A DNA stretch of 64,000 nucleotides from a virus (taxonomy: Duplodnaviria; Caudoviricetes): the IMG/VR virus record IMGVR_UViG_3300028581_000010; one strand, 5' to 3'. Both the position numbers and the translations under genes were made by a program. The notes under the pieces are model-generated. The model searched no databases and had not been told where the DNA came from. It worked only from the letters and a program-made list of their open reading frames with translations. Below are positions 1 to 64,000 of the stretch, piece after piece (within the stretch, counting starts at the first letter, position 1; the number at the start of each line of letters is the position of its first letter).

Positions 1-2110
1 TGTACTCACGCCCTCCGAATACGGTGATTTCTTGCCCGTCGACGGGGTTGGTAATTACCGGAGCCGCCATAAAGACTAATTTGTATCTTTTAGGGCGAGA
101 GCTAACATAGCGCGTCTCCTCAAACCGCACCGAACGGACATCAATGAACATATAGGAAGTGCTTGCCCCAGACACCGCCGTATACCGTCCAGATAGTGTG
201 AGCGATACAGGATTCACATCTGCTGTTTTGGTTATGAAAGAGGGCATGGCGTTCCCAGCATGTATCTCGATGAGCCCCAGATCGAACGCTTGCCCTGATG
301 CGTCCTTTCCGTCGAACCGATGCCGGGCGTATACGCCATCACGAAATATTAACGCAGGAGGCTCGCCGTCAGGATCTACTGGTTGGTCGTTGAGGTAGAC
401 GCTGCCGGGCTTTGGTGCGGTCGGCACAGCTAGTACTCTTGTAAAGGTCTCAGTACCAAGCTGCACCTCTAAAGACGCTCCGAGTGGCTCCCCGGTTGCC
501 TGCGCCTCCAAAACTATTTCTGAAAATGCGTAATCTCGACAACCAAGAATACCGCTTGCCACGTTGTATTGTACTTGCGGGCGGGTGCTGTTGGCATCTG
601 CAAAACGCAACTTAACAGATCCAGGCGTGAACGAAGTCCCGCTTGCTGGTGTATATGCTACTACGAACGCAACTGGCGTTCTTCCTGGGTTGTATAATCC
701 GACGGACACCCCCATGAAAGTCGTGTACGCCCCGCTTTGCGACCATGCCTCACTTGTGTTCGCGACTACCTCAATGTAGGGCTTAGAATTTGCCTCGACC
801 GATAATGTGTTGTACTCGCTGATGGTATGCGCAAAAGTCGCTCCCACGCCAAAGTCTTCTACTCGGAAGTAGAATGGTCCATCTGCAGTTGTTGCGGCAG
901 GAATACCGTCCAGTATAACTGTTGTAGACTCAAGCTGTTCCGGAGTATCCGTTACAACTTCCACAATTTTATGCTTTCTAACATCACCTGCAGCGTAGCG
1001 TATGAGTAAGTTGCGCCCTTCATGAAAATACTTGGAAAAGCTCCCATTACATTTTATACCGGAGCGCGCCCAGTCTGCGGGTAGTGTGGCACAAAATGAA
1101 CTAGCTACAAAGGTAGTTGTTGTGGGAATCGCTGTGATTAGTCCTCTGGTTTCACTAGCATTCTTAACAAAGTCCACGATATCCTGCAACCCATCTGCAA
1201 GCCGGTTCATGTAACCCGCTGTAGCGTTCACAGCTTCTGGCGGGCACTTCGGCTTACAATTGTTCGAAATTAGTATCGTATTGCTGATGTCCGTAGCGCC
1301 TGCGAAGGTATCACCGTTATAAAGAGGAAATAGATAGTATGGACGCAGCGGGCTTGGATCGGAGCTGTCGTACTCCAGCTTCTTACTATACGTCAGCAAC
1401 GATAGCGAGTAACAACTGCTGGTGGCCAGATATATATGCCCCCGGTCATCAGGGGCCAACTTGTTTATAGAGTATATACCAGTTCTATTAGAGCAGGGGT
1501 CGTACAGGCCCAGCCCAAGACCCCGGCCAACATACATGCCGATTCCGGCTGAAGGCTCACCTAAAAACTTAGTGTTTGTGCCTCTCGCGATATAGGGGGC
1601 GAGAGTATCAGTGCTGGCGTAACTGTGAGCTGCCGCATATGTATTATCGGCTTGTACGTTTGAAAATGTAAGGCTTTTTACAACAGGCGCGTAAAGTGCA
1701 ATAGCTCCCGAGGAGACCTCTGCTTCTTCCTTAGTATACGTATAATCGAAGGCTGCGCCAGCGCATAGCGTAACTAAACCTGCACCAAAAACGAGCTTAG
1801 CACTCAACGCTTCGTTAGAGAACGCGTAGAACGCCACATCTTTATTGTTCAGGTGGTCGACGACGTCGGCATGGTTCACCTCGATTGTTGCCAGCGTTGC
1901 TGCAGCTAGGCAGTCCTTGAAAGTGATATGCAACAGACCGCCGTCGGTGCGTATGCGCTGCATGTAGATGCGCTTTACACTCTTGCTCTTGGGGGCAAGA
2001 AGCATGTCTAGAAACCAGCTCTCTTGAATCGGGTTGGCAGCAACGGCGACAGCATCCTTAAACGGATATGCTATCAAACTGTTGTTCGTAAGATACTCAA
2101 GGGCAGCCAT
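1..2110 (-). CDS. Partial (runs off window edge), >=703 aa putative tail fibre/baseplate-peripheral protein; paralog of 2130..3032
   Basis: Not in the ORF track. Hand translation from ATG at 2110 (MAALEYLTNNSLIAYPFKD...) is open to position 2 (...VITNPVDGQEITVFGGREY). Shares the N-terminal and GxGLGL..C..I..PD..G.I.L...C motifs with the next gene and lies at the distal end of the baseplate operon. Confidence 0.75.
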   Translation of the reverse strand, partial: MAALEYLTNNSLIAYPFKDAVAVAANPIQESWFLDMLLAPKSKSVKRIYMQRIRTDGGLLHITFKDCLAAATLATIEVNHADVVDHLNNKDVAFYAFSNEALSAKLVFGAGLVTLCAGAAFDYTYTKEEAEVSSGAIALYAPVVKSLTFSNVQADNTYAAAHSYASTDTLAPYIARGTNTKFLGEPSAGIGMYVGRGLGLGLYDPCSNRTGIYSINKLAPDDRGHIYLATSSCYSLSLLTYSKKLEYDSSDPSPLRPYYLFPLYNGDTFAGATDISNTILISNNCKPKCPPEAVNATAGYMNRLADGLQDIVDFVKNASETRGLITAIPTTTTFVASSFCATLPADWARSGIKCNGSFSKYFHEGRNLLIRYAAGDVRKHKIVEVVTDTPEQLESTTVILDGIPAATTADGPFYFRVEDFGVGATFAHTISEYNTLSVEANSKPYIEVVANTSEAWSQSGAYTTFMGVSVGLYNPGRTPVAFVVAYTPASGTSFTPGSVKLRFADANSTRPQVQYNVASGILGCRDYAFSEIVLEAQATGEPLGASLEVQLGTETFTRVLAVPTAPKPGSVYLNDQPVDPDGEPPALIFRDGVYARHRFDGKDASGQAFDLGLIEIHAGNAMPSFITKTADVNPVSLTLSGRYTAVSGASTSYMFIDVRSVRFEETRYVSSRPKRYKLVFMAAPVITNPVDGQEITVFGGREY

Positions 2111-2129
2111 AACACAATTCTACACCAAC

Positions 2130-3032
2130 TTACGGTGTTGGGCAATTGCAATTGGCGTTTGTAGTGCTTAGATACGTGGTAAGCTGTACGTTGAGGTTAT
2201 CGTAGTAGTTCTTGAGACTCAGGAAGTTATTCTCGAGGCTTACCAGCCTGCCTGTGAGGTCGGCTAGGTCGTCGCACCCAGAGCATGGTGTGCAGCAAGT
2301 GTCTGTAAAGCTCAGCGTGTAGGCAGCGGTATTGGTGACACTTAAACAGTTCAATCCAAGTAGATTTATGTTCCCTTCGGCGTCTGGGCCTACACCGTCG
2401 ATTGTCTTAACACATGTGTCGTAAACACATGCTTTATTAAGACCTAGCCCATCGCCAGCGTCCAGTATCACGTAGTTCTCAAGCTCGTCGAAGGTGAAGC
2501 GTAGGTTAGTTCTTGAGGCGAGCGTTACATTGCCAGTGATAGAGGTCTCTCCGTTCACGTCATCTGTAAAGCGTATGCGTGATATACCCTTCATGGAAGG
2601 TATCGCTGCACGCGCCTCAAACTCAGTAGCTGCTAATTCAAACGTAAACTCTCCTGTGGGTTGCTCTTGGAGGTCAGCTACGCGGCCAATAGTAATCTTA
2701 CCGTTCGCTCCAGCGAAAGCAGCCGTCTCTTCAAGATAGTAGTCGTCGTTGATGGTATGCGTGTTTAAATCCACCTGCACGTAGCCAACTACAGAGGTAG
2801 TTCCTGCCAGATCTGCGGAGATCTCTAATACAAAGCTCGTGAGCTTGTTAAATAGGCTCGAGATGAAGTATCTCTCCTGAATATCTCCGCCCACTGCCAG
2901 GGTGGCATCTACCAACAAGGAGTCCGGTATGACAAAGTTGCCGTCGGTGCTAGTTGCCGATGATCCCTCGCGCAAAGGATAGCGCCTTACCGAGTTAAGG
3001 TTAAGATAGTCGAGCGAATCAATGAAGGGCAT
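2130..3032 (-). CDS. Putative tail fibre/baseplate-peripheral protein with Cys cluster and C-terminal coiled coil
   Basis: Likely start is ATG 3032 (MPFIDSLDYLN), 1 nt after the upstream TAA. Motifs KTIDGVGPDAEGNINL and DTCCTPCSGC, followed by a heptad-like helix. Confidence 0.7.
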   Translation of the reverse strand: MPFIDSLDYLNLNSVRRYPLREGSSATSTDGNFVIPDSLLVDATLAVGGDIQERYFISSLFNKLTSFVLEISADLAGTTSVVGYVQVDLNTHTINDDYYLEETAAFAGANGKITIGRVADLQEQPTGEFTFELAATEFEARAAIPSMKGISRIRFTDDVNGETSITGNVTLASRTNLRFTFDELENYVILDAGDGLGLNKACVYDTCVKTIDGVGPDAEGNINLLGLNCLSVTNTAAYTLSFTDTCCTPCSGCDDLADLTGRLVSLENNFLSLKNYYDNLNVQLTTYLSTTNANCNCPTP

Positions 3033-3033
3033 G

Positions 3034-4953
3034 TTAGATGCTCCAATAGATACCAAGCAGGCCTATGTCTCCAGTATAATCTCCGCTTCCAAGTAATGCA
3101 CGAGTAAGTTTGAAGTTAACTATGGCGTCAGCAGTCAGTGCCGCCTGCGGTACAACAAGTGTTGGACTGCTTACCTTGACAATAGTGTTCAGCGTGTAGC
3201 TGGTTGGCGTAGCTGTGAGCGGAAAGCTGGCGGTTACCGGTGAAGAGGCGGCGCTTGTAATAGCCACTCCCAGCTTGCTAACAGCATACTGAAAGGTGAG
3301 CGCTACGTTTCTAGTTGTCTCTGTTCCGTATGAGCGCGAACCGAACAAATGAAGCGTTAACTTAAGGTTAGATGTTATTGCGTAGCTGCTTGGCAGGATT
3401 ATCTTACCGATCAGTGCATATGGTGTGCTGATTGTGGCGAAGTATGGCAGCTTGATATAGGAGTTAAGCCCCATAAACTCCAGAGAAGCATTGACGGGTT
3501 CTATGGAGTCTACAAAGCCGGTTAGGCCTTCGTCCTTATAAGATACCTGGTATTTGCCTTCGCCAGATCCTACTTCTGTGACCTTGATGTCTCCTGCGCC
3601 TGTAAGCTGCGAGACCACAGGCGTCACCCCCTTGAGAAACTTACCCGTATTGTCGTCGAATGTCAGCGATGATACCGCGGTACCTGTGTTTGCCTCAGTC
3701 ACGGTGAACTCAGGCACGATCTTCGCATACAGGTCGCCAGTGAAGGCCTCCTCTGTGGGATTGTCCTTGCTATAGAACCTAATCAAGGATGTGCCTCCAT
3801 AGAAAGGTCTCAGTGAGCTAACCAGCTGCGTGCGCAGGGCTGGGTTAAACTTGGAAAAGCTTATGAATGTACGTGGACGTAGTTCGTCCGATCCTTTCGT
3901 GGTAGGCCAGTCGGTAGTCTCCCACACGCCGCTAGCTAAATCCGAAGCCCAGGGCTGTTTACCGTCCTCATCTGAGTACCACCACAACCCATACTGGTCC
4001 ACGCTGTAGATACCGTCCGGCGTATAATCATCCATCAACCTCTGGGTGATACCGTTTACAGTTATCTGCACAAAATTAGAAGGAATTGGCGGTAAAGCTG
4101 CCTTGAGTTCACTAGCCTCAATCTTCTCATTATCGGTCAAATTGTCATCGTACTGGTAGTCTCCACCAGGAATATAGTAAAAAAACTTAGCCCCTGCCGG
4201 AATAGCTACACCAGGTAGCACTGTTGCAGACGCTGTGACCCACCCCAGTTTACCGACAGCGCTAGCCGCAGTTGTATCAGGCAGCGTCCATGTGCCGGTT
4301 GTGAGCAATGGGGTGCCGGCCGGTCTATCTAGTACGTTGTAGCGATAGTTGATAAAGAACTGAGAGAACTCGTCTACGCTTGGCTGCAATAGAAAGGATG
4401 TTTTTGACAGCGCATAACCCACATATACAGGAATACCTGCAGGGTTCTTGGTGATCTTGCCCGGATATCTGCGCGACAAGTAATACGGGCCCACCTCGAA
4501 TGTTTCTGGCGAGGAAGCGTCCTGTTCTATCAGCCCATACACGGCATCATCCAGGTTGTAGCTTAGCTCGCAAAGCCCGTGAATGTATAAGTCGGCCTTC
4601 GTACCAGAGGCGTTGAGGCCGCGCACAATACCAAATGTAAAGTTTGAGTCAGTCGGAGCATACATCGAGCGCGCGTTAGAGGAAGAAAAGCCAGTAATAG
4701 CTTTGTCCAACCCAGTACCATTCACATCCTCTTTATAATAAGCCACGCTTAGCCCTACACCAAAAGTAGCGTCGGGATGTACTGGTTGGTCGAAAGCAAG
4801 CAGCACAGATTTACCGAGCAGCTCGTTGAACTTCTCGTAAAGATGTTGGTCGCGCTGAATAAGTTGATCCAGCGGCGGATTAACGGTAGACTGCTCTACA
4901 GTCTCACCGTCTTTAATTTTTCTTACAGCGGGTACCCATGGTGTAGCTGACAT
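3034..4953 (-). CDS. Putative tail fibre / distal baseplate structural protein
   Basis: Long beta-rich ORF. Likely start ATG 4953 (MSATPWVPAVRKIKDGE...VNPPLDQLIQRDQHL) resembles fibre N-terminal attachment segments; operon position supports the call. Confidence 0.6.
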   Translation of the reverse strand: MSATPWVPAVRKIKDGETVEQSTVNPPLDQLIQRDQHLYEKFNELLGKSVLLAFDQPVHPDATFGVGLSVAYYKEDVNGTGLDKAITGFSSSNARSMYAPTDSNFTFGIVRGLNASGTKADLYIHGLCELSYNLDDAVYGLIEQDASSPETFEVGPYYLSRRYPGKITKNPAGIPVYVGYALSKTSFLLQPSVDEFSQFFINYRYNVLDRPAGTPLLTTGTWTLPDTTAASAVGKLGWVTASATVLPGVAIPAGAKFFYYIPGGDYQYDDNLTDNEKIEASELKAALPPIPSNFVQITVNGITQRLMDDYTPDGIYSVDQYGLWWYSDEDGKQPWASDLASGVWETTDWPTTKGSDELRPRTFISFSKFNPALRTQLVSSLRPFYGGTSLIRFYSKDNPTEEAFTGDLYAKIVPEFTVTEANTGTAVSSLTFDDNTGKFLKGVTPVVSQLTGAGDIKVTEVGSGEGKYQVSYKDEGLTGFVDSIEPVNASLEFMGLNSYIKLPYFATISTPYALIGKIILPSSYAITSNLKLTLHLFGSRSYGTETTRNVALTFQYAVSKLGVAITSAASSPVTASFPLTATPTSYTLNTIVKVSSPTLVVPQAALTADAIVNFKLTRALLGSGDYTGDIGLLGIYWSI

Positions 4954-4954
4954 A

Positions 4955-5509
4955 TTATAGATCGATCTTAATTCCCCAAACAATGTTCAAGTTGTAATTG
5001 GCATTGTAGACAATGCTGTTAAACTGCGTGCGCGAAAACACAAGGTCTTGAGCAGCTGTGGTTGGGTCCATAGCAGCCACCAACCCCACCTCAAACAGCT
5101 TACTCACATCAGTTTCAAGACTAGCACCTACTGTCTCATTAGCGGAGGTGACCATAGTTGAAAACAGCACTATGTTATCTTCGTAGCCGGCGTCTGATAA
5201 GTAGGTAGGCTCGAATGTGAGCGGCTCACGTATGTAGCCGAAGTCTACAGATGACTTAAATGGATCAGAGTAGTTCTCGTCGATGTTCGGGGCAGTGAAG
5301 CTTCCGCTTGCATTATTGTAGCCTATGTACATTCCCCAAATCTTAGCGTTCAACTTTCCAGCAAGAGCGTAGGCCATAATTTTTGCGCCAGCCTTGAGAA
5401 TCATATTGGGCTGGTCTACGAGCAAGTGCTGAGCGCCGCTGGAGGGCTCCACCTCAAATATTTTAACAAAGCCGGACATGGTGTGCTTGGGCATAGATTC
5501 AAAATTCAT
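4955..5509 (-). CDS. Putative tail-collar / fibre-attachment baseplate protein
   Basis: 184-aa ORF with NMIL..GAKIM, LFEVGL and FSRTQF...LNIVWGI pattern typical of myophage fibre-attachment proteins; follows the wedge genes. Confidence 0.55.
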   Translation of the reverse strand: MNFESMPKHTMSGFVKIFEVEPSSGAQHLLVDQPNMILKAGAKIMAYALAGKLNAKIWGMYIGYNNASGSFTAPNIDENYSDPFKSSVDFGYIREPLTFEPTYLSDAGYEDNIVLFSTMVTSANETVGASLETDVSKLFEVGLVAAMDPTTAAQDLVFSRTQFNSIVYNANYNLNIVWGIKIDL

Positions 5510-5520
5510 ACGATTATTTT

Positions 5521-5548
5521 ATTATATAGCTTACGAAAAGTCGATCAA
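5521..5548 (-). promoter_or_regulatory. sigma70-like promoter TTGATC-N16-TATAAT
   Basis: Read directly on the minus strand; perfect -10 box 11 nt upstream of ATG 5509. Confidence 0.55.
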
Positions 5549-7555
5549 TAAGAGCGTGGATACCTCTTTAGTCGTCGCGCCGGTCGGAATGCTGCCGTAC
5601 AGCGCCCCATCGCGCAGCTTGGTCCCAACGCTGCCCTTGAGTTTTATGTTGCTTGGTACCATGTGCAACGGTGTATCACCTGTACCAAATGTGAGATCAG
5701 GCGCTAGATCCGCGCTCCAGGTTGGGCACTGAGCCACGCAGAACAATCTACGCGTATAGTCGCGGTAATAGTCCGGGTCCACCTGCTGCGTGGGGCGGCC
5801 ACCGGGCGCAAACGTGTCAAACCAGTATGTGCCTGTAGGTTGAGTTACGTCGGTATCAAGCGTAACCACCGACCCAACTATGTTAGAAATAGTGTATAGC
5901 GAGTTTGTACCCCTAAAACGCAGCTGCTGCCCCACCCGCAGCCCTGCCTCTTCTCCGCTGTTAGCTATGGTTATGTCCGCCTCACCCTCCGTAGCTGTGG
6001 CCTCCACATTATACGCCGATGGAACAGCTGCGTAGCTGGCAGTGCTGCCATCAGCAGCGAAGGTACCAGCAAGGCCCTCCACAGCTATTGAAGAATTTAA
6101 CCTGTCTAGGTGCTCCTGCGGCATGCCAAGGTCAATCAGATATAAAAGGTAAACATGCGCGGGTAGATGCTTTCTAAGTAAGCTGTTAAGCCCAAAAAAG
6201 TATTCGAACTGGCTGATGTTCAGGAATTTAAGCTTTAGCAGCGTGGTATTATTTTTAAAAAAGTTGGCGAATAAAAAGTCAACAGGCTTGATAAAAGTCT
6301 TGGCCACACCTGTAAGCCCCAGCGCAGCCTTGGCCTTCTCCTTGTTTGCAGGTAGGTTCATATGCTTATGAAACTCGGCGACGTCTGGTCCACGCCCCTC
6401 TACAGGAAAAACGATGTCGCCGGCCGCATTCACAGACACCGGTTCTAGCGCAGTAGAGAAAAATAGCTGGTACTTGTAGTTACCGACGAACATATGGTTG
6501 GGTAGGCCTAACTTAGGAACAGCCAGGTCTGACGTCCACCACTCGCTGCGACGTGCAGCATCCACCATGAGAATAGCGTCTACCAGCTGATCTCCAGCAT
6601 GCACCACAGTGCCGGGCGCCAGGCCCGAAGCCAACGTATAACCAACGTCGAATAGATATGCAGATTTATCTGTTATAACGTGCAGTCCCAGTGTGTCCGT
6701 ATATGAGGATTCCAACGTCTCAGCTGCCATACGCACCTGGTCTACACCCATTAAAGCTGAGAGGAGCTGCGCAACCTGCTTAACTGTAGGACCCGAGGCA
6801 CAAAGTCCTACTGCGGCCTCCATAATCTTCTTATAAGCGTCGCTGCTCTCCAGCTTAAGCTCGAAGATTGTGCCAAAATTGTTCTGAATGAGCTGTGTGT
6901 CTTCTCCTGCGTTGTACAACCATAGAATTATGAACTCGTCTGCTTGAACAACCCCAGATTTATCCACAAACGTAATTGGTGCACCAAAGTCAGAGATGAG
7001 CGCTGACTTAGCGAAGCCGGCGTTGTCAAATGGGTTGCTATTGAGGTAAAGTACGCCACGCTCCAGCACCGCGTCCACTCCGTTAAGATACATCACAGTT
7101 GGGTCTAATACTCTATCAGCGATAATGGAAAATGACTTTAGCTCTGTTGGTAGACTTACACTAAAAATGCTGCCAGATGTGTCTTTTGGGTACCCAAACT
7201 GAAAGATTTTACCCGCATAAAAAACATCTAGCTCAGGCTGCGTACCAAACACAGCGCCGTCAGGTGCAAAGCGGAATGGAGCTAGATTAAGCTCGGACTT
7301 CTTCACTATAACAGGAAGCCAGCGCTCTCTATGCAGAATCGGTATGTCGTGTACCGAGTACGAGGCTACGGTCTCCACAAGGTTGTAATAGCTTTGTATG
7401 AGTTCCTCAGCCATACCGATAGTGTAACCCTTGATAAACTCCTTGTCAGCAAAGATGCTGGTCCAAAAAGATCCTAACCCGCGAGTGAGCCGCCTATAGT
7501 TCGTCCTATAGTCTCCAACTCCGTAAGTTTCTGGAAGCGTTTGTGCGTAGTCCAT
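5531..7555 (-). CDS. Baseplate wedge subunit (gp7/gpI-position protein)
   Basis: 674-aa ORF translationally coupled to the baseplate J-like gene. Ends of pattern LRKHLPAHV.LL are typical of wedge proteins. Confidence 0.6.
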   Translation of the reverse strand: MDYAQTLPETYGVGDYRTNYRRLTRGLGSFWTSIFADKEFIKGYTIGMAEELIQSYYNLVETVASYSVHDIPILHRERWLPVIVKKSELNLAPFRFAPDGAVFGTQPELDVFYAGKIFQFGYPKDTSGSIFSVSLPTELKSFSIIADRVLDPTVMYLNGVDAVLERGVLYLNSNPFDNAGFAKSALISDFGAPITFVDKSGVVQADEFIILWLYNAGEDTQLIQNNFGTIFELKLESSDAYKKIMEAAVGLCASGPTVKQVAQLLSALMGVDQVRMAAETLESSYTDTLGLHVITDKSAYLFDVGYTLASGLAPGTVVHAGDQLVDAILMVDAARRSEWWTSDLAVPKLGLPNHMFVGNYKYQLFFSTALEPVSVNAAGDIVFPVEGRGPDVAEFHKHMNLPANKEKAKAALGLTGVAKTFIKPVDFLFANFFKNNTTLLKLKFLNISQFEYFFGLNSLLRKHLPAHVYLLYLIDLGMPQEHLDRLNSSIAVEGLAGTFAADGSTASYAAVPSAYNVEATATEGEADITIANSGEEAGLRVGQQLRFRGTNSLYTISNIVGSVVTLDTDVTQPTGTYWFDTFAPGGRPTQQVDPDYYRDYTRRLFCVAQCPTWSADLAPDLTFGTGDTPLHMVPSNIKLKGSVGTKLRDGALYGSIPTGATTKEVSTLLLIDFS

Positions 7556-9177
7556 TACAGTAACGATATGCCTATACTATCGATAGTCTGTGCGCCTGCT
7601 GCGTCAGACTGATAGTAGTCTATGAAATATTGCGTTGTCTTTGGTGATATGCCTTTAGCTAAATTTGTCGGAATTATGAGCTCGTCATCACTATCAATAT
7701 ATAGGCTAGTGCCATCATTACACAAAATAGCCCCATGCATCTCAATAGGAAGGTCGACGCGCTTGATATTGTAATTGTGGCATATGTCTATAATTCTAGA
7801 CGCCTCCAGCGTTTCACCAAACGGAATAGTATTTACATAGTTAAAGATGCTTTGCTTTAAAGCGGACAGCCCGAGCGACTCGACAGTGTCACCTATATTC
7901 TTACGCACCAGTGATATGTTTAACGACACAAAACAAGGCAGGGCTGCTTTAACAAGATAGTCTGCGCACAGTACGCGAGAGTCGTCGGCGAGGAACATGT
8001 CTTGTATATCACCTACATATGGCATGTGGCTGACGAGCACGTTCAAGCTCTGATGTGCACCGACCAATGCCGTAGGTACCTCAGAGTAATTAAAGGTCAC
8101 CTTAGCTGTCTGGTAGCGCGTAAAGCGCGCCTCTGTGGCGTTGTTGACCTCGTTGTTACGGGCAGTTGGAGTGAAGCTATACCCGTATTCTACGTTTGTA
8201 ACTTCAAGTGACCCTCCCAGCAGAATACTTGTGTCAATTGGGAGTACGGACACTATCTTGTAAAAACCTGGCGCGTCAGTTGCATCTAGCTGCAGCTCCC
8301 AGGTACCGGGAGCCGTCTTAGTCGCTGTCTTCACCAGCTCTAGAAGAGCTGCATTGACGTTGGTCCGGACATATATGTCGGCTTTACCAAGCGTGGCTAT
8401 TCCGAGCGCATTCTGCTTGTCGCGCAAGAGTTCGCTGTCAGCTGCACCACAGGCTGATAATGTCTGGAAGGTTGGGTATATCTGCTTAAGTTTTGTTTGA
8501 ATACCTGCCGGGGAATCTAGCCTATTCGAACCAAAGTCCACCTTGATCTTGTTCAGCAGGGCCAGATCATCGTCCTTTTCCAGCCCTCCAGTAAAATTAC
8601 CATAAGCGACAGCCTTAACGAAATTTTGGATGTACCCAAAAGAGGACAGCTGTAGTACAGTGCCGGACGAAATTGCGTACTTACTGCCGACCTCAGCAGC
8701 GACCACATCTACAATGAAATAGCTGAGGCTTCCTTCGGCGTATACAGAAATATCGCCGAGCGCGGCCGCTGTAGCTGCGTTTGCAGTTACGCTTGCCGCC
8801 TGCTCCAGTGTGTAGTAGAGGTTGAGACTGGGTTGCACAAACTGAAAGCCTTCAGGCAATAATACATCCACGGCAGCAGAGATATAAACTTTGACCTTGC
8901 CTGAAACATACTTGCCCTGCTCGCGGCTGACTCCGTAGTTGGAGGCTATCTTATCCATTACAGTCGTATACGCACCTGCACCGCTCAGTTCAACCTGAGC
9001 CAGTGTCTTACCTTGCGATAGCTCCAACAGCTCGTTATAGATTTCGTTCTGCGCGGATGCGCTCAGCTTGAGGACAAGCTCGCGTATTACAGAGCCAGGA
9101 CCAACATCGGCCCCAGGATAAGCCTCCGCAATCATTGTCGTCAAGCGGGTTAAGGTATTGCTAACAGTTTCGCTCAT
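7555..9177 (-). CDS. Baseplate J-like wedge protein (T4 gp6 / P2 gpJ family)
   Basis: N-terminal YPGADVGPGSVIRELVL, mid VVAAEVGSKYAIS..GT, and FTGGLEKDDDLALL motifs characteristic of gpJ; follows a gp25-like gene. Confidence 0.85.
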   Translation of the reverse strand: MSETVSNTLTRLTTMIAEAYPGADVGPGSVIRELVLKLSASAQNEIYNELLELSQGKTLAQVELSGAGAYTTVMDKIASNYGVSREQGKYVSGKVKVYISAAVDVLLPEGFQFVQPSLNLYYTLEQAASVTANAATAAALGDISVYAEGSLSYFIVDVVAAEVGSKYAISSGTVLQLSSFGYIQNFVKAVAYGNFTGGLEKDDDLALLNKIKVDFGSNRLDSPAGIQTKLKQIYPTFQTLSACGAADSELLRDKQNALGIATLGKADIYVRTNVNAALLELVKTATKTAPGTWELQLDATDAPGFYKIVSVLPIDTSILLGGSLEVTNVEYGYSFTPTARNNEVNNATEARFTRYQTAKVTFNYSEVPTALVGAHQSLNVLVSHMPYVGDIQDMFLADDSRVLCADYLVKAALPCFVSLNISLVRKNIGDTVESLGLSALKQSIFNYVNTIPFGETLEASRIIDICHNYNIKRVDLPIEMHGAILCNDGTSLYIDSDDELIIPTNLAKGISPKTTQYFIDYYQSDAAGAQTIDSIGISLL

Positions 9178-9181
9178 AAGA

Positions 9182-9658
9182 TTAAATTGGTAATGGTACT
9201 AGAAAGTCGGCGGTACTGCCAGCTTCGGTTGTAAGGAACACATCAAAACCCACATAGTCGCCGCGCAGGACGATATTCCGCAATTTAGCGGAGGCTAACT
9301 GCTCGTCTAACGGCAATCCATCTGTCTGGGCCTGATATTCCTTCAGCCTCACGACGACGCCGTAGTTTGCGAGTGCGAACGTCTGCGAGGCGGCCAGTCT
9401 GTCTATCACCCCAGAGCCGTTCTTAATGTTGGCTAGAAAACTGGTGCCCTCGGTAGGAAAGTCTTCCTGAGAACCTAAGTCGGTGAGTAGAAGAATCGTA
9501 TAGCGCTGTATCAGCTTCTGTACTCCTGCGCAAAACCGCCCGATATTACCTACCGTGATATCCATTGTTTGCGCGTCAGGGTTCCTGACGTCAGGGTACT
9601 GCAACAAGCTAACGTCTAGCTTTCTTCCTGTGTAATCTGTAGTGGTTTTAATAGCCAT
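9182..9658 (-). CDS. Baseplate wedge / sheath initiator, gp25/gpW-like
   Basis: 158 aa with GVQKLIQRYTILLLTDLGS...PTEGTSF and DEQLASAKL.NI pattern; canonical position upstream of gpJ. Confidence 0.8.
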   Translation of the reverse strand: MAIKTTTDYTGRKLDVSLLQYPDVRNPDAQTMDITVGNIGRFCAGVQKLIQRYTILLLTDLGSQEDFPTEGTSFLANIKNGSGVIDRLAASQTFALANYGVVVRLKEYQAQTDGLPLDEQLASAKLRNIVLRGDYVGFDVFLTTEAGSTADFLVPLPI

Positions 9659-9662
9659 ACTG

Positions 9663-10070
9663 TTAAGTATCCAAATGCTTCTTAAAAGTCTTAAAGTAGT
9701 TCAAACTCTGCCCAGCTGTAGCTCCTATTCTGGCCCCCTTCTGGCTCATGTCGTCGCGATAGAAATGCATGCGGCCCTTATAGCGCTGGACTACTCCGTT
9801 TGTAAAGCTATAGAGCATACCTATTTCGAGCTGCAAGGCACTAACACCTTTACGCTTAGTGGGGTCCTGCTCCTTAAGGCGTTTCACAAATTCCTCGTTA
9901 AGCTTGCTACGGTCAGTAACTTTTTGCAGCTCCTCAACGGTTAACTTCGTAAGCTTGAGATCAGTAGTGGCCCATTTGCGACCAGAGCGGTCGTTTGTAA
10001 GCCTGGCAGAGGTCATCGCCTTGGCCCAGGCTGCAACTGCATTAAAGATTGCGGAGATACTATCGAACAT
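9663..10070 (-). CDS. Hypothetical protein
   Basis: ATG 10070 overlaps the sigma-gene stop (TAATG coupling); fills the gap in the operon. Confidence 0.7.
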   Translation of the reverse strand: MFDSISAIFNAVAAWAKAMTSARLTNDRSGRKWATTDLKLTKLTVEELQKVTDRSKLNEEFVKRLKEQDPTKRKGVSALQLEIGMLYSFTNGVVQRYKGRMHFYRDDMSQKGARIGATAGQSLNYFKTFKKHLDT

Positions 10071-10705
10071 TACTTCCACCCCGCTGCAAGCGACTCGCTA
10101 ATGAGCCGTATGCGGTTATTAATTGTCGGTACGGAGAGCCTCAGCTTCTTAGCTAGCTGTGCGGTCTCTAGTACAGGTTTGCCACCAAAACCTGTGCGGT
10201 GTTCAAAGATAATCTTATCGTTGTCGTTGAGGTCATGATAAACAAACTGTGTCCATTCATCGTTAGAGCTATCGAACATTGTCGGCAAATTAAAGAGCGA
10301 CGCCATAGACGTGACTGTTCTGCGGCTGTTTAGCATATTGTTTACGAGCCTCGTATTAAATCCAGTATGATCGGCCAGCTCCTCAACCGTAGGTTCACGC
10401 CCGAGAGTGTGCTCTAGATCCTTAGTTACCTTGCCAAGCCTATTTATACCAAACTGGGTGTTTTCTGGCAAACGTATTGTGCTACCATACTGCGTAGACA
10501 TTCTTGACAGCTTTTTAAGGCTATTGACCAGGTGTGTGCTAAACTTGCTCTTTTCGGGCGAGTAGGTGCGTGCCGCTTCTCGTGCCAGCTTATAGGCTTC
10601 GATCTGTACTGTGATCAGCGGAATATTGGTTGCATACTTCGCTGCCTCGACGTCTATAAGCCGCTTGTTATCTGTAATGAGTTTTTCAACCTCTGCCTTT
10701 GTCAT
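10070..10705 (-). CDS. Phage-encoded sigma70-family RNA polymerase sigma factor (regions 2-4)
   Basis: NKRLIDVEAAKY (2.1), EAARTYSPEKSKFSTH (2.2-2.3), TIRLP, LGREPTVEELADHTG (region 3), and C-terminal HTH ETAQLAKKLRLSVPTINNR (region 4). Confidence 0.88.
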   Translation of the reverse strand: MTKAEVEKLITDNKRLIDVEAAKYATNIPLITVQIEAYKLAREAARTYSPEKSKFSTHLVNSLKKLSRMSTQYGSTIRLPENTQFGINRLGKVTKDLEHTLGREPTVEELADHTGFNTRLVNNMLNSRRTVTSMASLFNLPTMFDSSNDEWTQFVYHDLNDNDKIIFEHRTGFGGKPVLETAQLAKKLRLSVPTINNRIRLISESLAAGWK

Positions 10706-12399
10706 GATTCACCTGTAATGTCTGCTATGAACTTTTTCTGAAAGTCTTTCTCTTTTTTACCATCATAACCTAAAAACTCGTCTTTGGAAACACCGATCGT
10801 CTGTTTACCCATGCGCCCACAATTAAAATTGATGGTAGTTATTGCCGATCCGTTGGCCGGGGGAGATAAATCTACCCGGTGGGTAACGCTTGTTACATAG
10901 AACTCCAGAAACATCTCTGTAGAGCGTATAAACAACGTTCCGCTAGCGCCTGGCACCCAGTTTGGGTTAAAGCTGAGAGTCATACTGCCCTGGCGGTCGC
11001 CGTAGCGCACCTGCAAAAACTTTTGCTCGGCATAATTGTCCAGCATATCTTTAAATGGCTTCCTATTGTCTTCAACCGCCTTCTTTTCTCCCTGCGGCAG
11101 ATCTTCGGAGTTCTCCACGTCAGTTATCTGTTCCTTATCTTCGTACATGCTGCCGGCATCACAGGCGGCTTTACCCTTCTGGTTTGCCTCCGGCTTGTTT
11201 GCACCTGCATCCGAGAAGGCCATGAATGGGTGTGCGTGCATAATCAGCACACCCGACGCCTTAGATATAATGTGTTCCTCGTCTGTATAGCTCCCCACAT
11301 ATGGACCCCATGTGGTTGTGGATTGCGACGCCAGCGTCCCACCATAATAGCCCACATTGGATAGAAGCACCGTGGCTACATCCCGGTAACCGTTGTCATT
11401 ATACACGTAGCCATTGTAGTCTGCAGGGTAGGCCATGTTCGGTTTATCCTGCATCCGCCTCTTCTCCGGAGGCGTGTGCTCTTGCTCAATAAAAGAGTTG
11501 ATAGGCACGACAAAGGATTTACTCTGCCCGAAGACGAGAGTGCAACCCAACTGGTTTAGATAGTTAAGGTAGTTTTCCAAAAGCACCGGGCTCGAGCTGA
11601 AGAAAAAGTCTTTTGTGTAGCTCGAAATCAGGTTATTGTTCATGGCAAGCTTGGATAAATATCCGCCGGTGACGGAGGACAGGTCTACCCCTTCGAGTAT
11701 CTTAACTGCCTTTTCTACAGCTACAGTATAGACTTTATCTTTTAAGATCTTTTCCATAGGCGTCCGAATTCTGCTTTGAGAGGCCTGCGAGCCACCTATA
11801 AATTGCTCCCACCCTGAAAGCTGTCTTTTTAGCATACCAATCAAAAACTTAGTGTAGAATTCTATAGGACTTGCCTTAAAGTCAATACCCTGGCAGACAG
11901 CCGCAGAATGCCAGGCGGACACAGTGCCTCCCCCGCTTGTAGGTGCCGTAAACATTGTAGAATTGAATGGAATCTTATAGATATTTTCCGATGTTGGGTA
12001 CAAGCCGGGCATAGTAATAGTCACCTCGAGCAGCGTCTGCGCATGCCCTTTAACGATAGCCTGATACGAAGTACTACCAACAGAGTTGGCCAGAGATATC
12101 CCGTCTAACATACCTGCGAACTGCAGCTTGTGCTTCACCGGATCTTTTGAGCTACTCGGACCAACATGTGTACCAACCTCTATATCTACAGTTATGTCAT
12201 CCTTGCGCTTATAGCTATCCAACTTGGATAAAATGCTTTCCGCGCCTGGAAGCTTATCAATTTTCACCTCGTCTGAGGGGGCTGGAGCAATATCTATAAC
12301 GCAGGTGGGTATATTACCCACTGAGTAGTTTATCGTCACTCCGATCGGTGTAACCCCAGGCAAAGGACTGACTGTTAGCTTTACGTATTTTTCTGCCAT
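10702..12399 (-). CDS. Baseplate hub protein (gp27/gpD-like)
   Basis: C-terminal GSMTLSFNPNWVPGASG...FYVTSVTHRV...TTINF pattern of hub proteins; position downstream of the tape measure. Confidence 0.7.
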   Translation of the reverse strand: MAEKYVKLTVSPLPGVTPIGVTINYSVGNIPTCVIDIAPAPSDEVKIDKLPGAESILSKLDSYKRKDDITVDIEVGTHVGPSSSKDPVKHKLQFAGMLDGISLANSVGSTSYQAIVKGHAQTLLEVTITMPGLYPTSENIYKIPFNSTMFTAPTSGGGTVSAWHSAAVCQGIDFKASPIEFYTKFLIGMLKRQLSGWEQFIGGSQASQSRIRTPMEKILKDKVYTVAVEKAVKILEGVDLSSVTGGYLSKLAMNNNLISSYTKDFFFSSSPVLLENYLNYLNQLGCTLVFGQSKSFVVPINSFIEQEHTPPEKRRMQDKPNMAYPADYNGYVYNDNGYRDVATVLLSNVGYYGGTLASQSTTTWGPYVGSYTDEEHIISKASGVLIMHAHPFMAFSDAGANKPEANQKGKAACDAGSMYEDKEQITDVENSEDLPQGEKKAVEDNRKPFKDMLDNYAEQKFLQVRYGDRQGSMTLSFNPNWVPGASGTLFIRSTEMFLEFYVTSVTHRVDLSPPANGSAITTINFNCGRMGKQTIGVSKDEFLGYDGKKEKDFQKKFIADITGES

Positions 12400-13193
12400 A
12401 GATCTTTCAGTTTAGCGTAGAAGCAGTGCAGCAGTGCTGCAAACCGATACACTGGGTTAAAATAAGTTCTATATATAGCGAGCTGCTCTTTGTCTGCCTC
12501 GCCGTCGTAGGCCAGCATATTCTCAACAATAGGAAAGTTAGACTCAACCTGGCGAATAATCTTCGGCAGGTTGCATACAAACGGGCTCTCAGCCACAACA
12601 GACCAGTGTTTAGAGCTATCTAAAAAGTGAGTAAAGTCTCCGCTGATACGAAATGATAACCCTGTGTCACCTAGGGGTTGCTGTGTAGAAATTAGCCCGG
12701 TCGGCGCGCTAACTGTTACCTCGCAGGCAATAGTTGGTGTCGCGCTTGCGTGTGCTCCATTTACGTACAACTTACGCGCCTTGGAGTAGATTAACAGCTT
12801 AGCGGTGGTGCCAATCTGCGAAATATCAAATGCATCAAAATAGTAGCTTGTATGCTCGTTGCGGGTTAGTGCTCCGTACACATGCATTTGAAATGCGGCG
12901 TCGCCCGTTACCTTGGTACGGTTGGTACGAAAATACTCAGAAATGCTGTCCAACACATATGTTGTACGCGGGTCGTCCTCCAGTGTCTTGCCTAGCGCTC
13001 CTGCAGCCTCCAGTGCGCGTAGATAGCAGTACATTAGAAATTGGCAGTGGTACGTCGATGCATTCTCTGGAAAAAGTAGTGCGTGAAACAACCGGAGGGC
13101 TTGCGGCAGCACAACCGGCGCGTATGCTGGGTTGCCAAACGGATTGTCCGTGGACGACTGATTGAGCAATAGTGTAGTATACTGGTTAAGCAT
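12381..13193 (-). CDS. Hypothetical baseplate-module protein
   Basis: 270-aa ORF coupled to both neighbours within the tail operon. Confidence 0.65.
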   Translation of the reverse strand: MLNQYTTLLLNQSSTDNPFGNPAYAPVVLPQALRLFHALLFPENASTYHCQFLMYCYLRALEAAGALGKTLEDDPRTTYVLDSISEYFRTNRTKVTGDAAFQMHVYGALTRNEHTSYYFDAFDISQIGTTAKLLIYSKARKLYVNGAHASATPTIACEVTVSAPTGLISTQQPLGDTGLSFRISGDFTHFLDSSKHWSVVAESPFVCNLPKIIRQVESNFPIVENMLAYDGEADKEQLAIYRTYFNPVYRFAALLHCFYAKLKDLWQKNT

Positions 13194-13194
13194 C

Positions 13195-13641
13195 TTATAA
13201 GGTGTGATGGATTATGGAGAACACAAGCTGGAACTGCGCCATAGTGTCGGGCTCAGACATTAAGTTTACAGAAGCGTTTGTCATTACAACAGTGCAAACA
13301 AACGAACCGATCATCACCTCCAACTTCTCTCCACGAAGAGCGCGTACGGACTCGTCGAAGAAAGTGTTGAGCCCTGGTATGTTGCTGTCGCAGTCTCCGA
13401 ATAGAAAACCGTTGATAATGAACGCCCCGACGCCCTTGCCAAAGTGAATGAACTTAGTAACGTCATCAAATGTCAGAAAATATTGCAGAGTTTCTCCGAG
13501 CTGAACGCTGGCGTCGCTATACAGAGCCAAAGCGCTAGGGTCTAGCAAGCTTTCTAAAGCAGGAATACGTATCAAATGCGATACGTTTCCACCAGAGTAG
13601 AATACGTCGTTTTGTTGTAGAGCTATAAATGCAGCAGCCAT
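13195..13641 (-). CDS. Tail-tube-like baseplate tube initiator
   Basis: 148-aa all-beta tube-fold pattern (FIHFGKGVGAFIINGFLFG...FQLVFSII) immediately after the tape measure. Confidence 0.6.
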   Translation of the reverse strand: MAAAFIALQQNDVFYSGGNVSHLIRIPALESLLDPSALALYSDASVQLGETLQYFLTFDDVTKFIHFGKGVGAFIINGFLFGDCDSNIPGLNTFFDESVRALRGEKLEVMIGSFVCTVVMTNASVNLMSEPDTMAQFQLVFSIIHHTL

Positions 13642-13653
13642 TGTATGATATTG

Positions 13654-16600
13654 TTAGCCATTCGGTCCAACTAGCTGAGACACAGCTGTGCCCAACTTGT
13701 CCAGAGATCCGGCTAGCCCACTTTGGTTTAAGCTAGTCATGAGTTCTCGCACCAGCGCCTGTAGCGGGGCCATGTGGTCCTCGGTGGTCTTACCGGCAGC
13801 AGCGTCCGCGTTTTTAGCCTGGCCTATCGCGTCAATTAGCTGATCGCTGGCCTTACCAACTACACCGTATTTCTGCCCAGGGGTGAACGGTGAAACTGCC
13901 TCCTCCGGGCCGTCGCCGTCAGGATCCACTGGCATAAAGATGCCGGTGCGGCCAGTAGCGTCTTCGCTAAACTGCTTGATGTCAAATGAGCCATCTTCCC
14001 TCGTATACTCGCGTTTGATTAGAGCTGCACCCTCGCTAGCGTTTGCATCGGAGCCGAGCAGCATCTTGTCAAGTGTATTGGAGAAAGTATTTACCTGTTC
14101 CGCAACCCCCAACTCAGCGTTGCGTTCACGACCGGCCTCGATCTGTAGCTGGCCTATAGCGGCAACCTCCCCGCGCTGTGTGCCAGATGTAAATAGTTTG
14201 AAAGCCTCCTGGCTTTTAAGCACACCAAGTTTGTCCATCAGACGATACTGTCTCAGACGAGTGTCGCCGGCTTTGTCTTTAGCTAGATCTGCTGGAGATT
14301 TCTTAAGCAACTCCTCGTAGTCTCCCTCAACTTCGTCCAAAGACTTATCTTTAATGGCAGCCAGACTTTCTGCAGATACCATGTCAGCGGTCACCGCCAC
14401 ATCCTTGTAGCCCATCTTTCCAAGGTGCGCGTTCATCTTGGCCGCGAGGGCCTCATTACGCTCTGCTGGTGTGCCTAAATTTGTAGCTTCGTACATATCC
14501 TTCAGCCCGGCGTGAACTGTATCTGCTATCTTTTTCTCCTCTGCCCCAACGCTATCATCAACTAAAAACGAGCTGAGCACATTTTTTATCTTTGTAGCAC
14601 TCAGCGGAGTATTCATGTCAGACAGCGCAGCGTCGGAGAGCTGCGTGAGTATTCCGGCGTTGAAACGCCCGTTGAGCTTATCCATGCGAGCATCTATAGC
14701 GCTATACTCGTCCCTAGTTTTATCCAACAGCGCCGCCGTCTCTGGGCTTTGGACTCTGTCTAGTTGCTCCAGTATACTGCCCTGGTTAGCCATGAAAAAC
14801 TTTTGCAGCTCTTCATACCCGCTAAATTTCTGAGTTGAGTAATCCCTAACAGTTAAGCCTGACTTAACTATATCAGACAAGAGGTTCTCAGCTGTTAGGG
14901 GGTTACCATCCTGGTCCTGCACGTCACTGTTTGTAAGATACTGGCTCATATCAGCCATTACCGAGTTAAAAATAGAGCCTTTTACGCGTCCTTCAATTTT
15001 GGGGTCAGCCCTACCTAGCGCACGCTGCATCTCATTCTTAGACGTTGCCCATAGCGTAGCAGGGCTTATTCCGGTAGCCTCCGATAACTCGCTCATCATT
15101 GCGGAGACGTTCTCGCCGTTAAGGCCTTCCTTGGCGTAGCGATCGATTATATCATAAGCTACGGCACCCTTGGTGTCGTTCTTAAAGCGTGCGTATAGAG
15201 CGGAAAGTGTGCCCCCTGTATCGGAGTTGAGGTGCATGAGGGACTCTTGTGCAATATTAGCGGCAATAGACTGTGTGCCGCCTGCCTGTGCTAGCTGTTT
15301 TGCGCTTAGCCCTACTCCAACACTAGCCGCGCTTTTCACTGCCTCCATACCTATGCGCGTAGAGGACATAGCGCTCATATATTCCAGGCCTGGTGTATTG
15401 CGCGCCACCTCCTTAGTACTCTTTATGATTCCTAGCAGCACCTCGATGCTGACTCCCGCTACTCTAGCTGTAGATTTTACCTTGCGAAGTAATTGCTCGG
15501 CCTCGTTGGCACCTGTGGCTGTAGTTAGGTCCAGGTCGCCTGTCCCAATTAGATCCCGCATAAGCTGAACGTAGTCCCCGCCCTTTCTATCGCGCCCTAT
15601 GAGTGAGGCTGCCGCGCTCAGCGCACCGCCTGAGTGTCGTTCAAATTGGTCAGACTTGTCGTACGTCGACCCCTTCGCGCCCAAGGCGTGCAGCTGCGCG
15701 GCGGAGGCGAACGCTGAACCGAACTGTTCTGTGGTTAAACCGCGTGTATTTTCAAAGTTTATTCCAGCAAACACCTTGCCTTCTTTCTCTAAGCGACGGC
15801 GTTCTAAAGCTAACTCTTCAAAACTGTTTATTTTACGCAGGTCGCTAACACGGGCTCGCATATCCGCCACAGTGGCCATACCTTTGGCATCCAGGGCCAT
15901 ACCTTTGCCGAGATCTTTGCCAGCCTCCTTGTAGACCTTAGCTATAGTATCTGTTGCCTCCTTGGCTGCCTTCTTAAGTAGCTCATCCTTGCCGTCACTA
16001 TTTTCATAGGCCTGAAGCGCCCCTATTTGTGACTCTAGCTGGCTTGCCAACGCATGGCGACCGTATACGTCGCTGTTATGCTTGCCTACGTTGGCGCTAA
16101 ACGAATAGTTCTTCAGATCCTCACGGGACTTGCCAGGAAATACCTGGCGTAAATACTCGTCGGAAGAGGTATCTATCATTTTTCTAACCCGCTGCTCCTG
16201 TTCATCCCTAAAAGACTTATCCACAGGCTTCCACTTGTAGAAATTCTTATTCATCGTGCGCATCACGCTGTCTGTGTCAGCTACAGAGGCGGGTGTTACT
16301 CTCCCGAAGGCCCCCATAGAGACGGCGCCGGACAAATCTGCGAATAACCCCATCTGCGTGGCCACCGGGTTGCCGCCCATCAACGGTGATAGCAAGCTAC
16401 TGGCGAGACCGTCTGGAGAGCCAAGGAGCTGTCCCATAATACTACCAACCTTACTACCAGACAGTCCTGTCAATTGCATGGCCAGACTGCTAGAGAAAGC
16501 CTGCCGCTGAATCTTCATGAACTGCAGCGAGCGCTCCTTCTGAATATACGCATCCATCTGCCCCTGTGCGCCGAAAGGCCTAGGCCTATAGTTATGCCCG

Positions 16601-16716
16601 ATGAGCCCCTGCAACATCACGTTGAGCATGGCGTTGTCCCCGTAGCTAGGCCCGAAGGGCATGTACTGCGAGTTATCCGCAAAAGGCGCCGTAGAATTAA
16701 ATTCAGAACTGTTCAT
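13654..16716 (-). CDS. Tail tape measure protein
   Basis: 1020-aa Ala/Gly-rich helical ORF directly downstream of the chaperone pair with the frameshift site. Confidence 0.8.
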   Translation of the reverse strand: MNSSEFNSTAPFADNSQYMPFGPSYGDNAMLNVMLQGLIGHNYRPRPFGAQGQMDAYIQKERSLQFMKIQRQAFSSSLAMQLTGLSGSKVGSIMGQLLGSPDGLASSLLSPLMGGNPVATQMGLFADLSGAVSMGAFGRVTPASVADTDSVMRTMNKNFYKWKPVDKSFRDEQEQRVRKMIDTSSDEYLRQVFPGKSREDLKNYSFSANVGKHNSDVYGRHALASQLESQIGALQAYENSDGKDELLKKAAKEATDTIAKVYKEAGKDLGKGMALDAKGMATVADMRARVSDLRKINSFEELALERRRLEKEGKVFAGINFENTRGLTTEQFGSAFASAAQLHALGAKGSTYDKSDQFERHSGGALSAAASLIGRDRKGGDYVQLMRDLIGTGDLDLTTATGANEAEQLLRKVKSTARVAGVSIEVLLGIIKSTKEVARNTPGLEYMSAMSSTRIGMEAVKSAASVGVGLSAKQLAQAGGTQSIAANIAQESLMHLNSDTGGTLSALYARFKNDTKGAVAYDIIDRYAKEGLNGENVSAMMSELSEATGISPATLWATSKNEMQRALGRADPKIEGRVKGSIFNSVMADMSQYLTNSDVQDQDGNPLTAENLLSDIVKSGLTVRDYSTQKFSGYEELQKFFMANQGSILEQLDRVQSPETAALLDKTRDEYSAIDARMDKLNGRFNAGILTQLSDAALSDMNTPLSATKIKNVLSSFLVDDSVGAEEKKIADTVHAGLKDMYEATNLGTPAERNEALAAKMNAHLGKMGYKDVAVTADMVSAESLAAIKDKSLDEVEGDYEELLKKSPADLAKDKAGDTRLRQYRLMDKLGVLKSQEAFKLFTSGTQRGEVAAIGQLQIEAGRERNAELGVAEQVNTFSNTLDKMLLGSDANASEGAALIKREYTREDGSFDIKQFSEDATGRTGIFMPVDPDGDGPEEAVSPFTPGQKYGVVGKASDQLIDAIGQAKNADAAAGKTTEDHMAPLQALVRELMTSLNQSGLAGSLDKLGTAVSQLVGPNG

Positions 16717-17063
16717 TTAGGTTTGTTCATCCTATCGAGCAGGCCTTTCCACTCAGCCATAGCGGATGGGGATGTAACTTCCTCTATTTTATCAGGTTGA
16801 GTCTCGGAAGGCAATTTTAAAGCCGTATAGCGCTTGAGAAGCCTATATACGGACTCTATCAGCTCTTTTGTCATTTTCCCAGACCCTGCGGTTAGCGTGG
16901 CCTCTACAGATAGCTGCTTGGCCATGATATCTGCGTAGACATCGTCCATTATTTTGGCAAGCACCAACTCCTCCCTTAGCTGAGAGGTCATGCACTTTGG
17001 CTGAAAATTAAGCCAGCCACGCAGGTAACCCTCAGTGAGAGCTATTACGCGCCGGCTTTCCAA
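16713..17063 (-). CDS. Tail assembly chaperone, frameshift-extension (T-like) segment
   Basis: Has no ATG. The open frame begins exactly at the slippery heptamer, in the -1 frame of the upstream chaperone. Confidence 0.75.
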   Translation of the reverse strand: MESRRVIALTEGYLRGWLNFQPKCMTSQLREELVLAKIMDDVYADIMAKQLSVEATLTAGSGKMTKELIESVYRLLKRYTALKLPSETQPDKIEEVTSPSAMAEWKGLLDRMNKPK

Positions 17064-17563
17064 AAATTTTTAGTCTGCACCTCCATAGTAAGGGCCACAA
17101 CCTTGGCCTCAAACGTGCGGAAGGCTTCCAGGAAGGCAGCAAGCTTAAAGGTCGACCAGCTCTTTAGCGCCTTAGCTCTGTAGGCTATATACGTATCGCC
17201 CGAGTCGATATTCTTAATGAACGCCTCCTTGAGGGGTAACTTTGTAGGTTTTCCGTCAATAGACTCAATGCATAGTGCGAGCCTATAAGTAGAAAGCGTT
17301 ATGAAATATGCGTCGTTATCCTGAGCAGTGCCAGCTACGCGGTCGGCGGCGATCTGGGTGACCACATCGTTGTTTTCTTGCACAGTCATTGTACGAAATT
17401 CGACGGTCATCTGCCCGTCGAACAACTCCATAGTTTCCGTGTAGGGTGTATCCGCAAGGACGCACTTGAAGAACTTCTCCTTCTCTCCTTGTGTAATTTC
17501 CGGCTTGCGGACTGCTTCCTTAGTCATCTCCATTGTTGTACTGATTGGTTCCATATTAATCAT
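17045..17563 (-). CDS. Tail assembly chaperone (G-like)
   Basis: 172-aa ORF (YTETMELFDGQMTVEFRTMTVQE) two genes upstream of the tape measure; ends just after the slippery site. Confidence 0.75.
   Translation of the reverse strand: MINMEPISTTMEMTKEAVRKPEITQGEKEKFFKCVLADTPYTETMELFDGQMTVEFRTMTVQENNDVVTQIAADRVAGTAQDNDAYFITLSTYRLALCIESIDGKPTKLPLKEAFIKNIDSGDTYIAYRAKALKSWSTFKLAAFLEAFRTFEAKVVALTMEVQTKNFWKAGA
17063..17069 (-). other. Programmed -1 ribosomal frameshift heptamer A AAT TTT
   Basis: X XXY YYZ heptamer in frame with 17045..17563 (ACT AAA AAT TTT TGG). A -1 slip reads into 16713..17063, giving a 283-aa fusion. Confidence 0.8.
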
Positions 17564-19913
17564 TGTCTTCTCTTGTTTTCTGCACTTTGTATTTCTGTAA
17601 AGATTCTAGTGTGATCTTTCCTGGGCGTGATTGCGGCGTAGCTGTGTGTACATAACTTTTATCTCCGCCTTTAGGGGCCTGGAGGTTAACAGGCTTTTCT
17701 GTGTCGAAGAAGAATTGCTCAAACTTTTCCTTACCAGGGTAAGGCAGTGATTCGTTAATTTCTTTCTCTTTCCACTCTATAAGCTCATACAGCTTACTCA
17801 ACTTGTCCTCCTGCTGGGCAAGCGTGCTGAATATAGCGTCCTCTTGGTCAATAAGCTTACCATATTTATAAGATTTGAGAAACTTAAACTTCAAGTCATC
17901 AAATTTTTGTTCTTCCTGAAATATAGTCTGACGGAGCACGTTGTCCAGGTTCTGCTTGATAGGGTCAAAGCCCGTAGCTATGGACACAGTGTCCAGCACA
18001 CCTTCCAAGCCTGCTGCGGCGGCACCAGCTATAACATTGAGCTTGTTGGCAGAAATAGTCAGCCGTTTCTCTTTCTCTCCAAGAACAGTACCGGCCGCGC
18101 CAGCCAGAAGTGTATCGCCCTTAGACAGCAAGCCTAGGCGTGTTTCGGCTACGGCGTATATCGCATTATCGCTGAGCAGCTGTAGTATGTTTTTACTGTA
18201 TATTGTAAACTTATTGTCGGTAACGAAGTCACATTTGTCTAACGCCTGAAACAGCATCTTCTTCTTGCTATAGTTTAAGATCATCTTGTCGGCGTATGAG
18301 TAAATACCTTTTGTAGACTTAAATACGATACCGCCGATGTCGTCGATGGCGTCTTCCTTCGGATCAGGTGTACCTGGTGTATCTTTCTCGGGGCGCACCT
18401 CCATCACAATGCCTGACTTATCGCTGTAGAAATACTGCGACTTCTTTGTTTTAAGGCGAAAGCCTCGATCCGTAGAGGAAATATCTACGTCCTTCTTAGA
18501 CGCGATCGATGTAAAGCCCCCGACCTTGGCCACCATGTTGCGCAAGGGCTCGAGAAATAGATCCTTTGCAGGCTGCAGCGATATCTGTCCTCCCTCCATA
18601 ACAATTGCCGAGCCCCAGGCATCCACCAAAGAGATGCCCCCGTTCGGCAGTATGTAGACGCCCGCTGTGCGCAGCTTATAGTCTCCAAAACGGGCAGGAG
18701 TTGAGTCATCCACTCCCTGAATTTCACTGAGCGGCTTTTCTTGCTCAACGTCGTCATTTACATAGAAGTCTTTTTTGTGCTCTTTAAAATTCTTGTATCC
18801 ATGGCTCTCGTCCACGAACGCCAAATAGTCACGTATCTGCAGTGCGTATAGAAAGGGGTTCTCCTTGTACCTGTTTCCCTGCTCAAATTCAAACGGGGTC
18901 TTGGTTGTGTAGTTCACATCATTATCGCCCTGCGGGTCAGCGGGGTCATAGGCGCGGTGTGGTACACGTATCCAGGCGGTCTTCTCTAGAAAAATCTCTT
19001 TCACCGAGCGAACATACACACCACCGTCAGGACTAATGTGAAAGTCCATCATACCTGTGTCTGGGTCTGCGCTAATACCCTCGCCAAGCGCTCTAGGAGT
19101 CCCCTCACGAGGACGCACCACCATAAAGCGTACCAAGTCACCCAACCGCCCTAAAAAGAGCTTAAAGCGCTCCACAGCTCGAAGTTGCTCCTTCTCGAGT
19201 TTATAGAAATCCGCCTTGTCGGTGGCGTCTTTCTCGCCTTCGCTAAACGTAGGTTCAGCCTCACCTGATACTCCCGATGCTGGCTGCCCGTAGGCTTCCT
19301 GCGGAATATGGGTACCACTAAACTCTGCCATTAGTGCCTGCCCGTCATGATATACAGTATACTCGCCTAAAGAGGTGTAGTGCTGGAAGTTATGGCTGAC
19401 GATTCTAACCAGGTCATCGAGAAGAAAGCATTGTACCTGAGCTAGATCTGAGGCGGAAAGCGTGGCGAATAGCTGACTCAGCCCCAGCATTACACCTAGG
19501 TCGTTAACCAGAACATAGTCGCCTGGCGGAACGTCCGTTGGGCGCCGCTGGTCATACAGCGCCTCTACAGTCTGCTCGTGACCCGCAGCAAACGCCGTAT
19601 CCTTCTGCAACACACCTGCCCCTAGGTAAGCCCTTGCTGGGAAAAACTTAAAAGCCTTGTTGTCTTGAGGTATTGTACCTAGAATGTAGCACGAGTTTGT
19701 CGTACCTGGCATGCAAAGCACACGGCTGCCGGGCTGCGGAAGGACTACCTCTCTGAAACCTAAAAAGTTGGCCAGCGTGGTAGATAGCGGCACCCCTTGA
19801 ATCAGGGTTCCGGCATCTCCTCCGACAGGATAGTCCTCTCTTACAACGTGTACCGCGAAAGAACCAGGTATTGCCGAAATAACATGTGCTATAAAAAGAT
19901 CTGAATTTTGCAT
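17556..19913 (-). CDS. Central baseplate spike (gp5/VgrG/gpV-like; OB-fold plus beta-helix)
   Basis: N-terminal OB-fold pattern (VVLPQPGSRVLC...YILGTIP) and a repetitive beta-strand C-terminal half (GNISL-type repeats). Confidence 0.75.
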   Translation of the reverse strand: MQNSDLFIAHVISAIPGSFAVHVVREDYPVGGDAGTLIQGVPLSTTLANFLGFREVVLPQPGSRVLCMPGTTNSCYILGTIPQDNKAFKFFPARAYLGAGVLQKDTAFAAGHEQTVEALYDQRRPTDVPPGDYVLVNDLGVMLGLSQLFATLSASDLAQVQCFLLDDLVRIVSHNFQHYTSLGEYTVYHDGQALMAEFSGTHIPQEAYGQPASGVSGEAEPTFSEGEKDATDKADFYKLEKEQLRAVERFKLFLGRLGDLVRFMVVRPREGTPRALGEGISADPDTGMMDFHISPDGGVYVRSVKEIFLEKTAWIRVPHRAYDPADPQGDNDVNYTTKTPFEFEQGNRYKENPFLYALQIRDYLAFVDESHGYKNFKEHKKDFYVNDDVEQEKPLSEIQGVDDSTPARFGDYKLRTAGVYILPNGGISLVDAWGSAIVMEGGQISLQPAKDLFLEPLRNMVAKVGGFTSIASKKDVDISSTDRGFRLKTKKSQYFYSDKSGIVMEVRPEKDTPGTPDPKEDAIDDIGGIVFKSTKGIYSYADKMILNYSKKKMLFQALDKCDFVTDNKFTIYSKNILQLLSDNAIYAVAETRLGLLSKGDTLLAGAAGTVLGEKEKRLTISANKLNVIAGAAAAGLEGVLDTVSIATGFDPIKQNLDNVLRQTIFQEEQKFDDLKFKFLKSYKYGKLIDQEDAIFSTLAQQEDKLSKLYELIEWKEKEINESLPYPGKEKFEQFFFDTEKPVNLQAPKGGDKSYVHTATPQSRPGKITLESLQKYKVQKTREDND

Positions 19914-19914
19914 G

Positions 19915-19948
19915 AAAAAGCCTCTGTAGTTATGATACCACAGAGGCT
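19915..19948 (-). terminator. Intrinsic terminator after the tail tube gene
   Basis: RNA stem AGCCUCUGUGGU / ACUACAGAGGCU (one G-U pair), 6-nt loop, then UUUUU ending 1 nt before ATG 19913. Confidence 0.7.
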
Positions 19949-19959
19949 CTTCGAAGCAA
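19932..19959 (-). promoter_or_regulatory. Promoter TTGCTT-N16-(TGn)TATCAT overlapping the terminator hairpin
   Basis: Extended -10 TGgTATCAT lies in the hairpin arm and loop, 18 nt upstream of the spike ATG. Confidence 0.45.
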
Positions 19960-19978
19960 CAACAAACTAGAGGTTATC

Positions 19979-20407
19979 TTAGCCTGGAATAAGCTGTAGG
20001 AAGTCGATTACCACGTTGTCCATAACAGTTAGCCCTTCGGCTTCCGCTTGGATCTGGAACTGGCTCACGACGCAACCGATGGCGGTTACTGTGAAGCCTA
20101 CCCCGCCTGAGCAGCCACCACCAAAGGTGACCGAAATTGTGCCTGGGTTACATGCCTGCCACCCCGGCGAGGAGAACAGTAGGCCAGCATCTGTTGTGAG
20201 TAGACGGGCCATGGACACTTGCCCCATAGGTTGAGAGGCGTAAATAACAGCATCTTTGTTACCGATGGTGCGCCTGCGTTGAACTTGTTGGGCATAACTG
20301 ACGGAGATGTTGATAGCTCCTGTCACGATACCGCCCCAGCTGATAATAGCCTTGTCGGCTGTTAGTGGCTGCTTGATGTTTTGATCTCCGAATCCGAATA
20401 AATCCAT
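19979..20407 (-). CDS. Tail tube protein
   Basis: 142-aa beta-rich ORF (ISVSYAQQVQRRRTIG...GQVSMARL) downstream of the sheath; AGGAG SD and its own terminator. Confidence 0.8.
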   Translation of the reverse strand: MDLFGFGDQNIKQPLTADKAIISWGGIVTGAINISVSYAQQVQRRRTIGNKDAVIYASQPMGQVSMARLLTTDAGLLFSSPGWQACNPGTISVTFGGGCSGGVGFTVTAIGCVVSQFQIQAEAEGLTVMDNVVIDFLQLIPG

Positions 20408-20438
20408 AATTTTCTCCTAAGTGTTAATATTATTGTAG

Positions 20439-20639
20439 TTAAGTTAAGCCCAATTGTCGAGCAACATCGTCGAAATTCTTGTCTTCTCCTTTTGTATAGC
20501 GCACCCAGCTTTTTCCGTTATCAATAAAGCGATAGATTGTATTTGTCTTACCGTCTTCTGACTTGATTAATATTCCGGAAGCTTCTGTGGTTTCCAATAG
20601 AACGGGCTGCCTAAAGTCGCCTACAACAATTACTGTCAT
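20439..20639 (-). CDS. Hypothetical protein
   Basis: 66-aa ORF filling the operon, coupled to the upstream gene. Confidence 0.6.
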   Translation of the reverse strand: MTVIVVGDFRQPVLLETTEASGILIKSEDGKTNTIYRFIDNGKSWVRYTKGEDKNFDDVARQLGLT

Positions 20640-20908
20640 ACTGTGCCCAGATGCTGCTTAAGTGTTTGCATCTGCCGTTGTACCTGGTCCTGCTGCATTA
20701 GTTGCTGCAAGGCCTCGTAGTCCTCTGGCTGAATGTCTTGCAACGGAGCGTCCTGTACCTGATTAGGCGCGAGTTGCTTAAACAACTCCTCCGCTGGCTG
20801 ATACTCCATAGCGCGCTTGTAAGCGTGGGCTGCCTCATCGGGAGTCAGCCCACACTCATCTTCAGCGAACTTAATAAAGCCTGCTTCGAAGGGGTACATC
20901 TCAGACAA
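20636..20908 (-). CDS. Small Gln-rich protein with the shared N-terminal module (FEAGFIKFAEDECGL)
   Basis: Carries the same F..GF.K.A...GL module as the head-cluster proteins. Confidence 0.7.
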   Translation of the reverse strand: MSEMYPFEAGFIKFAEDECGLTPDEAAHAYKRAMEYQPAEELFKQLAPNQVQDAPLQDIQPEDYEALQQLMQQDQVQRQMQTLKQHLGTV

Positions 20909-23900
20909 TAAGCTTGAGGTTAATATAGTTCATCGGATAAGGAACGTTCAATCTCACCTCTACGTCAATCCTATCCTTGAAGTTCGGGTTGATCTGCAGC
21001 AATAGGATGTCGTCCTTGGGAGTGAAGCTTGTCAGCTGGTTCCCTGCGCGTACGGTGCGTGTACCTGTCGCGCGGAAGTTGAGCTCGCCGATGATTGCCT
21101 CACGCACAACTAGGAGATTCTCGTAGTTGACGTTGTATTTGCCGATGTATGGAGCGAGAGCGTGCTTCAACCCGTAGCTGATATTGTCGACGTTAGTCGT
21201 AATAGAATCTTCGGATGTGTTCAAGCTGTCGTTAGCGGTTGTGAGCTGATGTCTGACATATGGCGTAGCCCCCACAACTTCTTGTGTTGCCAACCAGATT
21301 CCCTGCTCAGCCATCGTGTTAAGCTGATCCTGTGTAAAGGTTTCCACCACCTTGGAAAGGTCGTCAGCTCCTAGGAACTCAGTGTTAGTGAGACCTTGGT
21401 GAGGGACCACCGAGGAACGGAGGCCTGCGAAAGCTGCAGCCAGCACATAACCAGGCTTTGTGATGCCGTTGCTCTTGTATGTATCTGGAAACACAACGCG
21501 GACACGCCGGTTGTTGTACTCGCCGCCGATGAATGCAATGTTTGTCGCACGCTCATCTTTCGTGTAAACACGAACAACTTGCGCTTTAACTGGAGTGTTG
21601 ATCGGGCTTGCAAGCGAAGAGGTCAGTACTAGAGACTCCTCCGTGCGGACCTCGTCTACGGTGTACTCGTCATAGATGACGTCACTGTTAGGGTCGAGCC
21701 GGAAGTTAACGCGGACCTTGTCGTTCGGGCGCACACCATCAGTAATGAAGGAGGCACCTAGGATGGTCACCAGTCTATTCTGAGAGCCCGTTACAACCGG
21801 GTCATCGGTGATAGTTGCCGTCCAGGCTGTAACACCGTCCTCTTTGAGGTCATATAGGCCGGTAGAAAGGGTGTCCTTAACACCCAGCCAAGCCACACGC
21901 CAGCGTCCTACCTCAGGAGTACTATAGGCATTTGCATGTGACACAACCGCTTCCTGAATGGACCGGTCGAAGGTCATCGGTACAAAGCTGTAGACCTTGT
22001 CGTTCTTCTTGGCGATTTCGATAGCAGCGTTGTATCCTGCCAGATCGTCGGTGGCTACACCAATGAAATATACAATCTGGTTGGCCGAATTTAGTGCGGC
22101 GTCATACACACCCTGAGCCAGTGGGTTGTCTGGGTGAATCTTACCCAGTAGAGCAGCTACAGAGCTGGCACTTCTAACCCCCGAAATAGAGTTCACATTA
22201 TTCTGCAGTAGATCTCTATGCTGCACGAAGAGCTTAGCGGCCACTACGGGCAACCGCACAGGCTCGGCAGAGGCAAGCAGGTTGGTCACATATGTCGTGA
22301 TGCCCGCGTTAATCGTAATGTAGTTGTCTTCCTGCGACCAGTTAACAGTTTCGTCAACCAAGTCTCTAAGAGAAGGAATCTCAATAGAGGTCTGCGTGAG
22401 GAATAGCTTGGCCGTAAAGGTTGAAGCAAGGTTGAGGGAGGACTCTCCGAGGTTATCGGAAAGTTCCACAATCTTAACAGCTCCAATTTTAGCTGCGGTG
22501 GTGGCAATGTAGTAGACATCGCCGGTAATCAGTCCGCCACCGGCAGAGCCGTCTGCGAAGGTAGCGGTTAGTCCATAATTTCCAACACGGAATGGTACAT
22601 CCTCCCGAACAAGTACTGCAGCCGACGAATCTACATCCGAAGAAGTGATTGTGACTTTTGCGCAAGTGTCGGCGTTTGTGGAACCGTTATAGAATGCCCC
22701 GCCGCGAACAACCGTAAGCTTGTAAACCAGGTCTACAGGAGCTGTGAAGGTCGAAGTCGAGAGTGCTACGGTTGGATTGACCAGCGCGGCGCCTGCCGTA
22801 ACAGTGAAAGACCAGCTCTGGCCGACAACAAACGCGGTTGTGTCAGAGAAGTCTAGTTGAATATCATTTGCATCAGTGTCATCTACTACAAGGATGTCAG
22901 CAGCGATCGCCACGTCTGTCTTTGTAACAAATGCACCAGCTGCAGAGCTCACGGAAAACTTAGCAGTGGCCAGGCTCGTGCCCTCGGTCACTACAACGGT
23001 ATATGTGTCGCTCATTATACGAGCGGCAGGATAGCCAGCGTAGTTGGTCGAGGAGTTGAGGACAGTTACACCCGTGGCGAGCTGCTCCCCGATACCGAGC
23101 CAAGTGTATGTTGGCGCGTTGTTAAAATCTTCCGTCTGAACACCAACGTTAGCAACGTCATTGTAGATGCCCCCGACCTTATAGGTCAAGTTAGAGGCTG
23201 TGCCAGTTACAACTGCACTCAGCGATACCGAGGTAGCGCTGTTGTAGCCGATGATCTTGTACGTCCCCTTGCCAGTAATCGTGATATACTGCCCAACCAT
23301 CGCAGCTGTAAAGCTTGTTCCAGTGAACGTGGTTGTGTTGTTGGAGGCTCCGTTAGAACCTGTCAGCAGTGCGACTCCTACAGTAGCATCAAGCGAGCTG
23401 TCACCTACTGTTTTGGGTGTGTCGGCATGCAACCCTTTGATCTTAGATTTGAGTACATTTCCAAGGTTGTCAGTTACTTCGATAACATCACCAATTTTAA
23501 CGTCGCGCTCAGAAAATACGGCATCACGATCTGCTACGCTGGTGGAAACAAGGTTGACGGTGGAGAAGCGTACGCGATTCGTGTGTGTGCTTCCGTTGTC
23601 AGCAAGCACCTTTGTCACTGCTGCGTCGCCAGAATCCGAGCCTAGCGACGCGTTTGGAAAATAGAGGGCCTCGACGGCTTCTGCAAATACCTTCGTGTAG
23701 TCGTGATCCACATTTCCGCCAGCTGGCACATTTGGAAAGCTGTAAGTTACGTCCAAGAGATACTGATACTTGTTAGCCAGTACGCTGTCGTCGGGATTAA
23801 CGACGGCTGTGAGCTGTTTCTCGAGTGCTTCATTGTAGCGCAGCAGCGAGTAGTTGGGCCCTATGATGAACGCCGGTAGTGGAAACTCCGCGTAGTTAGG

Positions 23901-23951
23901 TACTTGAGTGAACTCCTGCTGAACAAGAACTTTGGGTGTTACGTATGCCAT
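20901..23951 (-). CDS. Contractile tail sheath protein (large, with inserted domains)
   Basis: MAYVTPKVLVQQEF N-terminus; C-terminal sheath motifs (AAAFAGLRS...HQGLTN, RHQLTT...SITTNVDNISY, RIDVEVRLNVPYPMNYINLKL). Confidence 0.9.
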   Translation of the reverse strand: MAYVTPKVLVQQEFTQVPNYAEFPLPAFIIGPNYSLLRYNEALEKQLTAVVNPDDSVLANKYQYLLDVTYSFPNVPAGGNVDHDYTKVFAEAVEALYFPNASLGSDSGDAAVTKVLADNGSTHTNRVRFSTVNLVSTSVADRDAVFSERDVKIGDVIEVTDNLGNVLKSKIKGLHADTPKTVGDSSLDATVGVALLTGSNGASNNTTTFTGTSFTAAMVGQYITITGKGTYKIIGYNSATSVSLSAVVTGTASNLTYKVGGIYNDVANVGVQTEDFNNAPTYTWLGIGEQLATGVTVLNSSTNYAGYPAARIMSDTYTVVVTEGTSLATAKFSVSSAAGAFVTKTDVAIAADILVVDDTDANDIQLDFSDTTAFVVGQSWSFTVTAGAALVNPTVALSTSTFTAPVDLVYKLTVVRGGAFYNGSTNADTCAKVTITSSDVDSSAAVLVREDVPFRVGNYGLTATFADGSAGGGLITGDVYYIATTAAKIGAVKIVELSDNLGESSLNLASTFTAKLFLTQTSIEIPSLRDLVDETVNWSQEDNYITINAGITTYVTNLLASAEPVRLPVVAAKLFVQHRDLLQNNVNSISGVRSASSVAALLGKIHPDNPLAQGVYDAALNSANQIVYFIGVATDDLAGYNAAIEIAKKNDKVYSFVPMTFDRSIQEAVVSHANAYSTPEVGRWRVAWLGVKDTLSTGLYDLKEDGVTAWTATITDDPVVTGSQNRLVTILGASFITDGVRPNDKVRVNFRLDPNSDVIYDEYTVDEVRTEESLVLTSSLASPINTPVKAQVVRVYTKDERATNIAFIGGEYNNRRVRVVFPDTYKSNGITKPGYVLAAAFAGLRSSVVPHQGLTNTEFLGADDLSKVVETFTQDQLNTMAEQGIWLATQEVVGATPYVRHQLTTANDSLNTSEDSITTNVDNISYGLKHALAPYIGKYNVNYENLLVVREAIIGELNFRATGTRTVRAGNQLTSFTPKDDILLLQINPNFKDRIDVEVRLNVPYPMNYINLKLIV

Positions 23952-23979
23952 AATGTTTAATTTCTGATGTTGTTATTTA

Positions 23980-24008
23980 ATTTTAGTTAATTTTGCCCAC
24001 AATCGCAA
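23980..24008 (-). promoter_or_regulatory. Promoter TTGCGA-N17-TAAAAT for the sheath/tube operon
   Basis: Read directly in the AT-rich intergenic region upstream of ATG 23951. Confidence 0.65.
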
Positions 24009-24035
24009 TGCTTATTTTGCAGGCAGTTGATTTTT

Positions 24036-24713
24036 TCACTGCTGTGCCAAGGCGCGACAGGTGTCGGTAAAGACAGTGTATGACACTGTTTTTAGCTTCA
24101 AGTCGTCTCCCTTGATAATATACCCCATATCAAACGCGGTGTCTATTGATATCGACACCTTGAAGTGGTCCTTCGACTCCTGGTATAACACTGGCTGCGA
24201 GAGACCGGTCATGATAAACTGCCGCAAATTAAAGTCATTCTTGACGACCTCGCGCAGCTTAAGAAAAATTGAGTACACGTACTGCGCTACAAGCTCTGTA
24301 AACCCCACGTTAGTGGCGATAACGTCTATAGTCAGGGGCATCATCACAATAGCCATCTTACCCACCTCAGACTCCTTATAGTTCTGCGTAATAGCCTGGT
24401 TCATAGTGGGATACTTAAAGGTAGCAGGCCCACGTGTTACGAAAATGGCCGGGCGCTTCTGCACAACAGAGTCCTTGTAGTTGTAGGCGATATCGAGAAA
24501 AATTGTAGTCTTTAGTGGGTCGGTGTCGTACTTTTGCGAAAAAGAATAGCCCAAGGCCTGCGGTGGGTTGTCCTGCATGTAGTTTGACAACAGCTCGTAG
24601 CAAATATTCTGGACAGTCCACGGCGTAAGAACTATGGCGCGCTTATCACTATCCTCGGCTTCCCGCATAAACGGAGAGATGTAGCACGGGGTTATGTCGT
24701 TATTCTCGCTCAT
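24036..24713 (-). CDS. Tail terminator / completion protein
   Basis: 225 aa between neck and sheath genes; KRPAIFVTRG and alpha/beta pattern of tail-terminator folds. Confidence 0.65.
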   Translation of the reverse strand: MSENNDITPCYISPFMREAEDSDKRAIVLTPWTVQNICYELLSNYMQDNPPQALGYSFSQKYDTDPLKTTIFLDIAYNYKDSVVQKRPAIFVTRGPATFKYPTMNQAITQNYKESEVGKMAIVMMPLTIDVIATNVGFTELVAQYVYSIFLKLREVVKNDFNLRQFIMTGLSQPVLYQESKDHFKVSISIDTAFDMGYIIKGDDLKLKTVSYTVFTDTCRALAQQ

Positions 24714-25521
24714 TGTAGTCTTTTGGTACCGGTATACTGTATATTGTATCAGTTGGGGGGACCATACGCAAGGTAGCCTTCTGCAATATGGCGATGTTTG
24801 TTCCTGGAAAAGTTGTGGCGTTTCTGGCCATGACGCTGTACCGAAAGCCTGTTAGGTTTGTGACTATAATGTCTCTAGTGTCCACCAATGGGTAGCCAGG
24901 CATTCGCGCAATGATATCGTACGTCTCCTTGACACCCATTCCACCTGGGTCCAGCTGCTTATCTTCTCCGCTATTTTCAACATAGTAAACGCAGCCTATA
25001 GGTTCAAAGTAGCCGTCGTCCAGCCCTACTCCGAAATCCTGTTCCTCCGTATCGGTGATAGAGACGCCTGACACAGGGTCTATATTAGCCTTTTGCGCAA
25101 CTATGTCGCCATAAGACTTACGCTTAAGCAGCCAGGCAAACTGCCCAACATAGCGACAGTTCAGCAGCTCTTTACGAATTATCTCAGCAGCCATTGCGTA
25201 TTTGCGGCGACTTACAGGATTATTACCAAACCAGACAGCGTGGGATTTATAGACCGTGCCGTCAGCCGTCGTTAGCACTACTCTGTAAGCGTAGTTTGTA
25301 GCCCAGGCCTGTTTCTGGCCGGTATCGTCTACGGCGCAAAAAGTGTCTCCGAGCTCTTTCTCAAATAAAAGCTCCTCGAACTCAAGCGTTTGAGAGCACT
25401 GCAGCTTGAAGCTGTACGGCTTTGTGCCGTTAAAAAACGGGTCCAGCTTCCACTGAATAAAGTGCCCTCTGTAAAAGTCAGGCACGATAGTTATATTTTC
25501 AAATACTACGCCAGAGTACAT
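24700..25521 (-). CDS. Neck / head-closure protein with N-terminal Ig/FN3-like domain
   Basis: Beta-rich N-terminus; C-terminal GYPLVDTRDIIV...RYSV motif like gp14-type closure proteins; position after the adaptor. Confidence 0.6.
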   Translation of the reverse strand: MYSGVVFENITIVPDFYRGHFIQWKLDPFFNGTKPYSFKLQCSQTLEFEELLFEKELGDTFCAVDDTGQKQAWATNYAYRVVLTTADGTVYKSHAVWFGNNPVSRRKYAMAAEIIRKELLNCRYVGQFAWLLKRKSYGDIVAQKANIDPVSGVSITDTEEQDFGVGLDDGYFEPIGCVYYVENSGEDKQLDPGGMGVKETYDIIARMPGYPLVDTRDIIVTNLTGFRYSVMARNATTFPGTNIAILQKATLRMVPPTDTIYSIPVPKDYNERE

Positions 25522-25722
25522 TGTAATTAAGGGCGCTTTGCGAGCAGCCTCTCCATGTTTTTACGCATAATACTGCTGCCATAAGAAAAAACTCCATATG
25601 TGTCCCCTACCTTATGCTCCAGACTGCGGTTAAGCTTTATGCGCTGGACTATCCTGGTAAACACACCCAGTTCATGACCGGTACGCACACCACTGGCTAC
25701 ACGCCGAAGATTAGTTACCAGC

Positions 25723-26169
25723 TTACCAGCGCCGTCTGTGGATGTATTCTGAGTGCTTTGTTCCATAGACCTCTGCAATGTTTTGGTTCAGCTTGATGTC
25801 ATGCGCGGCTTCCTTGAACTCATTCCAGTATTCTGTGCCCATGCTTATGAAGATCTGCGCCTTATCTTTGTCGTTGATCTGTACACCGTCGGCCGCGTAG
25901 CTCAGCTGGTTGGCGGCCTCGTTTATTGCGGCGGACTTAAGCAGGTACCCCGCGGAGCCCATCAGCATGAGGTACCTATATGGAAAAGACTCCACCGTAT
26001 ACTTCTGCGAAGAAGGCGGGTTCATTACGTTAAAGTAATCTACAACGTTTGTCATAGCTGCGTCGATAGCCTCCGCCGACCAGCGCACACCAAGAATAAG
26101 CGGATTCAACTCCGTCTTATCCATCATAAATAAACGGATTTCTTCGTTGGTTAAAACAGATTGTGCCAT
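25723..26169 (-). CDS. Head-tail adaptor (neck 1) protein
   Basis: 148-aa helical ORF (EEIRLFMMD...WSAEAIDAAM...GSAGYLL...QLSYAADGVQI) typical of adaptor proteins; downstream of the capsid gene. Confidence 0.7.
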   Translation of the reverse strand: MAQSVLTNEEIRLFMMDKTELNPLILGVRWSAEAIDAAMTNVVDYFNVMNPPSSQKYTVESFPYRYLMLMGSAGYLLKSAAINEAANQLSYAADGVQINDKDKAQIFISMGTEYWNEFKEAAHDIKLNQNIAEVYGTKHSEYIHRRRW

Positions 26170-26181
26170 AGAATTAGTCGG

Positions 26182-26688
26182 TTAGCTTCGAGGCCCAAGC
26201 ATCTTATCCATTATAGCGTTTACCTGTTGAATGCGCAGCGATTGCTGAGGAGTTACCTCATTACGAGGCTGATAGTTCTGTACAGTGGCATTCGTCACTG
26301 GCGCGGTGTTGCGACTATAAGCAGACTCCAGTGCTCTGGATGTGCCTGTATGAAGACTGGTGTTTGTGGCACCTGCAGGGCCGCGGGCAGCAGCTAGCGT
26401 CGATGCCCTCGATGGTTGAGTTAGGTTTGCGTTTGTTATGGGAGCCTTGTCAGGGGTGGTGGGTAGCGCAGTCGCGCGGGAAGGATAGTTGCTGGCGGGT
26501 AGGGCAGGCCCGGTGCCAACTGCAATTGTGCCCCCAGCTCCACTCGATCCAGAGGCGGACGTAAACGCCTTGGTGGTGCCAGATATAGGCTTAGGAAGAG
26601 CCGGCGCTGCGGTGGGTGCAACGGGAGACGCTGCTATCTTGGTGAAAGCAACGAACTCGCTTAAAATTTCTCCAGATAGGTGTTTCAC
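26182..26688 (-). CDS. Low-complexity Pro/Ala/Thr-rich protein with conserved 20-aa leader
   Basis: N-terminus MKHLSGEILSEFVAFTKIAA is nearly identical to that of the adjacent paralog. Confidence 0.75.
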   Translation of the reverse strand: MKHLSGEILSEFVAFTKIAASPVAPTAAPALPKPISGTTKAFTSASGSSGAGGTIAVGTGPALPASNYPSRATALPTTPDKAPITNANLTQPSRASTLAAARGPAGATNTSLHTGTSRALESAYSRNTAPVTNATVQNYQPRNEVTPQQSLRIQQVNAIMDKMLGPRS

Positions 26689-26894
26689 AGTTTCAATGGT
26701 TGGCTAGTATTGGTGCCTGGTTTAGGTGTGGCGCCACCTGAAACTATAGGTCTAACGGGTGTGGTGCCAGCAATACTAGGTCTTGGTGCGACGGCGGCGT
26801 TGACTATTGGCGTTGTTATTGCAGGCTGCAGCTGTGCCGAAGCCGACTTAGTGAAGGCAAGGAAGTCGTTTAGTATTTCACCAGAGAGTTTCAT
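26685..26894 (-). CDS. Small Pro/Thr-rich paralog with the same leader
   Basis: N-terminus MKLSGEILNDFLAFTKSAS; ATGA coupling to the next gene. Confidence 0.75.
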   Translation of the reverse strand: MKLSGEILNDFLAFTKSASAQLQPAITTPIVNAAVAPRPSIAGTTPVRPIVSGGATPKPGTNTSQPLKL

Positions 26895-26937
26895 ACCATC
26901 ATTATACGCTATTGCTCAAATACTTCAAACACCAAAA

Positions 26938-26971
26938 ATGAAAAAGGGCCCATTGCTGGACCCTTCTTCAT
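26938..26971 (-). terminator. Intrinsic terminator after the major capsid gene
   Basis: Stem GAAGAAGGGUCCA / UGGGCCCUUUUUC with a GCAA (GNRA) tetraloop, followed by a U-rich tail. Confidence 0.8.
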
Positions 26972-26993
26972 TTATTCTAGCTGTGAGCTAAGA

Positions 26994-27953
26994 TTAACCG
27001 TTGAAGTCAACCTTAACAACACCCTTGACGTTTCCAAGAGCCAGCGACACATTCATGTACTGGAAATACTCGAGGAAGTATGCTTCATTCTTCATGAACA
27101 CCGTTAGCGGGGTCAGCCGATAGTACTTACCTAGGAAGTCTTCCGAAGAAAACAGATAGATAACACCATCAGGAACGAGATCGTGCTTGATCGTGTAGGC
27201 GGGCTTCACACCAAGAAGAGTCTTGGAAGGAAGGCCGTTAACCCACATCTCTTGCGCGAGATCGCCACCAACCTCAGAACGGCTCATTTTAACGAAGTCG
27301 TCCGCGGTTACTGTGTTCATCAGCATCACGCCTTTGCTTTCGCCACCATCGGGCTGTGCAGGGCCAAATGGCACGCGCAGACGTTTGATGACTTTGAAGG
27401 CTTCCGCCACGTTTTCACGTGTGATACCACCAGAGATGGTAACGTTCTGCGGGAGACCTAGCTTGTTAAGCGGGTTAGCTGTGTTGACTGTTCCGATCAC
27501 ACTGTTGATACGCTCCAGGAACCGGGTGTCCAGTTCAGTTGCGATGTCCTTGGTGCTGATTTCGAGCATGATTGCACGAATGTCGTAGTCATAGCCACGT
27601 AGGTAGTCGATGTCCTTGTTGAACTTCGGTGATACGATACGTGTGAAATACGACGGGTAGCGAGTGCCCCCGAACTGCACAGCATCAGGCACCACCCCTA
27701 GCGGGATAGTTACAGCAGGTGCGGTATCAGGTTCGCGGTCATTCCACTTAACCAGCAACTCAGGATCTTCACTCTTGTCGAGGTCGTCGTTAGAGATGTC
27801 GATCGGGGTTAGAATTTTCTCCGCGAAGCTTTCTTCACGAAGTTTGTTACGTGTGAAGCTCTGGGCGGAAACAGCTGCCTGTTTCTCGTTACCGGACTTC
27901 ACCATTTCAACGAATGTGTCGTTGAATACTTTAAGATCAGCGATTTTTTCCAT
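26994..27953 (-). CDS. Major capsid protein (HK97 fold)
   Basis: 319 aa with highly biased codons, its own promoter and terminator. HK97-type pattern (EESFAEKILTP, IVSPKF..D..YL, KDIATELDTRFL, LLGVKPAYTIKHDLVPDGVIY); downstream of protease, scaffold and decoration genes. Confidence 0.85.
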   Translation of the reverse strand: MEKIADLKVFNDTFVEMVKSGNEKQAAVSAQSFTRNKLREESFAEKILTPIDISNDDLDKSEDPELLVKWNDREPDTAPAVTIPLGVVPDAVQFGGTRYPSYFTRIVSPKFNKDIDYLRGYDYDIRAIMLEISTKDIATELDTRFLERINSVIGTVNTANPLNKLGLPQNVTISGGITRENVAEAFKVIKRLRVPFGPAQPDGGESKGVMLMNTVTADDFVKMSRSEVGGDLAQEMWVNGLPSKTLLGVKPAYTIKHDLVPDGVIYLFSSEDFLGKYYRLTPLTVFMKNEAYFLEYFQYMNVSLALGNVKGVVKVDFNG

Positions 27954-27975
27954 AGTATTAGTTTAGTTTCCTAGA

Positions 27976-28437
27976 TTATACGGCAAGTTTAATCGCCACG
28001 AATGTTGCAGTGCCTTGGATCTTAACGCCGCTGATTGTCTCAGCTGCAGGAAGATCACGGGCGCCTACCACTTGACCGATTACGCGGTCGCTGGTCCCTT
28101 TGAGACCGATTAGTCCGTCTGTACGAGCGGACACTTGCGCGCCGACTGCATAGGTGGATGCGTCTCCGTAGAAGTTGGTCGTCTCCACGACGGATGCACC
28201 GTCTAGAAGATATACACCGATTTTACCAGATTCGATAGAGTCTCCATCGGCCTGGTCGTTGATTGCGAAGCCTAGAATTTCGTTTACAGCGTCCGGATCA
28301 GCGGTGCCCTTGAGCACTGTGCCAGCGTCTGTGTAACGAACTACCATGCCCGCTTCGATTGCTTGTCCAGAAACTGCCGCCCCAACGACATTTGTCTGAT
28401 GGAGAGAAAGAGCTGGGCCAGAACGAAAATTGATCAT
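27976..28437 (-). CDS. Capsid decoration / cement protein
   Basis: 153-aa beta-tulip-like pattern (IEAGMVV...LGFAIND...GKIGVY...YAVGAQVSA..DGL) directly upstream of the capsid gene; AAGGA SD. Confidence 0.7.
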   Translation of the reverse strand: MINFRSGPALSLHQTNVVGAAVSGQAIEAGMVVRYTDAGTVLKGTADPDAVNEILGFAINDQADGDSIESGKIGVYLLDGASVVETTNFYGDASTYAVGAQVSARTDGLIGLKGTSDRVIGQVVGARDLPAAETISGVKIQGTATFVAIKLAV

Positions 28438-28551
28438 ATTAGTTTTCCTTTTGTTTTGTTTGGTTTACTTACTTGTTTTGTTTTGCTTCACTGTCTACTC
28501 CACGCTCCGTCCAAGGACACTATGGCAATATATGTGTAAAGGTATAATCCT

Positions 28552-28580
28552 ATATTATTGAAAATCAGCATATTCGTCAA
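28552..28580 (-). promoter_or_regulatory. Promoter TTGACG-N17-TAATAT for the decoration/capsid operon
   Basis: Near-consensus sigma70 boxes, followed by an ~105-nt A/C-rich leader. Confidence 0.7.
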
Positions 28581-28590
28581 CAATATTTTT

Positions 28591-28740
28591 TCACGCACAA
28601 TAAAAAGGTTGAAGTCTCCACCACATAGTTACAGCAGCTGCCCGTTTAGCGGCGTGTTCCTCAGAATGTTTTTTGCCTAGCTTTGCTGCAGCCATCTTTG
28701 CTTTAGACTGGCTTGTGTGTTTATGGATGTTCCTGCGATG
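28591..28740 (-). pseudogene. Relic NUMOD3 DNA-binding repeats of a homing endonuclease
   Basis: Translation HKHTSQSKAKMAAAKLGKKHSEEHAAKRAAAV matches tandem NUMOD3 (H(S/T)EETKAKMS..KKG) repeats; no nuclease domain and no clear start. Confidence 0.55.
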
Positions 28741-28744
28741 CGCT

Positions 28745-29194
28745 TTATTTCTCTTGAGGTGCTGCGCCTCCAAGTAGCTGTGTGCCTTTGAAGCCTGTCT
28801 CTGTAGACTGCAGCTTCTCCGCTAGCAACTTCTTGATGGTTTCCCGCTTACTGTCATGATCCGCAAAGAGCGCGGCAAGAGGTATCTGCCCGCCCACCCA
28901 TCCACCTTTACCAGAGGAACCCTGATGCATTCGGCGACTTAGGCGTGTGCCCAGCTCGGAAAGTGGTCCTTCAACAAAAGGATTCATCCAGTAGTGGCCT
29001 GGGTGGTTCTTTCTGTTATGTACCATTGCCTTGAGTTTAATCTCGTCAGCAGCTGCGTTAGCGGCTTGCTGCAAGCTATAAGGTCCGTCTTCGGCGGAGG
29101 CTTTAATCAACGTAACAGCTTCACCACGGCTGAGACCGTAGGCTGCTGCTTGCTTGATAGCTCCAGTTAGAAATGAGTGTTCGTAGTTATTCAT
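28745..29194 (-). CDS. Putative internal head protein with the shared module
   Basis: Likely start ATG 29194 (MNNYEHSFLTGAIKQAAAYGLSRGEAVTLIKASA). Confidence 0.7.
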   Translation of the reverse strand: MNNYEHSFLTGAIKQAAAYGLSRGEAVTLIKASAEDGPYSLQQAANAAADEIKLKAMVHNRKNHPGHYWMNPFVEGPLSELGTRLSRRMHQGSSGKGGWVGGQIPLAALFADHDSKRETIKKLLAEKLQSTETGFKGTQLLGGAAPQEK

Positions 29195-29588
29195 CGAGTA
29201 GGTTGTAATTGTTGTCATATCCGAACGCGCGCTGCATAACGGGATCGTCAGTAGCGCCTGCCGTCTTAACACGGGATACACGACCGACGTTCACTACGTC
29301 AGCCGCTTTGCAGATCTTCTCAACGACCTTAGCTAGATAAGCAGGGTCCTCGTTAGACTTTTTGATAAATTGTTTCTTCTCGTACGTGTCGCAGATAAAG
29401 TCTGAGTCGTACAGAGCATTAGCAGCCTTTTTGAGCGCTCCGTTAAATCGGTCGGAGCGTTCCTCTAGCTCATTGGTCAGCGAGGCGTTCTTGTCTTCTA
29501 GGGAAGCTACTTTTGCTTCCAAGGCATGAACCTCGTCGACAGACAGCTTAACAAACTCAGCTATTTTTTCCAGGTGTGCCTTTTCCAT
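29187..29588 (-). CDS. Coiled-coil scaffold-like head protein
   Basis: Heptad repeat LEAKVASLEDKNASLTNELEER; several K-x-A motifs; upstream of the capsid genes. Confidence 0.65.
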   Translation of the reverse strand: MEKAHLEKIAEFVKLSVDEVHALEAKVASLEDKNASLTNELEERSDRFNGALKKAANALYDSDFICDTYEKKQFIKKSNEDPAYLAKVVEKICKAADVVNVGRVSRVKTAGATDDPVMQRAFGYDNNYNLLDE

Positions 29589-29730
29589 GAGCTTTGATCT
29601 TATCCAAAGTTGCTAATGTATCTATGTACTCCAAGACTTTAAGCTTTTCTTCTTCTGGAAGAAAAGCCATAGCCTTTAAAGCTTCTTGTTCAACAGAGGA
29701 TTGAACTCCTACCAAACCTTCGGCTTCCAT
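29557..29730 (-). CDS. Small helical hypothetical protein (57 aa, below ORF-track cutoff)
   Basis: Hand translation MEAEGLVGVQSSVEQEALKAMAFLPEEEKLKVLEYIDTLATLDKIKAHGKGTPGKNS; fills the gap between neighbours. Confidence 0.6.
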   Translation of the reverse strand: MEAEGLVGVQSSVEQEALKAMAFLPEEEKLKVLEYIDTLATLDKIKAHGKGTPGKNS

Positions 29731-29738
29731 ACGATTGA

Positions 29739-30662
29739 TTACTCCTGCGGAGTATTCTTTAGACGTTCGATTACCGCGGCGGCAACCGTAGCAGCAAGCT
29801 TCTCTTGAGCTTCTTTGTCAGCAGCTAGCTTCTCAGCGGCCTGCTTCTCATTTTGCTCTTTAACAGAAGCGGCTTCATACTCAGCGAGCGTGTCCCGAAG
29901 GGCTTCATTCTCTGCATATGCTTGCTCATAAGCGGCCTGTTTGACAAGGTTGTCAAAGTAAGCAGCGCCTGCTGCTTCAGCTTGTTTTTCGGAAAGTTCC
30001 GCGGTTGCACCTTTTTCAAGGCGAGCAGCTGCGTCAGCGATCAGAACATCAAAGTCCCGACGGCCAGCTTCTTTCATGAGTTCAGACTCAGAGGGAGCGG
30101 TTTCTGCTGCAACTTTTAGAAGAGCGGCGCAGAACTGACGGCCGAGTTCATAAGAGGCAACTTTAGCAGCCATGTCACGAACTTCATTGTCTTCAGCTTT
30201 CTTAGCAGAAGCAACGGGCTTAGACTTGTCGCTGGAAGGTTTCTGCTCGTGGGCTTGAGGAGAGAGCTTCTCAGGCTTTACAGCATTTTTGTCAACCTTC
30301 TCGTTCTCGTCTTTGATGGACTCTGGGTTGGTATCTTTTCCTGGAACGCCTGTAACGGAGTCCTGGACTTCGGCCTGCTTGCGGATAATCTCCATGATCT
30401 CTGCGCCGAGTTCGGCAGCAGTCTTAGGAGACGCAACGGGTTCAGAAGCGTCGTCAGAACCTTTCTGAGAATATCCTTGTGGGTTGTTCTCAGGCTTTAC
30501 AGCGTTCTTGTTAGTTGTTTCGTGCTCGTCCTTAATAGACTCCGGTTTCGTATCTTCTCCGGGAACTCCGGTGATAGTCTTCTGGGCCTCTTCGGCAGCT
30601 TGTTTGGTAACTATTTGATGCAGTTGGTTTAAAACCTCTGCGTGCTTGCTTAAACGTGCCAT
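29739..30662 (-). CDS. Scaffold-like head protein with an internal tandem repeat
   Basis: Likely start ATG 30662 (MARLSKHAE). Two ~74-aa repeats (TGVPG.DT.PESIKDE...KNAVKPE), C-terminal coiled coil, more than 10 K-x-A motifs, strong codon bias. Confidence 0.7.
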   Translation of the reverse strand: MARLSKHAEVLNQLHQIVTKQAAEEAQKTITGVPGEDTKPESIKDEHETTNKNAVKPENNPQGYSQKGSDDASEPVASPKTAAELGAEIMEIIRKQAEVQDSVTGVPGKDTNPESIKDENEKVDKNAVKPEKLSPQAHEQKPSSDKSKPVASAKKAEDNEVRDMAAKVASYELGRQFCAALLKVAAETAPSESELMKEAGRRDFDVLIADAAARLEKGATAELSEKQAEAAGAAYFDNLVKQAAYEQAYAENEALRDTLAEYEAASVKEQNEKQAAEKLAADKEAQEKLAATVAAAVIERLKNTPQE

Positions 30663-30685
30663 AATATTATTTGTTGTTTGTTGTT

Positions 30686-31303
30686 TTATACTAGTTGATT
30701 TTTGTCCTGAGCGCAAGTAAATTTGCGGCTTTTTACTGACTTTTTCATATCTTCTCCAACCTTACTCAAGTTGTCTTTCTCCCACAGTGGGCGTAAATTG
30801 GTTAGCGCCCAGCCGCGTTTGAACTCTGTGTCGTCATGACTTTTATAACTGAATGAACCAAGCGGTTCGATATGGTCCACCACCCAGCCACCTTTGCCAT
30901 AATTCTCCCAAGTCATCCCATCAGCAAATTTACTTTCTAAGTGCCGTCTTAGGTCTTCTACAGTGTAGCCAACTAGTCCTTCCCAGCTGCGCCCACCTTT
31001 TCGAAGTTCGTTAGCCCGTAGATCGCGTGCCACTGCGCACCGGATGTTATTATTCAACCGAAGCTTGACGTCGGCCTGTAGGCGCTCACGGCTGCGATCG
31101 CGATGATACGGGCGCATTTCAACCTTGTGGGCTTTAAGCCAAGTAGAAGATCTCAAATAGCTCTCCTCTTTGTGCCCATGATACCAACGTTTATTGTCAG
31201 CCGTATTACAGTCCTTGCAAGAGCTGCGCAGCCCATCCTTAGTAACAGCTCTGTAAAAGGCGTGAGTCGCTTTCAACATGTTGCACCTGCTACAAAGTTT
31301 CAT
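30686..31303 (-). CDS. HNH homing endonuclease with N-terminal zinc finger
   Basis: CSRC...CKDC zinc finger; LESKFADGMTWENYG..WVVDHIEP...TNLRPLWEKDNLSK HNH motif. Confidence 0.88.
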   Translation of the reverse strand: MKLCSRCNMLKATHAFYRAVTKDGLRSSCKDCNTADNKRWYHGHKEESYLRSSTWLKAHKVEMRPYHRDRSRERLQADVKLRLNNNIRCAVARDLRANELRKGGRSWEGLVGYTVEDLRRHLESKFADGMTWENYGKGGWVVDHIEPLGSFSYKSHDDTEFKRGWALTNLRPLWEKDNLSKVGEDMKKSVKSRKFTCAQDKNQLV

Positions 31304-31324
31304 AAAACAAAATTAACGGACAAA

Positions 31325-32731
31325 TTATGCTGCTTGTTGATGGTCATGTCCACCACTCAACCCCATGGCAAGAGCACCTGCTCCTAGTGCGCCTGCTCCT
31401 GCGCCAATGCCAAAAGCGGCACCTGGATGCTCACTACCGAACCCCATCGTAGCATCATACCCACCGGAGAGTTTCTGCTTCACAAGATCCCAGAGACCGG
31501 GGTCTGATTCAACCGCAGCTTTTGCGTCTGGGGGCAGTTTCGATTTGAGCGCTGTATCCGCCGGGGAATCCGGCTTGCGGGGTTGGCGAGGCTTGCGTAC
31601 CTTTGGAGCTGCAACCGTCGGAGGCACAACCGGGGCAGCTGGGGCAGTGAGGACATCCTGCGCAGCATTTAGTGTTTGAGAGGTCGGCGAGGGGCCTGCA
31701 AAGGCCTTTGGCTTCGCCCCTGCTGGACGCTTAGCGGGTAGCACCGAGCGCCCGCTACTCACTGTAGCTTTTGGTGCTCCAGTCAAAACTTGCTGCATGC
31801 CCTTTCCTAGCCCGTCGAAGCCGGCTGCGTTCTTCTCCAGCTCTTCATAAACGAGCTCAAAAGCTGTCTTGTCGTCGAGACCATACTCACGAGCGCGCTC
31901 AACGACACCCTCGAAGTAAGCAGCTGTCTTTTCGTCGACCTCTGTAGAGGCCGCTTGTTTAGTCTGTGTTGTGTCGACAACGTAAGAAGGGTCTGACAGT
32001 GTGTTGATGGTAGTCACCAACGCGTTGTCGTACATATCAACAGCTTCTTTAACATTTACACCGTGCTCAACAGCACGAGATAAAAATCCTTCCACATATT
32101 CTGCGGATTTAACATAATTCAAAGCACTGGTCTTTGCTGCAAGCTGTGCTGCGGGGTCTTCCTCTGGAGGAAGCTCTGCGCCTGCGGCTGCTTCTGGTGG
32201 AAGTCCGGCAGCTGCCTCTGGAGGCATTCCAGCGCCTTCATCACCATCGGGTTCGCCTGCGGGAAGCGAGGCGTCCGGATTCTGTTGCAAATGATCAGCA
32301 ATAGCCTGAGCTAGTTGATGTAGTTCTGGGTCCTCTTGTCCTTCGGCTTCAGGGGCGCCACTTTGGGCTCCACCAATATCACCAGCTAGCTCGGAAGCAA
32401 GCTGCTCGAGTTCCTCTGGAGAAAGTTGTGCTAAGAGTTGATCGATATCACCATGCCCGCCTTCTTCCCCACCACCAAGGCCTTCAAGGGCTTCGGCTGG
32501 GTTTGGCTGTGCACCGGCTGCCTCAGGAGGCATTGCTGGGCCTGCGGCTGCTTCTTCAAGACCTGCGCCCTGCGGGAGAGCGTTCGGGTCTTCTTGCGGA
32601 GGAGCGCCTGCGGCCATAGCAGCCATAGCGGCTGGGTCAGCTGCCTTTTTTAGCAAATATTGAATCTGTTCGTCAGAAAGACCGTTTGCCTGTGCAGCCT
32701 TGATGAAACCATTAGTGAAATTGTCGTTCAT
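31325..32731 (-). CDS. Putative internal head protein (acidic Pro/Ala-rich, three shared modules, C-terminal glycine zipper)
   Basis: FTNGFIKAAQANGL, YVEGFLSRAVEHGV and YFEGVVERAREYGL modules; C-terminal GAAFGIGAGAGALGAGALAMG. Confidence 0.75.
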   Translation of the reverse strand: MNDNFTNGFIKAAQANGLSDEQIQYLLKKAADPAAMAAMAAGAPPQEDPNALPQGAGLEEAAAGPAMPPEAAGAQPNPAEALEGLGGGEEGGHGDIDQLLAQLSPEELEQLASELAGDIGGAQSGAPEAEGQEDPELHQLAQAIADHLQQNPDASLPAGEPDGDEGAGMPPEAAAGLPPEAAAGAELPPEEDPAAQLAAKTSALNYVKSAEYVEGFLSRAVEHGVNVKEAVDMYDNALVTTINTLSDPSYVVDTTQTKQAASTEVDEKTAAYFEGVVERAREYGLDDKTAFELVYEELEKNAAGFDGLGKGMQQVLTGAPKATVSSGRSVLPAKRPAGAKPKAFAGPSPTSQTLNAAQDVLTAPAAPVVPPTVAAPKVRKPRQPRKPDSPADTALKSKLPPDAKAAVESDPGLWDLVKQKLSGGYDATMGFGSEHPGAAFGIGAGAGALGAGALAMGLSGGHDHQQAA

Positions 32732-32791
32732 TGTTTTATGTTATTGTTGTTTTATGATAGCCTTACTGGAGCTTTTTTTCAACCAGATTTT

Positions 32792-34219
32792 TTACCTATT
32801 TTGAAGCAAAGCATTGAGCATGACTTCATTTGTAAGTTTCCCATGATCTTCCATGTATTGTAAAGCCGCGATTTTATATTTCGCGTACTCCTCCGCCAGT
32901 TCAACTACAGCAGCTTCCTTGGAGATTTCCTCCGAGTCAGATGCCTTGAGTTTACCTGGGGCTTTTCTGATTATGGTTATCTTCATGATACGCCCTTGGA
33001 CGGGTTGTTCCTCCAGAGAGTGTCCTTCAAACAGACCACCTATCAAAGATCTAAGTGCCTTAGGCAACATGTCGATACCTGAGGGCTCATATTTCTCACT
33101 GTTGACACACTCTCCGCAGCAACCTGCGTCAGAAGCAATGTCGTTAAAAATCTTGGGCAGCCGAGCCTTCATACGTTTCGTATGGTTGCCTAGCGTTGAG
33201 GCTTTCTCGCCAAAGAGATAGCTCATGAAGTCCTCGGGTGAGAAGACGATGCCTTTGTCCGCCAGCGCGCGTAGTAGTTTGGACGGTTCGTACTTGCGTA
33301 GAGTGTCCATGACATCGGCGGGTATGCCGTCTGCCTGGTTCAGCTTGGATTTGTGCTCGGAAATGTACTTGTCCTCGCTTGTCTCATGTATGCCCTTGGC
33401 AATACCATCGAGACGTTTCTCCAGCTTGGCGAGCTTGTGTATAAGACTCCGTTTAAAGGAGGCTTGTTTAGAAATTGTTAGAAGCTCATCGGCTGGAGGT
33501 ACGAAGCCGGTATAGATCTGCATATAGTCAGATCCAAGCTTGGGCACGTATGCGGATGCCATCTTTAGAGACATGCCTACGCGGTCTGCAGGACGCCCTA
33601 CAATAGACAACTCGAACCAGCGCGGCTTGATGTTATCCATACCGCACATCTCACCTACCTTGTTGATCTCTCCGAGTTCGCTGGGAACGTGCTCGCAGCG
33701 AGTCTTGTCATCATAAGCTTTGTGCTTACACCAGGTGCAAACATCGTAAGCTACCTTGGCAGCCATGCTTACGTTAATCTGCTTACCCTCGGCGATCTTC
33801 TGAATCTCCTCAGCGCACTTATCATTGTCCAGGCCTACGATGAGCTCAATACGCTTCATCTTTTTGTTGTAGGCCGCGGCCTTGATGTTTCCGTACTTAG
33901 GGTCTGTGGGCTTATTCTTGTGGTGACGATTCAGTGCACGGCCATCATACTTACCAGCAGCGCTTTTCTTACCAGAGTTAACAAAGGTTTTATAGTGCTC
34001 CAAGCACTCAGCTTCCTTGAATAGGTCGCCGTTTCGGTTTTGGCCTGTTCCCTCATAGGCAGCAAGCGCGATGGCATGTATGTCTGTCTGGCCGGCTGTT
34101 TTCTCAAAGCGCAACTCGTCAGACATGCTTGTCTTCTTCTGCAAATCACGCAAATCCGTAGCAAGCTTTATAGGCTCTTCGTTTAATGCGAGATCGTCTG
34201 TCGAGCTGAACTTAATCAC
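32792..34219 (-). CDS. Prohead maturation protease (HK97/assemblin-like clan) with Zn-finger insert and C-terminal extension
   Basis: NRNGD, H99/H100, VS151M and FELSIVGRPAD motifs; CTWC...CEH insert; position upstream of scaffold and capsid genes. Confidence 0.85.
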   Translation of the reverse strand: MIKFSSTDDLALNEEPIKLATDLRDLQKKTSMSDELRFEKTAGQTDIHAIALAAYEGTGQNRNGDLFKEAECLEHYKTFVNSGKKSAAGKYDGRALNRHHKNKPTDPKYGNIKAAAYNKKMKRIELIVGLDNDKCAEEIQKIAEGKQINVSMAAKVAYDVCTWCKHKAYDDKTRCEHVPSELGEINKVGEMCGMDNIKPRWFELSIVGRPADRVGMSLKMASAYVPKLGSDYMQIYTGFVPPADELLTISKQASFKRSLIHKLAKLEKRLDGIAKGIHETSEDKYISEHKSKLNQADGIPADVMDTLRKYEPSKLLRALADKGIVFSPEDFMSYLFGEKASTLGNHTKRMKARLPKIFNDIASDAGCCGECVNSEKYEPSGIDMLPKALRSLIGGLFEGHSLEEQPVQGRIMKITIIRKAPGKLKASDSEEISKEAAVVELAEEYAKYKIAALQYMEDHGKLTNEVMLNALLQNR

Positions 34220-34221
34220 AA

Positions 34222-35556
34222 TTATTGTACTTTCTCGGCTTCCTCGAACTGAGAGCGAGATTTAAGCAAGTTACGCTTCCACTCATTCATCTGGTCCTTA
34301 CCATACATTTGGCTCTGTAGGGCTTTGAGCAAATGATGCAGCCCTATGCCGCCTGCTGCAACGCCAGCACCCATAGCGACGGGAAACTTAAGTCTGTTCA
34401 GTACTCTGGAGCCTGTGCTTAACCCGCCGCGCTCAGCTGAACGAGACAGCGGGTCAATGACCCCTCTATCAAGAGCTTCAAGTTTACGTCCTTCAACAGA
34501 GGCTAAATTCGTATTTTTAGGATCCAGCCCACCAACATCAGCAAGCATGTTGCGCGATGTGTGTTTATCAAAATTCTTTGAGTCAGTTTCTAGCAGTGCT
34601 CCGGAGGCCATACCTGCCAAACGGCTAGTCCGATAGCCTGGCAAAAAATATTTCTTAAACCACTCCGGCAGCCAAGTGCTCAACTGCAAGTCTTCGCCAA
34701 GAAGCTTGCCCTTATCAAGACCCCCATTGGTTCTTAGCACCTTATGCATACCCTGCATCTTTTCAATGGTGCGGGCGGCGGGCAAGTCATTCATGTCAGA
34801 CATGACCGATTTAATTGCCTTTATGCGTGCTTCTTCGGCGGCTGTGCGCCGACCGGTAGCTAGATCTACCTTGAGCTTATGTGTCTTTGAGTCAAACCCA
34901 TGGCCGGCTGCCGATGCTTCTTGTTCAAGCCTTTTCAACCCATCAATAGCGCCCTGATGCTCTTTGGTAACGGCGCTGGCAGCATTGTACTTATCAGAAA
35001 TCTTTGGAGCAGACGGATCTGACTTACTCGTCAGTGTATCCAAGTGCTCAATACGCCTACGAATAGCTGCGTCTTCTGTAGAAGGGTCACCATAACCAGA
35101 ACCAAAGAAGCGTTTTGCCTGCCGGTCTTCTCCACCAATTTCCGCGTCGTAAGCTTTACGCCCGCCTCCCTTGGGGTCGTCGGAGATGCTAGGAATAGCT
35201 GCTTGATCTTTCTTACGCTGGCTACGCACTGTCAAATGATCCTTGGCCAACATAGCAGCAGACAGCCCGAGGCCTGCAATAGGGGCATATTTCGCCGCAT
35301 CTGTAGCTACAGCTTGAACAGGATGCGCATCGTAAAAAGTCTCTGCCTTGTTTTTCTTAAGACCGGTTAGGTACTCAAGACCGACCATACCCTTTTGGAG
35401 CTGCTCTTTAAGCCTGTCAATCTTCTCACGGTCATAGCCCTTCAGGCCGTGGAACTCTGCGCCGTCAACCATCGGGGCAACCGACTTATACAGCTCTGAC
35501 GGATTGCTACCGTCCACACTTGAAATATCTCTGGAAAAGTTGTTGTCATCTGGCAT
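34222..35556 (-). CDS. Putative internal head / ejection protein with two hydrophobic Gly/Ala helices
   Basis: APIAGLGLSAAML and VAMGAGVAAGGIGLHHLL segments flank a charged helical region. Confidence 0.7.
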   Translation of the reverse strand: MPDDNNFSRDISSVDGSNPSELYKSVAPMVDGAEFHGLKGYDREKIDRLKEQLQKGMVGLEYLTGLKKNKAETFYDAHPVQAVATDAAKYAPIAGLGLSAAMLAKDHLTVRSQRKKDQAAIPSISDDPKGGGRKAYDAEIGGEDRQAKRFFGSGYGDPSTEDAAIRRRIEHLDTLTSKSDPSAPKISDKYNAASAVTKEHQGAIDGLKRLEQEASAAGHGFDSKTHKLKVDLATGRRTAAEEARIKAIKSVMSDMNDLPAARTIEKMQGMHKVLRTNGGLDKGKLLGEDLQLSTWLPEWFKKYFLPGYRTSRLAGMASGALLETDSKNFDKHTSRNMLADVGGLDPKNTNLASVEGRKLEALDRGVIDPLSRSAERGGLSTGSRVLNRLKFPVAMGAGVAAGGIGLHHLLKALQSQMYGKDQMNEWKRNLLKSRSQFEEAEKVQ

Positions 35557-35561
35557 AAAAA

Positions 35562-36125
35562 TTAAGAGTAAAGCATTTCCTGCTCGACACGATTGCCCTG
35601 CAGCAGATCGCCCATATTTTGAGGTGAGTTGAGCTTTTTGATCGAACGCGTGCGCTCGTAGTCCTTCTTAGCTGCAGGTAGAGAAGATAGAATACCTGCG
35701 AGCACAGCAGCGCTGACACCCATACCAGTAGGAAGGTGTGTCTTAAACTTAGGGTGGATATTCAACAAAGGTGTGTGCTTTAATACATACCCTGATGCCG
35801 CCCCGGCACCTCCACCAATAAGGGCGCCTTTAGTTCCAGCTCCCAACCCTGCAAGAATACCTTCGAGCTCTGGAATCTTATCCAACGACTCGTCTCTACG
35901 TTGCAGAAGATCTGCGCGGTACCGCGTGGTGTCTTCTTGTGAGTTAGATCCATACGCTGGGTCAGAGCCTTGGTCTCGCAGCGCTGCCCGAATATGAGCC
36001 ATGTCGATAGGGCTGATTGCTTGGTCGCTAGCCATTGCTGCCTTGAACAACTCTGTTGCTTCTTGTCTGGTTAGCCCTGCAGCAGCTGCTGCTTTTATGA
36101 ATCCCTTGATGCTTTGCTTGTTCAT
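35562..36125 (-). CDS. Glycine-zipper protein with the shared N-terminal module
   Basis: IKGFIKAAAAAGLTRQEATELFKAAM leader; GLGAGTKGALIGGGAGAASG zipper. Confidence 0.75.
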   Translation of the reverse strand: MNKQSIKGFIKAAAAAGLTRQEATELFKAAMASDQAISPIDMAHIRAALRDQGSDPAYGSNSQEDTTRYRADLLQRRDESLDKIPELEGILAGLGAGTKGALIGGGAGAASGYVLKHTPLLNIHPKFKTHLPTGMGVSAAVLAGILSSLPAAKKDYERTRSIKKLNSPQNMGDLLQGNRVEQEMLYS

Positions 36126-36141
36126 TGTAAATTGATGTGTG

Positions 36142-36474
36142 TTACTGTCCAGTTACTCTCTCTAATCCTGCCTGTATAGGGATAGCTCCAGCCATGTCTA
36201 AGGCCTGTGTACCCAACCCCATCGTATCCTTGGCGGCAATGCGTGCGCCAACTCGCCCGGCACCAAGTATGCCGTTCGCCAAAGCACCTGTGCCTTTCTT
36301 ACCTGCCCAGCCCATGGCGGCTTGCGTGGCTTGGCGCCGAAGCAGCGAGGCTAGAGCAAAAGAACCTATGCTGGTTGCTATTGGCATCAAAAAAGACTGC
36401 TTTGTAAGCCCAAGCTCTTCTGCACGCTTATCAGCGCCACGTAAAAAAGCTTCGCTATACTCTTGCTGGGTCAT
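36142..36474 (-). CDS. Small Gly/Ala-rich protein with the shared N-terminal module
   Basis: YSEAFLRGADKRAEELGLTKQS leader followed by hydrophobic Gly/Ala segments. Confidence 0.7.
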   Translation of the reverse strand: MTQQEYSEAFLRGADKRAEELGLTKQSFLMPIATSIGSFALASLLRRQATQAAMGWAGKKGTGALANGILGAGRVGARIAAKDTMGLGTQALDMAGAIPIQAGLERVTGQ

Positions 36475-36848
36475 TAGATGTTTACGATTGATTCGCCGGT
36501 GAAGGTGTCCGCGTTCTCCCGCAAAGCAGTGAAGGCGTCCGTGTACTTAGAGATAAAGCTCGACTGAAATGCTTCTGCCTTGGTCTGTGTGTTTGTGTCA
36601 AATGGAGTGGAAGTAGAGTCGAACTCCTGTGTGTAGGGCAGGCCGGAGATTACCTTGATGTATTTATCAGGTAAAGAATACTCGTTGGCGGTACTGTCCA
36701 GGAATGTTCCTCCTACGTTAATCTCCGGTTCGCCAAACTTACGCATCAACTCTTTGTCTGTTTCCGAAAGCTTAGTAGTATCCGCTGTAAAGAGGATACG
36801 CCATACGTCGTTTACAATCTGTCTGTTTATTTTGAGAATAGCGCGCAT
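36474..36848 (-). CDS. Hypothetical (probably structural) protein
   Basis: 124-aa ORF coupled to both neighbours. Confidence 0.7.
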   Translation of the reverse strand: MRAILKINRQIVNDVWRILFTADTTKLSETDKELMRKFGEPEINVGGTFLDSTANEYSLPDKYIKVISGLPYTQEFDSTSTPFDTNTQTKAEAFQSSFISKYTDAFTALRENADTFTGESIVNI

Positions 36849-36853
36849 CTTGA

Positions 36854-38455
36854 TTAAATTTTAAATGTATCTGTCTTGCCGGACATGAAGGCCTGTGAAC
36901 CGATGCGATTCTTCATCATGTCGGTATCTAGCTTTGTCATCAAGTCGGCGTCGTACTTACTTAGAGCCTGAGAGGCTACCATACCGCGAAGCTCAGCGCG
37001 TACGATTTCCTTTTCCTTGGAGAGCTGCGGAGCAAGCCGTAGCAATTGCTCGTACGCTCTGGCTACCTTGGCTGGGTTAATCTTAGACAAGATGGGGTCC
37101 GTTAGAAGCAATTCCTGTAGAATGAGCTTACGTTCCATATTATCTAATGTGTTATTTACTTTGCCCTGCGCGGTGTTATCTCCGACGCTTGTACCAAAGT
37201 GGTTCTTAAGTGTTGTGTCAGCATGGCCAGATAGAAAGCTGTCCAACCCGTGCCCCAGAGTGTCTAGAGTCTCGGTTATAAACCCTTTCTTAGCTAGCTC
37301 TGCTTTTTTTTTAATCTCCGCAACGACTGGGTCGTTCTCCTCAGCCATCACCATTCTACCAGGAGCCTGCTGCATCGTAAGTGGGTTTAAACCATGCTGC
37401 TCCATCAGGTCATCTGGTGTCATCTGGCTCGGTCCGGGGGCAGGGGAGGGAGTCGGAAGTGGAAATCCAGGGCCCGCTGGGCGAATTGGAGGTGGAATAA
37501 CTTGCTGAACAGATTGTCCTGGCTGCACCGGAGGCACCACAGGCGGTGGTGTTGGTGTTGGTGTTGCTACAGGCGGCATCATTGGTTGCCCTGCTTCTTT
37601 ACGCAAAGCGCCTACAGCGTGACGGATGTCCTGCACGTAGGCTCTTTCAAAATCCAACGACTCGCTGGCTTCTTTAGCTAGTGTGTTGTTCTCGATGTAT
37701 GCCGCAGCGGCTTTCATGAAATGATCGAACATTCCAAGCTCGACGCTCGGCTCAAACATAATATAGCCGGCGTCACGATGACCGCGCTCTTCCTCGAGCC
37801 CTGCGGTCTTATAGAGCAGGTCTAGATAAGGTACGGCTTGTTCTCCATGCTTGGAAAAAGCCTGCGACTCAAGCTCATGAAATGGTGTGCGGTACCCTTC
37901 GTCTCTGCGGAAGTGGTCTGCCAGCTTAGAAAAGACCGAGTTAAACTCGAACTCAGCAGAAGCCTGCTTTGTCTGAGCCACGTCCAGATCGCGCTCTAGG
38001 CGGCTGATATACTTGGCTGTCTTGTCGAAGAGTCCACCAAGCGAGGTAGCGTAGGAGTCGTTCGTCTCTGTTGCTCCGGCGATCTGCAGATAAGCCTGTT
38101 TGTAGACAGGGTTCGACTGCATTCTGCGGAAGTTAAAAACTGGGTCGTTAGTCACTCCATCGGAGAAGTGCTCGGAAATATACTCGGAAGCTGTCTTCTC
38201 GTTAGAGGTGAAGCTGTCCTTGGCCACCTTCTCGATATCGGCGATAGGAAAGTCACTGGAACGATCCTCTGCAGTCTTGAAGTGGTTATAGTGTAGAGCC
38301 ACGTTAAGGGCCTCACCAACGCGGTGAATGTAGTTGGGGTTCAGGTCATAAGACGCTGCAACCTTACTCAGGGCGTCTGTGGGTGTCCCGCCAGAGTTGA
38401 CGATGTTGACAGCCTCATTTAACGCCTGTTTTATTAAGATATTCGGTTCTTCCAT
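36854..38455 (-). CDS. Putative internal head protein, K-x-A-rich, with Pro-rich linker
   Basis: FKTAE, EKTASE, DKTAK, TKQAS and RKEAG motifs; PPVATPTPTPPPVVPP linker. Confidence 0.7.
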   Translation of the reverse strand: MEEPNILIKQALNEAVNIVNSGGTPTDALSKVAASYDLNPNYIHRVGEALNVALHYNHFKTAEDRSSDFPIADIEKVAKDSFTSNEKTASEYISEHFSDGVTNDPVFNFRRMQSNPVYKQAYLQIAGATETNDSYATSLGGLFDKTAKYISRLERDLDVAQTKQASAEFEFNSVFSKLADHFRRDEGYRTPFHELESQAFSKHGEQAVPYLDLLYKTAGLEEERGHRDAGYIMFEPSVELGMFDHFMKAAAAYIENNTLAKEASESLDFERAYVQDIRHAVGALRKEAGQPMMPPVATPTPTPPPVVPPVQPGQSVQQVIPPPIRPAGPGFPLPTPSPAPGPSQMTPDDLMEQHGLNPLTMQQAPGRMVMAEENDPVVAEIKKKAELAKKGFITETLDTLGHGLDSFLSGHADTTLKNHFGTSVGDNTAQGKVNNTLDNMERKLILQELLLTDPILSKINPAKVARAYEQLLRLAPQLSKEKEIVRAELRGMVASQALSKYDADLMTKLDTDMMKNRIGSQAFMSGKTDTFKI

Positions 38456-38532
38456 AGTTTTGATAAGTTGCCTGCCAATCTGGCCAAATTTTAATATAAT
38501 CTTCGCATAACGACCCGGTTACGTCAATTAAA

Positions 38533-39693
38533 TTACTCCTCCAGGGCGCTAATCGTACGATATTGCGGTACTGGGTTCTCCTTTAGGGCCAGCTTGGAGA
38601 TTAGGGCAAAAGCCTGCTCGTCCTCGATGGTTAGGTCGCTACTCTTCTCGGTACCAGAGTTGATGATACGATTTGTAGCCGCGTCTAGGTTTCTAACCTT
38701 AGATCTGAAGTACGCTGCCTCCTCCTTCTTAATGTGGAAGGTGGCGAGGTTATTGATAACGCTATTGTACGCTACAGCATCTTTCATATCCGTTACGGCA
38801 AAGTTAAGGGACATCACGTTGTCCAACATGGAGCTCGCCAAGAACTCCTCCACCTTGTACTTCTCATCAGATGTTAGAGAATTTAAGCTAGAGAAGGCCT
38901 TTAAGCCGAGCTCGCCTAGCTCGGAGATAAGCTTGTAAAAGCGTCTGTCTTCGTCGCTAATCTGGTTGTTATCAGATAGTTGTGTAAAATAAGCCGCACG
39001 GGCTACAGGGTCGGTAGGTGCGTGCGTGAAGTCAAAGAATAGTGTGCGGAGCGTGCGAATCTGCCCAAGCTTAAACTTGAAGCGCTTAGCCAGTTCGGCG
39101 TCGCTGATGCCTGCAAAGATACAGTAGCCTATGTACTTGAACATACGTTCATGCTCTTTAGAACTATGAAAATTTAGCGCGAACTCCACATCTCTATCGT
39201 ACCTCACGTGTGTGCAATGGTGCAGTAAACGGCGGAGCTCTGAGTCGGAGATGTCATCGATATGCTTGGGGTTCCAGTATCGAATCTTATTATCCTTGTG
39301 GACCTCGCAGAATATCTTACGTGTATCCGCAGCAGCGAGCTTCTTCTGAAAGAGTTTGTACAGCAACTCTTTTTGTTTGAAGTTAAGCCTGTTTATGATC
39401 TGCAGCATGTCATCAGAAAAGCTGAACGCTACTGAAGACTCATGCACCAGATGAACAGGCGGGTTATTATCCTTCTTGAGCTTCTCTAGCTTTTCCAAGT
39501 CGTCCTTTGTTAGGCGCACAAGGTAGCGCTTAAGTGCTCCTGCGCCACTGACCAGGTTGCGACGGCAGTACTCCAGCCCGGCTTTGCTAGGTTCGCGAAA
39601 CAGCAAGAAGCGCCAATTGGGGAAGTTATAAAAAGACCCCACTGGATTGAGGCTGATCGTTTTCGGTTTCAAATTGAAGAGAGGCTGCGCCAT
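38533..39693 (-). CDS. Hypothetical protein with an HTH-like segment (possible small terminase or DNA-binding protein)
   Basis: GISDAELAKRFKFKLGQIRTLRTLFFDF helix-turn-helix pattern; lacks the head-protein modules. Confidence 0.5.
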   Translation of the reverse strand: MAQPLFNLKPKTISLNPVGSFYNFPNWRFLLFREPSKAGLEYCRRNLVSGAGALKRYLVRLTKDDLEKLEKLKKDNNPPVHLVHESSVAFSFSDDMLQIINRLNFKQKELLYKLFQKKLAAADTRKIFCEVHKDNKIRYWNPKHIDDISDSELRRLLHHCTHVRYDRDVEFALNFHSSKEHERMFKYIGYCIFAGISDAELAKRFKFKLGQIRTLRTLFFDFTHAPTDPVARAAYFTQLSDNNQISDEDRRFYKLISELGELGLKAFSSLNSLTSDEKYKVEEFLASSMLDNVMSLNFAVTDMKDAVAYNSVINNLATFHIKKEEAAYFRSKVRNLDAATNRIINSGTEKSSDLTIEDEQAFALISKLALKENPVPQYRTISALEE

Positions 39694-39698
39694 AAAAG

Positions 39699-40634
39699 TT
39701 ATCCCATACCAAGAGGGTCATTAGGAGTTAGCGCACCCATTAGCGCACCACCACCACCCATCATCCCGGCGAGAGCAGGCGCCTGGCGGCCAGCTCGCCG
39801 TAAGTTATTGAAGTTTAGCGGTTTTTTTGTAAATGGTTTTGCCAACAACTGCCCCAGTAGACCGAGCGTGGCTGGTGTATAGGCTCCGACGGCGCCAGTA
39901 GCAGCACCTAGCAGCCCGCCGGTCATAGCGCCTCCGGCGCGAGAAGAGAGCTGGCTCTTCTCCACTCGTTTGTCGGCTATAGAGGAAAGCATGTCCTGCA
40001 CAGGCAACGAGGTGAGGTAGGGATGCTTTTGTAATATGGCGGCCGCTTCGTCGAGGCGTGCGTCTGAAAGGTTAGCCCCGTGTGTAATCAACGGGTAGGC
40101 CACCCCTGTTGCGGCGCCTATTCCGCCACCAATCAACGCCTCTCTGCCTGCCCAGCGTGTGAAGGCAGCGGCGCGATTCTTACCCTTTAACAGCCTCTTG
40201 GCAGTCTGCACAGGAGCAACGGGGGAGCGCCAGACTTTCTTGCCGGTAGCGTTTGTTATGCGAGGGGAGCGGAAGCCCATTAGCCTTATACCCGCAGCTA
40301 AAAGGAAACCTACAGGTAGGCCTGTCAGCCCCATGGAGGCGGCGTTACCGAGCATCTGCTTACCAAGTTCGGATTTTGAGCTTCTCGTAGCCTTGATACG
40401 CTCTAGGGCAACACGTATCTGCTCCTTGCGGTCGTCGGCGTCACTGGAGATTATCGCCCTCGACGGTAGCACATCGTTAAAAAAAGGGGCTATCGTCCGG
40501 GCTCGCCCCGGCATATCGTCCATAAAGTCCAACGCGCTGTATTTACCTGGCTGCGACAAATAGATGTTTTCCCTCAATGCCTTGAGGGCGATCATTCTAT
40601 CTAAGTCTTCTCTGGTAATTGCAGCCTTGTACAT
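39699..40634 (-). CDS. Multi-glycine-zipper membrane-insertion-like protein
   Basis: Four Gly-rich hydrophobic helices (e.g. GGAMTGGLLGAATGAVG, ALIGGGIGAATG). Confidence 0.7.
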   Translation of the reverse strand: MYKAAITREDLDRMIALKALRENIYLSQPGKYSALDFMDDMPGRARTIAPFFNDVLPSRAIISSDADDRKEQIRVALERIKATRSSKSELGKQMLGNAASMGLTGLPVGFLLAAGIRLMGFRSPRITNATGKKVWRSPVAPVQTAKRLLKGKNRAAAFTRWAGREALIGGGIGAATGVAYPLITHGANLSDARLDEAAAILQKHPYLTSLPVQDMLSSIADKRVEKSQLSSRAGGAMTGGLLGAATGAVGAYTPATLGLLGQLLAKPFTKKPLNFNNLRRAGRQAPALAGMMGGGGALMGALTPNDPLGMG

Positions 40635-40650
40635 GAATGCGTACAGTTCA

Positions 40651-42846
40651 TTAAACTGTCATCGCATCTTCGTCAGACATGTTAATGGAAAGCTCCGGTG
40701 AACGACGTTTGAGGAAGATGACCAGGTCCCCGATGTTTTTGAATACGCTGGTAACAAGCTCGACCAGTTCTGGAAGGTCGCTTCTACCATACATTTCTTT
40801 GAACTTGTCTGTTTCCCAGTGCAAGAGGAATAGAATGCGGCCGAGGCGGTCCATAGCTTCGATCATGGATGGCAGGTACTCTGTCACCTTGTCCGAAACA
40901 GATACATACTTGGCAAGCGTCGAGATCATATGCGTGTCAAAGATCTCTTTCTGTCCGCTCTGGGCCATCGAAACGGCTTGGCTGACATACTTTGGATCGA
41001 TGCCTTTGATCTCTGGCATTGTACCGAGACCCATCTGAGTTGGGTTACCAGCATAGGCGCCATCAGGCGGAAGCATGTTCTCTTGGCCGACGCCACTGTA
41101 GGTAGGTTGGCCTAGTTCGTTGACGGTGGCTTGCTCTTCAAATGGCTGTGGATATGTGTCTCCGAGATAAGCCATCTTGATGTAACCTTCGACGCTCTTA
41201 CCAGTGGCAAGGCGGTCGACCAGGTCAGAACCAAGCTTCTCATCAAGCCCATATTCCATAGTCATGGCGATCTTGGCCTCGACAGGGCTTTCGTATTTCT
41301 TCTTAGCGCCTGCAATGTTTACAAAGTAGTCGCTACCGTTAGTCTTGAGAGACATTGGGAAAATGCTCTTGGCAGTCAGCACATTATGGACCGCGTACAC
41401 AGGGCCTGGTTCGCCTTTTTGATAGTGCTCCTTGGCCTCTTTACGCCGTTTACTAAAATCCTCGGAAGAACTTCCAGTTAGCTCATCTGTGCCTGGACCG
41501 AATGTAACCTTCAGCAGTTTGTAGCCAGCCGGCACATAGAGAAATTCATCTTTATGTTCCAACCGCCCACCAACACGCTTGGTCATAACCATCATAATGT
41601 CTTTTAGTTTCTTAGGATGGTTGTAGAAGTTACCGCGCGGTAAAGAATGTGCGCTTCCTGGGCGGTCTCCGCCGTGACATAGAGCGTCACATGAATAGTC
41701 GTGAGATGTGTATGGCTCAACAGCGATACGCCGTACGCCATTTTCATCCTTAAAGTTGGCTGTGATGCGAAATGCCTGTGTAGCCTTAAGTTCTTCGTTA
41801 ATAAGAACATAGACGTTGTCGTAGCCGGGCTTTCCTTCAGCAGGCTCAACCATCATCTTATGCACTTCGCTATAGTCGCGCACCTTGATCTGATCTTTGA
41901 CGAACACCTTAGTGGCGTCTTTCAGATAAGCCGTGCCCTTCGAACCAGAGTCGAGGTCGATGACAAGGCTGTCATCTGTGGCGAAGTTCTGCTGTAGCTG
42001 CTCAGGGCGCACCAGAACAAGACCGTAGCGTAGGCCGCCGACCGTGGTTACATAGGAGTAGAAGCCGGACTCAGTCGGGTTTGTGAACTTGTTCATGAAG
42101 GTCACTTCTCCAAACGTGGACTTCTTGTCCTCCGGGCGTTTGTCTACGATAGCGTAGCCCTTGGTTAGTAAATCTGTTTTCTTAGGGTCAGGAAGCTTCT
42201 TAGCTTTCTCCTTGTCCTTCGGATAGACGACGTCGACGTCGCCACCTTTACGGTATTTCTTACCGTCGTCGAGCTTGATAGCTTTTGCTATCTTCTCCAG
42301 CGGATACATCTTGATGACTGCCTCACAAAATGAAGCGTCCTTCTCAAGCAGGTCCGCGAATGCTGTCTTTGTCTTGTCATCCGATTCTTCAACATAATCT
42401 ATAACTGAAGCCATTGTGTACTTGCCCGTGCGGGGAGGTACAGTCATTTGGCGATAGTCTCCCTGTGGTAGCTCACGCATGATGTGCGTACGGTCCTCGG
42501 TAGAGGGCTGTCCAGCGCCAAGCATGTCGTCCTTTAGGAACATCTCAGCAAAGTCTTCGGTCAGCGGAAAGAACTGCTCCGTGTTCTTACTGTAGAGCAA
42601 GTCCAGAGGTTTTACCTTACCACCAATGAAGAAGGCAGGCACATATAGAATCTGTCCCGTGCTGGAGCGAAAACCGAATACTCCAAGGCCCTTGGTGTTA
42701 TCCTCGCTTTTCTTAACTAGCTCGAAGCCAATTAGAAATGGCAGAAGATTTTTCAAGGAGTCCTGCAGGCGATCATACGCTAGCTGGAAAAAAGCTCCTT
42801 CAATGGAGTCGTCGTTAGCACGTTTTGTGGAATTATATTTTGCCAT
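40651..42846 (-). CDS. Large putative head structural/core protein
   Basis: 731-aa ORF with its own promoter; K-x-A motifs (STKRAN, YIKMAY); located in the head cluster. Confidence 0.6.
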   Translation of the reverse strand: MAKYNSTKRANDDSIEGAFFQLAYDRLQDSLKNLLPFLIGFELVKKSEDNTKGLGVFGFRSSTGQILYVPAFFIGGKVKPLDLLYSKNTEQFFPLTEDFAEMFLKDDMLGAGQPSTEDRTHIMRELPQGDYRQMTVPPRTGKYTMASVIDYVEESDDKTKTAFADLLEKDASFCEAVIKMYPLEKIAKAIKLDDGKKYRKGGDVDVVYPKDKEKAKKLPDPKKTDLLTKGYAIVDKRPEDKKSTFGEVTFMNKFTNPTESGFYSYVTTVGGLRYGLVLVRPEQLQQNFATDDSLVIDLDSGSKGTAYLKDATKVFVKDQIKVRDYSEVHKMMVEPAEGKPGYDNVYVLINEELKATQAFRITANFKDENGVRRIAVEPYTSHDYSCDALCHGGDRPGSAHSLPRGNFYNHPKKLKDIMMVMTKRVGGRLEHKDEFLYVPAGYKLLKVTFGPGTDELTGSSSEDFSKRRKEAKEHYQKGEPGPVYAVHNVLTAKSIFPMSLKTNGSDYFVNIAGAKKKYESPVEAKIAMTMEYGLDEKLGSDLVDRLATGKSVEGYIKMAYLGDTYPQPFEEQATVNELGQPTYSGVGQENMLPPDGAYAGNPTQMGLGTMPEIKGIDPKYVSQAVSMAQSGQKEIFDTHMISTLAKYVSVSDKVTEYLPSMIEAMDRLGRILFLLHWETDKFKEMYGRSDLPELVELVTSVFKNIGDLVIFLKRRSPELSINMSDEDAMTV

Positions 42847-42868
42847 GGCTGAAAATTAGTTTAATACA

Positions 42869-42897
42869 AGTTTACCGGTTCCTCTTGCTTTTTGCAA
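42869..42897 (-). promoter_or_regulatory. Promoter TTGCAA-N17-TAAACT
   Basis: Read directly; AACCGG immediately precedes the -10 box. Confidence 0.7.
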
Positions 42898-42907
42898 GAA
42901 GAACAGC

Positions 42908-43189
42908 TTAAGCACCTTCCTGGATGCGGACTACTTTATCGCCAGTGCTGCCATGAATACCCAAGATGGCGTTATTGCCCTCTTCTGTATCCTCGGTGCT
43001 GCGAAGTTCGAGGGCCACACCGGCCTTAAGTCTAAACCCATTGTTGGCGGTTAAAGTGGTGGTGCTGCCGTCAAAGCAAAGAAACATATCTACGTCAGAG
43101 TCGTTTTGGATCAAAATCCACTTACGAGTAGTCTTGTCTACTTTTTCAGCAATAGTTGTTACAGATGATTTTACGTTTACTGTGCGCAT
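42908..43189 (-). CDS. Small beta-rich protein (possible decoration protein)
   Basis: 93 aa, RKWILIQNDSDVDMFLCF...NGFRLKAG pattern common in phage structural proteins. Confidence 0.6.
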   Translation of the reverse strand: MRTVNVKSSVTTIAEKVDKTTRKWILIQNDSDVDMFLCFDGSTTTLTANNGFRLKAGVALELRSTEDTEEGNNAILGIHGSTGDKVVRIQEGA

Positions 43190-43231
43190 AGTTAAATGAT
43201 AATATGTTCTGGAGGTTGCGTCAATGTTTGC

Positions 43232-45085
43232 TTAGTCCTTGAGGCCGAAGCCGACTCCGAATGCCAGTCCTGGGACAGGACTCGGTCCCTTGAGGTCGGA
43301 GTGCCCGCCCTTGTTAACAATGTTGACGAATCTCTTCGCCAAGTTAGTAGAGTTAAGCACATGCATGAAATCCTCGGTATGCTCGGGAACGTCGAGCAAG
43401 CGAACCATGTGTGGCTCGAAGTTGGGTTTCTCGTCGTTTACGAGAATGGAGTCCACCTTATGCTCGGCTAGATGCTTGATTATACTAGAGTTTACTCTTG
43501 TTCCTATAGTGTAGTGCAATACCGGGCGCTCGATAAATTTGCCATAGGCCCTATCCGGGCGCATCTCCTTGGAGTCTTTGCGCGGCTCATATCCTTTTTC
43601 TAAAGCAGAGTAGGAAACGATCTGGTCTGGCAGATAGTCACCTAGGCCATTAGGGTCTGTGATTTTAACGTGGTCGATAGCCGAGCGGGCGATGAGCTCG
43701 AAGTTACGTCTATTGACAAACAGGTTACCGTCGTCGAAGGCTTTCTTCATCGCCTCCATGTAGTACTTTCTACCCTCACCTATACCACGATGAGAGACTA
43801 CTTCACTCGGATCGACGAGCCCTGTGCTTAGCTCCTGTCCTTCCTCGACGGTCTCGCCTTCACGGACCGTAGGTTCTTGGCCAACACCAACATAGTATTC
43901 TTCATCACCTACGTGAATAAAGTGACCGCCTGCGGCAGATGGTTGCACCTGGTGCACAATACCATCCTTATGAGCTAGAGGAGCTCTACCAAGAAATGTC
44001 TTTGGAATGTTAGAGAGCTGGTTAATCATCTTGAAACCAGACACACCGCCCAGCGATGTAGCTGCACCTCCGCCGTGTCTCATCTTCATGGCGTACTCGG
44101 TGAGGGGCTCCGCAACAGCGGTACCTGCGACGAGGCCAATATAGCTGTCCATAGCAGCCAATCCCTTCTCTCTTCTACCTACGCATAGCTGGCACACGGC
44201 ACCGAAGTGCTTATGCTTAGCAGACTCACAGGTCATAGGAGAACGGACCAATACTGTTTTGTGCCCGGCATCTTTCAGCTCTTTTAGTAAAGCAGCTGTT
44301 ACTTCGTTGTTTTTATTGTGTTTACCTATAGCTTTCGCCAGGAAGCACCCAACGGAGTCCTTGTCGTCTGTAGAGTATGCTATGCCGCGGTCGGTACCAC
44401 AGTCATGCTCCTCTACCTTCAAATTCATTAGCGCTCTAGAAAACTGCTTGGAGGCGTAGCCGCCGTCGGCAACACCGATCTTCTTAACAACCTCACCAGC
44501 ACGAGTACCGAAGGAGGTTACCAGATACTCTGGAAGAGATAGCCCTTCTGCGAAGGAGCTCTTAATAGGAATGTCCATGCGGGGCGAGCCATCTGCGTCG
44601 ACGACTATACCCTGAGTTGCTATAGTGGAACGGTACTGCGCTGGAGAACCGCGCGAGCCAGCTAGAATAATCTTGGCTAGCGACTTGTTTGTCTTCAACC
44701 CCTCAGAGAGAAGGTCCTTATCCAGCTTAGACATCAGCCCGTTATACTTATCAAAGATCTTCTGATTCTTAACGTTGCGCGCATCCTTGGAGGCCTCGAC
44801 CGTGTCTTTGTAGTCCTCGAACTCCTTGTAGATCTTGTTCTTGTCGATAGGAGAGATAAGATCCTTTAAACTAATAGATGTACCCTGACGGGTAGCAACC
44901 TCGAAGCCGAGGCGTGTGAGATCGGAAACTACTCTGTTGTATTCCTCTGGAGATGTTTTTGCCAGCTCCTCAAAGATCTTCGCCAGGCCTTTCTTGTCCA
45001 GGACCTGCTCGTCGATTATCTTATGTAGATTAGCGGGTGTAAAAAACTTTAGAAGAATCTTACCGACCGTTGTTACCTCTGCCAT
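43232..45085 (-). CDS. rpoC: RNA polymerase beta' C-terminal half (bridge helix, trigger loop, Zn site II)
   Basis: TTVGK start; AGSRGSPAQ = SGARGSAAQ; PIKSSFAEGL = PITANFREGL; ADGGYASKQF = ANSGYLTRRL; HDCGT, SPMTC, VCQLC; AEPLTEYAMKMRHGGG = GEPGTQLTMRTFHIGG. Confidence 0.93.
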   Translation of the reverse strand: MAEVTTVGKILLKFFTPANLHKIIDEQVLDKKGLAKIFEELAKTSPEEYNRVVSDLTRLGFEVATRQGTSISLKDLISPIDKNKIYKEFEDYKDTVEASKDARNVKNQKIFDKYNGLMSKLDKDLLSEGLKTNKSLAKIILAGSRGSPAQYRSTIATQGIVVDADGSPRMDIPIKSSFAEGLSLPEYLVTSFGTRAGEVVKKIGVADGGYASKQFSRALMNLKVEEHDCGTDRGIAYSTDDKDSVGCFLAKAIGKHNKNNEVTAALLKELKDAGHKTVLVRSPMTCESAKHKHFGAVCQLCVGRREKGLAAMDSYIGLVAGTAVAEPLTEYAMKMRHGGGAATSLGGVSGFKMINQLSNIPKTFLGRAPLAHKDGIVHQVQPSAAGGHFIHVGDEEYYVGVGQEPTVREGETVEEGQELSTGLVDPSEVVSHRGIGEGRKYYMEAMKKAFDDGNLFVNRRNFELIARSAIDHVKITDPNGLGDYLPDQIVSYSALEKGYEPRKDSKEMRPDRAYGKFIERPVLHYTIGTRVNSSIIKHLAEHKVDSILVNDEKPNFEPHMVRLLDVPEHTEDFMHVLNSTNLAKRFVNIVNKGGHSDLKGPSPVPGLAFGVGFGLKD

Positions 45086-45489
45086 TTTGTTTTGTTCAAG
45101 TTGCCCACCAATACGTCGTAAAGGCTGGCTTTCTTCTGAGCTTGCTGTGGACCGGTTACTTTAGTCGTTGTACTTGCCGAGGAGAAGGGCCCGTCAATCT
45201 TAGCCTGTTCCTCTGCCTCGTCTTCCTGGTTCATGCGCGCGAGATCCTTGAAGGAGTTGTCCATCAACTTTCCCTCGTAGTTTTCGTTGCCTTCGTCTCC
45301 CTCGGTGTTGGAGGTAGTGATATCTGCGTCATCAAGAGTGGTGTCGGCGTTTTGCGCTACTTCCTCACCCTCTGCAAGCTTGTCCTTGATGTAGCATACG
45401 TAATCATAGTTGGCATCCTTCGGATTGAAGGAGTCCAAATACGCAGCTAGCTTTTCAAGCCATGGCTTTTCCATATTATTTGGTTCCAT
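45073..45489 (-). CDS. Acidic hypothetical protein with K-x-A motifs
   Basis: LEKLAAY and QKKASLY motifs; lies between the two polymerase genes. Confidence 0.7.
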   Translation of the reverse strand: MEPNNMEKPWLEKLAAYLDSFNPKDANYDYVCYIKDKLAEGEEVAQNADTTLDDADITTSNTEGDEGNENYEGKLMDNSFKDLARMNQEDEAEEQAKIDGPFSSASTTTKVTGPQQAQKKASLYDVLVGNLNKTKWQR

Positions 45490-45543
45490 AATTTACAGTA
45501 ACATCTGACGGATCACGTGGAAGAGCAGACATACCTGTTATTC

Positions 45544-46224
45544 TTACATGGAAGGTTGCGCTGTCGCGGGAGGCTTACCATCGGACATCGCCTGCGGATA
45601 TATGCCGCCACTCATCATGCCTTGCTCCTGTGCCTGTTGCTGTTGCTGCGCGGCAGCCTCGTCCATTTTCTGCTTATTCTGCAGTTGCTGCATCTTGGCG
45701 TTATGCTGGTGGGCCATTTGCTTAACCTTCATTAAAGAAGCAGACGCTGACCCTTTAGAGATTAGGTCCAACAACTCCCTAACAGTTAGCGTGACTTGCG
45801 TATTATCTAACTGATTCTCAGCGTTGACGTTGCCGTCAGTCGCCTCCTGAGGAGGCGCGCTAGGATCGCTTCCTTGCTGGGCTGGGTCTCCACCCTGGGC
45901 CGCTGGGTCGTCCCCACCAATACCTAGCTGCTGGGCAATCTGCTCGAGCTGCGGCTGTTGTTGTTCCGGAGGAAGCTGCATGATCTGCTGGAGAGCAGGC
46001 ATAATCTGTTGCTGTGCCTCTGGAGGCATCTGCTGAACAGCTTGTTCGATTTGGGCCATCAGTGGATTTTCTCCACCTGGAGCACCACCCTGAGGTGGCT
46101 GATCACCAGGCGCTCCGCCTTGAGGTGCTGCGCCTTGAGATGGGTCTTGCTGGACTTGCGGGTTGGGTATGAAGGCCCTCTTGACAATGCTATCGTAATT
46201 CTCTATGAGTTCTGCTATTTTCAT
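45544..46224 (-). CDS. Gln/Pro/Gly-rich low-complexity protein with K-x-A leader
   Basis: MKIAE..VKRAFIP leader, PQGGAP repeats and one folded motif (VTLTVRELLDLISKG). Confidence 0.7.
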   Translation of the reverse strand: MKIAELIENYDSIVKRAFIPNPQVQQDPSQGAAPQGGAPGDQPPQGGAPGGENPLMAQIEQAVQQMPPEAQQQIMPALQQIMQLPPEQQQPQLEQIAQQLGIGGDDPAAQGGDPAQQGSDPSAPPQEATDGNVNAENQLDNTQVTLTVRELLDLISKGSASASLMKVKQMAHQHNAKMQQLQNKQKMDEAAAQQQQQAQEQGMMSGGIYPQAMSDGKPPATAQPSM

Positions 46225-46427
46225 TGGTTCTCTCCGTTTTCTAAATGAATGATTTCTTCCACACGCTGCTTAAGCTCTTTTTTGATGTTTACTAGCTTTC
46301 CTTGTTCTCTTGTGTGTTGCAATGGGTTATTTCCACTCTCTATCTCTAGGAGTGTATCCAGTATACCGGATAGCTCTGCAGCTTTTTCCTGCAAAGTTAA
46401 AGTTTTCCATACGTTTTGATCAAGCAT
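46221..46427 (-). CDS. Small helical hypothetical protein
   Basis: 68-aa ORF, ATGA coupled to the next gene. Confidence 0.6.
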   Translation of the reverse strand: MLDQNVWKTLTLQEKAAELSGILDTLLEIESGNNPLQHTREQGKLVNIKKELKQRVEEIIHLENGENQ

Positions 46428-46456
46428 AACAGTTATTTCCTCTGGGATAAAGTTTA

Positions 46457-49400
46457 TTATTTGATCTCCACTCTATCACCAATATCAAGTTTGCCAAGGA
46501 AAAAGTCTCTAACTACTTCCTGCTCACTGGAATACTTCACTGCCTTGTTCTTCTTATCCTCGAAGCTAGACTGGAACAGTCCTGTGGCAGACTCGTTGGA
46601 TGGTGTGAAGATCGGCGTGAAGTTTCTATGGTAGATTAGGTTCTTCTCAGGCAGCAGCTTCTCCTTGATCTCTTCCTTGGCTTCGTCGGAAGCTGGTAGT
46701 TGAATGTTTAGCTGGTCACCGTCGGAGTCAGCTCCATAACCCTTAAAGACCAGCGGATTCATCTTCAACGAGAAGTCCTTCGGGTCGATGTTGGGTTTTA
46801 GGTAGAATCCCTGGAAGTTGTACTTACTCAGCTGGGGATCGCGCGTAATAATTCCTGGGCGGTCGAGCCGTTCCTGCTCGAGGGCAGCTGCTGCGAGTTC
46901 GTGGCGTTTCTCTACATATTCTCTAGCCTTGATTGCCGGTATACCCTGTCTAACCAGGCGACGTATGATGAATGGTGAAAAGATATTCCATGCAATGTTC
47001 TGTGGTATGCTTGCCTCGTTGAGAGCTAGGTTAGCGTCTGGCACAAGAACACCACGACCAACAAGATCGATTGGCTTGTTAACTACCTTGGCCTGGAACA
47101 TGGATTCCTTGGCGCTTCCGCCGCGGAGACCGAGGGCGCTAGCTAGTAGTCCCTTGAAGCCCTTCTCCTTGCTCTTAACCGACACTGGGTCACCTAGTCC
47201 GTAAACAGCTTTGATGCCTTCGTATAGTTTCTTCTTGGCCTGCGCCTCGTGCTCGGGAGAGATATCCTCACCTTTGTTTTCACGCAGCGAGCCGTTTACT
47301 AACATTAGATCTTTATACAGCTCGTTGATGTCCGCCGACATGACCTGGTCGCCTTGAACCAGAATGGGACGGAACTGCGCAGGTATGACCGGCACCTTGG
47401 TGAGGAGCAGGTCCGATATTGCTATTTTATGCTCCTTTAGCATCTTTAGAAAGGCGTGCACCTTAAGCGCGTCATCGCGTCCGGACTTGTTGCCCTTCTT
47501 GATGAAGCCTTTGGTCTCCTCTAGCTTCTGGTCGATGTCCATACCGCGGAGTTCCTTCTCCAGCTCACCGGAGGCAAGCTTCTCCTCAAACTTAACCTTG
47601 GTCAGCTTGAGCATCTTGCGAATGTAATCTTCGGAGATGGGGTTCGGCATCGGTACTGCCAGGTCGATATGGTTGTAGTTGTCTCCATAGATACCTGTCG
47701 TAGACGCATCAAACAGCCCACCGTCCTCGGCAATGAGGTCGTCTTTCTTCAGCTTGTAGGTCAGCGGCTTCTTAATAGGACCGGCAGACATTGCAGTGAT
47801 GTCCTTGTCTGTTTGTGGAAAGATATTGAACAGGTTGCCGTCCTGTACCATGTTAACACCTGCTCCCTTGAGGTGACCGACGAACTTGTTAAAGATGAAT
47901 GGTACCTTGGGTGGAGGTGTAGGGTAACCCAACTTCAGAGCAGTCCAGTACTCGTCGTTCTTCGTGGCACGAATGGTAGCGATATCTCTGAGAACGGCCT
48001 TGGCGTCGTTGGATAGGGCCACCGTGGTAGCCAGGTTTCCTAGACGCTTACTTTTCTCGTCAGTGCCAGACTTGGACGGTTGCTGGTTAATGTCATACGT
48101 AGTGGCCGCCGAGCGCGAGGAAATTTTATCCTCGGCGATGTGGTGGAGCCTAGTATAGTACGCGGGGCCGACCATGACGTCGATATGCTTGCCTGACTGT
48201 GGGTCATATAGCTTTTCCGTGTCGCTGATGCCGTGCTTGTCCAGCTCGGCAATAACCTTTTCTACCGAGGAGCCCTCTGTGAACTGGTTCATGTTCAGCG
48301 GGTGCCCCAGCTTCTGAGCTACCTTACCAAGGGCCAGGCTGTTGATAAGCCCTGGAGCCACACGGGAGGTAACGCTCATCGAGTTTAGAATAACATCCAC
48401 AGGCTTGCCATCCTCGCCCTGAGGCATCTCAGTGTTAGGAATGATGCGTACCACACCCTTAGCTCCGTAAGCGTTGGAATTACCCGTCCAATGCGCCTTG
48501 CCGTTGCGTCGAACATAAAATGTATGATGCTTTGGCAAAGTCAGACAAAAAACAGGACCGGCATAATCTATAAGAGCCTCATGTTGAGCTTTTTGGGACC
48601 TTGTATGGCTATGGTTGATCTCTGGATAAAACTTAGAGCAATAAATAGAAATCGCGTAGTTAACGGCCGTCTGCTTGGTAGCTTTACCGCAAATAGTAAA
48701 TTCTTTGCCTACATATCCGCGTGGCGTATATGTTGAGCTCTTACCTAAGTGCACCACAAGCCTTTGAAAGCTGTCCCGTAGCAGCTCAGACGACGTAAAG
48801 TAGAACATACATGTCTTGCCGACATGCCCGTCACCCAGCATAGCCCAGTCAAAAATAGTCTGCAAATGGCTGTGGTCATACTTAAAAAGAAAGTCTGGTA
48901 GCTGCTTGGATTTAAAGCCTGAGCCAAACTGTTTAAAATGTGTGTATAAAGCTTTACTATATATACGAAAGCCGTGTGGCCCACGGATGTAATGCATGGC
49001 ATGTTTGTCAAATAACTCTGTAATTTTCTGCACGCAGCTGTACTTACTCTGAGCTATATCTATACCAAATGAACCGGATTTGACATCATTTACCAAGTTA
49101 CCCTCCGAGACGAAGAGCCCTACTAGGGCAAAATACGCTTCGGCCGGAAGTGTCATACTCGGAGATGTGCGCACTCCCTTAGAGCCGTTGGTGTATTCCG
49201 CCCCCGGCAAAGTAATGCTGTCTATCTTAATGCCCGCTATAGGGCTGCCGTTTAAAACAAGCTTGTAATTTTTTCCCACGAGTTTTTCAGCAGGAATGAG
49301 CTCGTACTTTCCGTTGAACTTTTTGCCAAGCCAGCCCTTGCGTCGGTTAGCTACTAGTTTGTGGTTGAGTGTCACACACATATCCACGCTACTGGTGGAC

Positions 49401-50536
49401 AAGCTATACATTTTTCCGGCGTGCAGATACACAGGAATGGCCTCAACAGGCTCTAAAGAGATGTTTCCTGTTTCGAGCTCTCTACTGTACGCACGCGTAC
49501 CTATCGGAATATCTGCATAAAGCCTCCAGCCGTACTCTGTAAGTACCTCATGATCTGTAGTTAGGCACAGCTTATCAGCCTGCCCCATCGGGCGGGTTGT
49601 TTTGATTGTAACCGTTACGAGTTTACCTGTGTTACTAACATCAACGACCTCGCCGTCGTGCTCGTACTCCCAATTGGAGGAGATGTCGGAGAATGCGTTG
49701 CGCAGTACTCTGGATAGTTTTCCAAGCTGAAGGTCCAGAGACTTAATAGTCTTAGGTTGGAAAGCGAGAATAACAGGATCACCATTCTTAACCTTGGTAC
49801 CTGTCTTAACCACACCGGCACTGTCGATGGTATCCAGCTGGTCGTTGAGATACTTATTAGGAAAGAGTGAGACGTATCTATCTTTATCGGTTTCAATACC
49901 TCTGGCGATCTCCAACCGTATTGGTACGAGCTGTTCGGCCTCAAGCTTCTTAGCGGCATCCTCAGAGATAACCAAGGCGTCCTCGAAGTTATATGAGCGA
50001 AAAGGCATGACTGCAGTCTTGAGGTTCATACCTAAGGCTAGCTTGCCTGCCTTGTCTGAGTAGTTGGAGGTGGCCATCAGCTCACCCTTGGAGACCTTGT
50101 CACCCTTCTTGACGACTGGCGTGTTGTGCAGGTAGCTCTCGCGCCCCACCAGGTAGTTATTATACAATTCGTGATGGACGTTCTCTCCGTCGTCAGTCTT
50201 TACCGTAATACCTTCTGGGTCTACCTTGGTTACAGTTCCGCCATCCTTGGCGTGTAGCGCCGCGGTCTCTCTGCCGTATATGGAGTTGAAGGAGCTCTTG
50301 GAGTGCGTGTCGGACGACTGCACTAGGGGAACCTCGCGGTTGATCAGCGTCATGGCCTGCGTTGAGGACTTCTCTCCAATGAGTACGCGGGCGCCGGATA
50401 CGGAGCTGACTCCGGGAATAAGATTTGTGACCGGCGAGAAGAAGGTGGCTGTCGAGGGAATAGAGTAGTCTGCCTTAGTGGAGGCGGGTACCTTGGTCAA
50501 CTTTCCGTTGATCAACATGAATTTCATTTTTTTCAT
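46457..50536 (-). CDS. rpoBC: RNA polymerase beta C-terminal part fused to beta' N-terminal part (both double-psi barrels), intein-containing
   Basis: Beta motifs: SPVTNLIP..RVLIG, LALGMNL, YNFEDAL, ADKL|SNAYGAKG, DVILNSMSVTSR, HHIAEDKISSR. Beta' motifs: GPIKKP, GGLFD, HIDL, VPVIPAQFRP, VDLVGRGV-like, TRDPQL and catalytic YGADSDGDQ. Confidence 0.95.
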   Translation of the reverse strand: MKKMKFMLINGKLTKVPASTKADYSIPSTATFFSPVTNLIPGVSSVSGARVLIGEKSSTQAMTLINREVPLVQSSDTHSKSSFNSIYGRETAALHAKDGGTVTKVDPEGITVKTDDGENVHHELYNNYLVGRESYLHNTPVVKKGDKVSKGELMATSNYSDKAGKLALGMNLKTAVMPFRSYNFEDALVISEDAAKKLEAEQLVPIRLEIARGIETDKDRYVSLFPNKYLNDQLDTIDSAGVVKTGTKVKNGDPVILAFQPKTIKSLDLQLGKLSRVLRNAFSDISSNWEYEHDGEVVDVSNTGKLVTVTIKTTRPMGQADKLCLTTDHEVLTEYGWRLYADIPIGTRAYSRELETGNISLEPVEAIPVYLHAGKMYSLSTSSVDMCVTLNHKLVANRRKGWLGKKFNGKYELIPAEKLVGKNYKLVLNGSPIAGIKIDSITLPGAEYTNGSKGVRTSPSMTLPAEAYFALVGLFVSEGNLVNDVKSGSFGIDIAQSKYSCVQKITELFDKHAMHYIRGPHGFRIYSKALYTHFKQFGSGFKSKQLPDFLFKYDHSHLQTIFDWAMLGDGHVGKTCMFYFTSSELLRDSFQRLVVHLGKSSTYTPRGYVGKEFTICGKATKQTAVNYAISIYCSKFYPEINHSHTRSQKAQHEALIDYAGPVFCLTLPKHHTFYVRRNGKAHWTGNSNAYGAKGVVRIIPNTEMPQGEDGKPVDVILNSMSVTSRVAPGLINSLALGKVAQKLGHPLNMNQFTEGSSVEKVIAELDKHGISDTEKLYDPQSGKHIDVMVGPAYYTRLHHIAEDKISSRSAATTYDINQQPSKSGTDEKSKRLGNLATTVALSNDAKAVLRDIATIRATKNDEYWTALKLGYPTPPPKVPFIFNKFVGHLKGAGVNMVQDGNLFNIFPQTDKDITAMSAGPIKKPLTYKLKKDDLIAEDGGLFDASTTGIYGDNYNHIDLAVPMPNPISEDYIRKMLKLTKVKFEEKLASGELEKELRGMDIDQKLEETKGFIKKGNKSGRDDALKVHAFLKMLKEHKIAISDLLLTKVPVIPAQFRPILVQGDQVMSADINELYKDLMLVNGSLRENKGEDISPEHEAQAKKKLYEGIKAVYGLGDPVSVKSKEKGFKGLLASALGLRGGSAKESMFQAKVVNKPIDLVGRGVLVPDANLALNEASIPQNIAWNIFSPFIIRRLVRQGIPAIKAREYVEKRHELAAAALEQERLDRPGIITRDPQLSKYNFQGFYLKPNIDPKDFSLKMNPLVFKGYGADSDGDQLNIQLPASDEAKEEIKEKLLPEKNLIYHRNFTPIFTPSNESATGLFQSSFEDKKNKAVKYSSEQEVVRDFFLGKLDIGDRVEIK
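48479..49567 (-). mobile_element. 363-aa intein with LAGLIDADG-type homing endonuclease
   Basis: Block A CLTTDHEVLT, block B VTLNHKL, endonuclease motifs LVGLFVSEGN and WAMLGDGH, block F VFCLTLPKHHTFYV, terminal TGN followed by extein Ser. Removal restores ADKL-SNAYGAKGVV (= GDKMAGRHGNKGVI). Confidence 0.92.
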
Positions 50537-50540
50537 CGTA

Positions 50541-50894
50541 TTAAACTTCCTGTCCGTCAGTGGTCTCGGCGTACATGGCGTCCAGCTCCTCGACCACGTC
50601 GTCTACGAAGCGTACTCCGCAGCGGTCCCATAGAAAGTCAGCTAGCCCGTCGGAGATCTCGTCAACGCTATCGTTACCGATATCCCAGCAGCAGCAGTGC
50701 AGTAGCTCGTCGATCAGAGTGGCCAGGAGCTCCTTGCCCTCCTCACGGTTGTCTATCTGTACGGCCTTGCCCTTCGTATCAGGATGGTCGGTGAGACCAC
50801 GGGCGTCCTTGAGTTTGCCTACCTTGAATCTGTAGCGCTTGCCGCGGATGCTTACAGTCTTGATCTGTTTCAGGCGTTCCATCGTTTTAGACAT
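50541..50894 (-). CDS. Small zincin-like protein with a degenerate HExxH motif (DELLH)
   Basis: Likely start ATG 50894 (MSKTMER). RYRFKV...GLTD...VQID...LATLIDELLHC...VDEIS.GLADF follows the small phage metallopeptidase pattern. Confidence 0.55.
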   Translation of the reverse strand: MSKTMERLKQIKTVSIRGKRYRFKVGKLKDARGLTDHPDTKGKAVQIDNREEGKELLATLIDELLHCCCWDIGNDSVDEISDGLADFLWDRCGVRFVDDVVEELDAMYAETTDGQEV

Positions 50895-50901
50895 ATGGGA
50901 C

Positions 50902-50930
50902 ATCTTACACGATTCAGAGGCGCGGGGCAA
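50902..50930 (-). promoter_or_regulatory. Promoter TTGCCC-N17-TAAGAT for the polymerase operon (near-leaderless)
   Basis: The ORF-track TTG start is the -35 box; ATG 50894 lies 7 nt after the -10 box. Confidence 0.55.
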
Positions 50931-51176
50931 TCAAGAAGTCGTTTCCGGGGCGGATTTGATATCGCATTGCCTAAAGAGATATTGTCCTATCATTGTATAT
51001 ATCCTCTCCCTTGATAATGAGTGTGTATAGATTGCTCGTATATGCATGCCTGACCCCCTCAGTTTTGGGGCCAAATTGCGGGTATGATATCTTGATGAAA
51101 CCAATAAATAGCACCGGAAGGTGCCCGATAGACAAGGAAGACTCTGTAACCCGCTCTGCAGTTCAGGAGGTACCAC

Positions 51177-51845
51177 ATGAGTGATCTCCGTAAAACCATC
51201 CTTGGAATGACGGGCTCCAGGGGAAAACAAGTCGTAATCAGGCCTCTCCGTCAGGCCTACAAAGTACCAATAGAGGAGAATGATGATACTGCTCTCTCTA
51301 TTGTGTGTATGGCATTCGCTCAGCTTCCTGAGCGCTACCAGGTGGTCTTGCACTGTCGCCTCGTGCAGGGCTTGACCATGGCGCAGACCGGTTGTCTCAT
51401 TAATACGAGTCGTACTCGTGTTATGCAGCTGGAGTATCAGGCGCTACGTATGCTCCGCGACAAGTATCATATTCAGGAAAGACTCTTCGCTCGCGATGTT
51501 CATGCCGTTCTTGCCGAGCCGTCTTATGACGTTGCTGGCATTATTGATGCGCGCAACGTCCAGGTCTGGTACAGAGATTTCCTGGCGTTGGAACGTGCGG
51601 ACAGAGCAGCTGCCTACAAAAAAGAGCTGGCGGCGATTCGGCGTCAGGACATTGCACGGAGGAAGCTCAAGGAACAGAAGCGTGCTCGGGCGGAAGCTGT
51701 GAGGCGTCAGGCAGAGGAATACAACGCCAGCCTCACAGTGGTCTACGAGAAAGGCAAGCCCGTGGATCAGGAGGCACAGGACCGCAGGGATGACGTAAAG
51801 CACGCTACGAACGCTGCTCTGCGCAGCTGGGTTCAAGGCGTCTGA
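51177..51845 (+). CDS. Sigma70 region-4 HTH protein with a long charged helix
   Basis: LPERYQVVLHCRLVQGLTMAQTGCLINTSRTRVMQLEYQALRMLR matches region 4; no region 2; strong AGGAGGT SD. Confidence 0.8.
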   Translation: MSDLRKTILGMTGSRGKQVVIRPLRQAYKVPIEENDDTALSIVCMAFAQLPERYQVVLHCRLVQGLTMAQTGCLINTSRTRVMQLEYQALRMLRDKYHIQERLFARDVHAVLAEPSYDVAGIIDARNVQVWYRDFLALERADRAAAYKKELAAIRRQDIARRKLKEQKRARAEAVRRQAEEYNASLTVVYEKGKPVDQEAQDRRDDVKHATNAALRSWVQGV

Positions 51846-51852
51846 CGCTAAA

Positions 51853-51888
51853 GAGGGAGTGCGGGCTTCGGTCCGTGCTCTCTTTTTT
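51853..51888 (+). terminator. Intrinsic terminator with a cUUCGg tetraloop
   Basis: GAGGGAGUGCGGGC-UUCG-GUCCGUGCUCUC stem with several G-U pairs, then UUUUUU. Confidence 0.85.
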
Positions 51889-51950
51889 AGCTATTGGGTT
51901 CTGAATATTATGTTATTTGAACAATTTGCCCACCTAACTCTCATTTTCTC

Positions 51951-51978
51951 TTGACTATTCCTGGCCACGCTGTAAAAC
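51951..51978 (+). promoter_or_regulatory. Possible promoter TTGACT-N16-TAAAAC
   Basis: Directly after the terminator; ATG 51987 lies 8 nt after the -10 box. Confidence 0.45.
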
Positions 51979-51986
51979 CATACATT

Positions 51987-54077
51987 ATGCCAGGTTCATT
52001 TCCAGTACCCATGGAAGGAGACGACGGTGACATTGCAACATACTGCTCTAATGTCGCCGTCCACTATCCTATTCATCTGGATCCGGTTAAGAACGCATGG
52101 GACGCCTACGAGAAACAGCACGGTGACTGCCCTACTCAGGCGATGATGGCTCCCTTCTTCGCCGCCTCGGAGTACGTCACTCAGGAACCAGGTCATGTCT
52201 CCGCCATAGGCAAGTACGGAATGAACTGGCTTGCTCCAAACGACTACGTTGCAAACTGGGGGTCGCTGGACGAGATGTCCAAGAAGGTGTTCAAGGAGCT
52301 GCTGCTCAAGGACTCCTCTCGCTCCAATCGCTGCTACTACGGGTTGAAGGAGCACGACTCTCTTCCCGAGCACCTGCTTCTCCTCACCGGGGCCGAGGTA
52401 TGGAACATGTTTCCAGATCACGCCATCGACATGGTCACCTCCAATCTCAAGGATGGCTACTACTACTCTCGCAACAAAGTGAGATGCCGCTCTCTTGACG
52501 CCAGGACGGCCATGGAAGCCGTCGACGTGTACGAGCGCACCTACGACCCTGCCATACTGTTCAAAGACCTGGACGCGGTCGTTCTGCTCGTAGACAGCCC
52601 CGCTGAGATGCACGACCTGGACGAGGACGTCAACGTGACGCGCGACACTCACCAGAAGTTCTATCACAACGTGGTAGCCTTCATGAAGAAGCAGATCGTC
52701 AAGAGCAAGGTCTACTCTCTCAAGTACTCGCACGAGGTAGCCGTCACCTCCATTCGCAACAAGAAGTTCATGCCTCACACGCACATGGTAGCCTGGTATC
52801 CCAAGGGCACGGAGTTTCCCATAGGAGAGCTTCAGGCGGACATGGAGCTGAAGTACCCAGGCTACAAACTGTCCATGGAGACCAACTACGGCAAGAACGG
52901 CGTCCATACCTCCTACTCCACGGTAAAGGACTTCTGCAAGTACATGTTCAAGGTATCCACGCTGGCCAAGACATATCGGCGGGAGTTCTCCTACGACGAC
53001 GCCAGAGAGTTCAACATCGCTACCGTGCAGTGCCTTCGCGCACTGGTGGATCTCGCTACGGGCACGGGAGAAAAGAAGAAACTATTTCCAAGAACAAACT
53101 GCATCTACGTGCCCAAGAAGAGCGACGGAGTGGGGGCAAAGTCGAAATACGTACATCCGAAGTTGCAAAAGTTGCGGAAACGTCGTAAAATAATCGAAAG
53201 GAATGCTGCAGTCGTCGAGCTGCCTCCGAACAATACTTCTACAAATGACACAACAAGACCTTCAATTCAGCCTGATCAAACTAGCGGAGCAGTCAGGATT
53301 AGCCCCGGAGACCGATGCGTTTCTGGAGGGAATGGCCAAGGAAGCCGACTTACTGCTGGAGCAACATCAGCTGCAAAAGAGAGCCTTCTTCAACAACGCG
53401 ATACGGGCGGTAGTCAAAGAAGCCCATATTCAAGGGATATCCTCGACGTCGCCAGAGTGCTTGGACTTGATCCAAAAACTCTCGGAGATGCAGGAGCCCG
53501 AAGAGCTCATACAGGCGCTCCAGAAGAACGCCCAAGACTTCCAGTCTGCCCTATCCGAGCAGATGATCAAGGAGGGCTACGACCAGGCGTTTGTGGATGG
53601 CATGATCAAGGAAGCGGGGTTGTTCTCTGCCGTAGGGGCGCTGCCTGCTGTGAAAGCCGTGGCCAGAGGCTTCGGCTCCGAGGGAAGAGCGATGCTGGGC
53701 GCGGCTACGTCGGGAGCGCTCACTCGCCCCATAGGAAAAGACTCAACCCACGGCTTCTCGCAATGGTGGAAGGGAGTCAAGGGAGATGCGCGCGGGCTAG
53801 CCAACGAGGGCCTGCCCGCGGCAGCCCGTGTACCCGGCACGGCCGACGCTGGCGAGGCAGTTGCAAAATATCTAGGCGAGATGGACAGCGGGCTCGCGGG
53901 CCTTGCAAAGGACAGTCCGCACGTGCAGGCCATTACACCCATGTCAATGGCGAGGCGCAACACACATATGAAGTGGGACGAAGGCAACATAGGCCCACAC
54001 TCTGTAAAAGCCGACAGCGCGCAGTCTTCGATGCTCGGCGCTGGACAGGCGGCCGAGCGTGCCGCGGCGGAAGCTGA
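51987..54077 (+). CDS. HUH-superfamily (rolling-circle Rep-like) endonuclease; folded part ends near 53160 and the frame continues over the next gene
   Basis: SHEV...FMPHTHMVAW (HUH motif II) and VKDFCKYMFK (YxxK motif III) in Rep_1-like order and spacing. The C-terminal ~280 codons look like an alternative-frame reading. Confidence 0.65.
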   Translation: MPGSFPVPMEGDDGDIATYCSNVAVHYPIHLDPVKNAWDAYEKQHGDCPTQAMMAPFFAASEYVTQEPGHVSAIGKYGMNWLAPNDYVANWGSLDEMSKKVFKELLLKDSSRSNRCYYGLKEHDSLPEHLLLLTGAEVWNMFPDHAIDMVTSNLKDGYYYSRNKVRCRSLDARTAMEAVDVYERTYDPAILFKDLDAVVLLVDSPAEMHDLDEDVNVTRDTHQKFYHNVVAFMKKQIVKSKVYSLKYSHEVAVTSIRNKKFMPHTHMVAWYPKGTEFPIGELQADMELKYPGYKLSMETNYGKNGVHTSYSTVKDFCKYMFKVSTLAKTYRREFSYDDAREFNIATVQCLRALVDLATGTGEKKKLFPRTNCIYVPKKSDGVGAKSKYVHPKLQKLRKRRKIIERNAAVVELPPNNTSTNDTTRPSIQPDQTSGAVRISPGDRCVSGGNGQGSRLTAGATSAAKESLLQQRDTGGSQRSPYSRDILDVARVLGLDPKTLGDAGARRAHTGAPEERPRLPVCPIRADDQGGLRPGVCGWHDQGSGVVLCRRGAACCESRGQRLRLRGKSDAGRGYVGSAHSPHRKRLNPRLLAMVEGSQGRCARASQRGPARGSPCTRHGRRWRGSCKISRRDGQRARGPCKGQSARAGHYTHVNGEAQHTYEVGRRQHRPTLCKSRQRAVFDARRWTGGRACRGGS
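53163..53191 (+). promoter_or_regulatory. Promoter TTGCAA-N17-TAAAAT inside the HUH ORF
   Basis: Read directly; lies upstream of ATG 53245. Confidence 0.7.
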
Positions 54078-54990
54078 GGCTAGGGCACTCGCTGCAAAAT
54101 GGTATCCGCAGTTTAAGCGCGACCCAGTCGGCACGCACGGTGACCCTCTATATAGGCAGGAGTTGGAGGCGCTGTTCGCGAAGCATCAAGGACGCATCGA
54201 TAAGGGATTCTTCGGCGCAGGAGGCAAAACCGGGCTTACCGCCCAACTCGGAGACCTGCGTAACTCTTATTTAAACAATGGCAACCCGGACATGACTCGG
54301 GACCTGCTCAAGCAACTCGCTTCTCCCGCCGGCGCAAAGATGGAGGCTCTGTCTCCGGGGCTAGCTATTCCAGGCGCCCACGCACAGATAGCTGACCCAC
54401 GCGCCTACGCAGCTGCTGCAGCCGGTAGGGGAGTTGGCTCTAATAGGCACCCGGTATCCGGCTTTTTAGGAGGCACAGCCGCTAGCATTCCTGCAGGTAT
54501 GCTTGGTGCCGCAGCCGGCGGAGCTTTACTGGGACCTCCTGGTGCTTTCGTAGGTGGGCTACTCGGTGGAGGCGCGGGTTGGAAGCTCGGCAAAGGTGTC
54601 GCTGGTCGCCTAGGCGTAGGTAAGACTATGCTTGGAGCAGGCGCCCTGGGTGCCGGTGGTATGTATCTTGGAGGCAAGGCAGTTATGGGTCAGAGTGACG
54701 CCAAGGATGCGCAGGGCCTTCCCGTAGATCGAAACCGGGCCGTTCCGTTTATGAAGAACAACTGGGCCGGTGCAGCAGGTGGCGCACTACTTGCGTCAAC
54801 TATTGCAAGAGAGCTCGGACTGGACGCAGGAGCGATGTCTTGGATACTGCCGCTTCTAGGTGGTGTAGCAGGATACAACTATCTACCACAACTCATGAAC
54901 AAGTGGCAGGACCCGAATGGCTACGGAGTAAATGCCGTACCTGAGGGCAATACACAGATGACGGCGCAGACTCCGTTTAAGTTAATGTAA
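53245..54990 (+). CDS. Putative internal head / ejection protein with shared modules and long glycine zippers
   Basis: Likely start MTQQDLQFSLIKLAEQSGL; FLEGMAKEA, QKRAFF and FVDGMIKEAG modules; GMLGAAAGGALLGPPGAFVGGLLGGGAG zipper. Confidence 0.8.
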   Translation: MTQQDLQFSLIKLAEQSGLAPETDAFLEGMAKEADLLLEQHQLQKRAFFNNAIRAVVKEAHIQGISSTSPECLDLIQKLSEMQEPEELIQALQKNAQDFQSALSEQMIKEGYDQAFVDGMIKEAGLFSAVGALPAVKAVARGFGSEGRAMLGAATSGALTRPIGKDSTHGFSQWWKGVKGDARGLANEGLPAAARVPGTADAGEAVAKYLGEMDSGLAGLAKDSPHVQAITPMSMARRNTHMKWDEGNIGPHSVKADSAQSSMLGAGQAAERAAAEAEARALAAKWYPQFKRDPVGTHGDPLYRQELEALFAKHQGRIDKGFFGAGGKTGLTAQLGDLRNSYLNNGNPDMTRDLLKQLASPAGAKMEALSPGLAIPGAHAQIADPRAYAAAAAGRGVGSNRHPVSGFLGGTAASIPAGMLGAAAGGALLGPPGAFVGGLLGGGAGWKLGKGVAGRLGVGKTMLGAGALGAGGMYLGGKAVMGQSDAKDAQGLPVDRNRAVPFMKNNWAGAAGGALLASTIARELGLDAGAMSWILPLLGGVAGYNYLPQLMNKWQDPNGYGVNAVPEGNTQMTAQTPFKLM

Positions 54991-55751
54991 TGCAACCTAT
55001 ACACCTACCTGCATTTTACATGGGAGTATCCGACCAACTGTTTAAGGGAAGCCCGAGCGACTCTATGTCTGGTCATGGAAATACCAACAGCTCCATACTA
55101 CCTAACATTCCCTCCCAGGCTAAATGGAAGTATGCCAAAGGAGAGGACTTCTTTCGTGTTACGGACGGGCATCATGTCTATAACTTCGGAATGGCTGGCA
55201 AGTTTTCTGATGAGGACAAGCTAGTGGACAAGCTGGAGGATGTACCTACTCCGGAGTTTAACAAAGGCGCGGTTGAGGAAGGGACCGCACAAGTACACCG
55301 GGCCTCCCCAGATAATATCTACCTTACGCTTGCGGACGGCAAATTGAACCCGACCTTCGAGCTAAAACACCACGACGGCAAGCAGTGGAAGTACGCTCCT
55401 TCAAAGAAGTTTATCGATAAGCTCAAAAAGCAGACCGCCGGCAGTGTGCCCACCATTCTTGATCCTGACTCGCTGATTCGTGGTGCTACAGGAATGCTCA
55501 AGAAAAGCGTTTTTGACCTATCTTCAGCTACCGAGCTCCTTGCACACGGCGTACCTAATGCGCTAGGCAGCCTGCTTGACTTCCGACTCGCTCATCCAGC
55601 GCTCGCTGCCACAGGCGCGGTCGTAGGCGCAAACACGCTGTTGCCTAAGTTATTCGGTAAAAAGCCAAATATGGGCACTGGGTTGCTGGCACCGCTGGCC
55701 GCCTCCACTGCCGTAGGTGCCGTGGCCCCTGCCATTAAAAGCATGTTATGA
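54990..55751 (+). CDS. Protein with a beta-rich domain and C-terminal hydrophobic Gly/Ala helices
   Basis: Coupled start; AFYMGVSDQLFKGS leader; ALAATGAVVGA and GLLAPLAASTAVGAV segments. Confidence 0.7.
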   Translation: MQPIHLPAFYMGVSDQLFKGSPSDSMSGHGNTNSSILPNIPSQAKWKYAKGEDFFRVTDGHHVYNFGMAGKFSDEDKLVDKLEDVPTPEFNKGAVEEGTAQVHRASPDNIYLTLADGKLNPTFELKHHDGKQWKYAPSKKFIDKLKKQTAGSVPTILDPDSLIRGATGMLKKSVFDLSSATELLAHGVPNALGSLLDFRLAHPALAATGAVVGANTLLPKLFGKKPNMGTGLLAPLAASTAVGAVAPAIKSML

Positions 55752-56113
55752 TACGGACTCCAGACAACTTCTATAAGCCGCGCTCGTTGGACACGATGCT
55801 GGATATGCGCAATGCTATTCAGCCAGAGCATCTGATGCACATGATCGCACGTGATCCTGGTCTGCCTAACGAAAGAAAGCAGCCACTGCTCACCATGCTG
55901 AGTACGCCAGAAGTATTTGACCATCTACTAGTAGGTGCGGCTGGCGCAGCGTTGGCCTTGGCGGTAGCAAAGTTCGCTGAGTTGGACAAGGCTCCCAAGG
56001 TTCTTGTCGGTTTGGCTGGCTTTGGAATCGGAAATGTGGTATACAATATGTTAAAGGAAAATAAATTCACAAGCTTCGACCCGCACACGGGCATAGCAAC
56101 ACTACACACATAA
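55748..56113 (+). CDS. Small two-helix membrane-like protein
   Basis: LLVGAAGAALALAVAKF and VLVGLAGFGIGNVV segments. Confidence 0.7.
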   Translation: MIRTPDNFYKPRSLDTMLDMRNAIQPEHLMHMIARDPGLPNERKQPLLTMLSTPEVFDHLLVGAAGAALALAVAKFAELDKAPKVLVGLAGFGIGNVVYNMLKENKFTSFDPHTGIATLHT

Positions 56114-56114
56114 A

Positions 56115-56492
56115 ATGGAAAGCACTCTAACAAAATACGCACAAGCAATTAAAGCCGAGCTGGCCCTGGAGTTAGCCAAACAGGGATCGACATTGGCGCA
56201 ATTCGACCAGGAGCTGGCCTCGGTTAACACCGGCGAAGGTGTATTGAAGATCGCGGCCGCCGAGACAAGCATGTTGCATGACGCCTTTCGTGGTGGGCTG
56301 AATGCGGGCGCGTCCATTCCGGACTTGGCCCTGAAGTTATCGCTGGCCGGAGGCGCAGCCGCAGGGCTAACTGCGGACGAGATGGATAACTCTGTAAACA
56401 ACCTAAATAAGTCTTTACAAAGCGAGCGCGAAAAGATTAAGTTGGTGCAGCGCCTAACAGCTAACCTAAAGAGAGAACATGGACTTAGATAA
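56115..56492 (+). CDS. Small helical protein with K-x-A motifs and a Gly/Ala helix
   Basis: LTKYAQ, LKIAAA, LSLAGGAAAGL, then a coiled coil. Confidence 0.7.
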   Translation: MESTLTKYAQAIKAELALELAKQGSTLAQFDQELASVNTGEGVLKIAAAETSMLHDAFRGGLNAGASIPDLALKLSLAGGAAAGLTADEMDNSVNNLNKSLQSEREKIKLVQRLTANLKREHGLR

Positions 56493-56835
56493 AGATTACG
56501 CTTCGTTTGGAACAGTATACACAGATAAGACCCTGAGAAGGGACCGCAATATTCGTGCAGAGGTCACGAACAAAGAATTCGATCCTAATAAAGTGATCGA
56601 CGCCTATGAGCAGTCACGCGGTATTAAGCCACGCCCGACTGTCGACAAGAATAACTTCGAGTTCAAGAGTATCGTACTCGATCCCGAGCAAGATAAAGAC
56701 CGCGACATGCTGGACATGTTGCTGAACGACGACAAGTATGTAATCTCGCTCTATAAAGATAACTGGACTCACCACGGGTCCTACCGCGTGTTCATTATTT
56801 ACGGAAAGCGCAAAGAGAAAGAAACTTCACAATGA
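56479..56835 (+). CDS. Hypothetical protein
   Basis: 118-aa ORF coupled to both neighbours. Confidence 0.65.
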   Translation: MDLDKDYASFGTVYTDKTLRRDRNIRAEVTNKEFDPNKVIDAYEQSRGIKPRPTVDKNNFEFKSIVLDPEQDKDRDMLDMLLNDDKYVISLYKDNWTHHGSYRVFIIYGKRKEKETSQ

Positions 56836-57695
56836 AAAACGGCACAGATATACCACTAACCCCAGACGAGGCCTACCAGGCCTCAAAGATGTTTGGCAGC
56901 AGCCTGTTCAGCGCTATTCAACTCACTAAGGAGTTGGAGAAATACCGCGATGCCCGGCAAACAAAGCGCGACCCGCACGACAACATTCTTCGAATTCCTA
57001 TTCCAAAGGATTTAATGCAGCCTACCAAGCTCGGCGCGTGGGTAGGGCAGGCCACCGGCAAAACCTTCCAGGACTTTATTAAAAACAGGTTGGCTAAGAA
57101 ACAAGTCAGCGATGGCATAGCTAAGTCAAAAAATCTTTTTCTCACATTAGCTCCTCGTGGTGGTGCTGTCGTTAAAAAGGCAGATGAATCTATGGACCCA
57201 GGCGTGATCGGTAGAGCGCTGCGGTTCAACAAGCATCCAGTGCGCATGCTTGTAGGAAGCCAATCAGGCTTCAAAGACGCACAACGCGATTATCATGAGC
57301 AGGAGAGACAACAGATCGCGAGAGAGTTAATGGAGGCACAGAAAGAGTATATCTCAACGCTCCAGAGGATTAAAATGGGTGAGGCAACTCCTTACGTTGA
57401 CGCTTTTTGCAACGGAATAGCAGAGCACGTAGTTTTTGAAAAAGAAGCTGCTGACACGGCCGAAGATGTTAATATCTCCGACCATGCTGTTCGTCGGATG
57501 CTGGGAGATGTTTTCAACGTCGCCAAGAAACCATTGCGCCCAGCCACCGATGCCGCGGCTTCGGGATTGCTTTCCACTGGAGTAAGTGCCGCCTATTTGA
57601 CCTATCTGCTACGCAAGAAAACACGCGAAGAGCCCCCTGCTTATCTGCGCGAAGCTATGCCTACGCAGGTTGAACTGGTTCCTTACGGCGACTAA
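56832..57695 (+). CDS. Putative internal head protein
   Basis: VKKAD and FCNGIAEHVVFEKEAA motifs; hydrophobic AASGLLSTGVSAAYLTYLL segment. Confidence 0.7.
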   Translation: MKNGTDIPLTPDEAYQASKMFGSSLFSAIQLTKELEKYRDARQTKRDPHDNILRIPIPKDLMQPTKLGAWVGQATGKTFQDFIKNRLAKKQVSDGIAKSKNLFLTLAPRGGAVVKKADESMDPGVIGRALRFNKHPVRMLVGSQSGFKDAQRDYHEQERQQIARELMEAQKEYISTLQRIKMGEATPYVDAFCNGIAEHVVFEKEAADTAEDVNISDHAVRRMLGDVFNVAKKPLRPATDAAASGLLSTGVSAAYLTYLLRKKTREEPPAYLREAMPTQVELVPYGD

Positions 57696-57696
57696 G

Positions 57697-58467
57697 ATGC
57701 ACATCGACTGGAATGCTTTATCAGACGGGGTTGGTAGTGAATTGGCTAAAAGTGCCAATCTGGAAGCAGCTACGCCTCCAGCCACAGGGCGGGCAGCGTG
57801 GCAGCAAGGCGCACGTAACGTTGTTGAGGGGGCCATACAGCACCCATTGGTACGGCCGCTTGCACAGCATCCATTTACGGCCGCACCACGAGCGGTCTTT
57901 AACAACGTAACTAAGCCAGCTCTGGACTTTGTTAGCGGCGGGGCTATGACCGGGCTACAAGACAAGTACAATGCCGCCGGAAAGGCTATATCCGCTGTAG
58001 GTGACGTTGCAGGCCAGGTGCTCCCTATAGGGCTTGCGGCCGGCGGCGCAGCTCTTCTAGGCGGGCTAGGAGGAGGAAAGGGCCGCTCTACTCCCGAGCA
58101 ACCGTCAACTGGAGGGTACGCACCAGGCAGACGTACGCTACTCACTCGTGGGCACGGCGATGTTAACTCGCTAGTTAACCCTATGACCTCCTGGGCCCCT
58201 CAAGGTGGAGGTCTTAAACTTGCAGGCGTGATGGACTCCGTTGGCTGGGCCGCACGAAACCGTGTAGCCAACATGGCACTCAACGCAGCTACTGGCCTGC
58301 CGTTAAATACAAATCCACTGCACGCGGCGGCGGAGCCTCCAGCCAAGCGTAACGAGGACCTGGCCAAGGAAGTGGAGCTTGTCACAAAGTATCCAGAGAT
58401 CAAGGCAATGCTGGAGCAGCCGGAAACAAAGGAGCACTTGTTAGACATCCTTGAAGGAAAGGCATAA
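57697..58467 (+). CDS. Putative internal head protein, Gly/Ala-rich
   Basis: Likely start ATG 57697 (MHIDWNALSDGVGSELAKSAN); GLAAGGAALLGGLGGG; LKLAG. Confidence 0.7.
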   Translation: MHIDWNALSDGVGSELAKSANLEAATPPATGRAAWQQGARNVVEGAIQHPLVRPLAQHPFTAAPRAVFNNVTKPALDFVSGGAMTGLQDKYNAAGKAISAVGDVAGQVLPIGLAAGGAALLGGLGGGKGRSTPEQPSTGGYAPGRRTLLTRGHGDVNSLVNPMTSWAPQGGGLKLAGVMDSVGWAARNRVANMALNAATGLPLNTNPLHAAAEPPAKRNEDLAKEVELVTKYPEIKAMLEQPETKEHLLDILEGKA

Positions 58468-58474
58468 GTTCTGC

Positions 58475-58503
58475 TTGCAAAATCAACGACTACCGGTTAT
58501 GGT
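58475..58503 (+). promoter_or_regulatory. Promoter TTGCAA-N17-TATGGT
   Basis: Read directly; upstream of 58516 and the RpoB N-terminal fragment; ACCGGT precedes the -10 box. Confidence 0.6.
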
Positions 58504-58515
58504 GAGACTTGATTT

Positions 58516-58728
58516 ATGGCAGCAAAACAAGTATACATTCCGAAGATTAATTTGACAGGTACCTACATAGAAGAACTAGGCACTGCTACCGACAAAATAT
58601 GCTATCCTGGAAGTACATTCAGCGTAGAGATTTGTTTGGAAGATTTTGAAGATAAAGAAGAATACCACACGGCTTGGATCGCTATAACAAAGGCGGCCCA
58701 GAAGAAGTTGGAAAAGAATAACAGCTAA
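58516..58728 (+). CDS. Hypothetical protein
   Basis: 70-aa ORF with TAATG coupling to the RpoB fragment. Confidence 0.65.
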   Translation: MAAKQVYIPKINLTGTYIEELGTATDKICYPGSTFSVEICLEDFEDKEEYHTAWIAITKAAQKKLEKNNS

Positions 58729-59390
58729 TGAAACCTCCCGCGCAAACAAGATCTTTCTTCGACCCTATTAGGCTGAGAGAGCTCGTGCTTAAGAATGCGG
58801 TGGACGCCTTTCAGAACAAGCTGAACAAAATAGAGACGACAGACTTCAAGCTGTCTGCCCATAGTCTAAAGATAGACTCCACGCCTATATCTATCTCCGA
58901 CCAGAAGAAAGCTATTCTGGAGAAAAAAGACATTACCGTGCCCCTCAAGGGCACGATTGATTTGATTCACAAGGCGTCTGGTAACGTTGTGGAGTCTAAG
59001 AAGCTGACTATTGCACAGATTCCATACATCACCGAGCGCAACACCGCAATATATAACGGTTCGGAGTACGAGAGTATCAATCAGATGCGCTTGCTGCCTG
59101 GTATCTATGCGCGTATTAGACAGGATGGTATCGCCGAAGCTCACATCAACCCAGCTCCTCGCACAGGTGTAGCGGGGCGCATTCTCTTTCTACCAGACAG
59201 GCAGATCTTTGTGTTGATGATTCAGAACACCCAGGTGCACCTCTATAGCATTCTTCATGATCTAGGTATCTCGGACAAGGTCATCCTCGAGGCTTGGGGC
59301 AATGAGATCTATAATAAGAATCGTGCTGGCTACTCCAGCGAGGCTATCGATAAACTGTTCCTAAAACTCTTCGGTCCCGAAGAAGAATAA
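58728..59390 (+). CDS. rpoB: RNA polymerase beta N-terminal fragment (stand-alone gene)
   Basis: KDITVPLKGTIDL = tY..PLrvk.rL; IAQIPYITERNTAIYNGSEYESINQMRLLPGIY = .geiPlMT..GTFiINGtERVivsQL.RSPGVy. Confidence 0.85.
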   Translation: MKPPAQTRSFFDPIRLRELVLKNAVDAFQNKLNKIETTDFKLSAHSLKIDSTPISISDQKKAILEKKDITVPLKGTIDLIHKASGNVVESKKLTIAQIPYITERNTAIYNGSEYESINQMRLLPGIYARIRQDGIAEAHINPAPRTGVAGRILFLPDRQIFVLMIQNTQVHLYSILHDLGISDKVILEAWGNEIYNKNRAGYSSEAIDKLFLKLFGPEEE

Positions 59391-59470
59391 GGTTGCGTAC
59401 TTCTCCTTTTTGTGAGAAGATGTATTTTAAGCAATGGACGAAACATCGTTTCTCCGGGAGAAAGCTCCTG

Positions 59471-59499
59471 TTGCAAAACAAGTTTTGCCGTTGTAAACT
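59471..59499 (+). promoter_or_regulatory. Promoter TTGCAA-N17-TAAACT
   Basis: Boxes identical to those at 42869..42897; followed by an A/C-rich leader. Confidence 0.7.
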
Positions 59500-59521
59500 A
59501 AACAAACAACAATAAATAACT

Positions 59522-59893
59522 ATGGCAAACCTAACTGTAAGAAAAGTAAGTACTGGCTCCACTGTCCTCAGTGGTCTTAAAACATCCCGCTACGAAAAAG
59601 CTGAAGTAGCATACGGCGTAATCGAAGCCGCGGACTATACCCTCGGTGATACAATTGTATTCGACGGCGTTCGTTCCAAAGAAATCATCAAAGGAACTGT
59701 CACGATCCACACCGCAACACCTGTTGTGCTCGACATCCTCCCCGCTACTGTGCTGACTTCCGCGCTAGTCATGGAGACTGCCACAAAAGCAAAAGTCAGC
59801 TACGTGATCGACTATATCCGTGGTGAAGGCCGCGTCGGCACAAGCACGACCACTGGCGATCTACTCAAGGTCACCATCAACGAAGACGTATAA
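59522..59893 (+). CDS. Beta-rich structural protein (paralog of the next gene's N-terminal domain)
   Basis: VRKVSTGS.V..GL.TSRYEK..VAYGVI shared with 59913..60764. Confidence 0.8.
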   Translation: MANLTVRKVSTGSTVLSGLKTSRYEKAEVAYGVIEAADYTLGDTIVFDGVRSKEIIKGTVTIHTATPVVLDILPATVLTSALVMETATKAKVSYVIDYIRGEGRVGTSTTTGDLLKVTINEDV

Positions 59894-59912
59894 TCCGTAA
59901 GGACTAAACCAT

Positions 59913-60764
59913 ATGGCAACTAAATATGTAAGAAAGGTCAGCACAGGCTCCGATGTAATCGGTGGCCTCATAACCTCTCGCTATGAAAAACTCGGAGTAG
60001 CCTACGGCGTGATCGCTGGGGATCAATACACTAACGATGACACAATCTCGTTTGGTGATATTCCTTCCTCGATGATTATCGACGGCAAGCTAACCATTCA
60101 TCAAGACCCCGTCATCACGACAGACATCTATCCAGGAATGGATCTGAGCGCTGCCCTGATCATGGATTCTGCTGCAACAGCAGACCTCAGCTACGTTATC
60201 CGCTACATCAAGAGCGCGGGCATCGTCGGTGCAGAAGGTATTCCTCTCAGCATCGAGTTCGACTCCAGCACTCTGGTTGCGCCGGCCTTCAGCGTTGCTG
60301 CAGGTACGTTCACCTCTACGCAGACCGTGACCATCACGACTGCGAAGAAAGATGACGTTATTCGGTACACAGTCGATGGAAGTGCTCCTTCCGCAACGGC
60401 TGGCACAATATATACCGTGCCTGTGGTTATCACAGATACGACTACTCTCAAGGCTATTGCCTACAAGGGTACAAACACCAGCACGGTCACGAGCGCAACA
60501 TACACGATCACACCGGTGGCAACACCTACGTTTGATCCTGTCGCCGGCACGTACGCTGGGGAACAAACCGTTACAATCGCCACTGCAACAGCAGGTGCGA
60601 CTATCCGTTACACGGACGACGGCGTTACTGCTCCTTCCGCAACAGTTGGAACAGTATACACAGTTCCTGTCACAGTCGCTGCTTCTGCAACGCTCAAAGC
60701 TATCGCCTACAAGACGAACCAGCCCACAAGCGCTGTCGCTACAGCTGCTTACGTTATTGAGTAA
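59913..60764 (+). CDS. Virion decoration-like protein: shared N-terminal domain plus two Fn3-associated/CHB_HEX_C Ig-like domains
   Basis: Two repeats P.F...AGT....QTVTI.T......IRYT.DG..PS...GT.YTVPV......TLKAIAYK. Confidence 0.8.
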   Translation: MATKYVRKVSTGSDVIGGLITSRYEKLGVAYGVIAGDQYTNDDTISFGDIPSSMIIDGKLTIHQDPVITTDIYPGMDLSAALIMDSAATADLSYVIRYIKSAGIVGAEGIPLSIEFDSSTLVAPAFSVAAGTFTSTQTVTITTAKKDDVIRYTVDGSAPSATAGTIYTVPVVITDTTTLKAIAYKGTNTSTVTSATYTITPVATPTFDPVAGTYAGEQTVTIATATAGATIRYTDDGVTAPSATVGTVYTVPVTVAASATLKAIAYKTNQPTSAVATAAYVIE

Positions 60765-60802
60765 TCAACTGACGGAAAACAACATAACAAACAAACAAAG
60801 AG

Positions 60803-60826
60803 GGGCAGAAAAATCTGCCCTTTTTT
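60803..60826 (+). terminator. Intrinsic terminator
   Basis: GGGCAGA-AAAA-UCUGCCC followed by UUUUUU. Confidence 0.85.
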
Positions 60827-60829
60827 GTG

Positions 60830-60857
60830 TTGACATGCGCCCACCAACCGGTAATAT
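60830..60857 (+). promoter_or_regulatory. Promoter TTGACA-N16-TAATAT (near-leaderless)
   Basis: Perfect -35 box immediately after the terminator; ATG 60866 lies 8 nt after the -10 box. Confidence 0.65.
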
Positions 60858-60865
60858 TGTCCTTT

Positions 60866-61024
60866 ATGGAAGAGACAAAAGAAGCAAAAGTATACAACCT
60901 AGTATTGGAGCTCGAGGGGCTCAAGAAAGAAAAGTCCGCGACAGTGAAGGGCTTTAACGAAGAGATCAAGCGCATCAACGCCGAGATCAAAGACATTTTG
61001 AAAGACGAAACTGAAACAGAATAA
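60866..61024 (+). CDS. Small coiled-coil protein (52 aa)
   Basis: MEETKEAKVYNLVLELEGLKKEKSATVKGFNEEIKRINAEIKDIL; start reassigned to ATG 60866. Confidence 0.7.
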   Translation: MEETKEAKVYNLVLELEGLKKEKSATVKGFNEEIKRINAEIKDILKDETETE

Positions 61025-61025
61025 T

Positions 61026-61322
61026 ATGGAAAACGAGTTGCAACAAGATAATAGAGTAGAGCTGCCCTTGGTGACTGCTGAGCATGTGGAGAACAAACAT
61101 GTCTCGCTGTTACTTATTGAAGATGGGCTACGTCAGGTTGAGGTTAACCTGAAAGAGCAAGACGAGAATATAATCAAGATCAATGACAACCTGCAGAAGC
61201 TCTCCGAGCAGCTTCAAAGATTGCAGTCCCTCAAGATCGCAACCACCGCCCAGCAAAATCTGCTGCTAGAATTGCAGCGTAAGATTGTAGAGCTGGATAA
61301 CGCCGGTAACACAGCTACGTAA
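61026..61322 (+). CDS. Coiled-coil protein
   Basis: Long heptad pattern in a 98-aa ORF. Confidence 0.7.
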   Translation: MENELQQDNRVELPLVTAEHVENKHVSLLLIEDGLRQVEVNLKEQDENIIKINDNLQKLSEQLQRLQSLKIATTAQQNLLLELQRKIVELDNAGNTAT

Positions 61323-61323
61323 T

Positions 61324-61665
61324 ATGTGGTCCATAGCTGGTCTTGCATTGTTGATGGCTTATGGTATGGTCGTTTGGCTCAAGACCAACGCAATAGCAGA
61401 GTATCTGACCCTTTTTCGGTTGGATACTCTGCTTTTTGTTGACCAGTTCAATAAGCTTAAGAAGGACGGTTTTGATGGTACCTTTGTGGACTTTCTTCAC
61501 GAGTACTACTACGACTACTTCCTAGTTAGACTTATTACCTGCCCCATATGCATCAGCGTCTGGCTAGGGGCGTTGGGCTGGGTCGCCTACCCTATAGGTG
61601 GGATCGGTATGCTGGTGGGCCCTTTGGCGTTGTTGTTCTACCTGATCTATGTTAAACTTATGTGA
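61324..61665 (+). CDS. Membrane protein, DUF1360-like
   Basis: Hydrophobic helices and the RLITCPICISVW motif recalled for DUF1360. Confidence 0.6.
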   Translation: MWSIAGLALLMAYGMVVWLKTNAIAEYLTLFRLDTLLFVDQFNKLKKDGFDGTFVDFLHEYYYDYFLVRLITCPICISVWLGALGWVAYPIGGIGMLVGPLALLFYLIYVKLM

Positions 61666-61667
61666 TC

Positions 61668-63077
61668 ATGGCCAAGCCAGTACTAAATCTATCTACCTTA
61701 AACCTGGGTACAGACGAAATCGGTGGTCTGCCCAGGTTTAATATTACCTACTCACCTGTAAACCCTGGCGACGAGGCCGCGGTATGTACTCCGCCACCGG
61801 CCACCGTTGTTATGGTTGATCTTCCTGACATACCTGCGATAGATCAAACCTGCAGCTTTGTGTTTCCGCAGAATCAGCTGATTCCTCCTATTTACAACCC
61901 TCCAGTCGACGTACCTCCGGCTTGCGAAGATTTTACCAGCAACATTGAGATTAAGACCTGGCGCAGAGCCGTGAAGGGGTCGTATTTTATTGTAGAGCCC
62001 TTCACCGTGCCCAACTGTGGGCTTAACATCAAAGGTGAGCTAGTTGTAAATGCTTGCGAAACGTTTAACGCTGACGTGTTGTTGACCACCTCGAAGGCAA
62101 TGCGCAAGAGCCGGATGACTATTACGAAAACCGGCATCCCTGACTGCGGCTTTAAACTACATACACACTTGGACATAGACGCTTGTACAAGTTTTGCTGC
62201 CACAAGTTCTGTTACCTTTAAGGGAGCCGCACGGAAGAGCCGTCTCAATGTAATACCTAGCCGCGTACCTGACTGCGGCTTCCGCCTGCAGGGAGATATC
62301 ATAGTTGATGCTTGTGAGGAGTTTAAAATGAACAGCAGCTTTACTGTTACAGGGGGAGGTGCGACAGGAGAACTCAAAGTAGAGTCCACTGGAGCACCAA
62401 ACTGTGGGGCCACTATAACCGGGTATATAGATGTACCTGAGATAGACTTCGCCGATTATGACCTTTTCTCTTATTACCCGGATGTGATGTACGGCAATTG
62501 CCGAAAAACATACTGCGTGCGTATTCATTTGCCAGCCGGCTTCCTTGGAGACAGCATTCTTACCGGCGCTTTTGACCCGGCCGCGATCAAAGAGCAGACC
62601 ACCTGGATATTTAAGCCCATACCAAACACAAATGGCAACTGTAAGCGCTCCGGCCGTAGTGGTGGTGGCGGAGGCGGCGGTTCTGGTGACAAGTATAACC
62701 AGTGGATGGACTGCGCATATCTAGAGTTGCTGGTCATACCCCCAGACGGCTTCGAGTGTGACTGGACGCGTACACGAAAATATTGGAATACAGCCTGCAC
62801 GTGCTCACATAGCGAGGTGCCCATCGGCTATGCGCGGCTGTGTTACCCTTCAGCCGAAGAAGCAGGGTGTTGCAATATTTATCTCAGACACAAGTATAAG
62901 CGTATCATCGCCGCGAACCTTAACAAGGGGGCAAAGGTCAAGATCATCGCTAACACAAACGATATTCCAGGTGACGAGAAGGTAGCCATGTTTAGAAAAG
63001 TTAAATTCTGCAGTGACGAGGCCGGAGACCAGCAGGCCTGGGTATGGATGACTGAGCCGGAGGCTTGGGTGGATTAA
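61668..63077 (+). CDS. Cys-rich protein with four ~43-aa beta repeats (possible fibre/appendage)
   Basis: Repeats AC..F...P(N/D)CG..I.G.L.V at about 61920..62440; poly-Gly linker; Cys-rich C-terminal domain. Confidence 0.75.
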   Translation: MAKPVLNLSTLNLGTDEIGGLPRFNITYSPVNPGDEAAVCTPPPATVVMVDLPDIPAIDQTCSFVFPQNQLIPPIYNPPVDVPPACEDFTSNIEIKTWRRAVKGSYFIVEPFTVPNCGLNIKGELVVNACETFNADVLLTTSKAMRKSRMTITKTGIPDCGFKLHTHLDIDACTSFAATSSVTFKGAARKSRLNVIPSRVPDCGFRLQGDIIVDACEEFKMNSSFTVTGGGATGELKVESTGAPNCGATITGYIDVPEIDFADYDLFSYYPDVMYGNCRKTYCVRIHLPAGFLGDSILTGAFDPAAIKEQTTWIFKPIPNTNGNCKRSGRSGGGGGGGSGDKYNQWMDCAYLELLVIPPDGFECDWTRTRKYWNTACTCSHSEVPIGYARLCYPSAEEAGCCNIYLRHKYKRIIAANLNKGAKVKIIANTNDIPGDEKVAMFRKVKFCSDEAGDQQAWVWMTEPEAWVD

Positions 63078-63291
63078 GATATGAACAACACACAGCAAAA
63101 AACAGAAGAAACACAACAACAGGTCGTATTACCTGGAGCCCTGTCTAGAAAAGTTAAATTCTGCAGTGACGAGGACGGAGACCAGCAGGTCTGGGTATGG
63201 ATGACTGCGCCGGAACCTTGGACAGATTAAGATATGAACAACACACAGCAAAAAACAGAAGAAACACAACAACAGGTCGTATTACCTGGAG
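62993..63291 (+). repeat. 153-bp direct tandem duplication spanning a gene junction
   Basis: Copy 1 is 62993..63138 and copy 2 is 63146..63291. There are 8 substitutions in the upstream-gene part and none in the downstream part. Confidence 0.95.
63081..63230 (+). CDS. 49-aa chimeric ORF created by the duplication
   Basis: MNNTQQKTEETQQQVVLPG (start of the downstream gene) + ALS + RKVKFCSDEDGDQQVWVWMTAPEPWTD (variant end of the upstream gene). Confidence 0.5.
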   Translation: MNNTQQKTEETQQQVVLPGALSRKVKFCSDEDGDQQVWVWMTAPEPWTD

Positions 63292-63455
63292 ACCCTAACG
63301 AAGGACCATTCACGCTCCATGCCCATACCTCCCTAGGAACCACACCATTGGAAGGCGTCCCGACGCTGGCGGACATCCGCTCCGCAGTAGATGGCGCGCT
63401 GATACTGACCGCCATTGATTCTGTAGGTACAATTTCTTCGCGAAAGAAAGCATAA
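63234..63455 (+). CDS. Hypothetical protein
   Basis: 73-aa ORF with the same start context as the duplicated copy. Confidence 0.6.
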   Translation: MNNTQQKTEETQQQVVLPGDPNEGPFTLHAHTSLGTTPLEGVPTLADIRSAVDGALILTAIDSVGTISSRKKA

Positions 63456-63470
63456 TAGAGCGTAATAACT

Positions 63471-64000
63471 ATGGCAACGGCCTCTTATCCAATCTGGTAC
63501 TGCTGCTGCGGCCACACATTCTCGGCGCAAACTTTACATGTACCCTCTGGGCGTTTTCCTGGTTTTATACCTGAAGGGTTTCTTGCGAAAACCTGGTATA
63601 CGCATTGGTCTATTACTAGGGAAGCTACATCTTATGAGCCATGCCCTGAAGCGGTGGCTTGGAGTATGTACAACTACGAAAAAAATTATTTAAGTTCAGG
63701 TTTAAACCCAGCGAGCTTTGAGTCTGGCGGGAACCCCAATGGGCATTTTTGTCGCGCGCGCGGTTTTGGACCGCCAAAGGCCACGGATTACCGTGGTCAC
63801 TATTGGGATCCTCCATGTAGCGGCCCTGTACTTTTTAATATAGAAGCTGATGACACATATGTTTGGCATGTGGCCCAAAAAGCACACTGGACGGTATGTC
63901 CTCCACCAGAGATACAATGTGACGAGTGGGGCAATTGTGGCTTTGTGCCTGCACCTTGCGGTACGTCTCCTTGGTGCTGTGCCGGGCAACAGATAACCAC
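63471..64000 (+). CDS. Partial Cys/Trp/Pro-rich protein (runs off window edge)
   Basis: Not in the ORF track. Hand translation MATASYPIWYCCCGHTF...CGTSPWCCAGQQIT is open to the end, with 12 Cys in 176 codons. Confidence 0.7.
   Translation, partial: MATASYPIWYCCCGHTFSAQTLHVPSGRFPGFIPEGFLAKTWYTHWSITREATSYEPCPEAVAWSMYNYEKNYLSSGLNPASFESGGNPNGHFCRARGFGPPKATDYRGHYWDPPCSGPVLFNIEADDTYVWHVAQKAHWTVCPPPEIQCDEWGNCGFVPAPCGTSPWCCAGQQIT

Follow-up and report, generated by a model that had tools for sequence, protein, structure and literature searches.

A recurrent predicted helical hairpin around the head genes of an uncultivated large myophage: a candidate module for docking proteins into the procapsid

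In large phages with a virion RNA polymerase, many proteins have to be loaded into the particle and ejected afterwards. To our knowledge, only for T4 is it understood in detail how such proteins find their way to the head, with partial understanding for the phiKZ-like phages. Encapsulins, which are non-viral compartments without a protease, use C-terminal, extended cargo-loading peptides of ~10 residues; short and portable, these attach varied cargo to the interior surface of a shell with the HK97 fold. In T4, a capsid-targeting sequence is carried by IPI-III, Alt, gp67 and gp68 (Mullaney and Black, 1996; reviewed in PMC3012670, PMC5694885). The P22 scaffolding protein binds coat through a helix-turn-helix (PMC9965877, PMC12005531), a unit that has also been employed as an encapsulation tag in P22 particles (PMC9962691). 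In the phiKZ-like phage SPN3US, gp47, gp53 and gp54 are paralogous inner-head/ejection proteins with long N-terminal propeptides (PMC5694885, PMC7411985).

The window analyzed here, a stretch of 64,000 nucleotides, comes from a novel, uncultivated large myophage of ~200 kb with a virion-type multisubunit RNA polymerase; its nearest cultured relatives, Salmonella phage Arash and Vibrio phage D69, are distant and show about 26-29% identity. A module of ~30 residues is real in five of its ORFs, all on the minus strand (20636-20908, 28745-29281, 31325-32731 with three copies, 35562-36125 and 36142-36474), giving seven copies between 20.6 and 36.5 kb (Table 1). Its consensus is K-[ST]-A-A-Y-I-E-G-F-[LI]-K-R-A-x-E-Y-G-L-S-x-x-[QE]-A-x-x-L-x-K-x-A: a first helix, [YF]-x-x-G-F-[IL]-K-x-A, is followed by a tight G-L-[ST]-x-x-[EQ] turn and N-cap and by a second helix terminating in L-x-K-x-A. 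In a leave-one-protein-out HMM search of 1131 six-frame segments, the omitted protein was the top match each time (5/5; E-values from 1e-7 to 0.04). Profile A1, built from 23 module copies in which two glycines are invariant, scored the seven true copies at 34.8-46.7 bits, against 6.2 bits for the best other match in the window and a maximum of 6.7 bits in 20 shuffles; at least 28 bits thus separate true copies from shuffles. The module is not represented by any family in Pfam or PHROG.

All peptides quoted in a preliminary description of this DNA are present in the ORFs it had named, and its view of a discrete element common to unrelated proteins is borne out, as the five carriers show no BLAST similarity at E <= 1 once their modules are masked. 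The mostly N-terminal placement that it reported also stands: in all five window proteins the module begins ~3-10 residues from the likely start codon, and 44 of the 53 significant single-copy database proteins start it within residue 12. Equally, the profile HMM found no match in the putative sheath (20901-23951), the putative tube (19979-20407) or the tail/baseplate block at 1-20 kb; the preliminary description had likewise not seen the module in sheath, tube or baseplate proteins. We conclude that the module is statistically real, conserved, predicted to form a helical hairpin, strongly N-terminal in its bias when single, and joined to varied C-terminal parts.

Table 1. Module carriers, individual module copies, unsupported examples and neighboring head genes in the window.
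Feature	Position	Strand	Details
Candidate scaffold/core hub, 468 aa, three module copies	31325..32731	-	HMM domains 46.7, 41.2, 42.9 bits
Module copy 1 of the 31325 protein (N-terminal)	32621..32725	-	DNFTNGFIKAAQANGLSDEQ...
Module copy 2 of the 31325 protein	32000..32104	-	AEYVEGFLSRAVEHGVNVKEAV...
Module copy 3 of the 31325 protein	31820..31924	-	AAYFEGVVERAREYGLDDKTAF...
187-aa carrier, N-terminal module (DNA 36015-36119)	35562..36125	-	43.0 bits
110-aa carrier, N-terminal module helix 1 and turn (DNA 36349-36453)	36142..36474	-	34.8 bits
~149-aa carrier, N-terminal module (DNA 29075-29179)	28745..29194	-	43.8 bits
87-aa acidic carrier, N-terminal module (DNA 20789-20896)	20636..20899	-	46.7 bits
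Prohead (head maturation) protease, 475 aa	32792..34219	-	phrog_18299, E 1.3e-7, residues 61-211
Major capsid protein, 319 aa	26994..27953	-	26% full-length identity to annotated Arash gp226, E 6e-28
Two coiled-coil, K-x-A-rich scaffold-like genes (29739-30716, 29187-29588)	29187..30716	-	
K-x-A-rich head protein, 533 aa	36854..38455	-	K-x-A 15 observed vs 3.3 expected, z 6.8
Gly/Ala-rich 581-aa protein, only first-helix-like half motifs (FLEGMAKEA, FVDGMIKEAG)	53245..54990	+	
287-aa protein, internal FCNG motif (FCNGIAEHV...)	56832..57695	+	

Copies of the module cluster near the genes for the prohead protease and the major capsid protein. Since no portal gene was identified, the extent of the head block is drawn from these two genes only. 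The 31325 gene lies directly downstream of the protease gene, the position expected for a scaffold gene, and its product combines acidic Pro/Ala/Glu-rich disordered linkers with a C-terminal Gly-rich hydrophobic tail. AF2 predicts each of its modules as a helical hairpin (helices 3-15/20-31, 210-222/227-246 and 267-282/287-316; pLDDT 82-96), with a 4-residue turn between paired helices and disordered linkers between modules; K208-x-A210-x-Y212..G224 is invariant among 43 aligned homologues. In the 35562 protein the module is followed by a linker and Gly-zipper-like hydrophobic segments; orthologues in L001-L004 retain the module, and Arash gp221 and D69_0269 show a degenerate form of this architecture. 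The module turn of the 36142 protein leads straight into a hydrophobic segment, and its orthologues give weak module matches. The 28745 ORF is open to 29281, with a likely start (MNNYEH) at 29194; the gene lies two genes upstream of the major capsid gene, and its family forms 2-6 tandem paralogues in relatives, with orthologues and paralogues in L010-L012. The 20636 gene sits outside the head block, between the putative sheath and tube genes. An identical protein, P0084, begins MYPFEAGF, and orthologues occur in L002, L011 and L012. Between the 31325 and capsid genes lie both scaffold-like genes, which are without the module, and the C-terminus of the protease is not module-like. The N-terminus of the 36854 protein (DALSKVAASYDLNPNY...) resembles by eye both the module and Arash gp220, to residues 28-98 of which it is 37% identical, although the HMM does not pick it.

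The plus-strand examples of the preliminary description fared differently. Its claim of recurrence, and the comparison with shuffled sequence that it proposed, hold for the five minus-strand ORFs by HMM and shuffles; neither 53245-54990 nor 56832-57695 was found by the full-module HMM or by one of the first helix only. For the 53245 family, profile-profile comparison matched 12 columns only (probability 30%, P 5.6e-4) and a post-hoc regex gave P(>=2) = 0.0014; we do not count it as a carrier. The FCNG motif of 56832 is conserved in orthologues, yet it is no copy of the module. Because these two lack statistical support, the region from 36.5 to 58.5 kb is without a validated copy, and the idea of two clusters on opposite strands fails.

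Beyond the window, the module is conserved in orthologues from at least 10 related viral contigs. Orthologues carrying it occur in L001-L005, L011 and L012, the last two with 88-89% identity in the major capsid protein, and related genomes have 4-8 matches each (E <= 0.1-1). These gather around head genes: 5/5 matches lie within ~13 kb in one relative (G002, 93% complete) and 8/8 within ~28 kb in another (G001, 85% complete). The protease gene is followed by that for a multi-copy protein in the window, in L001-L005, L011 and L012 and in the P0016 contig. Among 1.84 billion database representatives, including metagenomes, 429 clusters contain the module at E <= 1e-3 and 53 at E <= 1e-10, and carriers of the canonical module are all metagenome-derived.

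How does this compare with the described systems? As with the T4 capsid-targeting sequence, an element at the extreme N-terminus is common to otherwise unrelated proteins (head-internal in T4, putatively so here), the phage encodes a prohead protease and probably a multi-protein core, and a candidate protease motif stands at the element's end. The T4 element, however, is a propeptide of 10-20 residues cleaved after Glu, whereas the module is no short unstructured propeptide; its ~30 residues form two predicted helices (pLDDT 82-96), also occur internally and in tandem, and have K-x-A as the candidate motif. What has been demonstrated for T4, both targeting and cleavage, is proposed here, and the comparison is one of architecture, not of sequence. 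With P22 the module shares, in the AF2 model, a helix-turn-helix of ~30-40 residues on a flexible, largely disordered protein, here encoded at the scaffold gene position; the P22 domain docks to the procapsid interior and is portable as a cargo fusion, as the module is found on varied proteins. Yet the P22 domain is C-terminal, single-copy and, since P22 lacks a prohead protease, not proteolyzed, whereas the module stands at the N-terminus or in several copies and its phage encodes such a protease. No homology was detected to the P22 scaffold, which was not among the matches listed by a profile search of PDB sequences. That search did return a TALE repeat, which we rejected: individual repeats scored 2.6-6.7 bits (i-Evalue >= 75, against a 33-35-residue repeat), and the full-sequence E-value arises only because 12 weak G-L-T-P-[EQ]-Q turn matches are summed. 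Like the phiKZ-like giants, to which the present clade is only distantly related, this is a large myophage with a virion polymerase, many internal or ejected proteins, conserved N-termini proposed as targeting sequences and no confirmed single scaffold protein; the SPN3US-type propeptides differ in being 80-130 residues long and cut after Glu by a T4 gp21-like protease, in place of a distinct short module. Encapsulin peptides are comparable as short portable docking elements, but are C-terminal and extended rather than an N-terminal predicted hairpin.

We favor, at about even odds, the reading that the module recruits proteins into the procapsid core in a manner analogous to the T4 capsid-targeting sequence or the P22 helix-turn-helix. 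It would then mediate protein-protein docking inside the procapsid, and the three-copy protein encoded after the protease would serve as the multivalent hub of a scaffold or core. The module would also bring in the single-copy carriers, either through homotypic binding to that hub or through a common site on the inner surface of the capsid shell; several of these carriers have Gly-zipper hydrophobic tails, a feature typical of proteins that are internal or ejected. Consistent with this, Arash gp220, gp221 and gp223, homologues with degenerate modules, were detected in virion preparations (PMC10585845). A universal capsid address is hard to square with two observations. One is the position of the 20636 carrier between sheath and tube; the other is that the polymerase subunits of the window have no match to profile A1. 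As polymerase subunits are the most abundant virion proteins in Arash, the module is not the sole loading route.

The K-x-A triplets that flank the module may be prohead-protease sites. Internal modules are preceded by K at -4 and A at -2, and the module end has K and A at +23 and +25. K-x-A is over-represented by 3-7 SD in the protease, the hub and the scaffold-like proteins, also in Arash and D69, and is not enriched in capsid, sheath or polymerase proteins; the two scaffold-like genes have 17 triplets against 5.9 expected and 7 against 2.1, an enrichment kept in orthologues. In the most speculative step of this model, the protease would cut at K-x-A, so that the module is detached or destroyed on maturation, as in T4. 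Flanking and enrichment fit such removal, if indirectly; against this, K-x-A is present inside module helix 1 too, and the triplets could merely reflect Lys/Ala-rich helices. At face value, the 100% coverage of gp221 and gp223 among the 116 proteins listed in the Arash Table 2 also argues against removal of the N-terminus, but these coverage figures look unreliable (PMC10585845).

The same proteins might be explained without a loading address. Entering the head by other means, they could use the module after DNA ejection as an oligomerization handle of a membrane-inserting complex (an ejectosome or pilot) that holds Gly-zipper proteins in the host envelope. A phage with a virion polymerase must eject large proteins, one carrier gene lies among tail genes, and Gly-rich hydrophobic segments occur, by a crude test, in 76/148 database carriers and in window ORFs 31325, 35562, 36142, 34222 and 39699, which include non-carrier neighbors. 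Such a handle, however, needs neither a strong N-terminal bias nor a three-copy protein at the scaffold position, and 20636, 28745 and 42 of the 53 single-copy database carriers have no such segments; we consider it unlikely. We are similarly skeptical that the module is a mere conserved N-terminal domain, neither address nor cleavage signal, of scaffold or decoration paralogues produced by tandem duplication and rapid divergence of low-complexity tails. The tails are indeed low-complexity and fast-evolving, lineage-specific tandem paralogues number three in G001 and six in G006, and between orthologues the module is about as identical as the rest of the protein and, the 20636 family excepted, not clearly better conserved. 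But the partners include unrelated fusions (DUF6321 joined to the module in both orders, an HExxH-containing protein of 799 aa whose ATP-grasp match is sub-threshold, multi-copy hubs), and the carrier tails, 21-35% identical among orthologues, give the impression of distinct functional families and not of drift. An origin of the recurrence in chance, or in the composition of helical proteins rich in Ala and Lys, would suit the plus-strand examples, which behave as chance matches, and the generic A-x-x-x-G-L-[ST]-x-x-[EQ] helix cap behind the summed TALE matches, but for the five minus-strand ORFs it is refuted by leave-one-out recovery and the shuffle gap and, with the invariant glycines and the 53 strongest database clusters, is negligible overall.

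Returning to the docking reading, we tentatively extend it to the whole uncultivated ~200-kb clade, in a form that is possible but doubtful: the K-x-A-bracketed hairpin would be a universal, portable procapsid-loading tag, docking a changing cargo of membrane-active ejection proteins and occasional enzymes to a three-copy hub. It would parallel the T4 capsid-targeting sequence while being structured, capable of repetition and tied to a new protease specificity. Module and matching hub could permit a sequence-based listing of the internal and ejected proteome across this clade, and offer a testable core-assembly model for phages without an identified scaffold; the module might also serve as a new tag for encapsidation. 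From the K-x-A signal one could perhaps read the specificity of a prohead-protease family that is poorly characterized. Homologues of the window's protease are Arash gp222, Bacillus phage G gp19 and the capsid maturation protease of Gordonia phage Pupper, and the same family occurs in cluster C mycobacteriophages.

A module of about 30 residues recurs in five proteins of the minus strand, named here by ORF start (20636, 28745, 31325, 35562 and 36142). All the peptides quoted in the preliminary description were found in the sequence. A first HMM was built from seven minus-strand copies, leaving out each protein in turn, and the left-out protein was every time the top non-training match among 1131 six-frame segments (E values 1e-7, 1e-7, 0.0025, 0.029 and 0.044). 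A richer profile, A1, combined 23 copies drawn from the window and from four related contigs. It gave the seven window copies 34.8-46.7 bits and no other window segment more than 6.2 bits; when the residues of all segments were shuffled, 20 times over, the top score was 6.7 bits. G6 and G15 are invariant in A1, and A11 nearly so. The recurrence is real, but narrower than first stated: it holds for the minus strand at 20.6-36.5 kb only, and the plus-strand examples drop out. The two plus-strand stretches that had been put forward, 53245-54990 and 56832-57695, were missed by the full-module HMM and by an HMM of the first helix only, and 56832 is rejected as a carrier on these grounds. In a profile-profile comparison (hhalign) of A1 with the aligned N-termini of the 53245 family, the match did not go beyond 12 helix-1 columns (probability 30%); 53245 is rejected too, since neither the two HMMs nor this comparison gave validation. 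A post-hoc regular expression occurs twice in 53245 (P 0.0014), a weak hint that it might hold a degenerate first helix rather than being a carrier. The C-terminus of the protease, which resembles the module by eye, was dismissed at an hhalign probability of 0.4%.

The 290 modules in the best 150 database proteins give the consensus K-[ST]-A-A-Y-[IY]-E-G-F-[LI]-[KE]-[RQ]-A-x-E-Y-G-L-S-x-x-[QE]-A-[VL]-x-L-[YL]-K-x-A, in which the module is bracketed by K-x-A. It is predicted to be a helical hairpin: in an AlphaFold2 model of the 31325 protein (43-sequence alignment) each module consists of two helices and a four-residue turn (pLDDT 82-96), and the linkers between modules are disordered. In the central A-x-x-x-G-L-[ST]-x-x-[EQ], one helix is closed by a classic C-cap and an N-cap comes next. 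This accounts for the spurious TALE-repeat matches when PDB was searched by profile; these weak, summed matches were the only ones returned and are an artefact. In all five window carriers the module starts 3-10 residues past the likely start codon, and 31325 has two extra internal copies, each with K-[ST]-A just before it. Masking the modules left the five proteins without mutual similarity. Neither Pfam nor PHROG holds a family for the module (window carriers and 150 database carriers searched); DUF6401 matched weakly, under the cut-off, and was discarded. With Foldseek, no viral or PDB library entry matched the model at E <= 1e-3. GenBank phages showed no tblastn match to the carriers and no canonical copy, a word-indexed homologue search with the 35562 protein returned only the protein itself, and a literature search on the motif strings found nothing relevant.

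The module is kept in orthologues from related IMG/VR contigs (L001-L005, with 59-63% protease identity, and L011 and L012, with 88-89% capsid protein identity), as is the gene order, protease and then multi-copy protein. Whole-record scans of related genomes gave 4-8 matches each at E <= 0.1-1; in G002 (93% complete) all five cluster in about 13 kb around the head genes, as do all eight of G001 (85% complete) in about 28 kb. Three tandem small carriers of G001 (L007 4567-5905, minus strand), each beginning MNEAFINGF[LV]KRAADYGVS, are flanked by the polymerase gene and by an orthologue of window 50541-50930, a site at which the window has none; G006 has six carriers in tandem. When 1.84 billion representatives were searched exhaustively with the profile, 429 clusters matched at E <= 1e-3, of which 53 also passed E <= 1e-10. 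On local rescan of the best 150 proteins, 148 held at least one module, 95 of them 2-5 copies and 53 a single copy (each at least 42 bits). The N-terminal position originally described is borne out among these single-copy proteins, with the module starting within the first 12 residues in 44 of the 53. Database carriers spread over 54 mostly unannotated PHROGs, and their source names are all 'hypothetical'. In four of them (P0089, P0102, P0103 and P0135) the module is fused, in both orders, to DUF6321 (M-P-F-K-S-x-A-Q-R-K-W-M-Y-A...), which may be another virion-associated unit, and a 799-aa fusion protein has, besides the module, an HExxH motif and a match to ATP-grasp that stays below threshold. 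Some homologues of the 31325 protein (P0010, P0013, P0021, P0034 and P0153, the last with precomputed Pfam EF-hand matches) join modules 2 and 3 by a linker in which the sequence K-L-D-V-D-H-D-G-K-I-E-A-S-D-L resembles an EF-hand loop; the window protein is without this loop. Salmonella phage Arash and Vibrio phage D69 have degenerate versions only: their post-protease protein holds three x-x-G-x-x-F-x-E-A-V-E-L-V-K-E-A repeats, and Arash gp221 and D69_0269 have L-x-D-G-[LM]-x-K-x-A...[LI]-[SP]-E-D-Q at the N-terminus and a Gly zipper after it.

The window is a gene-dense part of a novel large tailed phage, with no nucleotide match among GenBank phages; one of its proteins is also recorded on a 215-kb contig. 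Among cultured phages, Vibrio phages D69, D181 and D148 and Arash come closest, with proteins about 26-29% identical. Tail, head and RNA polymerase genes make up the minus-strand block (2-51353), and a plus-strand block begins near 51.2 kb. BLAST with the Arash portal and an atlas search of 40651-42846 did not identify a portal gene.

Landmark genes in the window
Feature	Coordinates	Strand	Basis
Multisubunit RNA polymerase genes	43232-45085 and 46457-50536	minus	
Prohead protease	32792-34219	minus	phrog_18299
Major capsid protein	26994-27953	minus	26% identity to Arash gp226
Sheath-like protein	20901-23951	minus	atlas lead
Tube protein	19979-20407	minus	atlas lead

K-x-A is over-represented by 3-7 SD in five head-core proteins (29187-38455): 36854-38455 (15 observed, 3.3 expected), 29739-30716 (17 and 5.9), 29187-29588 (7 and 2.1), the protease (13 and 5.2) and 31325-32731 (10 and 4.6). 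No such excess was found in the capsid, sheath and polymerase proteins. The pattern is repeated in the orthologues of L011, L012, Arash and D69, the extended context being [LI]-x-K-x-A-[AS], and N-E-K-Q-A-A occurs near the N-terminus of the capsid protein, at residue 24. Judged from these sequences, K-x-A is a candidate recognition motif of the prohead protease, and the signal would fit proteolytic removal of the module. Table 2 of the Arash study lists 100% coverage for gp221 and gp223 (PMC10585845). The same table has 116 'virion' proteins, ribonucleotide reductases included, some with 100% coverage from two unique peptides (PMC10585845), which suggests that the structural-protein annotations are over-inclusive; because of this number and the implausible coverage, it speaks neither for nor against removal.

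The module is discrete and conserved, biased to the N-terminus, common to unrelated proteins and concentrated near the protease and capsid genes. The simplest reading, in which our belief and our doubt are about evenly balanced, is by analogy that of a docking unit for the procapsid interior. The three-copy 31325 protein, in the position of a scaffold gene, would be a multivalent hub, the single-copy carriers would be recruited by the same interaction, and, more speculatively, a cut at the flanking K-x-A might remove the module. In the T4 core, internal proteins join gp22 via a capsid-targeting sequence (PMC3012670, PMC5694885), and in P22 the scaffold attaches to the coat protein by a helix-turn-helix, which is also able to take cargo along (PMC9965877, PMC9962691). 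In function the module would most resemble these two, although it differs from the former in length and structure and from the latter in position and copy number, and no homology to either was found. The family, previously undescribed, probably serves a known role, in which proteins are addressed to the procapsid or docked there. As for the packaging address that two gene clusters on opposite strands (20636-58467) had been proposed to share, the idea is plausible as a whole, with a discrete N-terminal unit near head genes in its favour; its use by the plus-strand cluster does not stand.

Against docking in the head counts the 20636 carrier gene, which lies between the sheath and tube genes. 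The polymerase subunits, the most abundant proteins in Arash virion preparations (PMC10585845), have no module in the window HMM scan, and the module therefore cannot be the sole loading route. It might instead serve an ejected membrane complex as a handle for oligomerisation, which we consider unlikely; carriers 31325, 35562 and 36142 end in Gly-rich hydrophobic segments, and such segments are also found in non-carriers (34222, 39699 and plus-strand 53245, 54990, 55748 and 57670). Similarly doubtful is the view that the module is just a conserved domain which diverged paralogues have in common: its conservation between orthologues does not clearly exceed that of the tails, the 20636 family excepted.

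Several further features of the region were observed beside the docking question. Gly-zipper-like hydrophobic segments occur without the module in many proteins of both strands (34222-35556, 39699-40634 and 53245-58467), and the plus-strand cluster, 53245-58467, has syntenic counterparts in G001 and G002. The polymerase gene at 46457-50536 (minus) encodes 1359 aa, and its G001 counterpart (L007 1526-4513) 995 aa. ORF 51951-54077 (plus) stays open for about 830 nt into 53245-54990 (plus) in a different frame, with an Arg-rich, junk-like tail; a similar but shorter overlap exists in G001 (L007 6375-7808 and 7531-8565). This is probably a stop-free out-of-frame reading of a GGN-rich gene, though it may be a frameshift. 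Finally, an HNH/endonuclease VII-type gene (30686-31303, minus; phrog_1035, E 2.7e-15) lies between the 31325 gene and a scaffold-like gene, and looks like a homing-endonuclease insertion because its flanking genes adjoin directly in L011 and L012.

Follow-up and report, generated by a model that had tools for sequence, protein, structure and literature searches.

A K-x-A motif enriched in head proteins of an uncultured large phage as the probable cleavage site of its prohead protease

The uncultured large phage IMGVR_UViG_3300028581_000010 was analysed over a stretch of 64,000 nt (the window), in which the head region spans positions 26182–46427; the features described below lie on the minus strand unless stated otherwise. 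A 475-aa prohead (head maturation) protease (32792–34219; PHROG 18299, E 1e-7) is encoded in the head module ahead of the scaffold and capsid genes, as for clan SH prohead proteases. It consists of an N-terminal propeptide, a protease domain (about residues 44–218; 33566–34090) and a C-terminal extension. The modelled fold compares well with T4 gp21 (5JBL; Z 11.0, rmsd 2.9, 129 aligned) and with the VZV protease (1VZV; Z 10.1), the best unrelated structure scoring 6.4, and Foldseek concurs with weak E-values; as modelled, the protease has the gp21/assemblin beta-barrel fold (clan SH). Conservation points to a catalytic triad of His100 (33920–33922), Ser151 (33767–33769) and Glu203 (33611–33613): H100 and S151 are invariant in 27 and 35 homologues, and S151 and D/E203 are each found in 70/70, position 203 being Asp in most. 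D212 was considered as the third triad residue and rejected, as it sits in a P-A-D-R loop (210–213) while D/E203 matches the strand position. The domain also carries a conserved Cys161/164/175-His177 insert.

The major capsid protein (319 aa; 26994–27953) has an HK97 fold by Foldseek (E 2e-9 to HK97-fold capsids), and hhalign pairs it with phage G gp27 (probability 98, E 1.6e-13). A PDB sequence search with it returned nothing, and it had no Pfam match, PF07068/VOG11186 being the mark of mReC capsids (PMC7481178). Rpb1/Rpb2 domains were found in ORFs 43232–45085 and 46457–50536, the beta plus beta' pair that characterizes mReC phages (PMC7481178). A probable decoration/cement protein (27976–28437) gave a weak Pfam hit to Phage_cement_2 (E 0.014).

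The preliminary description had proposed that K-x-A marks cleavage sites in head proteins. When head, tail and other ORFs were compared with shuffles, only the head cluster was enriched: 91 K-x-A were observed against 45.1 +/- 6.0 expected from 2000 composition shuffles, whereas tail/baseplate ORFs (37 versus 38) and the remaining ORFs of the window, neither head nor tail (22 versus 23.5), were at chance. K-x-A ranked first among all X-n-Y residue pairs in the head ORFs (z 6.9), and x-x-E pairs were absent from the top enriched pairs, unlike what would be expected of the Glu-specific L/I/S/A-x-E code of the T4 gp21 and phiKZ type. Extended, the consensus reads [LMIF]-x-K-x-A|[ESA], with a hydrophobic residue preferred at P5. 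The signal lies at the protein level, since synonymous codons differ between copies and the other frames carry no excess.

Though the cluster as a whole is enriched, K-x-A is not a property of most of its ORFs, as had been suggested; a clear excess is confined to five, namely the protease (13 versus 5.1 expected), three scaffold-like proteins and a 533-aa protein. The acidic scaffold-like protein (307 aa from the ATG chosen by the gene caller, 29739–30662) has 17 sites versus 5.9 in its 325-aa reading (29739–30716), and its orthologues have 14–16 versus about 5. A small coiled-coil-like core protein (29187–29588) has 7 versus 1.9 and is enriched in relatives too; a 468-aa low-complexity core protein (31325–32731) has 10 versus 4.4. 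The 533-aa conserved head protein, a homologue of Arash gp220 (36854–38455), has 15 versus 3.3, and its family is the most consistently enriched in relatives (228 versus 68). All sites quoted in the preliminary description are present, EKTA|S at residues 86–89 of the 533-aa ORF, VKSA|E in the 468-aa ORF, TKQA|A, MKEA|G and EKQA|A in the scaffold-like ORF, EKQA26|A in the capsid protein, and LKMA|S and EKTA|G in the protease. Weaker signals come from a 731-aa conserved protein, a homologue of Arash gp218 (40651–42846; weak to moderate excess, 8 versus 4.3; family 86 versus 43), and a 138-aa acidic ORF with an N-terminal LEKLA site (45073–45489; 4 versus 1.2, p 0.02). By shuffle counts the 444-, 386- and 311-aa head ORFs, the RNAP ORF 43232–45085 and the decoration protein show no excess; the last, whose family has 22 versus 17 and whose identity is probable, serves as an internal negative control. 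A Pfam search named none of the motif-rich proteins. Outside the region first described, a 595-aa Gly/Ala-rich protein on the plus strand (53203–54990) concentrates its sites at the N-terminus, with 6 in the first 140 residues (0.8 expected) and 1 in the remainder (4.1 expected); this stretch may be a long propeptide of a protein of the ejection type.

The protease itself carries the motif at the edges of its domain. At the C flank, K219-M220-A221-S (33557–33565), a predicted release site, adjoins the last strand of the domain, strand E216–220 ending at it in the structure model, and K-x-A falls at or beside the A221 position in 95/102 divergent homologues (50%-identity representatives). At the N flank, K-x-A is present in 105/108 such representatives, and at the family position in 52/54 and 15/15 homologues, with K28 invariant and Ala at position 30 in at least 90%. 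In this phage that position is a degenerate copy, K28-K29-T30-S (LQKKT-S; 34130–34138, from the homologue alignment). Both flanking sites first noted, EKTA42|G and LKMA221|S, exist, but the former (K40-T41-A42-G, 34094–34102), a candidate N-terminal trimming site kept in 4/4 close relatives, is confined to the close clade and is not the family-wide N flank. In divergent homologues the residue after Ala is mostly S or A at both flanks. K-x-A inside the domain had been put down to possible chance; it is 3.3-fold enriched in the protease core of nearer homologues, at clade-restricted helix positions, and is therefore not simply noise.

In the capsid protein, K-x-A is found 3 times versus 1.4 expected, a count without excess, yet one site is invariant. 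This is the site expected near residue 26, K24-Q25-A26-A (27876–27884), a predicted maturation site based on conservation and the phage G alignment. K24 and A26 are invariant across 28 capsid proteins while the middle residue varies. Phage G gp27 is reduced from 282 to 255 residues, with a mass of 28.2 kDa, as determined by N-terminal sequencing (PMC5646251 Table 1), which means that it is cut after Ala27; we computed 28.17 kDa for residues 28–282. Ala27 aligns with Ala26 of KQA26 here, with a one-residue indel in the gp27-to-capsid alignment just past the site, and also with the K-V-A of Eggerthella phage LE2-3. The phage G site, RVALA|Q, has Ala at P3, implying that Lys is preferred but not required; P3 is also often Arg in mycobacteriophage relatives. 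Like the P3 Ala and the indel, several further observations count against reading K-x-A as a cleavage site: PDB 6WKK lists gp27 from residue 1, a predicted helix (23–37) begins at the capsid site, K-x-A is enriched in the protease core, and the family N flank is degenerate here. The distant capsid relatives JA11 and GR11A have no K-x-A excess.

A further set of sites occurs near protein N-termini, where 23/61 ORFs of the window have K-x-A within the first 30 aa (10.0 +/- 2.8 expected). Leaders were analysed with seed alignment A4 alone, because an iterated leader HMM drifted to generic K-x-A helices. One leader family was found by alignment on the 187-aa ORF 35562–36125 (36024–36125), ORF 28745–29194 (29087–29194), the 110-aa ORF 36142–36474 (36397–36474) and, outside the region first described, the 87-aa ORF 20636–20899 (20810–20899). 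A second is near-identical on two adjacent ORFs, ending F-T-K-I-A on the 168-aa ORF 26182–26688 (26632–26688, read directly) and F-T-K-S-A on the 69-aa ORF 26685–26894 (26841–26894, by leader comparison). In alignment A4 the 468-aa core protein has the leader F-x-x-G-F-x-K-x-A (32630–32731). The bodies of the leader-bearing ORFs in the window are not similar to each other, and in one relative 8 ORFs begin M-K-Y-F-[EK]-K-x-A (0 in the control). A short shared leader on unrelated proteins, ending in a protease site, is the arrangement of the capsid-targeting sequence (CTS) borne by T4 internal proteins. By analogy, leader-bearing proteins are probably loaded into the head, which makes the leaders candidate capsid-loading tags.

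In about 30 relatives, among them the cultured phages Arash, D69 and G, the motif is in excess in the same set of genes. Their proteases hold 220 K-x-A versus 98 expected, the genes between protease and decoration gene 504 versus 189, and the genes downstream of the capsid 133 versus 146. The control patterns K-x-S, K-x-G, K-x-x-A, A-x-K and R-x-A gave no comparable excess in the relatives' head genes. Individual sites were retained in all four close relatives in 45/82 cases for K-x-A versus 25/117 for control patterns. Phage G has a homologous protease, gp19 (E 1e-9), rich in K-x-A, and K-x-A is the top motif of its head genes.

We consider it highly probable that the phage's own prohead protease, of gp21/assemblin fold, recognizes [L/M/I/F]-x-K-x-A|[E/S/A] and cuts it after Ala. 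Enrichment, gene specificity, lineage-wide conservation and fold were seen here, and a cut after the homologous Ala in the capsid protein of the relative phage G. Thus the P3-Lys/P1-Ala code of the preliminary description gains support from the enrichment test and from the gp27 cut after the homologous Ala27, with the refinement that P3-Lys is not absolute. By their invariance, the acidic protease residues E56, D65, E125 and D159 are candidate S3 partners of a basic P3. In the assembled prohead, the protease would trim itself at both domain ends and take the first 26 residues off the capsid protein; scaffold/core proteins would be chopped at many sites and so leave the head, and short leaders would be clipped from cargo proteins loaded into it. 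Its action on head proteins is a predicted activity, suggested indirectly by phage G capsid processing. Not every motif match need be cut, exposure probably deciding. All of this would be known prohead-protease processing with a new specificity variant.

Could the motif instead serve chiefly for docking or capsid targeting, as an amphipathic helical epitope binding a core or shell component, with most copies uncut? Many copies do lie in predicted helices or shared helical leaders, the motif also occurs inside the protease core, and a single stretch of 10 residues holds the determinants of both targeting and cutting in T4 (PMC9026906). We regard this as unlikely, since the fixed positions at both domain edges and the strong preference for S/A after Ala fit a scissile bond and phage G gp27 is cleaved at the equivalent position, though docking and cutting roles are not exclusive. 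HK97 is cleaved at K|S, and a protease site with the scissile bond after Lys would explain why Lys and Ala are equally invariant in the capsid site and the flank sites and why the C-flank site falls where the last strand ends. This is less likely still: the phage G gp27 site has no Lys and is nevertheless cut after Ala27, and the residue following Lys is free while that following Ala is limited to S/A/E. The least credible of these alternatives is that the motif merely follows from a helical composition rich in Lys and Ala, or from a repeat at the DNA level; the enriched proteins are indeed helical and rich in Lys/Ala/Glu, but helical tail proteins show no excess, and we rejected both artefacts on the shuffles matched for composition, the mirrored controls, the diversity of codons and the counts in other frames.

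Cleavage after Ala by the phage's own protease would resemble several known systems in part. T4 gp21 has the same fold and the logic of a two-residue P3/P1 code (T4: L/I-x-E), and its substrate layout, with many sites in scaffold/core, one in the capsid and short shared leaders ending in a site, is mirrored here (PMC9026906). The differences are P1 Ala and P3 Lys/Arg here in place of the Glu and Leu/Ile of T4, the hydrophobic P5 preference, the Cys/His insert, the long C-terminal extension and leaders that vary by lineage. The proteases phiKZ gp175 and SPN3US gp245 likewise come from large phages with their own RNA polymerase, multi-site long propeptides on head proteins and C-terminal self-cleavage, but cut after Glu (S/A-x-E, A-x-E) (PMC5694885, PMC10052503), unlike the predicted Ala here. 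About 80% of SPN3US head proteins are uncut (PMC5694885, PMC10052503), so presence of a motif does not equal cleavage. Herpesvirus assemblin (PrV pUL26N; YLQA-T, VQA-S) shares the fold and has a C-terminal extension with a site directly past the domain; it cuts after Ala with a small P1' (PMC4498786), a P1/P1' pattern to which the predicted motif and the phage G site conform. Assemblin differs in its Ser-His-His triad and hydrophobic P3, where the phage protease has Asp/Glu as third residue and Lys at P3, and its two consecutive oxyanion-loop Arg (PMC4498786) contrast with the non-consecutive R209 and R213 here.

Among relatives, phage G (Bacillus/Lysinibacillus) has a homologous protease and capsid, gp19 and gp27, the latter with Ala at P3 where the capsid site here has Lys (PMC5646251). 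The nearest cultured relatives, Salmonella phage Arash and Vibrio phages D69/D148/D181, share gene order and motif-rich genes; their capsid site is LVKEA-G, with its Ala at residue 29 in Arash, or LTKEA-G, the Arash protease is gp222, identity to this phage is 26–29%, and Arash, unlike this phage, has few shared N-terminal leaders. Products of the Arash homologues of motif-rich genes were detected in virions (PMC10585845); the coverage values given are implausible (100% from 2 peptides), so this proteome cannot show processing. The published Myrna and phage G multi-omics papers contain no cleavage data. Within the partial coverage of our literature search, no paper linked K-X-A or Lys-X-Ala with a phage protease, and none was found to name a cleavage motif for phage G.

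In the literature consulted, the large-phage head proteases that have been mapped (T4, phiKZ, 201phi2-1, SPN3US) all cut after Glu; an Ala-cutting phage protease with basic P3 would stand between these enzymes and herpesvirus assemblins. Such a code would account for the published phage G capsid N-terminus, which had gone unremarked. As a sequence tag, the motif predicts head-core and cargo proteins among the hypothetical proteins of this large lineage, as well as the positions of their mature ends, and cultured phages (Arash, D69, G, Bxz1-like) would allow these predictions to be tested together. We lean, by a modest degree, towards a wider reading in which a large lineage, extending over Arash, phage G and cluster C mycobacteriophages and comprising about 2,400 protease clusters (50% identity), shares a basic-P3/Ala-P1 prohead-protease code not described before. 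Its lineage-specific leaders ending in K-x-A would then act as portable tags for loading the capsid, by which varied cargo reaches the host, in one relative an SNF2 helicase, and also Gly/Ala-rich proteins of the ejection type.

The window is a portion of a large myophage genome; among cultured phages, Salmonella phage Arash and the Vibrio phages D69, D148 and D181 are its closest relatives. Tail and baseplate genes occupy about 2-26 kb of the minus strand and a head cluster 26-46 kb; the same strand also has genes for a multi-subunit RNA polymerase with Rpb1/Rpb2 domains. The preliminary description had proposed K-x-A, followed by Ala, Ser, Glu or Gly, as a cleavage code marking the head proteins. 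Compared with composition shuffles, the excess of K-x-A was indeed confined to the head cluster: its ORFs held 91 copies against 45.1 ± 6.0 expected, the strongest enrichment there among all spaced residue pairs, while tail genes (37 vs 38 expected) and other genes (22 vs 23.5) stayed at chance level. The claim that most head-cluster ORFs carry the motif was not confirmed: the excess sits mainly in five ORFs (those for the protease, for three scaffold/core-like proteins encoded between the protease and capsid genes, and for a 533-aa protein), and several others have none. Since the K-x-A codons vary and other reading frames show no excess, the signal acts at the protein level. Some sites fall in predicted helices.

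The same genes were enriched in about 30 related phage loci, where genes downstream of the capsid gene were not and mirrored and substituted control patterns gave no comparable excess. Of the window phage's sites, 55% are conserved in all four close relatives, vs 21% for control patterns. Pooling 906 sites gave a consensus of Leu, Met, Ile or Phe at P5 (about 60%), Glu or Val at P4, any residue at P2, and Glu, Ser or Ala at P1'. JA11 and GR11A, more distant capsid relatives, showed no K-x-A excess. A motif-rich gene also lies far from the head cluster in Arash (174466-175335, gp242; 8 five-residue sites vs 1.0 expected), with a similar-sized ORF in D69 (L007:36257-37108; 10 K-x-A vs 2.3 expected); the gp242 protein has been detected in virions.

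The 475-aa ORF at 32792-34219 (minus strand) matches the PHROG head maturation protease, as well as phage G gp19 and cluster C mycobacteriophage gp97, in a family of 2,396 clusters at 50% identity. Its model aligned with T4 gp21 (Z 11.0, rmsd 2.9, 129 residues aligned) and varicella-zoster assemblin (Z 10.1), both far over unrelated folds. Homologue alignments show no variation at His100 and Ser151, and at position 203 either Asp or Glu; by conservation only, we read these as the predicted catalytic triad. Among divergent representatives, K-x-A lies shortly N-terminal of the protease domain in 105/108 and immediately C-terminal in 95/102, mostly followed by Ser or Ala. EKTA↓G (arrow, known or predicted cut), previously named as a flanking site, is present and kept in the close clade, but only there: the family's N-side site corresponds to LQKKT30↓S in the window phage, where the Ala has been lost, and EKTA↓G may be its substitute. 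K-x-A within the domain is enriched in the nearer clade, not family-wide, and may represent self-inactivation sites or stay uncut. A conserved insert (Cys161/Cys164/Cys175/His177; about 33689-33739), lying between Ser151, the predicted nucleophile, and residue 203, is a probable zinc site; we know of no such insert in T4 gp21 or assemblins. Many homologues (P0006-P0147) carry one intein-like insert, some two, ending just ahead of a conserved Cys or Ser and positioned three residues past the catalytic Ser, in the Cys insert, or ahead of an N-R-N motif.

The HK97-fold capsid protein is encoded by a 319-aa ORF at 26994-27953 (minus strand). Its Lys24 and Ala26 are invariant in 28 capsid proteins, mostly just 24-31% identical to it, with a variable residue between. 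A cut after Lys rather than Ala within the motif is argued against by phage G, whose 282-residue capsid protein matures to 255 residues and 28.2 kDa, the basis given as N-terminal sequencing (Hua et al. 2017, PMC5646251, Table 1). Removal of 27 residues, with a cut at RVALA27↓Q, gave a computed 28.17 kDa. Profile alignment placed this Ala27 on Ala26 of the window phage's capsid protein, and its match to K-x-A in the other subgroup and in Eggerthella phage LE2-3 is gap-free; the window phage and Arash capsids have one additional residue following the site. The bond homologous to the window capsid site is thus cut in phage G, after Ala. A limit of this evidence is that the phage G capsid protein, gp27, has Ala at P3, though K-x-A is abundant in the gp19 protease and in other head proteins of phage G; mycobacteriophage relatives also use R-x-A, so the predicted Lys specificity is best read as a preference for a basic P3. 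Cluster C mycobacteriophage capsids (L051, L008) have Q-R-L-G↓Q at the homologous site, which suggests that P3 is Arg and P1 is Gly there.

K-x-A falls within the first 30 residues of 23/61 window ORFs, against 10.0 ± 2.8 expected. Five otherwise dissimilar ORFs share the leader F-x-x-G-F-x-K-x-A-x-x-x-G-L, and a second leader, ending F-T-K-x-A, occurs on two adjacent ORFs. In a close relative the first leader occurs on seven ORFs, of which three are consecutive at a different locus. In the related locus L010, eight ORFs begin M-K-Y-F-[E/K]-K-x-A with varied codons (control matches, 0), and an SNF2-type helicase (L010:5928-7283) has a ninth variant, M-R-Y-F-E-K-N-A; Arash gp217, a head-cluster helicase abundant in virions, lacks a leader of this type. 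A 595-aa plus-strand ORF has 6/7 K-x-A sites within its first 140 residues. The plus-strand cluster at 53203-58467, whose gene order is conserved in a relative (G001), encodes Gly/Ala-rich proteins with hydrophobic segments, several with N-terminal K-x-A; these are candidate ejection/core proteins. The layout resembles that of the T4 capsid-targeting sequence, a leader of 10 residues that takes proteins into the prohead and that gp21 afterwards cuts off (PMC9026906); by this analogy we infer that the window leaders would load proteins into the prohead.

Most likely, the protease would co-assemble into the prohead, trim itself at both domain edges, cut off the first 26 capsid residues, chop scaffold/core proteins to fragments and remove leaders from cargo. 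This scheme follows the T4 and SPN3US pattern (PMC9026906, PMC5694885, PMC10052503), although in SPN3US the majority of head proteins are uncut; the predicted code differs and is nearer to assemblin Ala↓Ser sites (PMC4498786). Processing by prohead proteases is already known; a literature search of partial coverage found no published description of K-x-A specificity and leaders, which, as predicted from sequence, are apparently new.

An Endonuclease VII/HNH-like ORF (30686-31303, minus strand), missing from related loci L001-L005, is interposed between two head genes. The RNA polymerase genes are unusually split: 58728-59390 (plus strand) shares homology with the N-terminal part of gp206, the Arash RNAP beta (E 2e-18), and lies 8 kb off on the opposite strand, 46457-50536 (minus) fuses the C-part of beta with the N-part of beta', and 43232-45085 (minus) holds the remainder of beta'. 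The fusion ORF, 1359 aa vs 995 aa in a close relative, contains an intein-like insert (about 48470-49560), starting near CLTTDHEV and ending HWTGN, with a weak LAGLIDADG match.

Follow-up and report, generated by a model that had tools for sequence, protein, structure and literature searches.

A bacterial-type RNA polymerase with both double-psi barrels on a β-β′ fusion chain, encoded by a lake-water phage and its relatives

The window analyzed here, a 64,000-nucleotide stretch from an uncultured, myovirus-like lake-water phage of ~215 kb, carries genes that, with a probability of roughly 0.7, specify a single virion-carried, α-less, bacterial-type multisubunit RNA polymerase core of four chains. 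Both double-psi barrels are found on one polypeptide, in which the C-terminal part of β is joined to the N-terminal part of β′, and since this fused chain holds both barrels, the active centre is largely built within it. In sequence and fold, the enzyme is nearest to bacterial and plastid RNA polymerases. The β-β′N layout is not unique to the window but marks a large, almost unstudied group of phages.

Organization of the polymerase genes

The polymerase pieces are spread over ~20 kb on both strands. Together with the neighbouring genes, they are arranged as follows.

43232-45085, (-): β′ C-half, P0002, 617 aa (Pfam Rpb1_5, Rpb1_3)
45073-46427, (-): three small ORFs between the fusion gene and β′-C, 133/138, 226 and 68 aa
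46457-50536, (-): fusion gene, P0001, 1359 aa, or 996 aa minus the intein
46457-47821, (-): β′ N-half of P0001, residues ~906-1359
47822-48478, (-): second extein of the β C-half, residues 687-905; its initial SNAYGAKG contains the second catalytic Lys
48479-49567, (-): putative intein in the fusion gene, 363 aa, residues 324-686
49568-50536, (-): first extein of the β C-half, residues 1-323; its final ...ADKL contains the first catalytic Lys
51177-51845, (+): sigma-70 region-4-type helix-turn-helix protein, 222 aa (Pfam Sigma70_r4, E 3.8e-8, above cut-off)
58728-59390, (+): β N-piece, P0003, 220 aa, the β1/protrusion start and beginning of the lobe
64797-66512 (window-equivalent, read on contig L011): β-mid with intein, 571 aa

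The RpoB/RpoC motifs that a sequence-only reading had distributed over three genes of the window all lie where it had placed them and are matched in PDB, alignment to RpoB/RpoC assigning β-C and β′-N to P0001, β′-C to P0002 and β-N to P0003. The count of three had to be revised: a fourth gene, encoding the middle of β (fork domain) and containing a second intein, is located ~800 bp beyond the end of the window, on a contig with 99.99% identity to window positions 51668-64000. After intein removal its product comprises ~228 aa of the fork/rifampicin-pocket region, and the orthologue in the relative G001 (230 aa) matches Pfam Rpb2_3.

P0002, encoded 1.4 kb downstream of the fusion gene, matches E. 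coli β′ 571-955 and further (PDB, E 2e-37). It aligns through the bridge helix and trigger loop, with the trigger-loop motif MKMRHGGG at residues 333-340, contains the second Zn site (C229, C286, C298, C301) and lacks an SI3-type insertion. P0003 has no Pfam match; it matches residues ~78-224 of cyanobacterial RNAP β (PDB, E 1.8e-6) and residues 36-143 of gp206 of Salmonella phage Arash (E 6e-14).

The three small ORFs, which have neither a Pfam nor a PHROG match, occupy the same position in G001 (41-47% identity) and are candidate accessory subunits. The gene for the 222-aa helix-turn-helix protein lies ~640 bp upstream of, and divergent to, the fusion gene; its link to the polymerase is weak, because no such protein was found in G001.

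Fusion junction and catalytic residues

P0001 matches the Pfam families RNA_pol_Rpb2_6 (E 6.8e-46), Rpb1_1 and Rpb1_2. In phmmer searches against PDB, residues 8-290 and 687-896 correspond to bacterial β (E. coli ~649-1342, E 1e-40) and residues 967-1358 to β′ (E 7e-31). The first extein aligns to E. coli β ~648-905 and then from 1048 onward, while the second reaches the C-terminus of β (...HLKGAGVNM), residues 688-891 being aligned with β 968-1178 in the PDB alignment. The motif of the β lysines (E. coli K1065/K1073) is divided by the intein, reading ...ADK-L on one side and S-NAYGAKG... on the other. The β′ half includes the N-terminal strand, the clamp helices and the double-psi barrel with GADSDGD (P0001 residues 1268-1274, window 46715-46735), and the chain stops ~85 residues past this motif. 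P0006, an intein-free 995-aa orthologue with 69% identity to P0001, matches Salmonella β′ 173-513 over its residues 617-959. On direct reading of P0001, the four Cys of the first β′ zinc ribbon are missing, with no Cys between the GGLFD and HI.L motifs, and the family consensus is likewise without the β′ N-terminal zinc-ribbon Cys. Within the 996-aa chain, the C-terminus of β runs after a few residues into β′, with the first zinc ribbon deleted.

The earlier claim that both double-psi barrels share one chain is borne out by the catalytic residues: K322 and K330 of β and D906, D908 and D910 of β′ (P0006 numbering) show no variation among 74 family members, down to 34% identity. The first position of the β′ barrel motif in the window is Gly, as against the Asn of NADFDGD, while the three Asp are invariant. 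The clearly bacterial-like character noted before is seen in the PDB matches to β given above and in the fold. AF2 gave a confident fold (pLDDT 89.5, pTM 0.82); residues 1-541 of the P0006 model align with β as far as its last residues, the β half giving Z 33-38 against bacterial and plastid β (VIA).

Inteins and other mobile elements

Judging from its borders, its sequence blocks and an orthologue that lacks it, the insert in the fusion gene is an intein of the HINT plus LAGLIDADG kind. It extends from C324 to N686, followed by S687 (Cys1, Gly-Asn end, Ser+1), and is precisely missing from P0006. At the N-terminus it has a HINT block similar to the RecA/PI-MtuI intein (E 5e-5), and its core is of the LAGLIDADG endonuclease type, with a weak LAGLIDADG_3 match. 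By tblastn it matches inteins of Lak phages and mycobacteriophages, and it is homologous to the intein in β-mid. With Gly-Asn in place of His-Asn at the end of both inteins, splicing competence is an assumption; two protein-splicing events would yield four chains, namely β-N (220 aa), β-mid (~228 aa), the 996-aa catalytic chain and β′-C (617 aa).

An endonuclease scar adjoins β-mid, and the orthologue of the fusion gene in Vibrio phage D181 is interrupted by a group I intron that harbours a homing endonuclease. Mobile elements demonstrably target these polymerase genes, and the extra cuts in β may stem from such traffic of inteins, group I introns and homing endonucleases.

Distribution of the fusion family

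The ~995-aa fusion is common to at least 217 clusters, with β-mid found in 163 and stand-alone ~220-aa β-N homologues in at least 160; contigs of 188-211 kb carry these clusters together. Relatives at E ≤ 1e-30 comprise 1468 representatives (50% identity), the best 150 of which all span β-C and β′-N. A module census of 154 representatives yielded 120 whole-β fusions and 23 plus 11 shorter ones. In every one of them β continues into β′, β′ is cut after the barrel and β′-C is a separate gene, attached to the fused chain in none.

The window belongs to a 29-row clade of the family tree in which all members are split (SH-aLRT 100), and the sub-clade with β cut into three genes is single, monophyletic and well supported. 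The base of the tree is a trichotomy; on parsimony, the split β would be derived. Members of the β-β′N clade come from lake, marine and enteric settings, and the cultured ones are Arash (gp206/gp216) and Vibrio phages D69, D148 and D181. The partition does have a precedent in cultured phages (Arash gp206, D69) as far as the fusion itself is concerned, the annotation there being only 'beta' or 'hypothetical'. No paper describing a β-β′N fusion was found in the literature.

One polymerase set only is present in G001, Arash and D69. The search for α and ω, made with Pfam PF01000 in these three relatives, found no α in G001 (93% complete), Arash or D69; the same domain was present in 14 of 14 control genomes. 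Arash and D69 encode sigma factors with region 2, whereas none was detected in G001, the near relative of the window phage.

Delivery and timing

We propose that virions carry the polymerase and that its injection starts transcription, as has been suggested for Arash gp206/gp216. The β′-C gene is followed by homologues of the Arash virion proteins gp218, gp220 and gp222 in conserved order, and the head/structural block of Arash, D69 and the window contains the polymerase genes, which are collinear with it. The fusion gene of Arash and D69 is two genes past the portal position. In purified Arash virions, gp206 had the top spectral count with 100% coverage and gp216 was among the top five (PMC10585845). 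For the window phage, packaging is thus suggested by synteny with virion genes and by analogy with one isolate, Arash, at ~30% identity. The probable role of the enzyme in later transcription as well follows from its being the only polymerase set.

An unlikely but more serious alternative than those considered further below is that the same enzyme is made only after infection and transcribes middle and late genes, the host polymerase reading the early genes, perhaps redirected by phage sigma-like factors. The Arash authors themselves allow for carry-over of abundant proteins or enzymes into virion preparations (PMC10585845), the sigma factors of Arash and D69 could act on the host enzyme, and a region-4-like helix-turn-helix protein adjoins the operon in the window. 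Against this stand the rank of gp206 as the most abundant Arash virion protein by spectra, with full coverage, the collinear position inside the structural block in all three genomes and the proximity to the portal position, which favour the virion-carried enzyme.

For the virion-carried polymerase, the covalent β-β′ tether might compensate for the missing assembly platform of the α dimer; alternatively, a divergent platform protein could exist, perhaps encoded by one of the small conserved ORFs. More tentatively, the fused chain may be the hallmark of a very large, scarcely studied clade of phages (180-290 kb) with an injected α-less RNA polymerase in which the tether replaced the α dimer. 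If true, the tether as an assembly device would free the rest of β for separately encoded modules, as in the sub-clade of the window, and would amount to a previously undescribed way of assembling multisubunit polymerases.

Origin and integrity of the layout

The sequence-only reading had also seen in this layout a possible evolutionary intermediate between cellular multisubunit enzymes and single-chain two-barrel polymerases (YonO, crAss gp66, P23-45 gp96). Two barrels on one chain with a still clearly bacterial-like sequence would fit such an intermediate, yet we consider it very unlikely. β′-C is separate in all 154 representatives, and in the lineage of the window cuts have been added rather than removed, so that this lineage gains pieces. 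In PDB and BFVD, ordinary β and β′ chains are the best neighbours, with no chain of the YonO/crAss type among the sequence or fold matches listed (at most 50-60 per search). Moreover, the junction is a trivial one, that of neighbouring rpoB and rpoC genes, whose fusion arose independently in Helicobacter and Wolbachia. For its function the fused chain would still depend on β′-C (bridge helix, trigger loop), β-N and β-mid as separate chains. We find nothing in support of a route to single-chain polymerases, and the layout is no evolutionary missing link.

That the genes are the debris of mobile elements and no longer form an enzyme is highly improbable. Two inteins with non-canonical Gly-Asn ends, the endonuclease scar and the scattering of the pieces over both strands would fit such decay, but the four pieces are intact ORFs of constant length, found in 160-217 clusters each and on the same large contigs, the catalytic residues are invariant, the polymerase genes are free of frameshifts and stops, and the identical sequence occurs in at least nine lake samples. 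An assembly error, named in the earlier reading as something that would undo the layout, or a gene-calling artefact is conceivable for a metagenomic contig but has a negligible likelihood, as the JGI, ENA and Logan assemblies give the same 1359-aa ORF, three further lake-water runs yielded contigs that span the β/β′ junction and the two borders of the intein with 0 differences and no alternative joints, and independently sequenced cultured phages have the same junction.

Comparison with known polymerases

The closest known systems are those of Arash (genome accession OQ632216), D69, D148 and D181, which are members of its family at 31-32% identity (tblastn E 2.6e-93 and 1e-57). They share with the window the β-to-β′ junction, the β′ cut past the barrel and the same virion genes after β′-C. 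In Arash and D69, however, the fused chain (1525 and 1527 aa) includes the whole of β (~1010 aa), whereas in the window β is divided over three genes on both strands, with two inteins, and the start of the fused chain corresponds to Arash residue ~482. The Arash publication calls gp206 plainly 'beta' and does not mention the fusion (PMC10585845).

The RNA polymerases of phiKZ/AR9 jumbo phages are likewise α-less, and a virion-packaged form exists (Sokolova et al. 2020, PMC7598289; Iyer et al. 2021, PMC7824862). As in the window, their β′ is cut right after the barrel and β is divided over two or three genes, but their β-like and β′-like pieces are on separate chains, and each phage has a virion set and a paralogous non-virion set, as opposed to the single set of G001, Arash and D69. 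The sequence of the window enzyme is also much closer to bacterial enzymes (PDB E 1e-40) than to the PHROGs 'RNA polymerase beta subunit' (~1e-16), taken as the phiKZ/jumbo-phage type, and there is no phiKZ-like phage among the P0001 tblastn matches listed (best 30 of 60 records).

Helicobacter and Wolbachia carry whole β and whole β′ on one chain of ~2900 aa and still use α. They have in common with the window the direct joining of the β C-terminus to the β′ N-terminus in the gene order rpoB, rpoC, but not the β′ cut past the barrel, the trimmed or cut β or the absence of detectable α in relatives. Cyanobacteria and plastids have a split β′ (RpoC1/RpoC2), and the cyanobacterial cut is within ~15-25 residues of that in the window, P0002 residue 23 corresponding to RpoC2 residue 9; in cyanobacteria, however, RpoC1 is a free subunit, unfused to β, and RpoC2 has a large insertion that is missing from P0002.

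Yersinia phage YerA41, Ralstonia phage RP13 and Rhizobium phage RHph_TM30 (Kleczkowskaviridae) encode β and β′ homologues (E 1e-14 to 1e-27). β′ is cut after the barrel in YerA41 and RP13, as in the window, but in none of the three is β fused to β′: YerA41 encodes β′N, β′C and β in three genes, and the β′ of TM30 is undivided. The metagenomic 'mReC' phages were chosen by a filter that asked for an NADxDGD motif and for subunits that are separate and at least 800 aa long (PMC7481178). With its GADSDGD, the window would not pass this filter.

Finally, YonO, crAss-like gp66 and P23-45 gp96 have both barrels on one polypeptide, as in the window, and gp66 and gp96 are delivered in the virion. These single-chain enzymes are nevertheless complete in one chain and barely alignable to cellular subunits, whereas the fused chain of the window needs three more chains and aligns readily to bacterial β and β′.

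RNA polymerase genes in the window

Three open reading frames (ORFs) are found exactly at the coordinates from which the sequence-only reading had proposed a re-partitioned RNA polymerase, and alignment of all three products to PDB sequences bears out their identification as beta-N, beta-C/beta'-N fusion and beta'-C.

46457-50536, minus strand: fusion gene, 1359 aa; Pfam RNA_pol_Rpb2_6 (E 6.8e-46), Rpb1_2 (1.6e-13) and Rpb1_1 (1.7e-8).
43232-45085, minus strand: beta'-C gene, 617 aa; E. coli beta' 571-955 and C-terminal region (E 2e-37).
58728-59390, plus strand: beta-N gene, 220 aa; beta ~78-224 (E 1.8e-6).

In a comparison with the whole PDB sequence set, two stretches of the fusion protein, residues 8-290 and 687-896, align with bacterial beta in its C-terminal half (E. 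coli ~649-1342, E 2e-40), and residues 967-1358 align with the beta' N-terminal region (E 7e-31), the GADSDGD motif lying at residues 1268-1274. Bridge helix, second zinc site and trigger loop motifs are seen in the beta'-C product. The PDB matches of the beta-N product are beta subunits of bacterial enzymes with known structures, cyanobacterial ones among them; a Pfam search with this protein gave no match.

An identical 1359-aa ORF is present in the JGI, ENA and Logan assemblies, and the stretch was recovered in at least nine lake-water metagenome runs. At the junction and at either intein border, contigs of three of these runs, besides the likely source, read through without a single difference and contain no alternative joins. 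Assembly error, which had been considered as an origin of the fusion and splits, is thus ruled out by independent assemblies and junction-spanning contigs; the fusion and intein layout is not an artefact.

A fourth gene and two inteins

A tblastn and HMM search of all six frames, using residues 130-500 of the proteins from Salmonella phage Arash and Vibrio phage D69, revealed no counterpart of residues ~143-482 of the Arash fused chain (gp206) within the 64-kb window. The stretches 59522-59893 and 59913-60764, beside beta-N, were rejected as polymerase pieces and correspond to Ig/Fn3-like structural proteins. The related 182-kb IMG/VR contig G001 encodes the equivalent region in a 230-aa gene of its own, with an Rpb2_3 fork domain. 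The corresponding gene of the window phage was found on L011, an ENA contig that runs beyond the window end and shares 99.99% identity with window positions 51668-64000.

L011:13130-14845 (window-equivalent 64797-66512), minus strand: beta-mid gene, 571 aa including an intein.
48479-49567, minus strand: intein of the fusion protein, residues 324-686; missing in P0006, a 995-aa fusion orthologue.

The length of beta-mid is explained by a 343-aa LAGLIDADG-type intein inserted directly after the GEGGIG fork-loop motif. The enzyme therefore comprises four genes, beta-mid being outside the window, so that the earlier count of three holds for the window but not for the whole enzyme.

The fusion-gene intein has the exact borders ADKL/C...GN/S and lies between the two catalytic lysines. 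Its N-terminal block resembles that of the mycobacterial RecA intein (E 5e-5) and its LAGLIDADG signal is weak; homology with the beta-mid intein extends over the full length (22% identity, E 9e-15). Both predicted inteins end in Gly-Asn instead of His-Asn; their splicing is plausible. About 7.8 kb beyond the window end, a 938-aa gene (L011:17770-20586, plus strand) combines weak ribonucleotide-reductase domain matches with a strong LAGLIDADG_3 match (E 1.6e-15) and would be a third intein-bearing gene of this phage.

Junction, cuts and fold

The beta part of P0006 extends to about residue 541-545, and the beta' part follows after a few residues at most. An AlphaFold2 model from 74 family sequences (pLDDT 89.5, pTM 0.82) is confident throughout, junction included; over residues 1-541 the model can be superposed on beta of bacteria and plastids as far as the last residues of these subunits (Z 33-38, rmsd ~3 Å). 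The beta' part opens with the usual N-terminal strand; by direct reading, the four-Cys zinc ribbon of the beta' N-terminus is absent from the fused chain. Residues 617-959 of P0006 match Salmonella beta' 173-513, and the fused chain ends about 85 residues past the barrel motif. The first residue of the separate beta'-C product corresponds to E. coli beta' ~568, no more than ~20 residues away from the cut between cyanobacterial RpoC1 and RpoC2. YerA41 and RP13 have beta' cut at the same general site, as do phiKZ-like phages (PMC7598289). No fused chain was found among the top matches in PDB or BFVD.

Distribution and phylogeny

Clustering at 90% identity gives no fewer than 217 clusters of the ~995-aa fusion, whose contigs measure 170-290 kb; stand-alone beta-mid (163 clusters) and beta-N (160 clusters) occur on contigs of the same sizes. 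An exhaustive HMMER scan over 1.8 billion 50%-identity representatives yielded 1468 matches at E<=1e-30; the best 150 of these all span both the beta-C and beta'-N halves. Many family members have lengths of 1.8-2.9 kb and a match broken into several stretches, which indicates that inteins are frequent in the family.

According to a census of modules in 154 sequences, whole beta is joined to beta'-N in 120 and beta-C alone in 23, while 11 combine beta-mid, beta-C and beta'-N, some of which may be truncated ORFs. None of the 154 has beta'-C attached to the fused chain. Two metagenomic representatives with split-type beta-C plus beta'-N chains, P0323 (1818 aa) and P0361 (1264 aa), carry C-terminal extensions of ~800 and ~270 aa, respectively, neither of which is beta'-C.

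Maximum-likelihood analysis with three bacterial outgroups places the window among the 29 members of a clade that contains split forms only (SH-aLRT 100). Whole-beta forms make up the Arash/D69 clade and another large clade, and the three join at an unresolved node. Parsimony suggests that the split form is derived, since beta is uncut in the outgroup as well as in two of these clades.

Cultured relatives, virion proteins and sigma factors

Among 50,697 phage records the fusion occurs in four, namely Salmonella phage Arash and Vibrio phages D69, D148 and D181. In Arash, gp206 and gp216 (beta'-C) are labelled 'beta' and 'beta'' with the fusion unmentioned; gp206 has the most spectra of all purified-virion proteins (3516 spectra, 100% coverage) and gp216 is within the top five (PMC10585845). 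Homologues of the Arash virion proteins gp218, gp220 and gp222 follow beta'-C in the window on the same strand and in the same order.

G001, Arash and D69 each carry one polymerase set, and alpha was detected in none of them. Arash and D69 encode region-2 sigma factors, homologues of which are absent from the window; searches of G001 for sigma region-2 and region-4 gave no match. The sole sigma-like candidate in the window is the following gene.

51177-51845, plus strand: sigma-70 region-4-type HTH protein, 222 aa; HTH at residues 46-94.

The HTH lies near the N-terminus, an odd position for a sigma factor, and the protein has no counterpart in G001.

Small ORFs lie between the fusion gene and beta'-C (45073-46427, minus strand; 133/138, 226 and 68 aa), and a 70-aa ORF overlaps the beta-N start (58516-58728, plus strand). 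They occupy the same positions in G001 at 41-51% identity, have no family match and are possible accessory subunits. A Pfam search with ten neighbouring proteins gave zero matches.

Several of the 'phage' records in the collection (OR844998, OR846602, CAKLQH020000005, AFYI01000006 and others) hold ordinary host rpoB-rpoC operons with rplKAJL upstream. These are bacterial contigs misfiled as phages and can mislead searches for phage polymerases.

Mobile elements and other features

A group I intron with a homing endonuclease splits the fused-polymerase orthologue in D181 and D148; D69 carries the gene without the intron.

L020:2033-2313 (Vibrio phage D181), plus strand: group I intron (RF00028, 100.7 bits, E 1e-26), followed by the homing endonuclease gene.

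The D181 intron lies within the conserved ...FFNS/NHPGRLT/MAGK... motif, and the D181/D148 site is ~45 residues from the start equivalent of the window's chain. The two exons are annotated in the D181 record as separate hypothetical proteins. Downstream of beta-mid, a 62-codon ORF shares its final ten residues, LSSKIDIPEA*, with beta-mid (L011:12865-12891, minus strand). This recoded duplicate of the beta-mid 3' end adjoins an endonuclease remnant, and the ORF looks like a homing-endonuclease scar with a duplicated target 3' end.

Rfam gave no match at gathering threshold over the whole window. GC content is 0.555-0.558 at 52000-56000 and ~0.49-0.51 elsewhere in the window, and near 51 kb, at the strand switch, the AT skew reverses its sign. 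Secondary blastn matches reveal two adjacent ~155-bp direct repeats of ~93% identity (62984-63296, plus strand), covering the 3' end of a Cys-rich 469-aa gene and downstream sequence.

Discussion

Given the observed architecture, conservation, invariant catalytic residues and fold, the four genes most likely encode a bacterial-type polymerase core that is functional, single-copy and alpha-less. From homology to the Arash proteins and from synteny we infer, with moderate confidence, that it is packaged in the virion and acts in early transcription. More speculatively, the covalent beta-beta' link may replace the alpha platform, and mobile elements may have caused the additional cuts in beta. 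The latter idea gains some colour from the D181/D148 intron and the duplicated beta-mid 3' end. It is reminiscent of an intron-mobility hypothesis that PMC7598289 cites for AR9.

In the open-access literature searched, we found no account of phages with a beta-beta'N fusion. As to the concern that the partition might already be known from characterised phages, the fusion is present in cultured Arash and D69, under the labels 'beta' or 'hypothetical'. The family proteins are already in public databases, one member with virion proteomics, and the four-gene, two-intein layout is a sub-variant of the fusion family. The window's sub-clade, with four genes and two predicted, obligatory protein-splicing steps, is a natural experiment on the cuts that beta tolerates. 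Cultured Salmonella and Vibrio hosts make structure and mechanism directly approachable, and alpha-less assembly of a bacterial-type core, continued sigma use, and capsid packing and ejection become testable. With 1468 matching representatives (the best 150 being confirmed fusions), the family is large, which makes it useful as a marker of large phages from a little-known group.

The suggestion that the layout is an intermediate towards single-chain two-barrel polymerases is rejected for this enzyme because beta'-C is separate in all 154 family members of the census, the lineage has, by parsimony, acquired further cuts, and the nearest sequence and fold neighbours listed include neither YonO nor crAss-type enzymes. 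Membership of the phiKZ/AR9 group is likewise rejected, since the window-type enzyme consists of a single set with joined beta and beta' halves and is far closer in sequence to bacteria. The division of the multisubunit RNA polymerase catalytic core is usually seen as fixed, with exceptions in phiKZ-like phages, cyanobacteria, some archaea and Helicobacter; the fusion family adds a partition in which both barrels lie on one chain that is still readily alignable to the bacterial enzymes.
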